From: Takakia lepidozioides
Taxonomy: Eukaryota > Plantae > Bryophyta
Direction: 5' to 3'
Assembly (NCBI GenBank): GCA_030704615.1
Contig: CM060731.1
Coordinates: 94,550,001 to 94,614,000 of the forward strand
Length of the DNA stretch: 64,000 nucleotides
Position numbers and translations under genes: made by a program
In this document: positions 1 through 64,000 of the stretch, one piece after another
Layout of the letters: each line of letters begins with the position of its first letter
How positions within the stretch are numbered: position 1 is the stretch's first letter
The notes under the pieces: model-generated
Told to the model about the DNA's origin: nothing
Database searches by the model: none
Seen by the model: the letters and a program-made list of their open reading frames with translations, nothing else

Positions 1-18
1 GAGGCAAGCCTCAAGAAA

Positions 19-270
19 ATGAAGATGAGGGAGGAGGCAGCAGCTATTAGAGCCCGTCAGGCTCGTAGATTTGTGTTGGATTCTGCTGAGGAAAGTGGGG
101 GAGAAGACGCAGAAGATTCCCAGGAGGTGAGGTGGACAGTCCCCCAAGGAGAGGACGGGATTTTTGAGAGGCATAGTGGAACTGATGCATCACAGAGCTC
201 GGAGGATGAGGGGGATGAGGGGGATGAGGAAGAAGGTGGGGCAAGTTCCTCGGAGGGTGTAGGAGAGTAG
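19..270 (+). CDS. Last coding part (acidic C-terminal tail) of the ParB-methyltransferase gene of copy A; 5' part lies outside the window
   Basis: RRFVLDSAEES...EVRWTVPQGEDGIFE matches the C-terminus in C (23984-24181) and in B (RKFICDSADES...EVRWSVPQGEDGIFE, 16892-17092). Confidence 0.7.
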   Translation: MKMREEAAAIRARQARRFVLDSAEESGGEDAEDSQEVRWTVPQGEDGIFERHSGTDASQSSEDEGDEGDEEEGGASSSEGVGE

Positions 271-433
271 TGCCCATTCCGGCTATGACACTTAGAACAC
301 ACTTGTATAGACGTGGCTTGCCACAAAATTTGCAATAAAATGTTGGATTTCAAGTCCACTGGTGCCACATTTCAACTTCACATGACCCTATTTCCGTGCC
401 TCCTAACCCTATTTCCGTGGACTCACAATGGTC

Positions 434-491
434 TGCTCATGCTTTTTTTTTTCCCGCTCATGCTCATGCCGCTCATGAAATAGCAGCCCCC
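434..491. repeat. Terminal inverted repeat of copy A with GCTCAT sub-repeats
   Basis: ctgctcatgc...gctcatgctcatgccgctcatgaaatagcagccccc; the same terminus occurs at 20699 and, inverted, at 23748. Confidence 0.8.
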
Positions 492-564
492 CACAAACAA
501 TGGTGAGGAACCAATGGAAAGGTCCGTAATAGAAAGACAATTGCACGAAAATGACAACATCATA

Positions 565-637
565 CCTCCCGCATGTACTGTCCGAACTGTCGATACCGGA
601 AATGCCACCACCCCAACCAGCTGTGCAAGGCTCCTAG
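565..637 (-). pseudogene. 3' piece of element B transposase exon 1, separated by the LTR retrotransposon
   Basis: LGALHSWLGWWHFRYRQFGQYMRE continues ...WWNTSGAVETTN(LG) at 7592. It is homologous to C 'EGAMVSWLAWWHYRFLQFGDYMRE|gt'. Confidence 0.85.
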
Positions 638-1364
638 TGTCGTGCACCTCACTTTGGTAAGCTCTCCCCTCAAGTCATAGTTACTCGCTTGATGCGCGCG
701 CCTAACTCCCAACCTGGCCGCCGGGCCAACTTGGAGCTCCGGTTGCTCACCGGGGCATAACGGTCCCCCCTTTGATCTCCCAAAGAACCCTCCAACGATT
801 TCAAACCAGCGGAATTCCCTTTGGTAGTTGGCAGTCCGGAACAACTCCCCACTCTTTGGTCGCTTTCCGGCTCACTCGCTTACTCACTAGTTTTTGGTCA
901 CCAATGGGCTTGCACCGTTCTCAGGTTTACTACTCCCTATATATACTTTTGTAGCTGTCCGCGGGGGTTTCACAAACAACCATGCCATTTTATGGCGAAC
1001 CACCACGAATACCCTTGACTCCCGGTGATGAGTCGCGGTGAGTCTTGGCCCACCCACCACGGCCCCTATGGACCGTGATGAGTCCCAAGACTCCCCACGA
1101 CTCCCACCACGAGGTCTCCGCCCTAGGGTGAGTCCTATGCCACCCCCACTAAGTCCCGCTAAGCTACCATCACCCCTTGTGGAGCCACCCCCACCGCACC
1201 CCGGTGTGCGGGGCTCCACCTAGTGAGCGCCTCTGCCTCCTTGAGTGCCTTGGGCACTTAAGGGTGCTTCAGCCCCCCATACCTATCACTGCCACTGCCC
1301 CCACCACAGGGGCAGCCCCTCTTGTGTCCCAACCCCCCTGCCTTCAAGGCAAAGGGCCGCGACA
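638..1364 (-). repeat. 3' LTR of chromovirus copy 1
   Basis: TGTCGTGCACC...GGGCCGCGACA; direct repeat of 6865-7591; a purine-rich tract precedes it on the minus strand. Confidence 0.92.
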
Positions 1365-2270
1365 CACACCCCTACTAACAGGGAGCCGATGTCCTCATCG
1401 GCTTGTCCCTTTTGTGGAAACGAACATCCAAGTTGTGGCGTCCCACATCAAGGAGTTTGTTTCCGTACCATGGCGTCCCATGGCAAAGAACCAAACCCCA
1501 CACTTGACTCTACTCTCCACTAGCTAGTTCGGCCGACTTCCTCCAAGTCCCGGCCAAGGGTGGAGCCTCTCAAGCTCATCCCAGTGCACTCTTCTTGGCC
1601 TACTTCAAGGCCAAGGAACGATCCTCCCCAAGGATCGAATCGCCTTACTGCAACAACATTGCTTGCGACCGCTCATGATGCCGCTTTTGGCATCACCTTG
1701 AGCAAGGGTTCACCTCGAACCCTCTTTGACTAGGAAGATAACCTTGAACCAACCGCGCGCCCCAATCACTACAATTGGGTCCGCCTTGGAATGCTGGCCT
1801 GAGGTACGGGAACACGCCGAAGCCGCACTACGACTTCGTCTCGAGGCTACACGATTATAGTACATGAACGGAAGCATGTAGCTTCCGCGTTAGCCCGCAC
1901 TACAAAGCAACCCCCTCGGTAGCGCAGTTATAGTATGCGCGCGCGCCAGGTGCGCACTAGCACGTGAACTCCTAAAGAAGGCGCAAGTTTCCTTGCCCCT
2001 TGGATGGGAGTCGTCTGATTTTGGCACTGCGCAAACACACGATTAACCCAATTTACCTCTCCCACTTTTGTAAGCTAGCATGCATTCTACACACTAGCCA
2101 ACCACACCATGCATCACCATTCCAAACAAAATAGGACGCACAACATTTGGAACCCATTTCCTTTATAACAAATTTTTGTACAATACAAGTTTTTGCAATC
2201 GGATTCCTAAGCTAGCTAAGCCGGGCTAAGCATGCATTTCCTCCCCTACGCTCCAAGGTTGATGTCCCCA

Positions 2271-5200
2271 TCAATGCTTCTTCCGCTTTTGAGGTCGCCC
2301 TTCGAAAACTGCAACCTCCTCGGATGCGTTGCCCATTTCTGAGGCACGCACCCAAGATGCCTCCACATGATGATAGCCCTTCCATTTGACAAGATACTCC
2401 GTTTCTCGGTTCTTGAACCTCCTTGACTTAAGTACTGCCTCCACCTCGTACTCAGGTTCATTTTCATGATCCAACAGCACAGGTGGCGGACGCAACACTT
2501 GATGCCGATTCGGACGCGCTTCATCTTTGAAGTAAGGCTTCAAAAGGGAGACATGGAATACTGGATGCACCTTGTTGTTTGCCGACAGCTCCAATTCATA
2601 CACATCCTCATTCATAACCTTCCGGATGCGAAAGGGTCCCGCATACGGAGGTGCGAACTTTGGACTCACTTCCGGAGGTAGTCGGAAATTCTTGATGTTC
2701 AACAGACCTCCGTGCCTGCCTCAAACTTCACTTCCCTCCGCTTCCGATTCGCCTTCCTTTCATACCGTTTCCTAGCTTTGGCAATGTTGTACTTTGCGAG
2801 CTTCAACAAACGCTCGCGTTCTTCCAGTACCGCCGTTACTGCCGGTTCCTCAACGTCCTGGGCGGCCCAACTTGTTGGCACCAGAGGTGTTTTTCCATAG
2901 ACCACTACGAAAGGGGAAACTCCCATTGCAGAGTGTTCTGTGTTATTATAACATAACTCTGCTGCGTCTAAGTGTTCCACCCAGTCTGTTTGGTCTGCCG
3001 ACACGTAATTCCGCAAGATCTGCTTCACTACGGAATTCACTCTTTCCGTTTGGCCATCGGTCGTAGGTCGGAAGGCGGTGCTCATCTTCAGCCTCGTCCC
3101 CATCTTCTTCCAGAGTGCCCTCCAAAATTTACTTGTAAACTTTGGATCGCGGTCCGAGACAATATCCTTCGGGACTCCATGATGCTTTAAGACGTGGACG
3201 AAGTAAAGTCGTCCTGTTTCCTGCGCCGTTGCCGTCTCCTTGGTGGGGATGAAATGGCCCATTTTACTGAACCTATCCACCACCACCATGATTGCATCGA
3301 ATCCTTTTGACAGCGGCATAGCAGTCATGAAATCCATCGAGACGCTTTCCCAAGTCCCCTCTGGAATCGGCAAGGGTTGTAACAGGCCCGCTTGTTTTTT
3401 GTACTCGCTCCGGTTTTGTTGGCATGTGGTGCATGTCTTGACATCTCTTCTGCCTACTCCCTCAGTTTGGGCCAGAAATACTCTTCTTCAAGAGTGCCGT
3501 AGTGCGCTTGGCTCCGCTGTGGCCCGCAAGCGGGCTATCATAGCATTCTCTCAAGAGGCTATCTCTGATCCCCCCTCGGCACGTAGAGACGCTTTTGCTA
3601 TACCGGAGGAGCAGTCCATTTTGCAAGTGGAACTGCGAGTTTAACCCCCATCCTAAAGTCCGCATCAGGACTTCGCCAGCTCATCCTTCCGGCAAGCGTC
3701 AGGATCTTCCTTTGGAGCGCGTCTTGCCCCTGTACACCAACAAGAGCTGCTGCGCTTTCTACTTTAAAGCATCGGCCACCACGTTGCATTCCCGGTTTGT
3801 ACTGGATATCCACGTCGAACACCGCCAAAGTATCTGCCAGCCTAAGTTGTTTTGGGGACAACTTGGGTTGCGTGGCAAAATACTTCACCGTGACATTGTC
3901 CGTGGAACACCGTCACTAGGTTGGAACCAACATAGTGGCGCCAAAGCTCAAGACGTGCACCACCGCCTTATATCCTTCTGTGCGTCGGCCAACGTCGCTC
4001 CACTTGCCATCAGTTTCTTACTTTCGTAAGCCACTGGACATCCATCTTGCATCAGTACGCCCCCAAATCGCGAAGTCCGACGCATCTGTAGTATCTCGAA
4101 TGGACGATCGAACTCCGGGATTTTCAAGACTGGAGCTTCCGCCATCGCTGCTGTCAATTTTGGCCACAAAAGGTGTTCCATGCCCAGCTTTGGATTTACA
4201 CAGAAGGTCTGACAGCGGCCCCGCGATCTTCGCGAAATTTTCTCAATACTTCCGGTAATAGGAGGCGAGTCCTAGGAAGGATCGCACTCCCGGGACCAAA
4301 GTCGGAGGCTCCTAGTCCAAGATTGCCCTCACCTTCCTGTCATCCATTCTGATCCCATCTTGTGTAATCACATGCCCCAGGAACTCCACTTTTGTGACCC
4401 CGAATTTGCACTTTGAAGCTTTGGCATACAGCTTCCCTTCCCGCAATTTTGGAACACCCTTTTGAGGTGCTCCAGGTGCTCCTCCTTGTTTTGAATACAC
4501 CAAGATGTCGTCAATATACACGATCACAAAGTCATCCAACCACTCCTGGAAAAGGCTGTTCATCAGCGTGCTAAAGGTCGTGGGAGCATTGGTGAGTCCA
4601 AAGGAATCACCAAGAACTCATATGAACCATACCTTGTCCTGCACGCGGTCTTCTCCTCATCTCCTTCCGCCACTCAAATTTGATGATAGCCGGAGCGCAG
4701 ATCGATCCGGCTGAAATACTTCGCTCCTGCCAACCGATCGAAAAGGTCGTCGATCCTTGGCAAAGGGTACCGGTTTTTGATAGTCACCTTATTCAAAGCC
4801 CTGTAATCGACACACATCCGCAGCGTCCCATCCTTCTTGTCTGCGAATAGCACCGGGGCTCCGTAAGGTGACTTACTCGGCCGGATGTACCCCTTTGACA
4901 TTAGATCTTTGAGCTGAGTCTTCCGCTCGACCAACTCTTTGTGGCTCAACCGGTAGGGCGCCTTGGCAGGCGGTTCCGATCCTGATCACCTCAATCTTGT
5001 GGTCAACTCCTCTTCACGGTGGCAAGCCGCTTGGTAAATCCTCCGACATCACATCCTGGTATTTCTCCAAAATCCCCTTGATCCAATCTGGGCTTGGCTC
5101 CCCACCACCTTCTCCCTTCACTTCTCTAATGTAAAGCAAAAACTTGGGCTCGTGTGCCTCCTCCACGGCCCACTCCCTTGCTGACAGAAGGTTTATTCGC

Positions 5201-5310
5201 CCTCCCACGGGCTTGGGCGTTTCCGACACTCGTAAGAAGTCGCCACCATCCCCACATGGCAGCGTGACTACTCTCTTGCGGCCATCTATGACCGCTCCGG
5301 ATTTGCTCAA
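2271..5310 (-). pseudogene. pol: pol (RT-RNaseH-integrase-chromodomain), frameshifted
   Basis: [44 protein letters not shown]...[14 protein letters not shown]...DGQTERVN, GPFRI...HPVFHVSLLKPY, and chromodomain EYEVEAVL...EYLVKWKGY...SW. Confidence 0.93.
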
Positions 5311-6809
5311 AAGGTCATCCCCAAAATGAGATCCACTCCATCAATCTCACAGATGGTGAAGTTCTCACGTCCCTCCCAACTCCCCAGTTGAAGAGGAACA
5401 TCAAACGCCAACCTTGTTGCCAATTGCGGTTCTCCTTTGGCAGAACGCACCTCAATAGAGGCCCCCACGTCACTTGTCGGGAGTCCCAGCTTTTGTGTCG
5501 TTGCCGGTGTCATGAAGGAGTGCAACGCTCCTGTGTCCACCAACAATGACACGTTAGTTCCAGATATTATCCCATCCACGAACAATAACTGACTCCCTTT
5601 ACGTAAGGGGCCAGTTTCCTGATACAACTCACAAGAAAATTTGCCTACCTTGCAAGTCCTGGCGACCCACGCTTCCACCAAGCGATTGATGGTATCTTTC
5701 GACAGCTCTGTGGTTGCCCGAGTCATGTTCAATTGCCGGGGCTTCGTGCACTTCTTGGCCATGTGCCCGGGCTCCCCGCAATTGAAACACACTCCATCAA
5801 AGGTCGCCTTCTGTCCGCCATAGGCCGCTCCACCCGCTTTTCCTTTCGAAGCACCGGGTGCCGCCTTGACTTGTGAAGGCCCTCCCTTCGATTTCCACGT
5901 GCCATTGTCGCCGCGTGGCCTATCCCACTTCTTTTCTGGTCGGAAGGAGTCACCTTCCCACCGGGTCTTCTTGTGGTTTAGCTCCGTACGGCCTTGTCTT
6001 TCACCCTTAGGGACATCCGAGAAACATGCAGCCCTCTCAATTGCCTCATTCAAAGTCTTAGGTGGCTTCTCCTTCAACTTCCGCCTGGCCCATGGGGCCA
6101 GTCCCGCCACAAAGTTGAAGACCATTTCTGGTTCTGCCATGTCCGCGACTTCGAGCAACAGCACATTGAAAGCCTGGACATATCCCCGAATGTCATCTGT
6201 TTGCTTCAAATTCCTCATCTTGTTCCGGGCGAGCCAGGACGCGTTGAGGGGCACAAACTGCCTCTTCATCAATTCCTTGAACCCACTCCAGTTCAAGGTT
6301 TCCGGGCTTGGACCTCGGCCGTGAAGGCGTTTCTGCCACCATTGTTGAGCATAGCCCCTCAAATAGGTGGGAGCCACTTCCACCCGATCCTCGTCACTCA
6401 ACTTGGCCGCCCGGAAGTACTGCTCTAGCTCCAAGAGCCAGGTGTTGAGTGCCTTCTGATTTCGGACGCCCTCAAAGGTGCCGGGTTCCTTAGGCTTCAC
6501 CTTAAACTTAGCCTTAGTGGAAGTGGCATTAGCCGCCTTCAACACGTCTTTCAACGTCCCGCCAAATTGCGCCAACAACCCTTCCCAAAAGGCTGTCGGC
6601 ATGGGAGGCATCTGTTGGTCGGTCGGAGCTCTCAGGGATTCCTCAGGCTCCAACTCCTTAGATTCCTCCCGCTCTTGAGCGGCCTCGTTTTCGGAAACAT
6701 GCATCGCTTCCTCAAACGGCCGCCTCGGTGACACGTCGCCCCCATCGGGCTCACCAGGATCATCATCTTTTGGGCCGTTCCGCTTTCGCTTTGGCTTGCC
6801 CGACCCCAT
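5307..6809 (-). CDS. gag: gag-protease of chromovirus copy 1
   Basis: Long ORF with a retrotransposon gag core (LRGYAQQWW...LKQTDDIRGYVQAF), zinc knuckle CFNCGEPGHMAKKC and protease LVDTGALHSF. Confidence 0.9.
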   Translation of the reverse strand: MGSGKPKRKRNGPKDDDPGEPDGGDVSPRRPFEEAMHVSENEAAQEREESKELEPEESLRAPTDQQMPPMPTAFWEGLLAQFGGTLKDVLKAANATSTKAKFKVKPKEPGTFEGVRNQKALNTWLLELEQYFRAAKLSDEDRVEVAPTYLRGYAQQWWQKRLHGRGPSPETLNWSGFKELMKRQFVPLNASWLARNKMRNLKQTDDIRGYVQAFNVLLLEVADMAEPEMVFNFVAGLAPWARRKLKEKPPKTLNEAIERAACFSDVPKGERQGRTELNHKKTRWEGDSFRPEKKWDRPRGDNGTWKSKGGPSQVKAAPGASKGKAGGAAYGGQKATFDGVCFNCGEPGHMAKKCTKPRQLNMTRATTELSKDTINRLVEAWVARTCKVGKFSCELYQETGPLRKGSQLLFVDGIISGTNVSLLVDTGALHSFMTPATTQKLGLPTSDVGASIEVRSAKGEPQLATRLAFDVPLQLGSWEGRENFTICEIDGVDLILGMTF

Positions 6810-6850
6810 GATGAGGCCAATCCCAAGGACAATCGCGTACTGAACTCTAA

Positions 6851-6862
6851 GCTTTGATACCA
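6851..6862 (-). promoter_or_regulatory. Primer binding site (tRNA-iMet)
   Basis: TGGTATCAAAGC immediately inside the 5' LTR (canonical TGGTATCAGAGC). Confidence 0.88.
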
Positions 6863-6864
6863 AG

Positions 6865-7591
6865 TGTCGCGCACCTCACTTCGGTAAGCTCTCCCCTCAA
6901 GTCATAGTTACGCTTGATGCGCGCACCTAACTCCCAACCTGGCCGCCGGGCCAACTTGGAGCTCCGGCTGCTCACCGGGGCATAACGGTCCCCCCTTTGA
7001 TCTCCCAAAGAACCCTCCAACGATTTCAAACCAGCGGAATTCCCTTTGGTAGTTGGCAGTCCGGAACAAACTCCCCACTCTTTGGTCGCTTTCCGGCTCG
7101 CTTGCTTACTCACTAGTTTTTGGTCACCAACGGGCTTGCACCGTTCTCGGGTTTACTACTCCCTATATATACTTCTGTAGCTGTCCGCGGGGGTTTCACA
7201 AACAACCATGCCATTTTATGGCGAACCACCACGAACACCCTCGACTCCCGGTGATATGAGTCGCGGTGAGTCTTGGCCCACCCACCACGGCCCCTATGGA
7301 CCGTGATGAGTCCCAAGACTTCCCACGACTCCCACCACGAGGTCTCCGCCCTAGGGTGAGTCCTATGCCACCCCCACTAAGTCCCGCTAAGCTACCACCA
7401 CCCCTTGTGGAGCCACCTCCACCGCAACCCGGTGTGTGGGGCTCCACCTAGTGAGCGCCTCTGCCTCCTTGAGTGCCTTGGGCACTCAAGGGTGCTTCAG
7501 CCCCCCATACCTATTGCTGCCACTGCCCCCACCACAGGGGCAGCCCCTCTTGTGTCCCGACCCCCTGCCCTCAAGGCAAAGGGCCGTGACA
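6865..7591 (-). repeat. 5' LTR of chromovirus copy 1
   Basis: TGTCGCGCACC...GGGCCGTGACA; direct repeat of 638-1364. Confidence 0.92.
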
Positions 7592-9603
7592 CCCAGATTG
7601 GTTGTCTCCACTGCACCTGACGTGTTCCACCAAGCCTCGATGATAGCAAACTTAACCTCCGCGTCATCAAATGTGGGTGCATCCTTCCACGCCGTACAAA
7701 GGACACGGTGTTCAGCCTGGAATGAGCTAGCAACAAATTTGGTAGTGTAGTGAGATAGACTCTGCATCCAATGGAATCCACAGGATCTCTCTTTCCCTCC
7801 ATTGGAACATTGGGGTCCTCACCGTACACACGCCGCACGCTGCCCTGTTGGCTGAGCGTTGTCTGCCATGAATCCCTGAATTGGGCTCTGGAAATCCCGC
7901 CCTTGCCATCTGCTTGTTTATGCCCTCCCACAGATGCATCTCCGACTATGTGTCCTCCCCTTTCATCTCGCAGATTGCAATCGTCATGAGCCTCTTGGAG
8001 TCATAGTCATAAACATGCGCACCCATAGTCACCCACTGATGGTTTGTAATTCGCTTGATGTGATCAAACATCACCCAAGCATTCGACAAGTTTCCTGTTG
8101 TCATGCGAGTGACCAAGTCGACTCCACTCCCAGGCCCACACGTCGACATTTTTAAAAGTAACAACGATCGGATTCGCTGCCTTGCCCTGGAAACCTGCTA
8201 CCTTGGATGTAGTCATATCCAGTCATTCGTTTCACCTCCAGGATTGAGTGCATGTCCGATCCCCGGCCGAACTCCTGCTTGCAAGATACGATGTGATTCC
8301 GCACATTTGGACTACAAACGTGCGAGACGGACTCCAACAGATCAAGCATCTCCTCTTCGTTCAAGGGCACCCGGTCTGAACCATCTTCAGACATGATTTT
8401 GCCAAGAGCAATTTGGGCTGCCTTCAGCTGAATCTGCTTTGGTCTGGCTCCGGGGCTCAATTTCACCTCCTCTTTTATGATGTCGCGTGCTTCCTGCACA
8501 GCCTCACGCATGTTGCCTCTCGCCAAGGGGTGGCAGTGGACCCCAACGTGTATGCAAGCTCTAGTCAAGTCCGGGAGCAAATGGATTACGTAATATTGCT
8601 TGGCTCTGCACATGGACATGCACGTCAGTGGTTCTTTGCAATGTGCGCACTTGAAAGTACCCACAGGAGCTTGGCTGGAGACAGTGAATGGATGATGCGT
8701 TGTGCCAGTCCAATCCGTCTCGTTTCTCCGCCCTCCTTTGGAGAGAAAGTGGAAGCAGGCGGGATTGAGGCACCTCAGCTTCCCCACACAGAGGACGTAT
8801 CGTACACGAACACCATCAGCAATTTTCGTGCTACTGGTCTTCGTCACACACCAGGGGTGTCCGTCATGCTTTCGATCCATGTCTGTTAACATCCCTGAGG
8901 CTTTGTTTGAGGAAGTAACAGGTGGAAACTCGAAGATGACATTGCCATCGACTTCGGGAGGCAGATACGTTACCCTGACTGGAAAATTTGGCATAGTCGA
9001 GAGCAGCCAGCTCGGAGCGAGAACCATCGAGGTGATGTTGCCGTAGGAGCTGCACAATGGACCGGGTTGGAGTTATGCTCGAGGGTACATGCGTAGCACC
9101 TGCAGAGACGTCCATGTCGGATTGAACGACCGTGTGGAGGACATGGGACCTCAATGCACTCATCTTCCTCGTCGGAAATGTCGAATACCTCCACAGAAGC
9201 TATGGAGGGTCTTGACGGTCCAGGTCGGGAATGATTATCGTTGCATACCTCTCTGTTGGCAGTGGCCGCCTGTCGGTTTCCGGACTCCTTTGTGGATGGT
9301 GTGGGCAGCGACTGATTCGGAAAGGGAATGGGCATTCCCACAGCTCGGTACAGGATGGTGTCTGATGGGGGTACGTGCCATTCGATTCCGCAACCTCTAT
9401 CGTTACCTAGCACGACAATGGTCTCGTCAACCTGTCCAAGAACATCCTTCCTTTCTTCTTCCAAATAAACTGTGCCCGGGTTTGAGCTTGAATTTGGAAC
9501 AAAGGTAAGTTTCAGTCACTCTGCAAAGTCCTCCCTCGTTTGGGATCCAGGCTCTCCCAAGTTGCGGAGGACAACAAACTATAGCGTAGGAATTCGGAGC
9601 CAT
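7592..9603 (-). pseudogene. Mutator-like (MULE) transposase of element B with GCM/WRKY-like N-terminal zinc domain; frameshifted and interrupted
   Basis: DGHPWCVTKT...YVLCVGKLRCLNPAC...CAHC...C...HVGVHCHP, then WVMFDHIKR...LMTIAICEMKGED. Collinear with the C transposase (32108-35682). Confidence 0.85.
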
Positions 9604-9996
9604 CGAAGACCGCACGAAGTTGGCAAGTGCGAGGTTCAATATAGCGACAAACCAAGGCTCACAGGCACCATGTAAGTGGATCTGCGGAATCCATCGACGA
9701 TTGGAAGTCGCACATTGAAGTGGAAAGTATTGTTTCAAGCTACATGCATGAAGGTGGGAGGTGTGATTCCATAGCCAGTAAGTATGACAATGATGGTCGA
9801 TTCGGCGACGAAATAACATCTCCTGACAGTTTCTCCTGAGGGTGGATCCAGCAGTATTCTCGGTGCAGACATGAACGTTCGCACTGACAGTGCTAGGACT
9901 GTTAGTTAAAACGGTCAGACAACCAAGTTGTGCTCATCAAGACAGGCCGCAATTGTGTTGTTTCGGAACAATGCAACCCATTCAGGCTCCGCATGC

Positions 9997-11650
9997 AGAA
10001 ATGAGGTTCCGCATTTTCCGTCTGGAGTGATACTTTCAATTGCTGTTCGACGGAAATACGGCGCCGCATTTCCGTTTTGCATCTTAGTCATGCACCAGTG
10101 CGACGGAAAACCGGCACCGAGTTTCCGTCCGGGGGAAACCTTTATACTCTCCACAACGGAAATACGGTAACGCATTTCCATCCAACAAGCACGGTATGTG
10201 AAGGTGGAATGGAAATGCGGTACCGCATTCCGTTTATGATTGAGAATCATGAACCACGAGAACTGAAATGCGGCACCGCATTTCCGTCCGAGTCGTACCT
10301 TCCGACATACCAGAACGGAAATGCGGCGCCCCATTTCCATTTTGTATCTGACGCATGGAGCTGAGGGAAAGAAATGCTGCATCGCATTTCCGTCCGGGTG
10401 AGACCTTCATACTCTCCAGAACGGAAATGCGGTACCGCATTTCCGTTCTGACTGAAAATCGTGAACCATCGGAACTGAAATGCGGCACCGCATTTCCGTT
10501 CAGGTGAGACCTTTATACTTTCCCGAACGGAAATGTGGCACGGCATTTCCGTTCATCAACTAAGGTATGTGAAGGTGGAACGGAAATGCGGTACCGCATT
10601 TCCGTTCAGATTGAAAATCATGAACCACGGGAACTGAAATGTTGTGCCGCATTTCCGTCCGAATCGCACCTTCCGACATACCAGATCGGAAATGTGGCGC
10701 CGCATTTCCGTTTTCTCTCTCAGGCATGGAGCGGAGGGACGAAAATTTTGCACCGCATTTCCGTCCGTTTGAGACCTTCATACTCTCCAGAACGGAAATG
10801 CGGTACCTCATTTCCGTTCTGACTGAACACCGTGAACCATCGGAACTGAAATGCGGCACCGCATTTCCATCCGAGTCGCACCTTCCGACATTCCAGAACG
10901 GGAATGCGGCGCCGCATTTCCGTTTTGTATTTGAGGCATGGAGCCGAGTGACGGAAATGCTGCAGCGCATTTCCGACTGGTTAAGACCTTCATACTCTCC
11001 AGAACGGAAATGCGGTACCGCATTTCCGTTCTGATTGAGAATTATGAACAACGGTAACTCAAATGCGGCACCGCATTTCCGTCCGAGTCGCACCTTCCGA
11101 CTTTCCAGAACAGAAATGCGGGGCCGCATTTCCATCCATGTGAGACCTTCAAACTTTCCAGACCGGAAATGCGGCACCACATTTCCGTTCAGGTGAGACC
11201 TTTATACTTTCCCGAACGGAAATGTGGCACGGCATTTCCGTTCATCAAGTAAGGTATGTGAAGGTGGAACGGAAATGCGGTACCACATTTCCGTCAGATT
11301 GAAAATCATGAACCACGGGAACTGAAATGTTGTGCCGCATTTCCGTCCGAATCGCACCTTTCGACATTCCAGAACGAAAATGCGGTGCCGCATTTCCCTT
11401 TTGTATCTCAGGCATGGAGCTGTGGGACGGAAATGCGGCACCGTATTTCCGTTCAACAACTAAGGTATGTGAAGTTGGAACGGAAATGCGGTGCCGCATT
11501 TTCTTCCAACAAGTACGAATGTGTAGCTTCGTGATGATACTTAACGGAAATGCGGCGCCGCATTTGCATTTTCACTCCAAGTCATCAGATGCTGGGACGG
11601 AAATGCCTTGAAATGTGAACACGTGGAGCAACGGAATTGCGGCACATGTC
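9997..11650. repeat. Phased array of about 30 copies of the 22-bp palindrome GGAAATGCGGCGCCGCATTTCC with ~31-bp variable spacers (53-bp period)
   Basis: Palindrome starts checked at 10052, 10105, 10158, 10211, 10317, 10423, 10529, 10582, 10688, 10794, 11006, 11165, 11218 and 11271, all multiples of 53 apart. The array lies between the divergent transposase and ParB-MTase genes. Confidence 0.93.
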
Positions 11651-11915
11651 TGCACTGTATCTGACTGAAGTGGCATGAAGGGGCGCGGCCTGACCGTTGG
11701 ATAATGATGTTTGTTTTTCGGACGGCAGGCGTACCCTGAACGATTCGAATTTCGTAATGACGCAAAGTCCACGAGGAGACACTTTCGTCCAACCCTTTCG
11801 AACCCAAGTGGTGCATCACCGCCGTTTCATCTTCTTTTGTCGTGTCTCTCAGTCACCCCTCTCGCGCCCTTTCCATCTGCACTCTTCGCCCCTTTTCCCT
11901 GTCTCTGTTCTTCTT

Positions 11916-14900
11916 ATGCTCGAACCTGAGAGGGAGGGAGTGCATGCACCAGAGAAGAGACATCATCGCAAGCTCCGAAAATTGTACTTTGGACGTAGGC
12001 CAATGCCAAAAGGGAGGAAGCAGATGCGTCTACAGGAGGAGATTGCCATCTCGCAGCATCAGGCCATGCAGGCAACCCAGCCACTAGTGAGAGCTCCGTG
12101 CTATCGGGATTCGCCAGCTGATCGAGCACCGAAAACCCGCCTCATTTTTCTTCTGCAATTCTTAGACTGTATGCTAAGAGACTTGAATGCAGAAGATGTT
12201 TGCATGCCTAACCGGAAAGGTGGACGTGCTGGAGGGATCGTAGGAATCCGAAGAGCTGTAGGCAGAGTCCGTGGAGCTAGCTGCAGCACGCACACCCAGC
12301 TGATCCACGAGCACGAGTCTTCCTGCCGGGCCTAGCCCTGTGCGTTTCAAGGACGCGGCTTCCAAGGGCAAGTCTTTGCAGTCCAAAGCCCCAGAGAGCG
12401 ACTTGCCTTCGAAGGTCATGGAGAATCGCCAACAGGGGTCAAGCCCTTCTCCAACAAAGACAAAGAAGAAGCAGCCCGTCCTTCAACTTGTTTTTGAACC
12501 GGACCAGGCCGTTTCCCCCCCACCCAGGCGAATGAACAGATTCAATTGCAGCAGACACCTTCACCTGCAAGAATGAGGAAGCACAAGGCAATCAGGGGGA
12601 GGGCGGAGCAGTCTCCTGCAAAACCGATTCCACGAGCTAAAGCCCAGTTCCTGCTTGATTTCCAGCCTGGTGATGTTGGGGGCGTCTCTGCTGCAGCGAA
12701 GGCAATGGGATCGACCGATTTCGTCGATGTGGTACGGGAGGAGGGTGCTGCCTCTCAACGTTTGCAGCAAGACCTGACCACCGTTGAGGAAGATCTTCAT
12801 AATACTGAAGGCCCGGAGGAGGCCTCTACAATTGCAGAATTGCCCGCAAAGATTCCCCAGAGTGCAGCTCCAGTTGGGGATGCTCCAGCTGCTCAGCCCC
12901 TACCGCCACTAGCAAAAATATCTCCGGAGGAATTCCAAAGTGCAGCGGATACAATGTTGGAGGAGACACATAGTAGCATTGGTAGAGTTCTGGGCAGCAG
13001 GGTATTCCAGCGGACTCTTCGAATCCCACTCTGTCACATGGTCTCCCTTCCCATCGTCAGGCAGACACTTCCCGGAGATGTGGATAAGCTCAAGTTCGCA
13101 TTTCGAGAGGGGTACCGTCTAGGTTCGCCAGCCTTCTACGTTTCCTTGAGAATGAGGACGGCGAATCTCGTGGACCCACTGTGGATGAATTGTCAACATG
13201 GGATACCCACTGGCACACTCGCAACAACGAATTTGAGGCAACACTGAAGGGTGATCCAGACTTCGGCCATATGTCGGGTAAAATGTTCTTTGTGTGGGAC
13301 GGGGAATCACCGACTTCTCGCCTTGTGGAGTACATCAAGCAGAACCATGCCAAACACATTGGCTGGCATTACATGGGGAGTGTGTCATCCTCAAGGTGAA
13401 GGCGGCAGACTCCTCCCGCTCAAGAATGCCATGGCAGACCTCAACTCGTAAGATACTCATACCCTCCCAAGCACGTTCGAAATGCGGTGCCGCATTTCGG
13501 TTTCCAATCTGTTTTGTTTCCGTCTCGTGGATTGAACTGGAGAGTGTGCCTTGCAGGGTCAATGAAATGCGTACGTGCATACCCACATGGCACATATGTT
13601 GTACAGGGTGAGGAAAACTGGTCTCACTGATCCGCACATGTTTGCGGAAATGCTGGAGCCCGAGCTCATTTTGAAAGCCGTGGCAAAAAACTGACCGGAC
13701 ATGGTATCGTCTCACTATGGATGGAATGGTGGAGGTGATATACGAAGTAAGTCGTCCTCCCATTTCCCTCTGCTCATCCTTCCCCAATTTCCAGTAATCT
13801 TTCCACTTGAATCGAATGTAACGCTTCTGCATGTTTTTGTTGGCAGTCAAACATCAAGCTGGATTGGCCCATGCCAAACGCTTCTTCATGGAAAGTGAGG
13901 GGCAGGTCAAAACGTTGCAGTCATTGACTGAGCACTTGAAGGAAGCCGGGGTCAAGTCCAGAACGAAATACAAGTCAAAGCTTGTGAAGCTGGTGGCCAT
14001 TGCAGATCCGGCACTTGGAAAGGATCATCCCCGAGATTGCAAAACACTATTCTCGGGCCATGCAGCCGACCATGCAGTTGGAGAAACTGCATCACCTCTC
14101 AACGGCATGTGTTGAAGCGAAAGAGAAGGTGATGTTTCAATGCACTGAAGTTCCTTCCTAGCAATAGCCACTCTTCTTCCTGCTCCTGACATTGGATCGG
14201 AAATGGCACGGTGGCTGTCGATCTGGAATGCATCGGAGAGTATAAGGACAATGTGGTCTTTTCCACTCGAAGTTTCGACCCTGCAGTGGATGTGTGGCTC
14301 AACCGCATGACTTGGTGGTTCCAGGTAATTCAAGGTACTTCCCCATATTTGCTTTTCTGAAAATGAATTCCTGAACTGCTACGTGACAATGATGTGGGGA
14401 ATGCAGGTAATGACGAATGCGAAGGGAGCAAGTCGTAATGCATACAAATTCGTTCGGCTTGTACGTCAAATGGGATGGAACACAAACATTGGAAGACTAC
14501 GTCACACGTTTCAGATGTGCGTACAAGGACAACCTCTTCGCCAGGGAGCTACAGACAGCAAGAAGGAGCGTGGAGTTTACACATCAGGAGGGAGCGGGAA
14601 AAGCTGTAATGTTTACAGGTGAAGCCCAGCTGTCCTTGTATGCAAAGCCTGGTTATGAGGTTTGTCTGGGAAATGCGGCACCGCATTTGCATTTTAAGTT
14701 TTTGGTTGCACTCTGCGGGTACGTTGGTCTCAACATTTGCTCACGCATGCTGACTCCCCTGCAGGTATATGAAATACGTGCTTCTTCAGACAGGGGCCCT
14801 GGCTCAAGAGCCCCCATTCTTCATGGCTTGGACCGTGGCAGGCCCAAGCTGTGTCTACACACCCGAGATGCAGAAACAATGGCATGCCGCGCATCTGGTT

Positions 14901-17092
14901 GGATGCCCGTGGTACCTAGACATGTCTGGCGGAATTGTTGACGAGTTTGAGAAAGAAATGCACACGCGAAAGGCAGAAGAGAAGAGAAAGGAAAGACGTG
15001 TCCCTGCTCGGCCAGAGTCGGCAAAGGAAGCTGCTGCTCTGGAACAATCCAGAAAGGCAGCTGAGATGGCACAGAAGACGGTGGATGCAGCTGTGCAGGC
15101 TCAACAGAAGGGGTCCAAGAAGCGGACTTGCCAGCAAGGAGCAGCAGTTGTGACACCCAAGAAAGAAGAAAGCAGAAAGAAAAAAGATAGTGCAGGTAGA
15201 GGGTGAGGAAGAGGATTCCGATGGAGACTTTGCAACCAGCCCACCCCCCGAGACGCAGCCAAAATCCCCTGTGCCCACCGTTGTCACAAGAGGGACGAGA
15301 ACTGGCTCGGCAAAGAAGGCACTCTTCAACCCCCCGGGGGGGCACCCTTTCGAGCCGGTGGAAATGAAGGGCCGAAAGTGGATCCGATACAGTAGTCCAG
15401 TGTGTGAATGAAAGTTTCTTGGCGGTTCGGATGGACGGGCAGCCAAGTTGGCATACATGAAGACCATGGAGGGTCTGGATGGGCAGAGCACTGAAGAAGG
15501 CGGCTGCCGAAGAGCCTTCCGACACCCCTGGGTTTCTGAAGATGGTCTCGTTCTTTGAGAGGGTGTGTGCAGACAAGGATTGCAGGAGGGGCGGAAATGC
15601 CACCGAGTGGTCTTGCGATATGATCATCTTGGATATTCCGGACGGAGAGCCTGTGGAAGGACTGCAAGCTTTGCCATCTTGGAACAGGTACTCGAGGACT
15701 TTTGGAAGAAAGGATTCGGGCTCACCCGCATGGTGTTGGACGACAGAGGCTGTGTGGTTGTCCTGGCGAGCAGAGGCAAAAACACACAGACAAGGAATTG
15801 CGAAGTGGACCCGCAAGAGCGCCGTCCCAATTCTGAAGAAGAAGTGGACGTGCATCAACACATGGGCCTTCGGTCGGAAGGGAAGAAGGTAATTACGACA
15901 TTGGCACTCGTCCTTTCATTTTCTTAGGAGTTTGAAATGCGGTGCCGCATTCGATTTCTAATCGTTCCCCACTGTGTATGCAGAGACGAAGCAGTTCGAT
16001 GCATACTGCTTTGTGAAGGAGAACTCCACCTTTGCTTTCCGGAAGGAGGGATTGTTGGTTGACCCGAACTGCGACCCCGTCGATTACGACGTCCTATTCA
16101 ACAACGTTCCCACGGAACTTCTCCTCATAGCCTCACTTCAACTGAACCCTGCGGTATTCACGGACTCGAGCCCTGCCTTCATTCAGACAATTATGGAGAC
16201 ATGCACTGACGTGGAGGGCACAGTGCTCGACCTCATCTGTGGGACAGGTATGCAGAATCTTGTTGTATGCTATTCTGCAAATTCTCGTTATGCTTTCATT
16301 CGCAACATCTGAAGGGCCATGTCATAATGTGTGGATGGCATTGTAACAGGTGCCTCAATGTGGGCTGGGCGGTTTTCCGACCACCTCTTTGCCTACGAGG
16401 AGGACACATCCGCCTGGGGATCCCATCTGGAAGGGCTGCAATGGAATGTGAAGGCTCCCATCGAAGCCAAGGACTCCTCGGATTCGTCGGAGTGGGAGGA
16501 AGAGACAGTGGACATTGATGCCGAGGAGAACCCGCAATACGAGTGAGTGCAAACATTGTAAGTTTGCAAAGCCTTCTGGGTGATTTTTTGTCAAACGCAT
16601 TTCCGGACTGTGGTTCTCATTGGTCTCATTGGTGATGTTATGTGCAGGATTCCAGGATCCGGGTCGAAAACTGTAGGGCCTACACTTCCTGCCAGGAAGA
16701 ATGTCCCGTTCTTTGCGAGGGCCGACTTCATGACGAGCCCGGTGAAGGACTACTCCTTCCTAGTAGCAGCTAAACTCCAAATAAACGATTAGACGATGGT
16801 GAGAATCCCAGTAAAGTAGAGCAGATTTTGGAGAGGGCTAGGGAGGACAGAAGGATAAGGAAAGAGTTGGCAAGCTGAGACAGGTAGACGGGTGCGAAAG
16901 TTCATATGTGATTCAGCGGATGAGAGCGATGCAGACAGGGAGGACGACGAGCCAACGGAGGTGAGATGGTCGGTTCCGCAAGGTGAAGATGGGATTTTCG
17001 AAAGCCTGGCCAACGAGCAGTCCGCTGGAGATGAGAAAGGCAATGACGGGGTGGAGGCGGAGCAGGACAGTCAAAGGACAGGACGACGATAG
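11916..17092 (+). pseudogene. Multi-exon ParB-like domain plus beta-class DNA amino-methyltransferase gene of element B (frameshifted)
   Basis: FFVWDG(+1)NHRLLA at ~13298-13320; DMIILDIPDG at ~15617-15646; LDDRGCVVVLA; FDAYCFVKE; SPAFIQTIMETCTDVEGTVLDLICGTG|ASMWAG...HLFAYEED across GT-AG intron 16248-16349. Collinear with the gene in C. Confidence 0.8.
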
Positions 17093-17246
17093 TGATGATT
17101 TTCAAGATTAATAGAATTTTAATGAACTCTCTGTACATTTAAATTCTATTCCAGAGTATATAAAGGAAATTCTCCCCGTCCTTCATGTCCCCTCTCCCAT
17201 GTGCTTCTCAACGACAACATCGTCCAAACCTGGTCCCTCCAAAATC

Positions 17247-18271
17247 TGAAATGCGGCACCGCATTTCAATGTCTGAACGGAAATGTGGCAACTGCAAAAA
17301 CCTCCTTTGGAAATGCGGCACCGCATTTCCAAAACCGGGGCAAGAACAATTTTCCGTTTCATGGTTTGGACATCAGAAACTGTTCGGACAAACGGAAATG
17401 CGGTGCCGCATTTCCGTTTCCGACACGGCAGTTTTGCCGATTGCCAGCTCCTTCCATGGAGGTAAATGGAAATGCGGAGGTCGAACATGGAAATGTGCCG
17501 CATTTACCTTTTGGAGATGGACATTTTTCCAACTGCAGACCCATCGACGGAAATGCGGCTCCCCATTCCATGATGCTAGACGGGAATGCGGCACCGCATT
17601 CCATTGTCCAATAAGAAATTTCGATGACGTACATGGAAATGCGGCGCCGCATTTCCAAAACGGACATCGTTGTTGTCCAATTCCAGACCCTTTGACGGAA
17701 ATGCGGCACCGCATTCCATCGTCCTATAAAAACATTGTCCTATAAAAACTTTCGATTGCCCAACATGAAAATGCGGCGCCGCATTTCCAAAACAGACATC
17801 GTTGTTTGTCCAATTCCAGACCCGTGTGGGCATTCAGGACGGAAATGCGGCACATTCCATTGTCCAATACGATCTTTGGGCGGACATGGAAATGCGGTGC
17901 CGCATTTCCAGAACGGACATCGTTGTTTGTCCAATTCCAGACCCTTCGACGGAAATGCGGCACCGCATTCCATTGTGCTCTCCGGAAATGTTGTGCCGCA
18001 TTTCATTGTCCGGTACGAAATTTCGATGACGGACATGGAAATGCGGTGCGCATTTCAAGTATGGACATGGACAAGCATTAGCGACTGGACATGCTCGGAC
18101 AATTCAAGGTCCAATATGGAAATGCGGCGCCGCATTTCAAATTCGAAGTATGGTAATGCCATGTCAGGAAATGAAATGTTGTACAGCATTTCCGTTACGA
18201 CGACAACGGAGGAAAGGGAGCTGCCAGAAATCGCTGCATGGAGAAAAATGAAATGCGGTGCCGAATTTCCG
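17247..18271. repeat. Second cluster (roughly 18 copies) of the B palindrome, irregular spacing
   Basis: Repeated GGAAATGCGG(CG/CA/TG)CCGCATTTCC, e.g. at 17309, 17394, 17635, 17697, 17888, 17951 and 18118. Confidence 0.88.
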
Positions 18272-18545
18272 AGCTTCGGCGTGTACATGTTTCCTTTTAC
18301 TCATACATGGATTTTCTTCACCTCAGGACTCTGATATCGCTGACTCTGGTATATTCATATGGACAGACACATTGTAAAATGAGACCTCAAATTGTAAACA
18401 GTGGGCCAATTACGGCAGTTCTTGAACACGATGAACACAAGCACACAAGTGAGGTAGTACGATGGGTTGTTTTATTGATCGAACACGGTGTCTCACATTT
18501 AGCAACTCCAGACAAATCTAAGCCCTTCCTCCTTCTACATGGGCG

Positions 18546-19170
18546 TCACCAAGTCGACGGAACTTCGATAGCCCTCAAAACAAGCTCATTACTGATGCGG
18601 CACCTCGAGGTAAACTGCAATGCGGTCGATCTGGTGCCCTTGGTGGAGCTGACGACAATGTCATGCCCATCAATCATACCACCATCATACATTGACAAGG
18701 TCACTGTGGGCCTCATGTGCCCGTGCGATTCGTCTTCGCAACTCAGCCGAATGTCTCCATACACTGGAAAAGCGGAGTGAACTCCACGAATATAGTTTTC
18801 CCCGGTGCCGTCCTCCCTGGTCCACTGGCAGCAGTTCCAGCGCCAAAGTGAGGCCGTGCGTGATCTGTCCGGCATCCCATTCCACCTTGGTATATCGAGG
18901 TCAACAATTTTCAGGACCCACGGACCGCATTGACCCTCGCCCTCACCTCGCTCAAAGCGGTAATAGCCCTCCAATACTCCATTGCGCGCAAAGACTCCCG
19001 CTTGATTCCAGAAGCGTCTGTGAAAACAGAGAGCCAGACAATGATGTCTCCTGATTCTGGTTTGAACATAGCATAATCGTGGCCATGATAAGGGCAGTCA
19101 GCAGGATTTCGGCGGCACGGCATCCTTGAAAAAGAGTAGCGGAGTACGCTCAATGACAGCAGCTCCCGGA
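18546..19170 (-). pseudogene. Unknown cargo protein, paralog 1 (inside element B)
   Basis: LRYSFSRMPCRRNPADCPY.G.DYAM...WRWNCCQWT...PVYGDIRL...YDGGMIDGHDIVV...ELVLRAIEVP, homologous to the + strand copy. Confidence 0.65.
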
Positions 19171-19589
19171 TGGAGGAGGCAGCAGCGTGGCTGGAAGAAA
19201 TTCAAGCAAACGCTGCAATTCCTCACAAACACTCCAGGGCACATTTAAATTTCCCCCCTACAGGAACCTGCACGGATGAAGATTGGCTGCTCCATGAATG
19301 TAGCCGTTTCAGTTTCCTTCCCTGCCATGCAAACTATGGGCAGTAAGTGCCAGGTGGGCCTATAGCCACTCGAGACGACGAAGTCCATCCCCCTTCGATG
19401 TAAATGCGGCGCCGAATTTCCATCCGGGGGATGGACTTCGGTGGCAGATTTCAAACTATACCCCGTGGATGAGAAAGAGGTATCGGTTCATCCACCGCTG
19501 GCGTGATGAACACGTTACACGATGATTGGTGGGTACGTGTGACCCAGATGCTCCATTATTGGAGCCCGCACTGCTCTTCCGCTTCTCAT

Positions 19590-20239
19590 CATTTCGAAAA
19601 TCTAAGGGCTTCGTTGCTGTCCGCAAGGTCATTGTCATCGGCATCAAAGACGTCCTCAGGTCCTCCTTTGCAAGGATGCCGTGCTTCCGGAACCGGGACG
19701 ACTGCCCTTATGGAGGCTTCGATTATGCAATGTATTCGGCCACATCGGGAGACATCGTTATCTGGTACACAGATTACACAGAAGATACTGGTTCGAATGT
19801 GGAAACATTGTCCGCTTTTGAGTATATCCCAGGCCAGTACGCCTTCGAGCGGGGTGACGATCTTGGTCTGAGGAGTCCGTGGCTCCTGCGCATCCTTGAT
19901 TCCGATTTTCCCAGCTACGACGGGGCACCCATGCAGAAGAATGCGCACTGCTATGCTGTTGCGGTGGAACTGCTGCCAGTGGACGTGGGTGGACTCCATC
20001 GGAGAGACTTATACTCCTGAAGGAGTGCGCTCCTCTTCTCCATTGTATGGGGACATTCGCATTGGTGTGGAGGACGAAAACGTGAAGCTTTCCATATTCG
20101 ATGGTGGTATGATTGAAGGGCACGACATTGTGGTGAACATCAACAGGGCGGTACAACGGCTGCAATCCAGTTTACCTGGAGGAGCCCGATGACTCATGAG
20201 CTAGTTCTCAGAGCAGTCGAAGTCCCATTGACAACGTGA
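19590..20239 (+). pseudogene. Unknown cargo protein, paralog 2 (inside element B)
   Basis: LRSSFARMPCFRNRDDCPYGGFDYAM...LRWNCCQWT...PLYGDIRI...FDGGMIEGHDIVV...ELVLRAVEVP, read across frameshifts. Confidence 0.65.
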
Positions 20240-20639
20240 CTTGTATTCAGAAGGCACAGGGCTAAATTTGTTTGCACAATCAGCACAGTAGACGTGCTTC
20301 AAATGCAATTCATGTGGATCAATAAAAACCCCATTGTGCCCTCTTTTTGTTCTATTCTGTATCCATCGTTCCCAGAATGCATCATTCCTCATTTCGTTTG
20401 GATTGGGAGTGTGGGTGGATTTTGCAAGTGGCTGGTAGGCTGAAATGGGCCCCCATTGTACAGAGCAGTACCACCCTACCATTCGCGAAACATTGCCTTT
20501 CAATATGTAATTCTAAAAAAACATTGCCGAACCTCCTTCATCGGGAGGTCCTTCTCCCCTATGACCGTGACACCCTAAACCCTATTCCCGCGGACACTCA
20601 TTTCCGGAAAATAGTCCTGCTCATGTTTTTTTCGACACT

Positions 20640-20699
20640 TACGACTCTGCTCATGGCTCATGCCGCTCATGGCTCATGGCTCATGAAATAGCAGCCCCC
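20640..20699. repeat. Right terminal inverted repeat of element B
   Basis: ctctgctcatggctcatgccgctcatggctcatggctcatgaaatagcagccccc. Confidence 0.8.
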
Positions 20700-23600
20700 A
20701 TAGAAATGTGGTGGGTAACTGCTTGTTTCACCTTCAATTGGTGTTGCTGTCACCACACCACAGCAGATACCTTTTAAACAACTTAGGCCTTCCAGCTGCA
20801 TTTCTGCAACCTGCTCCCACTCTGGGTGTGCAGCGAACAGGGTAGCTTCCTGCTCCTCATCTAGTCCTCCCCTCCAGTCATACTCCCTGACCCTCGAGGT
20901 CTTCTCGTAGCATGTAATCTACTAGATTTCTTAGTGGTAATTTGTATCTTGTGCATCCCATCATGCACAGTTAGTAACTGGGAATTCCAGTCATGGAATA
21001 CCCTGGCCTGTTTCAGCCACGGACGTCCCAACAATAAGGAGTAAGCTTCCATGACTTCATCCATTTTTAACACAGTTACTGTGATCAGAAATATCATCTT
21101 TTGAATCTGTATCTTAACTCCTCTTATCAATCCCAGTGGCTGTACACTTCTTTGATCTGCCATTGTTACTGTAAATGGGGCTGGCTTCATGTTACTTAGA
21201 CCAAGCTTCTGCCTTAATTGGTCTGTCATGATGTTCACTCCAGAGCCTCCATCTATCAGTCAGACATCAGTTAGTTCTGTGCTTCCAATTCTCAATTGGA
21301 ATACTGGCATGGAATCATCAAAGTCCATGACTGTTTCTCGCCCTTCCGCTTCACATTATAACTGGTCACCTTGCTGTTCAGGTCTTGTTCCCTATCACAT
21401 GGGTAATTCGATTATTGTTTGATACAGCTGTGTCTGCAATAAAGGCCACAGCCAATAGCTGTCCAATGGTAATCTCTGCTTTGGACTGGCATATTACTTC
21501 AGCCAAAGTCCCTTCATTACCCTGTATGTCTGCAACTTCTTTCTTCCCTTCATCCTCACTCACTTCCTCTTCTCTTTCAGAATCAGAGGAATCTGCCATA
21601 GGAAATATCAGTACTCTTCTGCATTTTATGGTATCTGCCACTTCCTTGTGCAGTTCCTTCTCATCTCTCCAAGCCTCATCATCTTCAGGCACATCACTGC
21701 CATCTTCATTATCATCATCTTCCTCATCTACTGGAGGTATTAGTTTGGCTTTGCTTCTCGTTACTATCATTGTACTTACTTCTGGTACAACACATGGCCT
21801 AACCATGTGAGCTGCCACCACTGGCCCCTCATTCACAGAGCTCTCATCTCATTCTGGTGTCTGATCCAGAATGGACAGGCTGCCTTGCGATGGTCTGCCT
21901 GATTACAATAGCAACACAGTTCTTCCCCATTAGGTCCTCGCCCTTGGTCTGTTCTGGAATTGTCTCTATAATCCTGATTCCCTGGCTGGTAATTCCCTCT
22001 TGGATTACCTGATAGTTGCCTCTGGAATTTCCTTGGTAATTCCCTGAATTACCTCTCCCTCCATGCCCTTGTAACCACCAGGCCTACCATAGTGGTCCTG
22101 ATCATTGTTTCTTCTTGGCTGGGGCTGCACTTGATGCACCCTTACACTCTACTGTTCTGTTGTAGTAACAATTCTCAGTAGAATGGTTATCCATTTTACA
22201 GATGGTACAGTGTTTCTCCTTTATGTGGCATTCAGTGGTGTATGGCCTTCATTCCTTGCACACCAAACACCCTTCCTCCAATGTGTTGCAGCCTCTGTGG
22301 CATACTTCTTCAAGATTTCTTCTAATCTTTTCTCATAGTTTTCTCTCTTCAACTTCTCCTTCCTCTTACTCTTCCTTTTCAGCTCTTGCTCTTCTTCCTC
22401 ATCTGACTCATCCTCAGAGTCCTCATCATCCTTTTCTCTCTCCTGAGCATTCCCAATTGCTCAATTCTGTTCGCTGTTTCAAATGCCTCCTCCACTGTAT
22501 TATGGGGTAACATATCCACTTTCTTTTGCAACTCTGGTCTTAGTCCACTCACAAACCAAGTCTTCTGTAAACCTGGTGCTGGTACAGCAGCCAGCTTTTT
22601 CATCATCAATTCCATTTTTTCCATATACTCCTCGACAGTTTCATGCTTCTTTTGCTTTACCTGTTGTAAACTTCCATACACTTCATCCTCAGTATTTTGG
22701 AATGCTGTATTCAAGCCATTCCAGGTTAGGAAATGATTATCAGGGAATCTTGCATACCATTCACTTGCTTTCTTGATAAGTGAACAAGGAAACAATCTCA
22801 TCTTGGCATCATCGCCATTCTCATTGTTCACAATACACATGTGCTCAAATTGGCTAATGTGTACATCAGGATCCCCTTTTTCCTGAATATATTGGAAAAG
22901 GTGGTTTTCCCGTGTTGGTTGTAATGCCATCTGTGGCCCTACCTTCTGCCCACTGACAGATGCTGGCCCCCTTGCTGGTGCTGGTCCTTGAGGACCTGTT
23001 GTAGTTGTGGTGGACCAGTGGTGGCCCCTGAGCACTCCCTGCTACCGGCACCACGATATTCACAGTATTCCCAGCTCCAGTTGCACTACTTCCCACACTC
23101 CCTGTCCCCCCAGAGCCAGATCCAGGCTGCCCGCCTGATCCCCCTGAGCCGACACCTTCGTTGGCCTGTGGTCCAAGTGCTCCACTTGATCCAGGTCCAA
23201 CGGGTTGGGATGTCCTGGTTGTAGTCTCAACCTCAGCTGTTGGGTCTACTTCTTCATACTCTTCCTCTTCCAATTTCTTCTCTCTGTTTTCATCCTCCAA
23301 GTTCTGCCCTTGGGTTTCTTCTTCACTCATGTAACTCAACTGAAATGGTGTTGGAGAGTCTGAACTCTCCGTTGGCTCTGCCACATCCTCTCCTTCTTCT
23401 TCACCTTCCGTTTCAGAAACTGGAGTTCCTGCTTTTGGTGTTCCATGCAAACTCTTATCAAAGATTTCTGTCAAATCTTTTATCCAAGGATGTACCTTAG
23501 ATCTTTCACCTCGTGGTTAATCTCTTCCCGTACCAATTCCCTAAATCTTTCTTGCAAAGAAAAAGAAGGAGTGGAATCCAACTCTAGTTCTTCCGGTATG

Positions 23601-23747
23601 GGTGATGTACTCTCTGATCTTAATGGTGTGAGAGGTCCAGATGATTCCCCTATGTCTATTCCTCTTTCCCAAAGATATGGATAATTAGCTTTCAGATAAC
23701 TTTCTCTTTTTGCTGAATATCTCTGGAGTCTAGCTTCTCTTTCATCA
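20700..23747 (-). mobile_element. Fragment of a different Ty3/gypsy retrotransposon (gag, zinc knuckles, aspartic protease), no LTRs visible
   Basis: Gag core DPDVHISQFEHMC...LFPCSL..KASEWY...QKKHETVEEY...WFVSGLRPEL; CTICKMDNHSTENC at ~22170-22210; protease IDGGSGVNIM...YSLLLGRPWL. Bounded by the termini of B and C. Confidence 0.85.
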
Positions 23748-23822
23748 GGGGGCTGCTATTTCATGAGCGGCATGAGCATGAGCGGCATGAGCATGAGCGG
23801 AAAAAAAAAAAGCATGAGCAGA
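23748..23822. repeat. Left TIR of element C with ATGAGC sub-repeats
   Basis: gggggctgctatttcatgagcggcatgagcatgagcggcatgagcatgagcgg. Confidence 0.82.
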
Positions 23823-23983
23823 CCATAGTGAGTCCACGGAAATAGGGTTAGGAGGCACGGAAATAGGGTCATGTGAAGTTGGAATGTGGCACCAGTGGAC
23901 TTGAAATCCAACATTTTATTGCAAATTTTGTGGCAAGCCACGTCTATACAAGTGTGTTCTAACTGTCATAGCCGGAATGGGCA

Positions 23984-26900
23984 CTACTCTCCTACACCCT
24001 CCGAGGAACTTGCCCCACCTTCTTCCTCATCCCCCTCATCCCCCTCATCCTCCGAGCTCTGTGATGCATCAGTTCCACTATGCCTCTCAAAAATCCCGTC
24101 CTCTCCTTGGGGGACTGTCCACCTCACCTCCTGGGAATCTTCTGCGTCTTCTCCCCCACTTTCCTCAGCAGAATCCAACACAATCTACGAGCTCGACGGG
24201 CTCTAATAGCTGCTGCCTCCTCCCTCATCTTCATTTTCTTGAGGCTTGCCTCGTCTAAAATCTGCTGTACACGACTACATTCGGACACCTCCTAATGGAC
24301 ACCGAAGCAAGCCGGGCAGCATAAGTAGGAAGGATGTACTCCCTTTCTGGACTAGGCATGAAATCCCCCTGGCAAAAAAAGGCACGTTCCTCCTGCCCAT
24401 GAACTCCGGTGTAGACGTCCCTCCGGCAGTACTTGGCATCCTACAGTAAGAACAAATCCACTTGAAGAATGTCAATACCAGCACAACCAGAAAGGGTTTT
24501 CAATGAAATAAGAGAGCGGAGGGAGGTGCCTCACAAAATCTGGAGGCAACTTACAATGCCACCACTCACTCGTAAACCGGGGGCTCCTCGGCCTCGATCC
24601 CAACTTCCTCCCCTGCTCCTTCTCGGATTTTTCCTCATCCTCGAGGATGCCTCTTCCTCTTTCGGCAGACGTTCAGCCGCTGCAAGTTCCGAGTTGTGGA
24701 GGGCAGTATCTGGCTCGAAGGCGAACACATGCCTGTCGGACAACGTCCCTGCCCACATTGAAGCACCTGAGGAACAAAGCGGGCGGTTAATGCTTGCGGC
24801 ATGCAATGCAATGGGGCCAGGGGACAAACTGAGCACGTGAAGGCTTACCCGTGCCGCATGTGAGGTCCAGAATCCGCCCTTGGACATCCGAGCACGTCTC
24901 CATGAGGGTTTGGATGAAAGCAGGGCTCCGGGTCCGGCTGTACCACCACGGTTTGCCTGTCTTTGTGTCCTTCGGCATACTAGAGTGGGGCACATAGTTG
25001 TAGAGGACATCGTAGGTTACAGGGTCCACAGCGGCATCAACAAAGACGACCGTCGTTGCGGAATTTGAACGTAGACCCTCTCTTCACAAAGCAATATGCC
25101 TCAAACACCAATGTCTGCACATCCAACAAAGAAGGGATCAATTCCAGGGTCTACTTAACATAACACCACAATATGAAGTGAATGCAATAGATTGATAACT
25201 TACACTTTGGCCCTCTGTTCGCAACCCCTGCGTACCATTTTCTGAGGAGGACCGGGGTGACACTTTTCGGTGTCCACCTTGCCACCGCATTCTCTGTGGT
25301 CTTCCCTCTCGTGGCAAGGACAACCACACACCCACCGTCATCCAGAAGCATCCCCGCCAGCCCAAACCCGGCTTTCCAGTAGTCCTCAGTAAACCTGTTC
25401 CAGGTGGGCACACCATCCAGGCCCTCCAGCAGCTCCCCATCTGGAATGTCGAGGAGAATCATGTCGCAAGCTCTCTCCACCTCAACCCCCCCCGAGTGCT
25501 CTTGCAATTCGTGCTCACAGCCGTGAAGAATTCCATCATGGCTTCAAAACCAGGGGTGTTTAGGCTCTGTACCGGCAGCCCTCTTCTTGGCTTTCCCCTT
25601 CTGCTCCGCCAGAGACTTGTTGTGTGCCACCTTCTTCGCCCTGGCAGCGAGAGCATCAAAGAAGCTCTCATTGACGCATTGGATGATGGTTGGAGGTTCT
25701 AGCTTTGGCCTGTGCGTAAACGTCACCGCCGAATACCGCCGTGTAGGCTCGCCCTCAAATGCCAACTTCTTGGCAGAGCCAGTCCCACTCCGAACTGACT
25801 TGGGAACCCGGACGACCGGTGACTGGGGTAGGAGCAACAGCAGTCGCAGGACCTTGAACAAAATCGGCGTCGGAGTCACTCTCTTGGGTCCCCTCCTGCG
25901 CCTCCTCCGATGCCCCGATGGTTTTCTTCTTTTTGGGTGTTACTGCAGTCACATGTTTCCTTGTCCTTTTCCTTTGACCTTTACTCTTCTCATGCAATTT
26001 CTCCTGAATTCCTGCCTGAGCAAGCTCTGCCGCTTTCCTGGAGTTCGCAAGCGCTTTTGCTCTTTGCACCCAACGGAGGCAGCGGAGCCCGGTTTCGTCG
26101 GAATTCAGCATCCAGCTTCAATTGAAACTCGGATGGGTCGAGCGAGCCGGGCGGAAGGTCCACATACCAAGGGCAATCACGCAAATGTTCCAGATGCCAC
26201 TCCTTCACAATATCGTCAGTGTACATGGAGTCAGCCCCAGGGTTCCTCCATGCCAGGAAGAATGGTGGCTCGAAAGACAGATGACCTTTCTCCAAAAGCG
26301 AGAACTTACAGTACCTGCATTCATGAAAAACAAATGAGGTCCGAAAATGGCTAAGTCTCTGAACGGCAATAGGCCTACAACTGGAATATGGCGCCGAATT
26401 TCCACTTCAGAGGCCACCAGTCTAGTAGGGACTTAGCCCGAAAATGGCTAAGTCCCTCGACGGCAATAGGGCCTAGAACTGGAAAACGGCGCCGAATTCC
26501 AGTTCCGGGCCAGCCAGTCTAGGGACTTAGCCCATGGCTAAGTCCCTGGACGGCAATAGGCCTAGAACTGGAAACGGCGCCGAATTTCCAGTTCCGGGCC
26601 AGCCACACTAGGACTTAGGCCAAAATGGCTAACTCCCTGAACGGCAATAGGGCCTAAAACTGGAATATGGCGCCGAATTTCCACTTCAGGGCCAGCCAGT
26701 CTAGGGACTTGGGCCGGAAAATGGTAAGTCCCTGAACGGCAATAGGCCTGGAACTGGGAAAATTGGCGCCGAATTTCCAGTTCCGGGCCAGCCAGTCTAG
26801 GGACTTAGCCATTTTCGGAGCCCTGACTGGAAATTCGGCGCCATTTTCCCTAACACCACTTGAGGCCTCTAACATCCTGCAATGCCAGACTTGAAAGAAA

Positions 26901-29900
26901 GCAGCCGTTATGTACCTGTTACAGAAGGCGCATTGCTGCTCCGCGTTCGGCTGGTCGGTGAACTCGTGGCTCCGGCGAGCATCTGCTATCTCCCGAAAGA
27001 ATAGGTTGGTTTTGTTAGAGCAGAAAGTACCTGTCACATAGTCACGTAGCTCTCTGCTGCAGAATATCTCCATCTTGAACTGATGTGCTTGTGTGTCCAG
27101 CTGCTCTTGCGCATTCGTCGTCACCTGTGGAGATTGTCCATCAGATCGCTTTCCTCAAAAAATACAATGAATCACCCCCTACTAGAGTACAAGCCCAAAC
27201 GAAGCGTGGGGAAAGTACCTGAAACCACCATGTCATGCGGTTCATCCACATGTCGAATGTGGGGTCAGAGAGTTTGTCCGGTTTGGGGAAGCTCCACATG
27301 TCCCTGGTACTTTGGGGAACCATTCCAGATTTGGAGCCACCGGGTCTGTCCAACCACCAGCATATTCGTAAGCGCCAAACACCACAAAAAGGAGTTGTTG
27401 CCACCACAATTTGGTTAAGAATGTATCACCTTTTCTGTTGCATCACACAGGATGTGGCTAACGATGGAGCTTCTCCAATGTCATCGTGGGCTTCAGAGCG
27501 CGCAGAGTAGTGCTTTCCCCACCTCCACCAGAAAGTCGGCACCAAGGGCGGGATCAGCTATGGCCACGTACTTTACCATCCGCGACTTGTACTTTATGCG
27601 GGCCCTCACCTCCGCAGCTTTGACATACGATTCGAGTTCCGGGAGGGTTGGATTCTTCTCCTCTGACTCCATGTAGAACCTCCGCGCATGTGCCAAATCC
27701 TGCTGTATTTTCGTCTGTCAAAATGCGCACATAAGATTAGAGATCCTGCTCAACACACATTTCTTCTATTGGGGGAGGAGAGACAAATTAGCTCAACAAA
27801 ACTGTCAGGAGCTTTACCCGAAATATGTAGTCCACCATGGCGTCGACGCTCAGCCTATACCAGGTTCTGTCTGCCTTTGCCTCCGACTTGCGCAGGAGGT
27901 CGGCACTGAGGGAATTGGCAAACTCTTGCACCCCCTTGCTTCCCGACATCCTTCACTCGGAAGAGCATATGGGACAAGTTGGTGGCAATGAAGGCATTCT
28001 CAGTCACCCTGCAGTGCCACATTTCCATCAAACAATACTGAAATGGGAATTTTCATCATATATGAGGATTCGCAATGAAATGACTTCCAAAATTCAAAGT
28101 CCAAAAGCGAGAGGGGTTGTAGCTTACGAGTTGATGTCGGCCATTGCAGCTTTGAGAAGACTGCGATCTTTGGGCCCCGCAACCTTCAGCAACACAATCG
28201 ACGGCGAAATGCCAATCGAGATCGTTGGGGTGGGCTTGGGCAATGTGCTCCATCCATGCCAGGAGGCGATGATTGCCGTCCCACACGTAGAACATCTTAC
28301 CGGACATGTGCTGGAAAAGAGGATCACTAGCAATCGATCTCTCGAACTCCTCATTTCGCGTTTGCCAATGGGGACCCCATTTGTCCACCTCATCGGAAGT
28401 GTGGGCACGGGAAGCTCCGTGGTCGTTCTCTCAATGGAAACGTAAAAGGCGGCAGACCCCATTCGATATCCATCCCGGAAAGAGAATTTCAGCTTGTCGA
28501 TATCGCCTGGGAGGGCAGGTCTCACCACCTGCAATGACACCAAGCGGCAAAGGGAATTCGAAGCTTGGCCGGGTACACCATGCCCCCCAGCACCCCAATG
28601 TTGCTGTGGGTTGCCTCCAACATCTTGGCAGCGGCCAACTTCATATCCGCCTCAGACATGACGTCTGCTGCAGAGGGGTTTTCCGGCAGCCCACCAGGAC
28701 CGCCAAATCCAGCCTGTATGCTCCGGGTTTGGGGCCTGGGGATGTCCGGGAGGATGTCATCCTGGTCAGAAACCTCCATGTCGTCCTCCTCAACAGGGTC
28801 AGCCACCTGCGAAACCACCTCCAGCACTCTCGTCGTCTCTACTGCCCTCTCCCTGGCTTCACCTCGAACTTGCACAATCCGTGCTCTTTCAGGTGTTCTT
28901 TCCTCTCCTCCACTCTCCACCGTATGGGTAATTGCGGGGGCTGCTCTTGCCCCGATGGTCTAACCGGTGTGCTACTGCCTCTCTGTGGTGTCTTGTAGGG
29001 ATCCACCGTCTCTGTGGGTCCCTCGCTTACATTGGCATCTGTCATTTGGGCACCCCTGGCCTCTTCAGCTGCCTTTTGTCTTTCCTCCTGGCTAGCATTC
29101 TGTCTCGTCTGTTCTTTTGCCCTCTCTTTTGCCCTCTCACGGGCTTTCTGTTTCTTACTAGGGCTAGCAGCAGGGGAGCCCTCCAGGACGACCACCTTTG
29201 ATTGAGGCGAACTGACACCCTCGCGCGCACTGCTCACTCCCCCCTCCGCAGCCCGTGACTGCTCTCTCGCCGGGGATTGCATGTGCTTAGCTTTCTTCTT
29301 TTTCTTTGCGTGGGCGGGCCCTACTGCATGTGCATGAACAACCTCCATTGCCGGATCTGCTGTCCTCATGTCCTCACGCCCTTCACCTGCCATGCCGCCT
29401 GCACCAACCTCCCCAATGCCTACTCTGTCGTAATCTCGTTGCAAGTCCTCCCGTCCACCAACAAAAGGTTTAAGTTTGCCCTCTCGCCCCAAGTTGGGCG
29501 ATTCAAACATGCGATGAGTTGGAGCTGTCGATGATACCACCAGCGTGCCGGGCTCGTCGTCACTCTGTCATTGACAAAAATCGTGAAAACCAACATCGGT
29601 GCAAAAAGCAGCATCGCAACGAGAGCAGCGCAACCACCATAGCAACAATCATGTAGCAAAAATGAAAACATAACAAGTTTAGGAAGTATGGAGAGCCATG
29701 CAACAACAATGAAAACAAATGCAACCATTGCCTAAGAATGACATGCACAAGCAGCCTTCTCCAGAGCTGCCGGATTTGCACACGCATTGCAAACAATCTA
29801 AGGTTCACTCAACTATCTAAAGTTCACTCATACAGCAAAGCCAGGATGAAGATAAAAACAAAGCGAAAGCAAAAAAAAAATCGAAACAAACCGAAAGCAG

Positions 29901-30138
29901 AAGTGGCTTGCCTGAGAGTACTCGCTTCAGTTGGCGCAGGTTGTGAGCAAGACACTGGAATCTCCTGCTGGAGCTTCAGTTTGGCCATGCGAGAGATTGG
30001 CCGTCGTCCGTAGTACAGAGCTTTCAACTTCCGCCGCGGTCTGGATGTGAGGTCTCTCTCAGGAGAGCCACGCCCTTCAGGCGGCATAAGTCCAGCCAAA
30101 AAGATCTCCTTTTTTGGGGTACATGCCTGGAATACCAT
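23984..30138 (-). pseudogene. Multi-exon ParB-like domain plus beta-class DNA amino-methyltransferase gene of element C (some frameshifts)
   Basis: N-terminal RRKLKALYYGRRP; ParB box FYVWDGNHRLLAW (DGNHR at 28266-28280); DMILLDIPDG (DIPD at 25439-25450); LDDGGCVVVLA; DVLYNYVP; RSPAFIQTLMETCSDVQGRILDLTCGTG|ASMWAGTLSDRHVFAFEPD across GT-AG intron 24767-24848; acidic tail. Confidence 0.83.
26345..26850. repeat. Intronic tandem repeat (~90-97 bp units), each centred on GGCGCCGAATTTCC and flanked by inverted CTAAGTCCCT/AGGGACTTAG
   Basis: About 5 units of ctaagtccctgaacggcaatagg.ctagaactggaa..ggcgccgaatttcca.ttc.gggccagccagtctagggacttag, inside an intron of the C ParB-MTase gene. Confidence 0.85.
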
Positions 30139-30339
30139 GTTAAGCCAAGTTTAGCATGAGATTTAGGGTACGTGTCCAGGAAGCCATGCGTCGCCAGCCC
30201 GAATAATAACCGACGGCCGTCGACATTTATTGCCCAACTGCGCAATTAAATGTCGGATGAAGCCCTCCATGTCGGATGAAAATCGACGTAAACAGTCCCG
30301 GAATTTCCAACGTAGAGGTAATTCGGAGCGCTGCACGAT

Positions 30340-31801
30340 GGAATTCCGGCGCGGATTTCCATCCTGCAGGTAATTCGGAGCGCAGCAGGATGGATATCCG
30401 GCGCCGAATTTCCATCCGCGAGGAAGGGCGCGCTGGAAATTTTCCCTCATGCAGGTAATTCGGAAGCGCGCGGATGGAAATCCGGCGCCGAATTTCCATC
30501 CGCGGAGGTAGGCGGCGCTGGAAATTTCCCTCATGCAGGTAATTTCGGAAGCGCGCGGATGGAAATCCGGCGCCGAATTTCCATCCGCGGAGGTAGGGCG
30601 GCGGTGGAAATTTTCCCTCAGCAGGTAATTCGGAAGCGCGCGGATGGAAATCCGGCGCCGAATTTCCATCCGCGAGGTAGGGCGGCGGTGGGAAATTTCC
30701 GGCGGTGGAAATTTCGCAGGTAATTCGGATGGAAATCGGCGCCGAATTGCCAGGTAATTCGGAATCCGGCGCCGAATTTCCATCCGCCAAATTGCCGGCG
30801 CCGAATTGCAGGTAATTCGGAGGATGAATGGAAATTCGGCGCCGAATTTCCATCCAGCAGGTAAGGGGAAATTCGGCGCCGAATTTCCATCCCAGGTAGC
30901 TTTTGGGGAAATTCGGCGCCGAATTTCCATCCTGCAGGTAATTCGAAAAATGGATATTCGGCGCCGAATTTCCATTCGCCAAAATTACCTTCGTGCAGGG
31001 GTGCCCCCTTCCAGGTAATTGCACCCGATTGGGCGGAAGGTAATTCTCATCTGGAAATTACCTGCAGGTAATTTCCCTTAATGCTCCGATGGAAATTCGG
31101 CGCCGACCATTGCTGCGCGCCGAATTTCCATTCGGGATAATGGAAATTCGGCGCCGAATTTCCATTCATCCATTCGAATTACCTGCAGGATGGAAATTCG
31201 GGCCCTGCTGGGGAAATTCGGCGCCGAATCTCCATCCATCCGGGCTGGATGGAAATTCGGCGCCGAATGGGATTGCTGGATGGAAATTCGGCCCGAATTC
31301 CATTGCCAAATTCGGCGCCGTTTTCCCATCTGGGAGTTTTTATGTCGGCCAGTTTTCGGTCTGACCCCCCGACAAGACTTCCTTTGGGGGGGCCCGGATG
31401 GAAATTCGGCGCCGAATCTCCGTCCAGGGATGTTCTCTGTCGCACACTCGCCGGCCTCTGCGCCCGAGGCGACTTCATCCGGCGTCCCCTGTTCGATATT
31501 CGGTGCCGAATTTCCGTCCGGGGGTTGAAATGTGACGGCCAACTGCAGGCCACTCCCCCCTCCCCGACTGCATCCGAACCGCCCCGGATGGAAATTCGGC
31601 GCCGTTTTTCCATCTGGGGATGTTTTTATGCCGTCCAGTTTTCGGCCTGACCCCCCGACACGACTCCCTTTGGGGGCCCGGATGGAAATTCGGCGCCGAA
31701 TCTCCATCCAGGGGATGTTCTCTGTCGCACACACTCCGGCCTCTGCGCCCGAGGCGACTTCATCCGGGCTTCCTCTGTTGGATATTGGGTGCCGAATTTC
31801 C
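30340..31801. repeat. Array of about 25 copies of the 22-bp palindrome GGAAATTCGGCGCCGAATTTCC between the divergent genes of element C
   Basis: Copies at ~30391, 30476, 30561, 30646 (85-bp period), 30831, 30867, 30907, 30952, 31142, 31251, then 31400, 31495, 31590, 31684 (~95-bp period). Confidence 0.92.
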
Positions 31802-32107
31802 ATTCGGGGGTAGTAATGTGACGGCACGGTGCCGGCTTCTCCCCTTCAGCCGTCATCATCCGGACGGCCCCCCACTTTCTGACTGCATACCGTTGGCAGT
31901 TATTGCGCAAAGACCAGGGGCCGCATTCCGGAGACAAGGTTCATTAACACTCTGACTGTGGATTTTTGAGATAGTTGGCTCCCTGGATTTGGATCAGGCT
32001 TCGTCGCTCGGACAAATCGGCATCGCATTCATTCCCATCGCTGCACCCCCCTTCTACCAGGGAGCTTCCCCGCACGCCATCCTGGCAGTCTTGTGTGCAC
32101 ATCTCCC

Positions 32108-35100
32108 ATGGCGGAAAACCCGAGCGCTACAGTGTACTGCCCTCCTCACGAGCATAGAGCTTCATTTCCGTGCAGAGGGGACACCTGCCGGGTGATGGAG
32201 AAATATCTGTGCGTTCGATACCACCTGAAACCGGGGTCGGTTTTTTTGGAGGAGGAAAGGAAGGACTCAAACGGCCTTGTTGTCGAGAGTATTGTTGTGC
32301 TCCACGATGATTTCGGCGATGGCAGGGAATGGCGAGTTCCACCATCGGACAGCGTCATATACAGGGCTGTTGGGGACTTCATTTGCCCGCCAAATGCACC
32401 GTCTATCCTGGCCTTCCACGAAACAATCCGCGAATCAGAGAGTGGGTACCTCAAAGAGAGAAGTCCGCAACGAAGTAAATCCAGAGCCGAACCCATCCAT
32501 GAAGACGACCGAGAACCGGGTTGTTCACAACCTGTCCGACTCAGACGAGGTCATGGAAGTTCCGAGGTCGTCCTGGAGATCAGGCAAGTCCTCAATGGAC
32601 GTCAGTGGAGGAGGGAGTCATATTCCCAGCACGAGCACCGCAGTTCGATCTATTCTAGAAATTCTGCGAGGGCTTCACCTGGAGGGACACCGGTCGGAGC
32701 TGGCCGGGCTGGACTACAGCAAGTTCGCAATTAAATCGGTTACATGCCTTCCCGCCGACGTCGACGGTAATATCTTCTTTGAGTTCCCTCCTCGGGCGGA
32801 CTACTCGAGGGCGTCCGGAATGTTGACAGATATGGATAGAAAACATGACGGTCATCCTTGGTGCGTTACCAAAACCACCAGCATGAAGATGCTTGATGGT
32901 GTGCGGGTGCGCTACGTTGTTTGTGCGGGCGCGTTGCGGTTTTTCTCCCCAACTTGCTTCCACTTTAAATCCAGAGGTCACAGGAACGAGACCGATTGGA
33001 CAGGCACAGCTCACCAACCATTTCGAGCTCAGGAGAAGGTTCCGAACTCCACATTTAAGTGTGCGCATTGCAAAGAACCACCACACTGCATGTCTGTTTG
33101 TAATGCCAAGCAGTTCTATGTGTTGCACCGTTTCCCTGACCTCACCCGAGCTTGCATACACGTTGGTTCCCATTGTCACAAATTGGCGAGGGGGAACTCG
33201 CGGGAGGCTGCCCACGAAGCAGAGCAGCTCGTTCAGGAGGAGGTTAAGTTGAGACCGGGTGCCAAACCCAAACAGATACAGCTCCAAGCCGCCCATAAGA
33301 TGGCATTGGCCAGAATTATGTCGGAAGACGGCTCCGATAGAGTTCCTCTCGACGAGAAGGAAATGGAGGCATTGCTGGAGTCGGTGTCCCACGTATGTTC
33401 ACCGAATGTCCGAAACCACATTGTCTCATGCAAACAGAAAATTGGGCGTGGCTCGGATATGCACTCCATTCTGGAGGTGAAGCGACGATGTGGATATGAC
33501 TACATTCATGGAAGTAGGTTTCCAGGACAGGGACTGAGGCAGATCGTTGTTTCGTATTCAAAATGTCCACGTGTGGACCTGGCAGTGGCGTCGAACTGGT
33601 CGACAGGATGACGAGTGGGAACTTGTCAAACAGTTGGGTCATGTTCGACCATATCAAGCGAATTACAAATCACCAGTGGGTGACAATGGGTGCACATGTC
33701 TACGACACCCACTGCAGGATGCTAATGACAATTGCTATTTGTGAGATGAAAGGAGAGGACACACAATCGGAGATGCTTCTTTGGCAGGGAATAAACGAAC
33801 AGATGGCCAAGGCGGGATTGCCCCCTCCCAATTTCCGTGGTTTCATGGCGGACAACGCACAAGCAAATTGGGCTGCCATCCGAAGGGTGTACGGGCAAGA
33901 CCCCAATGTTCCCATGGAAGGCAAGGAGAGATCTTGTGGGTTCCATTTTCTGCAGAGCCTTTCGCAGTACACAACCAGGCTCGTGGCGCCAGATTTCAGA
34001 GAGGAGCACCGTTCCATGTGCCTTGCGTGGAAGCGCGCTCCCACCTTGGATGATGCAGAGACACAGTTTGCATGCATACGGGCTTGGTGGACATCGTCAG
34101 GTGCTGTAAGGAAATCAGACGAAGGAGCAATGGTCAGTTGGCTAGCATGGTGGCATTATCGTTTCCTCCAGTTCGGCGACTATATGCGGGAGGTGAGTTG
34201 CACGAATTCGCGTCCCGTTGGATATTATTCTTGGCCATATTTGTAACTTGCTTGTAACCTCAACATGTGCTTGTGCAGGAAATGTGTCTCGACTCCGACA
34301 CCGACATGCCCACGACAAACATGGCCGAATCAGTGCACTCTTCCTGGCGTGCCTCCTCTGCGGCGCATCTGGTGGACATCCTCACTGCCACAACGGAGGA
34401 CATTGTGAGGTCAATTATGCAGCAATGCAGGTACAACGAGTTCTTGAAAGGGAAACAGTGGGGCTTGGGGCCGGACAGGCAGGAAATGCTGATGCGGACT
34501 GCCTCCAGATCGAAGAATCCTCGGAAGTGGGCGGCGGCCTTGCGAGAGGGCCTTCGGGACACGCCATTGCTGCGAAGAGGCCAACATTTGGAAGGAGATG
34601 TTCATACCCGTCCAGTGAGACGAAGACTTGACGAGGCACCTGGCGGAGAAGAGGATTCATGGCGAGCTGACAAGAATATTCGCACGCTCCCTCGTGGTCC
34701 GGTGATGTTGTCCGAGGAGGTCTCGTCGAGCACCGGAAGTCCTGCACGTTCAAGATCGCCATCTCCTTTGAGCACAGGGCGCGTGCCCCGGCAACATAAC
34801 GAGCCATCTGTAGTAAAGCAATACAACATTCCCATTGTGGAGACAAGAGTGTCGGAGTCACAGTGGAGAATTGCGAGGACATTGCCGGCATTTCGAGGAA
34901 GTGTTGCGCCATCCGGGTGGATACGAGAGCACGCTGTGGTGAGATGATTCGGAGGAACCCACACGGTGCTGTACCTGCACCTTGTTTCAGCGGCAGATTT
35001 TTGACTCCCACATTTGCTCACGCACAACGCAGACATTTTGGTTCTGTAGGCACGACATAATGACCTGTGTATTTGGCAAGCCCAAGTACGGGATTCAGGG

Positions 35101-35682
35101 AATGCCGGAGCCTCCGGGCGTCTGGCCTGTTGCACCGGGTTGCAGCCTCTCTCAGAATGAGGCGGATGCTCTATCTGCAGCAGGATTTCGAATGGTGCAA
35201 CGCACAGACATCCCGGCCCACGCATTTCCGGTTCCTCAGACCCAGCCATTGCAGACTGCTCGGTCCAGTAGAGACGGATTGGACAATTCTGCACATCCCA
35301 CAATGCGATTCGGAAGAGTGAAGAGACGACACCCTCCCCAACAAGTTGAATGAGACTCGGATTGCCAATGCTCTTGGGATGGCTTGCACTATTCAGAGCT
35401 CCGTGGACGTACCCCCACCCGGCCTTGGGCGTGTGTATCGGATGGCAACGGCCGGCTCGGCTGTACGCGACGATGTATACACAATTACGATTGGAGTGGA
35501 GCCGACTTGCAACTGTACGGACTTCTCGTTGATGGAAGCAAAGAAGGGTTCGAAGTATTATCCGTGCAAGCATCTGTATTACATTTAGGATGAACGTGAC
35601 TATTGATGACTTTATTCATGCACCGGCGTTGAGCGTGAACGAGCTGCACAAACTCCTCCTTAGGGATTCCAGAAATCATTGA
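32108..35682 (+). pseudogene. Mutator-like transposase of element C: GCM-like zinc domain, DDE core and C-terminal SWIM finger (a few frameshifts, one intron ~34193-34278)
   Basis: DGHPWCVTKT..YVVCAGAL..CAHC..C..HVGSHCH; WVMFDHIKR (D1); FRGFMADNAQA (D2); SCGFH (CxxH); TTNMAESVHS (E); SWIM YTITIGVEPTCNCTDF...PCKHLYYI. Confidence 0.88.
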
Positions 35683-35839
35683 TGGGGCAAACGGAATCCT
35701 CCATATGGATATTTTCAAATGCATTTTGCTGTATCAGACTTTTTTTTTGCAGTGTAATGAAATGCACCCCAAAACTCCTGGAATGAGGCAATATTCCATT
35801 CAAACTGAGATCCAACAGAAGCAGTTGTGGGGCCATTTC

Positions 35840-36200
35840 TGGAAAAATGGCGCCGAATTTCTCTTTTTGGGGCCGAAAACTCGCTAAGTCCAACATGCAC
35901 TGGTACCTGTGTTTGGGAAAATGGCGCCGAATTTCTCTTTTTGGGCCGAAAACTGGCTAAGTCCCAACATGCACTGGTACCGTGTCTGGAAAAATGGCGC
36001 CGAATTTCTCTTTTTTGGGCCGAAAACTGGCTAAGTCCGAACATGCACTGGAAAAATGGCGCCGAATTACCTGTCATGAGGGGACCTATAGCCGCGGAAT
36101 TCGGCACCATTTTTCGCCAGAGAGACCTATTGCCGCGAAATACGTCGCCGTTTTTTCAGGTTACGGACCCTATTACCGCGAAATTCGGCGCCATATTTGC
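35840..36200. repeat. Subterminal cluster of C-type motif variants (GGAAAAATGGCGCCGAATTTC), ~70-bp units
   Basis: Repeated ggaaaaatggcgccgaatttctcttttt.ggccgaaaact.gctaagtcc. Confidence 0.85.
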
Positions 36201-36391
36201 ACATGTCGCTGGGAATTGGCATGAGCGGAAGACGAAATTTCATGAGCACAACTGTCAAAAGTGCAATTTTCCCTTCAAGGGGCCGAATAATATATTTGTT
36301 TTTCCTGACACATTGCATTAAATTATTGTTTTTTATTGTTTTTTATTTTCGAAATTTGTACTTCTGCTCATGAAAACCGATTGTGTTACTA

Positions 36392-36431
36392 CTCTGCTCA
36401 TGCCGCTCATGCTCATGAAATAGCAAACCTC
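36392..36431. repeat. Right TIR of element C
   Basis: ctctgctcatgccgctcatgctcatgaaatagcaaacctc, inverse of the left end. Confidence 0.8.
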
Positions 36432-36984
36432 CACGGAAGGACCGAATGGTGGCCTTCAGAGACATTGCCAACCCAACCTTGGTCCTATTAACTGTTGTTT
36501 GTTTCTTGCGGTTGTACGCCTTCTTCCACCTGGTTTTTGGGTAATAGCCACGATCTTGAACTGTGTCGAACGAAGCTTCACACTCTACAACCACATGGGA
36601 TTCAGGAACATCATCCGGGGAACAAGTCTGAAGCCCGCGGCCGACAAACAGTTCACTTCATCCCGGGTCAAATTTGTCCCCACCATCTCCGGCCATACAT
36701 GGGATGGATCTGGCCTGTCCTTCACATCCTTGTGAATCCTTCCCCAAACACACTGCTAAATGTCATCTGCACAGAACCAGAACTCCTGTATCTTACCACT
36801 TTCAAAGAATGGAGGCTGGAAAATTCCCTCATAGCGGGGAGGAACTCCCCCGAATTTGGCACTGCGAATAGGTTTTTTCCAAGGCTGCCCGCTGTCCACC
36901 CGGATAGCCCAATAGTGGGCCCGATATACTTCGCTTGTCCTTGCAATATGCCATATAGCTATGGACACAAGTTTAGGGACAGGA

Positions 36985-37600
36985 TGGGAAGTGTGTGCCG
37001 ACTTTCCAATGTCGGCCTGGGTAGTCTGTGCCGACTTCCCGAACCTTGAGTGGGAAGTCGGCACAGACTTCTGAGAGTCGGCACCGACTCTTGCGGTACA
37101 ATGTGACCCGGGGCAGGATGGTGGTGTTCTATTTGGGAAGTCGGCATAGACTTGCCAAAGTAGGCAATGGGACGTATGCATTCAGTAATGTAAGATGTCA
37201 TTAAAAGACATTTGAGTTGACGGTGCTGCCTTGTGCTTACAGGGGTTGAGCTTGAAGGAGGATGTGGATATGCCAAATGTGAACATGTCAGAGTCGGTCC
37301 ATGCTACCACTCGAGCGCTTCTGCAGACATCTGGATATCGGAAGTTCTTGAGGGGAGGGCATAAGGGAGTTGGCCCCAAACCGGGAGGAACTACTGTTGC
37401 GCGCAGTGTGAAGGTTGAATGATCCCACGAAATGGGGGGAGGCCATAAAGTCATGCGTTGTGGGGACACCGTTGCACAGCCGCGCCGATCGTTTGGAAGG
37501 TGATCTTGTGACAAAGACCACAAAGCAGAAGATAGTACTTTGCGACCTTCAAGAGGACAAAGAAGAACACTCTTGGAGGGCAGACATGAACCTGAAGATA
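36985..37600 (+). pseudogene. Relic D: intron end plus exon 2 of a third, more diverged transposase of the same family
   Basis: Acceptor cttacag|GLSLKEDVDMPNVNMSESVH...YRKFLRGGHKGVGP...NDPTKW...TPLHSRADRLEGD...EEHSWRAD aligns with C exon 2 (DTDMPTTNMAESVH...YNEFLKGKQWGLGP...NPRKW...TPLLRRGQHLEGD...EEDSWRAD). Confidence 0.78.
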
Positions 37601-37754
37601 GGACCCAAGCACATGGAGCTGGTGGATCCAGGGAGAACCCACTTGAAAGCCATTCATATGAGGACATGCATACCGGAGGCACAAGTTTGCCCGTCCAATA
37701 TGGGAAGCCTATATTTGAGCTCTCGTCAGGAATTTTATTTGTGGGGCAACCACA

Positions 37755-39578
37755 CACTCTCCCGTGAGACGTGCCCTCATCTCATGGGATCAGCTTTGTC
37801 AACCTAAGAAGAAGGGAGGGCTTGGGATTATTGATCCTGCAACGCAGATCAAGGCGCTTTTGGCCAAATGGATCCCCAGAGCCTTGATTCATCGTCACAG
37901 TCCTTGGAGCAAGCTCATTCAACCTTATCTCATGGGTGCGCATCCCACCTCCTCCCCGCTATGGACTCAATCATTACGATGGGTAGTGCAAGGCAAGAAT
38001 GCAAATGTGCACATGGGATCGAGACCTTGGCAGTCAATATGGGCAGCTTGGCAATCCATAAGAGGTTCCCTTACTCAAAAAATTCCTCTCAATTACGCTG
38101 AATGTTCCTGCCAGCCGCTCTTTGCAAACTATAACATGTACTCTGGTATGCTGATTGACCATAACCCAAAATGGGCATTATGGGAGCTTTGTGGGTTTAC
38201 CCATATGGGCAGCATCTGGGACCATAACCATTTCTTGGTTGCAGAAGCAGTCAACCCTATTCTTGGCCCGAGACGAGCCAGGGCATGGCCTGCACTACTT
38301 GATGAAAGTACGGGAATATATGAAGCCACTGCTCAGAGATGAAGATTCCTCGTGGTCTCCACCCACCTAGACGGCTTCAACTCTGCATAGAGGTAACACC
38401 GTCCTCCTGGTCCTAGAGGTAACTAGGCATACAGCCTCTGGTATAGCCTTTGAAGCTGACTTTCATGGGACTCTTCAACTCGATGGAATGATGGATCTGC
38501 CGAAGAGTTCTCTATTTCCCATAAGGGTGCTTGATTCCAAAGGAAATCTAAACCCTCAAATGGGTCAAGAGCTGACATGGGCTCGGCATTCTATTTTCAC
38601 GTGGTTTCTTAAATACCCCTTGGCTTCCCTGCAGTTTGACCCAGGGGAATGGAGCTGGATGGACTCCCACCACTCACCCTTTTTTGCCTACTTAGTGAAG
38701 ATGGCCTACTCACTATTAAGGCCTCCCCGATCCTTTCTTCACAAATGGAATTTGAAATGGAGTCACCTCCATCTCTCGCAGCAAACCTGGGATAAGGTAT
38801 GGAAAGATATCTGGAGGAAGCCAAAAGCAGCTAAGATCTCAGGCTTTTTGTGGAAGTTGGCACAGCTATTTCCAGATCTTCACAGCAACGCGAGACCAAG
38901 CTGGTCAATGATTTTCTCCAGTCCTGGGGGAAAAATGACACACTCGGCACCAGCCTTCCTTCTTTGCGTTTCTGCTGGCATGGCACTATCCCCGCGGACT
39001 AGGAGGTCTCCTGGTGATGGGGATGACGGTGACTTTTATTGGAGACATAAGAAGGCTCGCGTTACAAAGTCCCGAACTCAGCTTCGATTTTAGCTCTTTT
39101 ACGTGTGCTTCATAGGATGTTCCCTGCTGGCTTAAACAGTGGCTCCTATTGGAAGCGCATAAGTGCTTCAGTGACATTGCTTTGATCTCCATTGCTGATT
39201 TGGGGCACACCTAATTTGCCTCTGTCAAGCAGGTAGAATGCAGGCAGCCTGCAACAGCCTCGGCAGTCAGCTCGTCTTTCTCGTTTGGGCTTACTTCTTC
39301 TTCTACTGCCCCTAATTCCACCACTCCACTTTTGTTGCCCCCTTTGGAACCATAATCCAGCATGCTCGTTCTTACCTTCTAGCTACCAACAATCTTCCCC
39401 CTGTCTAGCACCTCATGTAGCAAGTTAGCTTTGGCTCCGGGGAAGTTCCCCCTCAATTAGCCTTCACGGCCTTCCTAGGTGGTTATTTTTTCCACCTGTT
39501 GTTATATTTCTTTTTAATTAATTTGAGTAAAAGGGCCTCCGTCCCCTTTCTCTAAAATAAATAAAAAATAAAAATAAA
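37755..39578 (+). mobile_element. 5'-truncated L1-type LINE relic (post-RT C-terminal region) with A-rich tail
   Basis: ISWDQLCQPKKKGGLGIID..IKALLAKW (plant L1 hallmark); WKDIWRKPKAAKISGFLWKLA (zf-RVT lead-in); aaaataaataaaaaataaaaataaaa tail at ~39553-39578. Confidence 0.8.
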
Positions 39579-40119
39579 AGGGCTCTACATTGATGCAACT
39601 ACATCCTCATAAGTCTCATCACCTATCTCATCTGAATCTTTTGAATATGAGAATATGTTAAGGTTAGGAACATCATCATCCTCGATATGCATGTTTGCAA
39701 GACATCGGCTCATGCTCTCAATGACACTTCCACCAAGGTAGACATCTGGAACATCCTCCATGACAAAGATCTCCTTCCACGAGGGTGTCTGGGTTTGAAA
39801 ACAAAGAAGATGTAAAATTGGCTCTGGTTGCCTCACCTGAAAGGCATCATGAAATGCTCGTAAAATTCCACAAAGTCTCCAACCTGAAATAATCATCTCC
39901 TAAAGAGAATTACGGTTGTACCAGATGTGTAAGTATAGGTAAGACCCTTCAGTACCACTTACCTACTAATACATGCCTAATGTTTGGAAATTACCTAGGT
40001 GAGGTGCCTAAATAATAAAAACGAATCTGCCGAATAATATTCCATTTTTATTAATTATTAGGGGCGTAATAAGATAGGTAAGTACGGTACGCTTGAACCA
40101 GGCAATCTGTAATGTAGGT

Positions 40120-40143
40120 GGGGGGGGGGGGGGGGGGGGGGGG
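40120..40143. repeat. Poly-G homopolymer (24 nt)
   Basis: Direct reading. Confidence 0.95.
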
Positions 40144-41693
40144 CGGGCATGCTAGAATGGGTCACTAGAAGTCTCAGGGACTCTCAGTTGACTTGCGGTC
40201 GAGTAAGTTAACGCCTAGTTAACGCCCACAAGTTGGGGTTCAAGCAGAAGGAACAAACATAAACATATCCATATTCATCTGGAAACGCCTTAATTTTTTG
40301 CAAAGCCCTACAAACGTGGCGTTCAACTTCAGAGACGATTAAAGCATGCTACAATCATCAGCAGCATCTGCCACAAGTGCATTACAAGAAGAACCTCTTC
40401 GTTCAACATATGGAGATGATGGAGAGCGAGCAAAAAGACACGTAAAGCGTAAAGCAACATCGGCATTGGTAAAGATGCATGAATGTGATGCAACTGACCG
40501 AGCAGGAATAAAGTCAGAAATCACTCTGATAAAAGAAATGATGAGGCATGTGAGCATCACAATTATCATATAAATGTGGCCCAGCCCTGTGGGCTTTCCT
40601 CCCATTCCTTGGTCTGCTTGGCTACATGTCTTGTCTGGCTGTTATGCAACGTTTCATGTCATCAGGACAAAACCAAAACTTGTGAGGCCTGGCCTCCCGC
40701 GCACTATAATGTGTCTGTTGTTCCGCACACACGCACACACAACACATTGAACATTGGAGGGGAAGGAACAACCTGAAGGCACAGTCATATGCAACAGAAG
40801 GAGAAGTGGTGCAGAATGCCAAGAAGGCATCACCAAGTATCGGAGTGAGCTGCCAAATCCTAGACCTTTAATTGTTGTATCAAGCAACTTTACAATGCTC
40901 GTGCCCCTGAAGCTATTCCCACCTCTGTGGGCAAAACAAAAATTATCTGGACTACATTCCAACAGTTTGCTCTGGCAGGCTTCCTGCTTTCCTCCCCCTT
41001 TTCACTTTCCATCCAGAAGAACAAATGACAACCAGAACCTGGAAAGCTGGGAGGAATTGATTGTGCAGAAAACCCAAAAGGAAAGAAAAGAAAGGGCCAG
41101 AACTATAATGGCGCACACATTCTATCAAGAGGTGATCCACTAATGGAATCTGTCAACATAGCCCAGTTGCGAACAACCAAGCCCTTGCATGGATTGGGTA
41201 CACATAAAACCATAACAGTCACAGAGGGAAATTGTCCACCCCTAATGGTCTATCCATCTCCACCCAACAGTATCCCTGGGCTGGTGACTAGCTTGGTTCT
41301 TTGGAGATTGTTGGTTAGGGGCCCTTAATCTTACCATGGAACTTGTCCATTCTTCCTGGGAAGTGCATAGGCCTTTGATGAGACCATAGTCCGACCCCTC
41401 ATTTACTAAGCCGTGTGTGGGCAGTCCGCCCAAATCCCCTTCCAAAAGAGAAAACCCAGGGATGAACCCCAGTTTCTATTGGTGAGTCAGGTCAATGACC
41501 TTACCCTTGAGCAGGGCGAGAACATGTTGTGCCTTTCTTACAGGAACCCTGCTTGTGCGACCTCCCTCCCTCTTTTCATAAGAGAAGCCCCTTCAAATGT
41601 GAACATAGGGAGTGCAAAATAGAAAAGAATGGAGGGAGTCTGTCCTAAAGTCATTCTGTGTATGTGTTTTTAAAAGGAGAGCAAGCACCAATG

Positions 41694-44291
41694 TTACAAA
41701 GTTGCATTGAGGAAAACCTCATCCGGGATTCCATCGAAACCGTCACTGCCATTCATGAACAGTTCGGCATCTTTCTCTTCCTCATTCACAAAATCTCGGC
41801 GCTCGAGCTTTGCATGCGACGCAATAAATATCATCTTCTCTGCTTTCTCAATTGCAAGTCGGGAGTTCCCATTTCGGTAGGCCCATCGCCAAAGCGACCA
41901 ATTGCATTTGAGGCCGCAGCTTGTGGCATGCAAGAAAATCAGACGAACAGCCACTTTGCCCAGGGACTTGAACTCACTAAGGCACGTCTCCCACACCAAC
42001 CGTCGGCTCTGTGGGTTGACAGATTTCATTCGGCCTGTTAGTGGGTCGGTCTCTTTTACCTGGACAGCCTGGGCATAGAGTGGATCAAGTCCATCAGCCC
42101 GCCACTTCATTAGCTCCATCAATGCAATGTGGGCTTCCTCCCTTGCAACCAGTCGAGTGATCAACCGGTCAACATCCTTCTCTTGCTCAATTGTCAGGCA
42201 CTTAAAGGGTGGCAGGTACTTGCCACTGGTGTCGCGGAGGAGGTAAAGGGGGTCAAGGATGAAGGAGGCCGCCCATGCTGGGTGATAGTTCTTGTTGAAT
42301 CGTTTCTCAATCACATCTTGAAGAAGTGACTCATCCTTATCATAGCGGGCACACCACTCTTTCACCTTGCCTCTTAGGTCATCCCACAGTGGCAAGCACT
42401 GGCTCACCAATGGCCGATCAACCTCAATATCACTCACCATGACCTTAACTATCTTGATCAAGTCTTGAACAGCTTCCAGATCTGGCCAGAACCGCATGCC
42501 CGCCACCATGTCTGTCACATCTCGTCCTAGTTGGTCATCTGAAAATTGTAGTCTAAAGGATTCATCCAACACTGTCAGCTGGAGAGCTCGGGCCGAGGCC
42601 GCAATGTCATCCAGCATCACCAGCACATATGCATAATGGGGATCCGCAAACTGGGGATCTGGAGGTGTTCGTAAAAGTTTCACAGTGTCGTACTCCTGGT
42701 GCAGTCCGGTCGAGGATATAGAAAGCATCAATAATTGGATGGGACATATTGAAGGAAAGTGAGATTCCAGAACCCTGCTTTTGCCGAGTGTCAAAGGCAA
42801 GCTAAATGTGTAGATTGACTCCTGCTTCTGAGGATTTCTTGTGAAATTCTGCATGGCTTCTACTGCTGAGTGTACCTCATCAAGGTGGCACTTTTATGGT
42901 CTAATGGGGGAGGCACTTCACATTGGTTATGCAGTTTTGCAAGAGTGTCATTAAGGCCTGAGCATAAGGCAGCTGAGTCAATGCCTGGGGAACAAGCACT
43001 CCCAAAATGAGACAAAATTAAAAAATGGACACTTCAAAAAGTGACACAGAGGCTGTAGTCTTACCTGGCGCTGGTACTTTTGCAAGTAAGTCCGAGCTTG
43101 CAGCTGGCCGTTGAAGAAGGCGGCCAGCTTGATGCATTCTGCAGCCACGGATCTGAAAAGAGGGAGATGCTTGTTGAAGTCTTTTAACAGATTGCTGAAC
43201 CCTTGCGCCTGGCAGGAGAGGTTGACCATCCATGGATGCCGGTATTCCAATTCCTGCAAAGCCTTCAAGCTGTACTTATCAGCATCAGCCACTACCCCCA
43301 CACAGCGCTCTGGGGAGGGCCCACAGATAGAAGTTATTGCCTCAGACAGGGTTTCTTCAACAAGCGTCACAGAAACTGCACCGGCGTTCACGTTAACTAC
43401 ACTGCGAAAAAGAGAGTTCCCATTTGGAAGGTTGAGTGTGATGTTGATAAGTGTCTCCCCCATGCTGGTTGTCTTCTTCTTCCACCCATCTGACGCAAGC
43501 TGGAAAAACATGGCCTCCCGAAGCTTAGCCTCTGATTCTTGCTTCACTTCCTCAAATTTCGCGTCCAACTTTGCGCCCGCAAGGTACCGGCGGCTTACAG
43601 GTGGCAAACCCAGCTGACTCAGAAACGCCTTGAACTTGGGGTGTTCCACACACGAGAAAGATACGGTCCCACAGGATTCATACAACCACTCTGCTAGAAG
43701 GTTGAGAGCTGCCTCGGTCTGTGCTTTGTTTGGCCCAGTCTGCCCTTGTGAGGCCCCCCCCACCTTCATGCCTGGGCTCTTGAGCTTCTTCACACTGTCT
43801 TCTAGTAACGCCAGAGCACCCAAATCCTCTTTTCCCCCTGACAGCAATAAAGGAGGGGCAAGACCGACCCTCGCCGCTTCTGAACTGGGAGGCCGAGGGG
43901 TGTCAATAGAGATCGCCGGAGGCCCCAAGGATGTTGGCGCACTCCGTTTCCTTGTGCTGGAGGCCGGGGGTGGTGCTGTTGACTTAGGGCCTGGTTGGGA
44001 TGCAAGAGTTTTGGGAACAACGCCATTGAAATTGGGACAGGTACCCCGTTTAAGATGCTCTGATGCGGTGCGTGAGGGATTTGAAGCTGAGAACATGGCA
44101 TTGCAAAGAGAGCATCGTAGCTTGACTGCTTTGGGGACCCCAGTGTCGGGGTGCGGGACTAAGAGGGGCTGGAGGTGTGACCAGTACCAAGCCCCCTTCC
44201 CTTTGATAGCCTTGTTACGTACAGTAACAAGCCCATCAAAGCGCTTGTGCAGCGCCTTGGCTGACAAGTCGTTGTCCTCGTGCCCTGCCAT
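41694..44291 (-). CDS. Conserved plant hAT-transposase-derived protein (BED-like zinc finger plus DUF659/RNaseH-like); 2 exons, 44291-43065 and 42695-41694
   Basis: Intact ORFs: KALHKRFDGLVTVRNKAIKGKGAWYW.HL.P, CSLCNAMFSASNPSRTASEHLKRGTCPNF, FQLASDGW, KNYHPAWAASFILDPLYL, LGKVAVRLIFLHATSCG. The GT-AG intron joins the exons in frame (QRQ|EYD). Resembles the Arabidopsis At1g12380/At1g62870 family from memory. Confidence 0.9.
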
Positions 44292-47200
44292 CAATATGCT
44301 CACTCCCCTCCCTCACGGTGTGCTGCTGTTTCTATGGGTCCCTCGCTTTCTTCTACTACTTCCTGGCCTACCCATCTTGCCTGGCCCCACCAGAGCCACA
44401 CTGATTTATGCTGCAGAAGTTTGGGGGCCAGGACGAGAGTAGGGCGCTGAGTTCCTGAAATAAGATAGAGATCAAAGCAACCTCAAATGGTGGGGTTCTG
44501 AAGGCTTATCACGGGGCATGGGGTCTTCTACTATTCGTCCGTCATTGAGAGTTTACTGGAGAGATGAAGAGAGACAAGAGCGGGCACGAGACAAGAAAGA
44601 CAGGAGGGGGGGGCGGGGGAAGTATGAGAGATAGTCAATGGAAAGAAACCAGAAAAATCAACCTTTCACCTGAGGCAAGAGTTACGAGAAAAAGGATGGT
44701 TCTACATCCAACCCAAGACTACGAAAACCACCACAACCGTGCTCGAGTGGATTACACATGTTCTAAGCTCACAGGCTTCTAGGGTTGCAATGGGAGGACA
44801 ACGAGGGTTCTTCTACTCTACATGCAACAATCTTGAGGTTCCAATGCCAGTACCTTCAGCCTGGCCATGGTACGTCCCAAACTCAAGCACCCTGCTGGCC
44901 TTAGGCACCAACACAGAGCAGCACTCAGGTCGGGCGGCGATGGCGGGAACCCAGAAAACCTCTCAATCGGTTGGCATAACCCCCCAACCCAAAGTGCATT
45001 AGAGCACCATTACACTAGCACCAGAGCCTGCTTGCCTGCGAAGAAGACGAGAGAAAACAAGAGAGAAGAAAAGCAGCAGAGGCATTACCTGGGAGAGCAA
45101 TGCATAAATCCGGGGGCATTCCCAATTTTCAGGGAACGTGTAATCACCACCGGCCAGGTAACTCTACCGTTAACCGCTCTCACAACTCCCTCGCCTACTC
45201 TACCCTGCCTGTATCCACAGTACCTACCTACATGATCGTATCTAGGGATCTTGGCCCTCACTACACTACCCAGCGCGCGGGGGCGGCTGAAGCTCACATG
45301 GCCGTGCTCTCAATCCCAACATTCGGCGCCTCGTGCCGCGCGGTTTTTAACCCTTTTTTCATCCTGTTTTCATCTAGATGACCGCTACTCCAAAGGCAAT
45401 GCCTTAGGATCTTCATTTTGACCTCTAATTGTTTTTTTGAAATAACCAGGGAATGAAATAACCAGGACCATCCATGAGGAGTACATCGTGAAAAAAAGAA
45501 AAAGAAAAAAAAAGAGGAAACTATTTTGACCTAATGTTTATGTTACTGCCTTTATCGTGATTGGGACTTGCAACATTTTGTGGACAATGTGGATTTGCGT
45601 TTGGATGTGAGACAGTCAAGTAGTGAAATGATTACCCCCCCTCCCCTCCCCCCCCCCCCCCCTCCCTTTTTTTCTTAACAGAAGAGGGGATGGAAGCCCT
45701 CGTCTTTTATTAATGAGGGGATGTCTTGGAAACACCTAGACACAATTATGATTTAAAAGATAAAAAATCCGTAAAGCTTTATACAACAAGAACCTCTAAG
45801 TGGACAAATAAAAGCATAGAGAAAGGGAAATGTAGGCAACAAAGCCAATCAAACCAATCTAGCTTCACCCACTGCCTGAAGTAGATCAGCTTGTGCTTGT
45901 AAGGCTACAAGAACAGAGGATGAGCGAATGGACTAATTAATTTAGATGCATATATGGTGGATAAATGAAGTACTAGTCTTTAGTAGGTGGCTGATAGACA
46001 TGCTCTAGACTCTAGTAATGGACCTTCCTTCTTCTCTTGAGGACATGTCATAAATAGACAATTTTAACGCTCATAGCAAGGCTATTGTACAAGAAACCAG
46101 CTCCCTTAATACAAATGATTCTCATTGGATGGCTCGAAACCTTCCATCTTTTTGCTAAATCTAGAAACTTTTGCAGCGAATTTGATTGTCCGTCAACTCG
46201 CAGCCACTTTGCTAATCCAGACAAGTTTAAACTTTTCATCCTTGTGCTGGAGATAACCATGTGATTGTGGGTGTAAAAAAATGTGTAGTTAGATTCATTG
46301 AAGTGGAGGCAGTCTCTGTCTTGGTGCTTCAGGTTGACAATTGGTTCTCATTGGGAAACCGTGATGATTGTCATCAATGCTGGTTATATTCTGTAAGACC
46401 AACAGATTTTGTTTCTAAGTTTCTCCAAGACCAAATATATTGAGATTACTGAGTTGAAAAGAAAGTATCCTTAACGGATTTTCTCCCTAGAAAAATAGAG
46501 CGCAGCTTCGCATCCAAATTCTCATGATAATTGGAACTGGTGAAAACCACCTCCATCCCTTTGGGTATGATGAGGTTTGTATGTCTGCAATGTCATCCAC
46601 GGAAGAGGCTAGCGCGGATGACACAGGGGTGCATCATCCACGGAAGTGGGGCAGTGTGGATGAAAGAGGGGGCGCTCCATTGTCGCACGCGGGCAACGCG
46701 GGTCGCGGCGTAGCACCCAATGTGCTGCCCGCCTGCCCACACGTTGCTCCCTAGGCCTGCCCAATGCCCGAAATACAATTTTGTTGACTGCCCATGGTAG
46801 TGATCCGATAAGAGACATACAGGGTACGGTACAGCCCTCCTGCCTGGCTATACATACCTGCGATGTTACTGCTGAGGTTTTACTCTCAGGTGCTGAAAAT
46901 GCAGGCAGAAGGTGGCGTCGTATCATTTGGACTATGTTGTAAGGGAGTTGTAGTTGTATTATGTCTTTTGGCTTTAATTCTCACCCTTCTATCAAAAGCG
47001 TGCTGTCACCTGTTGCAAAAGCTAGGCAAGCTGCTCCCCACCAGCCCCATTCACCCAACACGCTGCATAGGCTAGCCACCATTCAGCAAACAAGAAGAAT
47101 AATGCATGGAAGGCAGGCAGAGCAAGGCATGTACCAGAATTGTCAACGGTCGTCATGAGGTGGGAGAAGTAATGGCAGGGAGACCTCCGAAGTACACAGC

Positions 47201-50200
47201 ACTAGACGCGCTCCAGGGACTGATGAGCGAGACGGGGAGGGTGGCAGGCACGCAGCAGCAGTGTGTCAGCGCGGGATGAGCCGGCGGGCAACGGAAAGGG
47301 AGGGCAGGTGGCCAGTGTTTGACCAGTTGACCAGCGGCGTAGGGTAGGGGTGTGTTGTAACTTGTATGCGTCTGCGTACACTAGATTCCTCGCTCTGGCC
47401 CCGCCAGGCCTTGCCTGCCTACCATCCCACACAATAGATTCCACCTTATATCACTCTACCTACACCATCGCTGTGGTGCCATGCAAACTTGTGGTGCCCT
47501 GAGCCATCCATATTTGGAGACAGTCAAATCTGTGCTGCAGGATGGCCACCATCAATATGACCACCAACGTACATATCCATACATTAGGAAGGAGGATTGT
47601 GATTGACAGTTTGAAATGCAGCGTGACCTTGTTGGCTACAATTTACTGCGGCGAATTTATCCATATTTTCTTTTCTTTCAAAAATATAATAAAATGCCTC
47701 AGGGCGAGGTTACTGTGAAAGAGGTTATTTTCTCCTCTCACTAAGTACAACTAAGGGACCTGATTTGTGAGCGGCCACTCCCGGGAATTTCCCTTTTTTC
47801 CAAAAAATAAAAAGTAAATAAATAAAGCGCCCCTTTCCCTCCCTGGCCCCAAATCTCCCTTTTTTCCTTGCAGATCTCTGCGCATTTGGTCACGAAGCAG
47901 TGGCTTCCTGGGTCCGCCTCTATGGCACCCTCATGAGGTTATTTTTTCCTCTGTGTACCTTGTGGACATTTTGTCCCCACTTATCTATAAAGTTTAAGGG
48001 TGTCGACTCCCTTTAACCAAAAAAAAAGAAAAAAGAAAATAAAAAAAGACTCAACAGGGCTGTGTCCCGGTGGTAAGCCACTCGTGTATTGGCCTGTGGG
48101 TCTGGGCCTCAAACTCCTGTCATCGTCATCTGTCGCTCTGCCTTAGGGCTGGGTCTCTGCCCCTGTAATGCCTCCATGGCTCAGAAAGGAGGATTATTTT
48201 CTCCCGCAAGGGCCAGTTGCTGGGGCTGGTGAACAAAATAATTATAAATAAATAAATGTAAGGGAAGGCCATACCTCTTCTCGCCTAGTAGCTTCTTTTG
48301 GTGATATGGAGAAGTGCTATTATTTCACTATATATATAAGGGAAGGGACAAATGCCTTTTATATTATATTAGAAGGAAAAGACGAAATATGCAGGAGGCC
48401 TGCGGATTGGTTCCAGTATGATGAACACCCATCCACTGGGTATCCTTTTGGAATTTCCTATTAAGTGAGGGGTTATCAAGCAAGGGCACACGTTGGCCTA
48501 GGTACTGGGTTGTGTGTTGTGTCCTTGATAAGGGGCCGCTCTGCTTGCTTGGTAAACCATGTTCTCACGGAGAACTAGCTCTACGACCTTACATGGCATT
48601 CATTGTACCTTTTTTTCCTTCAAAAAATAAATAAATGGGATTGACCGCCCAGAAACTTTATAAATAACAAGGAAAAAACAACCTTGTGAATAAACAGACG
48701 TACAAAGGCGTGCACCGTCCCGTGACCAGAAAGACAGAGAGCCAGGGAAGGCATCCTACCAGCCATTCTTTTAGTGGCGAATAATCGCCAGATTTCGACC
48801 TCAAAAAATAAAATCGAATATTCTGTCGCAAATCCACTGTTTTTTCATGGATGAAATCACCAAATTTCTCCAAATACAAAATAAATTATGGATGAAATCG
48901 CCAAATATGGATGATATAATGGATGATGGCACATAGGTGGATGAATTACAGTGGATGAACAGAATAAATGGCTATTTCCTGCAAAACTCTGTAGCCACTC
49001 GTGCTGTTTTCCAAATTTCTTAAAAAAAACACTGCATCCTACGAGGAGAACGACGAGCAGCAGACATTCAAATAGCTGAGAAGAAAAAAGGAATGAGAAT
49101 AAGAAGGGCCTAACTAAGAAGTGAGAAGTGTGGTCAGAGCAATAAAGCTCAGAAGCTTCCACGAGGGCTCGAAGGTGTGCCTTAGATTTTTCCTTTCTAA
49201 AGCTATGCGTATGCCGCCAATTGACCTGCGGTTCCTCTCCGTGTGGGAAGATCTAGCGCTAAGCAAACTGGCGTTGTGCCAAGCAACTCGATGATTGGTC
49301 GTTCTTGTGCAAGTAAAGTTGTCTTTTCCCCATGTACAGTCAAAGCTAGAGAGAAGCTCCTTCCTTTAGCACATCGAAGAAACCCACCAAGCTTTCTTAG
49401 CCTCAGACATAATGTCTTAGTGAACCCTATGTTCCTTTGTTTTGCATTGTCGCCGTAAAGGAGCGCGATGTCATTTTGGAGTCCAGACATGTGAAAGTAC
49501 AACCCACATTGGTGATGGGGCCTTGTGCCTACACCGGATTTGGTCTTGCTCTCAACCCCTCTTGCTGCAAAACTAAATACTTAGAGGCTTCAAGTGGAAA
49601 AAATACAGTTGCTAATGAAACTTAGTTTCGCAAAGGCCCTTGGTGATTTCGCATCTTTGAACACCTACAAGGTGCTTTTTTTCCTTGTGGCTTCTTCCCC
49701 GTTCTCCCAACTTAAACACGAAAAGCACTCAATAACAATTTATCTTTACAGTAAAATTGCTTAGTGACTGATGGCCCTACTCCTGATTTTTTTGTCAGGC
49801 CATATATGCAGCAGTGTTCATCGACATGCAACTGATTAAAAGTATAACTAGCTCCTGCCGGTGATCATGACCTTAAATTTTTAGCGTGAGTAAATATCAC
49901 TAAAACTGCAACTGGGGTACGAGTGTACCATGGGAGCCGACAATGCGCACACACAGGGGAAAACCCAGGTGAACATGTGGGCCCCAGCACTCGCAACCTA
50001 CAGCAATGATTCATGGCAACCATTAAAAAACAAAAGCAGATCCAGGTACTCACTTGATCCACAACAGAAATGGAGACAAAGGTTACTGAAAAATTAGTTT
50101 GAGAATCTTCTACTGATTCACCTCTCCAATTCCAGTACAATAACAAGCCTATGGCGGCAAAGTATTGCACAAATATCGATGCACTTTGCGCCAGGAACAG

Positions 50201-51639
50201 CAGTACCGATGGCCAGATTTTGTAGCAATTCAAAACCACAATTACATTGGATCCGATACTACCTATGACAAAGGACACGCACAAGCTCAAAAAATTAATG
50301 GGCGCAAGGTCAAGTTGGCACACAAACCGAGGTGGAGGCAGCATTATAAAACTAAGCGAGTGGGCCCACTCGCTCACCAGTACCTGCGGAGTTACTCACT
50401 TGGTAACCATGGGCAGCCCACCGCCAGTAGCCGGTGGCCGGTGGTGGGACCGTTCTGCCGTTAGGACAGACTGATGAGAGGCAGGTAGCTGATCCAGCCC
50501 TGTGTGCGTGTGTGTAGTGTGTACCGCACTGTGGGCCAAGATATTTGACTTGTTTGGTTTCCAGTTGGATTTGAATGTTTTTTTTCCAAACAGTTTTGTG
50601 TCGCGCTTCCTCTCCGCGTGCCATGCACCGTAATCATGCTCTTATTGAGGCGAATTGGCTCTTAGTTACGCCGGTTTAGGCCGGAGTCTTCTCTCTCTCC
50701 CCTCTTATAATGCCGCTTTTGTTGGCCTTTTCCTAACGTTTGATCCTCTTTAGGCCCAACGTTTCTCTTAAGCTATTTACATTGTGGCGCTAGTGGCATT
50801 CATGAGAACCTAAGTGGAGCATGTATGGCAATGGTACAAAGTGCAAGTGCCCATAATATGTGATCCGGACAATCCGTTGTAATTTCCCTCTCTAGGATGG
50901 GACGCGTGTTTACCTCTAGCCAATCCTCTGGCGAACAATGGGCCCACGAGATCAGATTTTGGTGAAATCCATCATTTTTTTAACCTCGTTTGCTTTAACC
51001 CCTGTTTTGGCGCCAAAGCTCTCACCCCCCCTTACCCCACCCCCAAAACACCCACATAATCCACACTCTTATTATTCACTATAAAAAAAAGCCGACTGTG
51101 CTATACACCCAATGCTACTTATAATACCACACCGGAACACGGCCCGCAAAGTCATGCCAGCGAACCCCCCCACCCGTTGCACTCGTTTCCTGAATTCATC
51201 ACCCAAACAAGCTCTTTTCCAAACCCTAAACCACTTTCCCCCATCTTTTTATCACAACCACCACTACCTAAACTTTATGTTTTTAATGAAATATCAAATC
51301 AAGTTCTACCAATTAACCAAAATTCAAAATAATTCCCAAATCACAATCTAACTTAAATTTCCATCCCTATTGATGCTAAATCAAAATCATGGTGGCGCAT
51401 TGCTCGACTACCCCACACACTCATCGTCCACCAGTTCCACTTTCGTCGCCAGTAATTTTCCCAACCACACAGCCCAACCCCATCCCACTCACCCCCACCT
51501 ACCCCAAATACCCTATATGATGAGTATCAACCCCTTTAACGTCACCGATCACCCACATGGACTCCACCATCAATTCCCTCTGAAGTCCAAACATTACTAT
51601 CATCATCCCCCCTCAACTGACGTGCTTTACATAGACATT

Positions 51640-51693
51640 TGTATTTCCCTCATGCTTATCAGATGTGGGGACATCCACCCAAACCCAGGGCCA
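51640..51693 (+). other. 2A-like (StopGo) peptide motif ISLMLIRCGDIHPNPGP in a probable non-LTR retrotransposon 5' relic (~50950-52097)
   Basis: Hydrophobic run followed by GDIHPNPGP; resembles the D(V/I)ExNPGP consensus with E replaced by H. Surrounding DNA is C/A-skewed. Confidence 0.5.
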
Positions 51694-52097
51694 CTTCTAT
51701 CGATGATATCGTCGATTACTTGCAGACCCACAAGATAGATATGCACTCTATTTCCAAGAGAACACCCTCTCCCTCACACATCCCTACCAACACCTATCCG
51801 ACCACTTCACCCCTTTCCTCTCCAAACCTCTACCTACTACCCCTACACACCAGCCGACTGCCACATACCACATTGCAACCTTTGGTCTCCCCAACTATCC
51901 ATACCTAGCACTTACCAAAGCCTCTAAGAAATTCAACACATTCCCTACACAACACCTTCTCTTCTCCCTTATCTTTGTCATTTCCCCACTACTGGATACA
52001 TGTAACGAATATCTCGAATCCTATTCAGACTCTAAAATTCGCTCTCTTTTGCGCAATCTACAAGAACTGCCTCCGCACCCCAATAACTATCTGGCTC

Positions 52098-54814
52098 TGT
52101 AAACAGATGGTTCGAGACTTAAGCGAAATGGGCTTCCAATAGTGCAGCCCATTTCCCAAAGGCAAGTTTGACAGAGGTTGTCCGACGGTATGTCTGCAGG
52201 ACGATTACAAGGTAATCGTTAATGGCCGTGGGAACACTCGTGTTCCGTGAATCAACATCCCCCTGCTACTGTTAAGTCCTTGGACTGCTCATACCCTACA
52301 TCCCACTAATCAATAGTGCTAGGCACTTAAGCGCAGCTATATTGCTATAGTTGTGACTAAGTTCTGTCTAAGCACTCAGCAAGGCAGTACACTATGTGCG
52401 ATTGCAGACAAGATCTATTAAGAGATGATGCACATTCTCACTATCTCACAGTCTCTCTACACATAAGTACTTGGGAAATGTTCATTGTTTTACTTCAGAG
52501 TCATCACATCATAGCACAAGTACACATGTATTGGATCGCTCTGGTCACACCCTGATACCCTGATGCCTTCCTAAGTTGTGTGCAGTCCTTTTATACTATG
52601 CTCGAAAGAGCCGTTTACAGCTTGCGGTCATTAATGACCATTGCCTGACTACCTACGCAACCTAAAAGGTTTGCCAAAAAAGTGGCCCGTGGTAGTGGCT
52701 CGTGGTCATGTGTCATAGTGGCACACGGTTCACGGCCACTCACTACTTACTAGTAAAGCCTAGTTTTCCTGTTAGACCGTGGCCGTGTAATATCGTGGTT
52801 CACGACCCACGGCTGCTACACTATCCACTACTGCCCTACGTGGTAGTGTTGCCCGTCTTCTCCTGCTGCTAAGTGTCGGGCACTTAGTTGTTCCTGCCTC
52901 ATGTCCGGGTAGTGTGAAGTCGATCACTACCCCCCAATGTCCCGTCGTGGCTTAGCTACCCTGCCCTCGTGGCACTGGAACTTAGCTGTTATCATTTATC
53001 CTCCCTCCTCCTTTGAAATTGTGTCCGCACAATTTCATCAGTGCCTGTATTTGTTCTGTCTCTTTGGGGGAATGTAGGGTGGTGGCATACCCGCCTGCTG
53101 AGAAGTGCCTCTCATGTTGGCGATGGCCTTGGTGGCAGCTTCTTGTTCTTGTTATCGTCACTGTCTGGTGCCTCCTTTTGTTCCTATATGGGCCAGCTTT
53201 CGTCATCTGGATATTCTAATTTCCCCTCCTTACATATAGTGTCGATCTTCGTGGACAGGGTCTCGCGGTAAGTGAGCAACTCCTCCTTTGTCCAAGGCAC
53301 AATGTCTCTGGTTACCCTGCTGCCTATTAACCAGTTAACTGCTTGGGTCCCTGTGTCCTTGAAGGGGTGGTCTCTATCCAGTATCAAAGGTGAAAAGTGG
53401 TTCTTCGCCTGGCGCCTGCGTGCTTCAACATACAGTGGTCGGTCTACGTACGCTGAGGTGCCAGAGAGACTCTCTGGTGGCTGGAATTTGGGCAATTCCC
53501 AGTGCGTATCATTCTCAATGCTCTCGTATCGCTTGCCCGCATTGTGGTGAACATCCTATACAAATAGCTGCCAATGTGAAAGCTTGGGCAGCCCATTACC
53601 ACATCAACTGCTGGGGTGGGGTTGATCTTCAACTGCTGGGGTGGGGTTGATCTTCAACTGCCCCACTGCCCACATGTAGGCCACCAACTCCTTGTACTCC
53701 AGGGGAGCTTGGCGCCATAATTTTACTAATTCTGCCCCTGACCATATGTCATCCTTGCCCAGTGGCCGCATTCTGTACCTCAAGGGTATGAGCGTCTGAT
53801 TGAGCATATGCAGCTGGCATGATGACCTCAGGGGGTTAAAGCCTTGAATACCTTTTCCAACATTTCTGGGATCTGTTGGGCCTGAATGCTCATCATTTTT
53901 GAAGTATTCCTCTGAATACTTGAGCTATTCCCCATCCCGTTTGCATGGCATGATTTGAAAATCATCCACTGATACTGAAGTTGATGCCACAAGAATGATT
54001 GGTAATAACACAGTGGTTACCTATTGAGTTTTTTCGTTTTGTGGGGTCTTCCCTCGTCTATCCAAGTACGGGCCAGGGCTGCATTTGCTGCATCTAGCCC
54101 TGCCTGAAGTGCCAGCTTCTCCAGCTGCTGCTTCCATTTCTATTCATTGTTTAGGGCAATCTCCCTCTCTGTATTGGCTATGAATAGCCTACTTTCATAA
54201 TCCTCCCTTTGCTTTAGTAGCATGGTGTTGCTTGAAGCTGCTCTGTGAGTGTCGTTACCTCTGCCTCTGTGGTTCGGGATCGGTCTTTCTGTGCATCAAG
54301 GTTTGCTTGGACATGATGTGTCTCCACTCGCTGCCGTTCCCACTTCTGCTCCCATTTGTCTCGGCGTTCTACCAAGGTATTATACTGGCGGAGCATAGCA
54401 CTCTTTTGATCTTCCAGGGCCGCAATTGTAACCTCATGGTTACATACAGTTCGTGCTGCTGCAAGCTCCTGCTGTTGCTTGTCTTTGAGGTGGTCCAAGA
54501 TCATGTTCAGTTGTTCCGGGGTTATGTAATCTTTGGCCCGGTTCATGTATACCGTTGCCTGATTTAAGGCATGTACTGCCTGGAGAACAGCATTGCCTGG
54601 TGTTTCCTCCAATCTTGTGTCTCATGCTGCTGTGTCTAGGACCTGCTGTGATAGTAATAATTCCAAATTGGAATGGTTCTCTTGTTGGGTGAATTGCTGT
54701 TGGCCCTGTGTCACCTGCACCACTTGCTGCTGCTGTGAGACTATGGCTTCTGCCTCCCTTGCCTGCTGTCCGATGTCTGTAGGTGTTTCCTGCTGAACAT
54801 CCGTGTTAGCAGGT
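52098..54814 (-). mobile_element. Probable degenerate retroelement segment (possible LTR ~52098-52930 plus coiled-coil ORF remnants)
   Basis: Abrupt composition change at TGTAAAC (52098), G-run/PPT-like tract at ~52930, broken minus-strand coiled-coil ORFs (54214-54612). No catalytic motif recognised. Confidence 0.35.
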
Positions 54815-55953
54815 TGTCGCGCACCTCACTTCGGCAAACTCCCCTTCATAGTTACTCGCTTTGATGCACGTGCCTAACTCCCAAACCGGTCGCCGGGCCA
54901 ACTCGGAGCTTCGGCTGCTCACCGGGGCGTAACGGTCCCCTTCAGAATCCCACTCGACCCTCGACCTGTCAGGCTCAGTGGAAATTCTTTTTGGTAGATG
55001 GCAGTCCGGAACAGTTCCCCACACCTTGGTCGCTTTCCGGCTTGCACGCTTACTCACTAGTTTTTGGTCACCAACGGGCTTGCACCGTTCTCGGGGTTTC
55101 TACTCCCTATATATACTTCTGTGACTGTCCGCAGGGGTTTCACAAACTACACCGTCCTTTTATGGCGAACCACCACGAAGACCCTTGATTCTTGGTGATG
55201 AGTCGCGGTGAGTCTTGGCCCACCCACCACGGCCCCAATGGACCGTGATGAGTCCCAAGACTCCCCACGACTCCCACCACAAGGTCTCCGCCCCATGGTG
55301 AGTCCTATGCCACCCCCACTAAGACCCACTAAGCTACCACCACCCCCTCGTGGAACCACCCCCACTGCAACCCGGTGTGCGGGGCTCCACCTAGTGAGTG
55401 CCTCCGCCTCCTTGAGTGTCTTGGGCACTCAAGGGTGCTTCAGCCCCCATACCTATTGTTGCCACTGCCCCCACCACAGGGGCAGCCCCTCTTGTGTCCC
55501 GACCCCCTGCCCTCAAGGCAAAGGGCCGCGACACACACCCCTACCAACAGGGAGTCGATGTCCTCAGTGACTTGTCCGTTTTGTAGAAACTAACATCCAA
55601 GTTGTGGCGTCCCCTATCAAAGAGTTTGTTTCCGTACCATGGCGTCCCATGGCAAAGAACCAAATCCCCACTTGACTCTACTCTCCACTAGCTAGTTCGG
55701 CTGACTTCCTCCAAGTCCCGGCCAACGGTGGAGCCTCTCAAGCTCCACCCAATGCACTCTTCTTGGCCCACTTCAAGGCCAAAGAACGATCGTCCCCAAG
55801 GATCGAATCGCCTTACTGCAACAACATTGCTTGCGACCGCTCATGATGCCGCTTTTTGGCATCATCTTGAGCAAGGGTTCACCTTGAACCCTTTTTTACT
55901 AGCAAGATAACCTTGAACCAACCGTGCGTCCAATCACTACAATTGGGTCCGCC
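54815..55953 (-). mobile_element. Truncated chromovirus copy 2: 3' LTR (54815-55533) plus ~420 bp of 3' internal region
   Basis: Collinear with 638-~1785; breaks off at AATTGGGTCCGCC. Confidence 0.9.
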
Positions 55954-55954
55954 C

Positions 55955-57720
55955 TGATTAACGTTGACATCTAGATACATCAGATAACTTCTAGAAAACC
56001 TCGGATTAGGTGCATGCTAAACTTATTTGGTGGAATCCTCGATTCCTTGATGAATTCAAAAGGTTTTGTCACAGAACGACGCAATTGCAATTGGCCCTGA
56101 ATACTCTTCGTCACAGAAAAACGTGCGCACATGTTCAGGTAGGATGGTAGAGAGAAGCACAACATCGGATGATTTCGCTTTGTATATCGGATGAGATCCC
56201 ATTAACATTTCCACCTCCATGTGATTTACATAGCGTAGAGTCTTGGTGCCAATTTGCATCACTTGCTCCAGTTGCACGTCGTTGCCTTTGTTGGAGTTGT
56301 TTGACATAATCACCTAAGTCGTAGCAGGCATCCACTGTCAGGAGACAACGTTGACATGTAGATACATCAGAGAACTTCTAGAGAACCTCAGACTAGGCGC
56401 ATACTAAACTTCTTTGGTGGCATCCTCGATTCCTTGACGAATTCGAAAGGTGGACAATCTCATCGAAAAAATCCAAGAGCTCGAGAAAGCAGCTCGGAAT
56501 CTAAAAGAGGAGAGAGACAGACAACTGGGTTCTCCCTCCCCTTTAATGCCATCACCAAGAACTCGCGCACATGCTCAGGTATGATGGTAGAGATAAGCAC
56601 AACATCGGATGATTTCGCTTTGTAAAAAGCTTTGGCTTTATTTCAAGATCGTGGTTATTGGTGAGCAAGATCGTTGTCTCCACTGTCCGGAGACAACGTT
56701 CACATCTAGATACATTAGATAACTTCTAGAGAATGTCGGATTAGGCGCATACTAAACTTCATTGGTGACATCCTCGATTCATTGACGAATTCGAATGGTT
56801 TTGTCACAGAACGACGCAATTGCAATCGATGCAATACTCTTCGTCACAAAAAAATGCGCGCACATGCTCAAGTAGGATGGTAGAGAGAAGCACAACATTG
56901 AATGATTTTGCTTTGTATAAAACTTCTAGAGAACCTCGGATTAAGCGCATACTAAACTTCTTTGGAGGCATCCTCGATTCCTTGACGAATTCGAGAGGAC
57001 AACACTATCATCAAAAAAATCCAAGAGCTTGAGAAAGCAGCTCGGAATCTAAAGGAGGAGAGAGACAGACAAGTGGGTTCTCCCTCCCCTCGAACGCCAT
57101 CACCAAAAACTCGCGCAATGCTGAAGTAGGATGGTAGAGATAAGCACAACATTGGATGATTTTGCTTTGTGTAAAGCTTTGGCCTTATTTCAAGATCGTG
57201 GTTATTAGTTTTCAAGATCATTCTCTCCAGTGTCCGGAGACAACGTTGACATCTAGATACATTAAATAACTTATAGAGAGCGTCGGATTAGGCATATACT
57301 AAACTTCTTTGGTGGCATCCTCGATTCCTTGATTCGAATGGTTATGTCACAGAACGACGCAATTGACATCGATGCAATACTCTTCGACACAAAAAAAAAA
57401 AATGCGCACGTACTTAGGTAGGATGGTAGAGAGAAGCACAACATCGAATGATTTTGCTTTGTATAAAGCTTTGGCCTTAATTCAAAATGAACATCAATTT
57501 AAACATCAAATCATGAAATCATCAATCATCTATCATCAAATCATCAAATAAAATAATGAAATGAAGTCAACAAATTGTTTCTGGAGGAACAAGAGATCAT
57601 TGCAAGACCATTGATCAAAGGTGCAATAGTCTTCGTCACAAAAAAACTCAAGCACATGCTCAGGTATGATGGTAGAGTGAAGCACAACATCGGATGATTT
57701 TGCAAACATCAAATATCAAA
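55955..57720. repeat. Modular tandem repeat (unit start CAACGTTGACATCTAGATACAT at ~55960, 56347, 56695, 57240)
   Basis: Recurring blocks aaacttctttggtggcatcctcgattccttgacgaattcgaa and ggatggtagagagaagcacaacatcggatgatttcgctttgt, with alternating internal modules. Confidence 0.8.
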
Positions 57721-57744
57721 TGAATAGATCGTCAATCGAATAAA

Positions 57745-57851
57745 AATTAACGATTAACGATCTGAAGGAATACTTCCATGATTTTGGATTAACGATTAAC
57801 GATGACGATTCATGATTAGTGATTAACGATTAGCCATTAGCCATCAGCCAT
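57745..57851. repeat. Short ATTAACG / TTAGCCA microrepeats
   Basis: attaacgattaacgat...attagccattagccatcagcca. Confidence 0.7.
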
Positions 57852-57857
57852 TGAAAC

Positions 57858-58534
57858 TGTCGCGGCCCTTTGCCTTGAGGGCAAGGGGTCGGGACACAAG
57901 AGGGGCTGCCCCTGTGGTGGGGGCAGTGGCAACAATAGGTATGGGGACTGAAGCAACCTTGAGTGCCCAAAGCACTCAAGGAGGCAGAGGCACTCCCTAG
58001 AGGGAGCCCCGCACACCGGGTTGCAGTGGGGGTGGTTCCACGAGGGGGTGGCATAGGACTCACCATGGGGCGGAGACCTTGTGGTGGTGGGAGTCGTGGG
58101 GAGTCTTGGGGTCACTCATCACGGTCCATTGGGGCCGTGGTGGGTGGGCCAAGACTCACCGCGACTCATCACCGGGAGTCAAGGGTCTTCGTGGTGGTTC
58201 GCCATAAAAGGACGATATTGTTTGTGAAACCCCCGTGGACAGTCACAGAAGTATATATAGGGAGTAATAACCCCGAGAACGGTGCAAGCCCGTTGGTGAC
58301 CAAAAACTAGTGAGTAAGCATGCGAGCCGGAAAGCGACCAAGGTGTGGGGAGTTGTTCCGGACTGCCAACAACCAAAGGGAATTTCCACTAGGCCCAAAG
58401 TGAGCGAGGGTCTTGTGGAGGAGCAAAGGGGGACCGTTATGTCCCGATGAGCAGCCGAAGCTTGGGAGTTGGGCGCGCGCATCAAAGCGAGTAACTATGA
58501 CTTGAAATGGAGCTTACCGAAGTGAGGTGCGCGA
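57858..58534 (+). repeat. 5' LTR of chromovirus copy 3
   Basis: TGTCGCGGCCC start; direct repeat of 63336-64000 with small deletions. Confidence 0.9.
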
Positions 58535-58585
58535 GGTATCAGAGCTTAGAGTTCAGTACGCGATCGTCTTGAGATCGGCCTCATT

Positions 58586-60391
58586 ATGGGGTCGGGCAAG
58601 ACAAAGCGAAAGCTGAACAGCCCGAAAGATGATGATCCTGGTGAGCCGGTGGGGGCGACGTGTCACCGAAGTGCCAAATGGAAGAGACGATTTATGCTTG
58701 TAAAAGCGGGGCCGCTCAAGAACGGGAGGAATTTGGGGAGTCGGAGCCCGAGGACTTCCCAAAGGCTCCGCCAGACCAACAGATGTCTCCCATGCCAGCA
58801 GCCTTTTGGGAAGGGTTGTTGGCGCAGTTTGGCGGGACGTTGAAAGACGTGATGAGGGCGGCTAATGCCACTTCCACTAAGGCAAAGTTTAAGGTGAAGC
58901 CTAAGGAACCCGGCACCTTCGAGGGCGTCCGAAATCGGAAGGCACTCAACACCTGGCTCTTGGAGCTAGAGCAGTACTTCCGAGCGGCCAAGTTGAGTAA
59001 CGAGGATCGGGTGGAAGTGGCTCCCACCCTATTTGAGGGGCTATGCTCAACAATGGTGGCAGAAACGCCTTCATGACCAAGGTCCAAACCCAGAAACCTT
59101 GAGCTCGAGTGGGTTCAAGGAACTTATGAAAATACAGTTTGTGCCCCTTAACGCGTCTTGGCTCGCCCGAGACAAGATGAGGAATTTGAAGCAAACGGAT
59201 GACATTTGGGGATATGTTCAGGCTTTCAATGTATTGTTGCTCGAAGTCGCGGATATGGCGGAACCAGAAATGGTCTTCAACTTTGTGGCGGGACTGGCCT
59301 GTGGGCCAGGCGGAAGTTGGAGGAGAAGCCACCTAAGACTTTGAACGAGGCAATTGAAAGGGCTGAATGTTTCTCGGATGTCCCTAGGGGTGAAAGACAA
59401 GGCCGTACGGAGCTGAACCACAAGAAGGCCCGGCGGGAGGGTGAATCCTTCCGCCTGGAAAAGAAGTGGGATAGGCACGCGGCGACAATGGCACATGGAA
59501 ATCGAAGGGAGGGCCTTCACACGTCAAAGCGGCACTCGGTGCTCCGAAAGGAAAATCAGGTGCGGCGGCTTATGGCGGACAGAAGGCGACCTTTGATGGA
59601 GTGTGCTTTAATTGCGGGGAGCCCGGGCACATGGCCAAGAAGCGCGAAACCCCGACAATTGAACATGACTCAGGCAATCACGGAGCTGTCTGAAGATTCC
59701 ATCAACCGCTTGGTGGAGGTGGTAGTCGCCAAGACTTGCAAGGTAGGCAACTACGCTTGTGAGTTGTATTAGGAGACTGGCCCCTTGCGTAAAAAAGAGT
59801 CAGTTAATGTTCGTGAGTGGGATAATTTCCGGAACTAACGTGTCGTTGTTGGTGGACACATGAGCGTCGCACTCCTTCATGACACCAGCAACGACACGGA
59901 AGCTGGGGCTCCTGACAAGTGATGTGGGGGCCTCTATTGAAGTGCGTTTTGCCAAAGGAGAACCACAACTGGTGACGAGGTTGGCGTTCGATGTTCTTCT
60001 TCAGCTAGGGAGTTGGGAGGGACGTGAGAACTTCACCATTTGCGAGATCGATGGAGTGGATCTCATTTTGGGGATGACCTTTTTGAGCAAATCCGGAGCG
60101 GTCATAGATGGCCGCAAGAGAGTAGTCACGCTACCGTGTGGAAATGGTGGCGAAGTTTTACGGGTGTCGAAAGCACCCAACCGAGTGGGAGGGCGAATAA
60201 ACCTGCTGACAGCAAATGAGTGGGCCGTGGAGGAGCCACACGAACCCCAGTTTTTGCTTTATGTGAGACAAGTGGAAGGAGAAGTCGATAGGGAGCCGAG
60301 CCCAGATTGGATCAAAGGGGATCCTGGAGAAATACCAGGATATGATGCCGGAGGATTTACCAAGCGGCTTGCCACCGCGAAGAGGAGTTGA
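58586..60391 (+). pseudogene. gag: gag-protease of copy 3, frameshifted
   Basis: Collinear with the copy 1 gag (FKVKPKEPGTFEG, YAQQWWQK); protease DTG disrupted by a stop codon. Confidence 0.88.
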
Positions 60392-60450
60392 CCACAAGAT
60401 AGAGGTGATACCGGGATCGGAGCCTATTCGCAGATAAGAAAGATGGGACG

Positions 60451-63011
60451 TTGCGGATGTGTGTCGATTACACGGCTCTGAATAAGGTGACTATAAAAAA
60501 CCGGTACCCTTTGCCAAGGATCGACGACCTCTTCGATTGGTTGGCAGGAGCAAAGTATTTCAGCCGGATTGATTTACGTTCGGGTTACCACCAGATCCGG
60601 ATAGCGGAAGGAGATGAAGAAAAGACAACATGCAGCACAAGGTATGGCTCATACGAATTTTTGGTGATGCCTTTTGGGCTCACCATCACGCCAGCAACCT
60701 TAAGCACCCTGATGAACTGCCTCTTTCAGGAGTGGTTGGATGACTTTGTGATCGTGTACATCGACAACATCTTGGTCTACTTGAAAACGAAGGAAGAGCA
60801 CCTGGAGCACCTCAAAAGGGTGTTCCAGAAATTGCGGAAAGGGAAGCTGTATGCCAAAGCTTCAAAGTGCGAATTCGGGGTCACAAAAATGGAATTCCTA
60901 GGGCATGTGATTACACAAGAGGGGATCAAAATGGATGACAGAAAGGTGAGGGCAATCCTAGACTGGGAACCTCCGACTTCGGTCCCGGGAGTGCGATCCT
61001 TCCTAGGACTCGCCTCCTATTACCGAAAGTATGTGAGAAATTTTGCCAAGATCGCGGGGCCGCTGTCAGACCTTTTGTGTAAGTCCAAGGTATGGGTATG
61101 GAATACCTTTTGTGGCCAAGCTTTTGCCAAGTTGAAGCAGCGGATGGCGGAAGCTCCAATCTTGAAAATCCCGGAGTTCGACCGTCCATTTGAGATTCAT
61201 ACAGATGCGTCGGACTTCGTAATCGGGGGTGTGCTCATGCAGGATGGACGTCCATTGGCTTACAAAAGTAAGAAACTGAATGAAGTAGAGCGACGGTGGC
61301 CTACGCACGAGAAAGAAATGAAGGCGGTGGTGCATTGCCTTGAGCTTTGGCGCCACTATGTTGGTTCCAACCCAGTGAAGGTGTTCACAGATAATGTCAC
61401 AGTGAAGTATTTTGTCACACAGCCTAAGTTATCCCCAAAACAACTTAGGTGGCAAGACACTTTGGCAGTGTTTGACGTGGATATCCAGTACAAACCGGGA
61501 CGGGACAATGTGGTGGCCGATGCTTTAAGTAGAAAGCAGCAGCTCATGTTGGTGTACAGGGGCGAGATGGCGCTCCAAATGAAGATCCGGAAGGCATACC
61601 GGAAGGATGAGATGGCGAAGTCCGTGATGCAGGACTTGAGGTTGGGGATTAAATCGCAGTTCCACTTGCACAATGCACTGCTCCGATACAAGCAAAAGTG
61701 TCTCTACGTGCCGAAGGGAGGGATCAGAGATAGTCTCTTGAGAGAATGCCACGATGGCCCGCTTGCGGGCCACGGCGGAGCCAAGCGCACCACGACACTC
61801 TTGAAGAAAGAGTATTTCTGGCCCAAACTGAGGGAGGAGGCCGAGGAGTATGTCAAGACATGCACCACATGCCAACAAAACTGGAGCGAGTACAAAAAGC
61901 AAGCGGGGCTGTTACAACCCTTGCCGATTCCAGAGGGGTCTTGGGAAAGTGTCTCGATGGATTTCATGACTGCTTTGCCGCTATCAAAAGGATTTGATGC
62001 AATCATGGTGGTGGTGGATAGGTTCAATAAAATGGGCCATTTCATCCTCACCAAGGAGACGACAACGGCGCAGGAGACGGGGCCACTTTACTTCGCCCAC
62101 GTCTTCAAGCATCATGGACTCCCGAAGGATATTGTCTCGGACCGCGATCCAAAGTTTACGAGTAAATTTTGGAAAACAATTTGGAAGACAATGGGGACGA
62201 GGCTCAAGATGAGCACGGCCTTCCGACCTACAACGGACGGCTGAACGGAAAGAGTGAATTCCGTGGTGAAGCAGATCTTGCGGAATTATGTGTCGGTAGA
62301 CCAGTCAGACTTGGTGGAGCACTTGGATGCGGCAGAGTTCTGTTATAATAACACAAAACACTCCACAACGGGAGTTTCCCCTTTTGTATTGGTCTATGGA
62401 AAAACACCTCTGGTGCCGACAAGTTGGGCCGCCCAGGACGGTGAGGAGCCGACAGCAGCAGCGGTGCTGGAAGAACGCGAGCGTTTGTTGGAGCTCGCAA
62501 AGTACAACATTGCCAAAGCTAGGAAACAGTATGAACGACAGGCGAATCGGAAGCAGAGGGAAGTTAAGTTTGAGGCAGGCACAGAGGTCTAGTTGAACAT
62601 CAAAGAATTTTCGACTACCTCCGGAAGTGAGTCCAAAGTTCGTACCTCCGTATGCAGGGCCCTTTCGCATTCGGAAGGTTATGAATGAGGATGTGTATGA
62701 ATTGGAGCTGCCGGCAAATAGCAAGGTGCATCCGGTATTCCACGTTTCCCTTTTGAAGCCTTATTTCAAAGATGAAGTGCGTCCGAATCGGCATCAAGTG
62801 TTGCGCCCGCCACCTGTGCTGTTGGATCATGAAAATGAACCTGAGTACAAGGTGGAGGAAATGGTTCAAGAATCGAGAAATGGAGTATCTCGTTAAATGG
62901 AAGGGCTATCATCAAGTGGAGGCAACTTGGGTGCATGCCTCAGAAATGGGAAACGCATCCGAGGCGGTTGCAGCTTTCAAAGGGCGACCTCAAAAGTGGA
63001 AGAAGCGTTGA
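60451..63011 (+). pseudogene. pol: pol (RT-RNaseH-IN-chromodomain) of copy 3
   Basis: 597-aa ORF with RT (YIDN instead of YIDD), RNaseH HTDASD and integrase HHCC/DDE, followed by broken GPF and chromodomain ORFs. Confidence 0.92.
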
Positions 63012-63335
63012 TAGGGACATCAACCTTGGATCGTGGGGGAGGAAATGCATGCTTAGTCCGGCTTAGCTAGCTCAGGAATCCGATTGCAAAAACTTGTGTT
63101 GTACAAATTTTGTTTATAAATAAAATGGTTTCCAAATGTTATGCATCCTATTTTGTTTGGAATGGTGATGCATGGTATGGTTGGCTAGTAGAGTCAAGTG
63201 GGGGTTTGGTTCTTTGTCATGGGACGCCATGGTACGGAAACAAACTCCTTGATGTGGGAGGCCACAACTTGGATGTTAGTTTCTACAAAATGGACAAGTC
63301 GATGAGGACATCGACTCCCTGTTGGTAGGGGTGTG

Positions 63336-64000
63336 TGTCGCGGCCGTTTGCCTTGAGGGCAGGGGGTCGGGACACAAGAGGGGCTGCCCCTGTGGTGGGG
63401 GCAGTGGCAACAATAGGTATGGGGACTAAAGCAACCTTGAGTGCCCAAGGCACTCAATGAGGCAGAGGCACTCACTAGGTGGAGCCCCGCACACCGGGTT
63501 GCGGTGGGGGTGGTTCCACGAGGGGTGGTGGTAGCTTAGTGGGTCTTAGTGGGGGTGGCATAGGACTCACCATGGGGCAGAGACCATGTGGTGGTGGGAG
63601 TCATGGGGAGTCTTGGGACTCATCACGGTCCTTTGGGGCCGTGGTGGGTGGGCCAAGACTCACCGCGACTCATCACCGGGAGTCAAGGGTCTTCGTGGTG
63701 ATTCGCCATAAAAGGACGGTGTTGTTTGTGAGACCCCCGTGGACAGTCACAGAAGTATATATAGGGAGTAATAACCCCGAGAACGGTGCAAGCCCGTTGG
63801 TGACCAAAAACTAGTGAGTAAGCATGCGAGCCGGAAAGCGACCAAGGTGTGGGGAGCTGTTCCGGACTGCCAACAACCAAAGGGAATTTCCACTAGGCCC
63901 AAAGTGAGCGAGGGTCTTGTGGAGGAGCAAAGGGGGACCGTTATGTCCCGGTGAGCAGCCGAAGCTCCGAGTTGGCCCGGCGGCCAGTTTGGGAGTTAGG
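63336..64000 (+). repeat. 3' LTR of chromovirus copy 3 (partial)
   Basis: Preceded by GGTAGGGGTGTG; repeat of the LTR starting at 57858. Confidence 0.9.

Follow-up and report, generated by a model that had tools for sequence, protein, structure and literature searches.

Subfamily-specific palindromes in Mutator-like transposons of Takakia lepidozioides: a candidate self-recognition code

Why should related transposons, nested side by side in one plant genome, each carry dozens of copies of a palindrome of their own, and what protein would read it? The question is raised by a stretch of Takakia lepidozioides DNA 64 kb in length, called the window here. This is plant DNA with introns and a GC content of about 50%, and nested transposons make up most of it. 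Comparison of the window with itself brings out two related elements, B and C, lying in opposite orientation (Table 1). In each of them a transposase gene and a multi-exon accessory gene are divergently transcribed from across a repeat array.

Copy number and ends of the elements

Copy number was judged from contig depth in four of 15 sequencing runs (contigs throughout). Contigs of run X3 add up to a depth of 92,000-774,000 across C versus 199-321 just beyond position 36431, where single-locus contigs have a depth of 62-64. B is covered throughout by contigs. B and C are clearly high-copy families and the relic D is not, summed depth being no equivalent of copy number. The transposase gene of B is frameshifted in the window copy, as is its accessory gene. 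Several frameshifts of the window copies coincide with indels in many contigs, so copies with open frames are likely to exist.

Four element ends share GGGGGCTGCTATTTCATGAG (GAGGTTTGCTATTTCATGAG at one of them), followed by 4-6 GCTCATG repeats, and it is these shared ends that define the borders of C, the right end of B and the C-like copy A. A target-site duplication of 8-11 bp, as in Mutator elements, was not found around C, whose flanks do not match in this nested and rearranged locus; the left end of B lies off the window. The elements are called Mutator-like because of their short imperfect terminal inverted repeats (TIRs) with GCTCATG repeats at four ends, a C-terminal SWIM finger in the transposase, and acidic motifs and CGFH recognized there by eye only; the Pfam search of the transposase matched no MULE family. 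A homologue search for this transposase found none, and an Atlas search with it gave weak, uninformative rows only. The GCTCATG repeats, common to B and C, would be the expected transposase sites. Searches of Pfam, PHROGs and the related loci described below found no match for a third gene. Since B has this gene and C lacks it, it is ruled out as the common reader of the palindromes.

Table 1. Features of the window, with positions counted from its first nucleotide
Feature	Positions	Strand	Description
End of element A, inserted in B transposase	1..491	+	98.5%-identical copy of the C accessory-gene end
B transposase, remainder	about 492-632		beyond the LTR retrotransposon
LTR retrotransposon	633-7595		interrupts B
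Element B, main part	7596..20699		continuous high contig depth; left end off-window
B transposase, 5' part	7596..9610	-	Cys/His-rich N-terminal and catalytic regions; 65-78% identical to C transposase blocks
B intergenic array	9997..11567		30 in-register palindromes, 53-bp period, higher-order repeats up to 371 bp
B accessory gene	11930..17090	+	frameshifted in window copy
B accessory protein, ParB-like domain	12900-13450		putative; followed by helical and middle regions
Intronic B site	13478..13499		single copy in GT..AG intron
Intronic B site	14669..14690		single copy; GT..AG intron equivalent to the one with C's intronic array
B accessory protein, amino-methyltransferase-like domain	15600-16480		beta-class
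Intronic B site, degenerate	15933..15954		single copy in GT..AG intron
Second B array	17247..18270		13 full sites and half-sites
Third gene	18545..20240		two divergent copies (66% DNA identity) flanking inverted repeat 19379-19440
B right terminus	20560..20699	-	GGGGGCTGCTATTTCATGAG end and 6 GCTCATG repeats
Element C, whole	23748..36431		terminal repeats; depth falls about 1000-fold after 36431; alternative flank there in run X8
C accessory gene	24000..30085	-	domain order as in B
C intronic array	26382..26850		6 sites, 93-96-bp period
C intergenic array	30340..31801		85- and 94-96-bp periods; interleaved with second motif GCAGGTAATT
C transposase	32090..35588	+	C-terminal SWIM finger, PF04434 E 9e-5, above curated cut-off
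C subterminal array	35841..36200		74-bp period, asymmetric sites
Relic D transposase exon	36615..36788	-	47% identical to C, tblastx E 2e-15
D palindromes	36986..37156		4 copies (36986, 37019, 37052, 37135) and a shorter one at 37074-37091

The palindromes and their constraint

The first-pass annotation had claimed that B, C and D each have a 22-bp palindrome of their own around a shared core. All three motifs were found in their places: GGAAATG-CGGCGCCG-CATTTCC in B, GGAAATT-CGGCGCCG-AATTTCC in C, and the relic form in D. The core is shared by B and C as a consensus, but the exact CGGCGCCG occurs in a minority of B sites (7 of 44, CGGCACCG being commonest), in 16 of 26 C sites and never in D; a transversion at core position 7, or at the position mirroring it, is found in three of the four main D copies. 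D palindromes are flanked by relic transposase pieces of the B/C family (47%, E 2e-15), which makes D a fair third subfamily, though its accessory gene is absent; the idea that D is an intact element was rejected. In the intergenic array of B, 26 of 29 spacings are exactly 53 bp. Two sites in B, at 18249 and 19400, are hybrids with a B left arm and a C right arm, and the inverted repeat between the copies of the third gene is centred on the latter. Many C sites are one-armed, keeping a single good arm (TGGAATAT-GGCGCCGAATTTCC, GGAAAAAT-GGCGCCGAATTTCT). The second motif of C is represented by one perfect palindrome (31054-31075) and about 13 half-sites in the intergenic array.

When non-overlapping sites within 4 mismatches of the B or C motif are counted over the 64 kb, there are 70, 44 of them in B, 26 in C and none elsewhere. 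With up to 3 mismatches allowed, the real sequence has 48 and 31 sites and ten Markov shuffles have none. The exon intervals drawn from B-C protein homology, which cover 58% of element bases, contain none of the 70, a test worth about 10 independent places, the sites being clustered. The earlier claim that the palindromes are restricted to non-coding element DNA therefore holds within the window. B and C sites are also kept apart by positions 7 and 16, which are diagnostic: the pair G/C is found there in 38 of 44 B sites but never in C, the pair T/A in 13 of 26 C sites but never in B.

Several observations point to constraint on the motif itself. Across the 30 units of the 53-bp array, conservation is 89% in motif columns and 49% in spacer columns, and 27 distinct spacings up to 140 bp are biased to whole helical turns of 10.5 bp (mean cosine 0.36, p about 0.006), both statistics being inflated because array copies share ancestry; spacings of 37-45 bp in C and a 51-bp period in two related loci (L004 and L005) are off phase. 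The same motif is found in unrelated repeat units (53, 62, 74, 85 and 94 bp) and also singly in introns.

In the core there is no base pair without a cytosine in CG or CHG context, which makes the core a target for host methylation. The ratio of observed to expected CpG ranges from 1.24 to 1.34 in the arrays and from 0.66 to 0.86 in the element genes; an adjacent old gypsy piece has 0.18. In B sites, transitions are found at 40 of 88 central-CpG cytosines versus 8 of 176 outer ones (11 of 32 versus 1 of 64 mutated outside the 53-bp array). This is the pattern that would be expected of two contacted half-sites with a free centre, with the caveat that the copies of an array are not independent of one another. 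In C sites the central CpG is mutated in 2 of 52 instances and the outer CpGs in 8 of 104.

Distant relatives extend the comparison. A metagenome scan with the alignment of the ParB-like domain gave 17 loci, of 29-41% GC and all decayed. One of these, L004 (L003 is its duplicate), has the layout of B and C: a transposase on the minus strand, then an accessory gene with middle and methyltransferase exons. Relatives have a fourth palindrome, CAACTTT-[CGGCGCCG]-AAAGTTG, its core decayed by C-to-T changes; L004, L005, L009 and L012 carry it in the form CAACTTT-N8-AAAGTTG. Over 16 related loci (L003 dropped), the CAACTTT/AAAGTTG arms are paired 22 times with an 8-nt spacer versus 0-6 times at each other spacer length between 4 and 12 nt; of those 22 spacers, 16 differ from CGGCGCCG by C-to-T/G-to-A changes alone. 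These palindromes lie between the transposase and the accessory gene and also, with a 51-bp period, just upstream of the methyltransferase exon. The CAACTTT clade and B/C stand on opposite sides of the deepest split (support 98/97) in a protein tree of 17 rows that leaves out L003, L009, L010, L011, L014, L016 and L017. The clade is thus independent support for an apparent pattern of the same core with new symmetric arms. L004, L005, L009 and L012 also carry a related GGAGCT-N4-AGCTCC motif, and this, together with GCAGGTAATT in C, suggests that there may be two motif types per element.

The likeness has its bounds. The clade of L001, L002 and L014-L017 has a different palindrome, GGGGAGC-N4-GCTCCCC, and the idea of the same core in every relative was rejected. 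L006, L007, L008, L010, L011 and L013 have neither palindrome in the available DNA, several of the contigs being short, and some of the six have non-palindromic arrays. These six and the clade with the different palindrome are counted against the reading preferred below. As for motif arms and protein phylogeny, the motif groups are clades on the tree, but inheritance alone explains the agreement; since kin inherit motifs, the agreement on its own is no proof of co-evolution. The accessory-protein family has a member in a fern, the gene model P0018 of Adiantum nelumboides. Viral contigs yielded no relative.

Candidate readers of the palindromes

The palindromes look like constrained, putative binding sites for a dimeric protein encoded by the element. 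To that extent the first-pass annotation is borne out, the motif being conserved relative to spacers, non-coding, specific to its subfamily and fitted with new arms in a distant clade. The binder may be either of two proteins, the accessory protein or the transposase. The annotation had preferred the former, calling it a ParB-methyltransferase. One half of that name fares well and the other does not.

The C-terminal domain aligns with 8 known beta-class amino-methyltransferases (HHalign 94%, E 9e-8, 187 columns), with a score of 57 versus a maximum of 20 in 40 shuffles. PF01555 (E 0.06) and a PHROG methyltransferase both match the homologue P0016 weakly. B and C both have the beta-class motif order IV...X-I, with an intact SAM-binding motif I (LDLxCGTG), and both lack the catalytic (D/S/N)PP(Y/F/W): motif IV is DIPD, not DPPY. 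In most relatives it is D-x-P-(S/T/N), and the aromatic residue is kept in only 2 aligned homologues (DLPF). That residue stacks on the flipped base. Catalysis is doubtful because DIPD lacks it, and binding of SAM or DNA is a likelier role for a methyltransferase domain of this kind than the writing of a mark. In one tblastn search, 9 of 10 rows fell on the motif X-I stretch, two of them annotated DNA methylases (E 5-9); tblastn against phages and plasmids gave only rows of E 5-9.

The ParB half depends on hints at the level of motifs. The N-terminal domain has DGNHRLxA, GxxRxxA being the ParB pattern, and matches ParB-like phrog_1033 and DUF1015 weakly (E 0.11 each). In the Atlas a DUF3723 cluster is listed as resembling it, at a score of 0.95 and for 78% of members. 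Against 9 known ParB-like proteins the HHalign score was 15 versus a shuffled maximum of 17, and the profile comparison did not rise above shuffles with or without a 44-column insert. In an hmmsearch the top 10 of 23 reported rows were forward rather than reversed sequences, all at 6 bits or less. AlphaFold models were too poor to use, both for this domain (P0002, pLDDT 49) and for the methyltransferase domain (part of P0018, pLDDT 40), and Foldseek found no match with either. Sequence searches of the PDB gave nothing at E below 0.2, and a Pfam search with pieces of the accessory protein, at E 0.1, matched no family. The ParB-like domain is followed by predicted helices, but these match no helix-turn-helix family, and no DNA-binding module was identified in the protein. 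A ParA partner was not seen among the element's homologous coding blocks, and a homologue search found no long ParB fusion.

I propose, at a probability of about 0.55, that the palindromes are a VANC-like self-recognition code: a dimer of each subfamily's accessory protein would sit on the palindromes of its own subfamily and so keep its own copies from being silenced. The half-sites, GGAAATGCGG for B and GGAAATTCGG for C, would each be occupied by one subunit, leaving the central CpG without contact. Tandem amplification would give a high density of sites, and with it specificity, and the many spacings near whole helical turns would favour cooperative loading. The bound protein would shield the core or demethylate it, as VANC does. 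The accessory protein is favoured as reader because the shared termini offer the transposase sites of its own, while the palindromes are mostly internal, differ between B and C and occur also in introns of the accessory gene. It is also the more divergent of the two proteins (its blocks are 40-72% identical between B and C, those of the transposase 65-78%), which is counted in its favour.

The transposase might nonetheless be the binder, through its N-terminal Cys/His zinc domain, either activating itself or bringing distant parts of the element together, with the accessory protein recruited or otherwise employed. This is the main rival reading, though the less probable one. The N-terminal region is GCM-like by eye, some palindrome arrays are subterminal, and the B half-site ATGCGG resembles the GCM site, ATGCGGGT; but GCM homology was not detected in the transposase by Pfam, PDB or Atlas searches. 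MULE transposases are reported to carry WRKY-GCM1-type DNA-binding domains (PMC1702500), and transposases can by themselves bind and demethylate their own family, as that of AtMu1 binds and hypomethylates its family at the TIRs (bioRxiv 10.64898/2026.08.24.746577). Yet AtMu1 and TnpA are described as binding at termini, whereas most sites here are internal or intronic, and a separate set of terminal repeats is already common to B and C.

Within the preferred reading, dimers of the accessory protein on their own palindromes, there is a special case whose probability is counted in that given above: an active N4-cytosine or N6-adenine methyltransferase would mark the palindromes, the mark blocking host 5mC or being read as 'self'. 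The motif order with its intact motif I and the CG/CHG composition of the core are in keeping with this, and Marchantia is reported to use prokaryote-type N4-cytosine methyltransferases (bioRxiv 10.1101/2021.02.12.428880), but motif IV, in B and C and in most relatives, stands against it, and I consider it unlikely. It is improbable that these transposons have captured a prokaryotic module of ParB plus amino-methyltransferase whose protein forms a parS-like clamp on the palindromes of its own subfamily, spreads along the element and overrides host 5mC silencing by placing 4mC or 6mA in the core or close to it.

Need there be a cognate element protein at all? Host transcription factor sites or hairpin-forming elements might have been tandemly amplified. 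GGCGCC flanked by A/T runs presumably resembles E2F-type sites, and symmetric changes of the arms fit a stem as well as a dimer. A host factor, however, would not need different B and C arms in one genome, a hairpin would not account for conservation of arm sequence beyond complementarity, and lone half-sites and one-armed sites are common, so this explanation is quite unlikely. Very unlikely indeed is neutral, satellite-like expansion, in which slippage amplified a functionless ancestral palindrome in each subfamily. The arrays do have higher-order repeat structure, and kin share motifs by descent, but the spacers diverge and the motif does not, the motif stands in unrelated repeat units and singly in introns, and the core persists across a deep protein split.

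Significance and known systems

If dimers of the accessory protein do read the palindromes, the elements would have a new way for a transposon to recognize its own copies and evade silencing. What is known of sequence-specific anti-silencing by transposons comes chiefly from Arabidopsis (VANC, TnpA, AtMu1). The accessory family, with a prokaryote-type methyltransferase fold and a member in a fern, points to an independent solution. If the enzyme is active, a base modification written by a transposon would be added to plant epigenetics; if inactive, a methyltransferase fold would have been reused as a shield against silencing; and if the protein proved to be both clamp and writer, the result would be an epigenetic mark private to the transposon, with an address code for each subfamily. 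B and C sites differ by 2 bp in coexisting high-copy subfamilies, so cognate specificity can be tested directly.

Several known systems invite comparison. Bacterial ParB/parS also has a palindromic site, and GNHRLxA matches GxxRxxA, but here there are dozens of sites per element, no ParA was seen and no role in segregation is evident; 'parS-like' is best taken as an analogy, not as membership. DUF3723, described as conserved cargo of fungal Starship elements (bioRxiv 10.1101/2021.12.13.472469), resembles the ParB-like domain as a lead from an Atlas listing, without alignment, and Starships are an unrelated class of element. Like beta-class N6A/N4C methyltransferases (PF01555), the accessory protein has the motif order IV ... 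X-I, and its profile matches YhdJ and phage enzymes; unlike them, it has DIPD in place of DPPY. Methyltransferases of this type include those at phage ParB-terminase loci and eukaryotic acquisitions, the latter, in the available text of PMC4738411, being chlorophyte, haptophyte, fungal and DIRS1 cases, with none on a land-plant Mutator element. A literature search over titles and openings of abstracts, with few subscription journals, found no plant Mutator element described as carrying a gene for ParB or an amino-methyltransferase.

In Spm/TnpA and AtMu1, too, a protein of the element binds clustered, family-specific motifs, in association with hypomethylation (bioRxiv 10.64898/2026.08.24.746577); there the binding is terminal and the binder is the transposase or derived from it, whereas the sites here are mostly internal. 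The closest likeness is to VANDAL elements and VANC: a Mutator-type element, an accessory gene beside the transposase, and a short motif specific to its subfamily, tandemly amplified in intergenic and intronic DNA. Accumulation of VANC motifs by tandem repetition is reported for both intergenic DNA and introns (PMC5735166), and the analogy drawn by the first-pass annotation fits in detail, down to the tandem amplification in introns. The differences are that the VANC21 motif is described as a 9-bp sequence in one orientation, while the present motifs are palindromes of 22 bp whose core has been kept across a deep divergence, and that the accessory protein, set apart from VANC by Pfam and fold, has an amino-methyltransferase fold and no Pfam family. 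By analogy, the palindromes would work like a VANC-type self-recognition code, in a system that is, by the features tested, outside both VANDAL/VANC and ParABS.

Motifs and a duplicated gene within B and C

The two related Mutator-like elements, B and C, carry motifs besides the main palindrome that each has amplified in its non-coding DNA. In the intergenic array of C (30366-31186) the main palindrome is interspersed with some 13 GCAGGTAATT half-sites, and at 31054 the array holds a single instance of a perfect 22-bp palindrome, GAAATTA-CCTGCAGG-TAATTTC. The spacers of the B array are enriched in ACCTTC, containing 11 of the window's 50 copies (1.2 expected).

Only B possesses a gene at 18545-20240 that is present in two divergent copies, 66% identical. 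The two copies lie on either side of a 62-bp inverted repeat, in the middle of which is a hybrid site joining the left arm of B's palindrome to the right arm of C's. Family searches with this gene found no match.

Surroundings of the elements

One gypsy-type LTR retrotransposon is represented in the window by three related copies or fragments (see table), the first of which interrupts the B transposase. Where B and C face each other, a CpG-depleted gypsy gag-protease fragment (20700-23747) separates their ends. Near the relic element D there is a second relic transposase piece (37237-37317), of the same family as D's exon and on the plus strand, opposite to it; this piece lies directly ahead of a non-LTR-like fragment (37300-39100). 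Further along lie a host gene (41694-44312) that derives from hAT (DUF659), looks intact and has two long exons, and a diverged, AT-rich repeat block (55960-57850) with units of about 350-550 bp, inside which are the short repeats CATCAAAT and GATTAAC.

Repeats in distant relatives

Coordinates of repeats in related metagenome loci (L numbers) and of retrotransposon copies in the window
Feature	Location	Remark
Second palindrome family	L005 5224-6081	
Second palindrome family	L012 78-489	
Second palindrome family	L001 197-795	
Second palindrome family	L002 129-265	
Non-palindromic tandem array	L013 6478-7968	
Non-palindromic tandem array	L007 2404-2683	
Non-palindromic tandem array	L011 1448-1718	
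Gypsy-type LTR retrotransposon, first copy	633-7595	LTRs 96% identical
Gypsy-type LTR retrotransposon, related copy/fragment	54815-55956	
Gypsy-type LTR retrotransposon, related copy/fragment	57858-64000	

Some relatives of these elements carry non-palindromic tandem arrays, with periods of 42 bp and 33/17 bp, within or adjoining the accessory gene (the second gene, beside the transposase). Other, distant relatives have a second palindrome family, GGAGCT-N4-AGCTCC (L005, L012) or GGGGAGC-N4-GCTCCCC (L001, L002), positioned upstream of the accessory gene.
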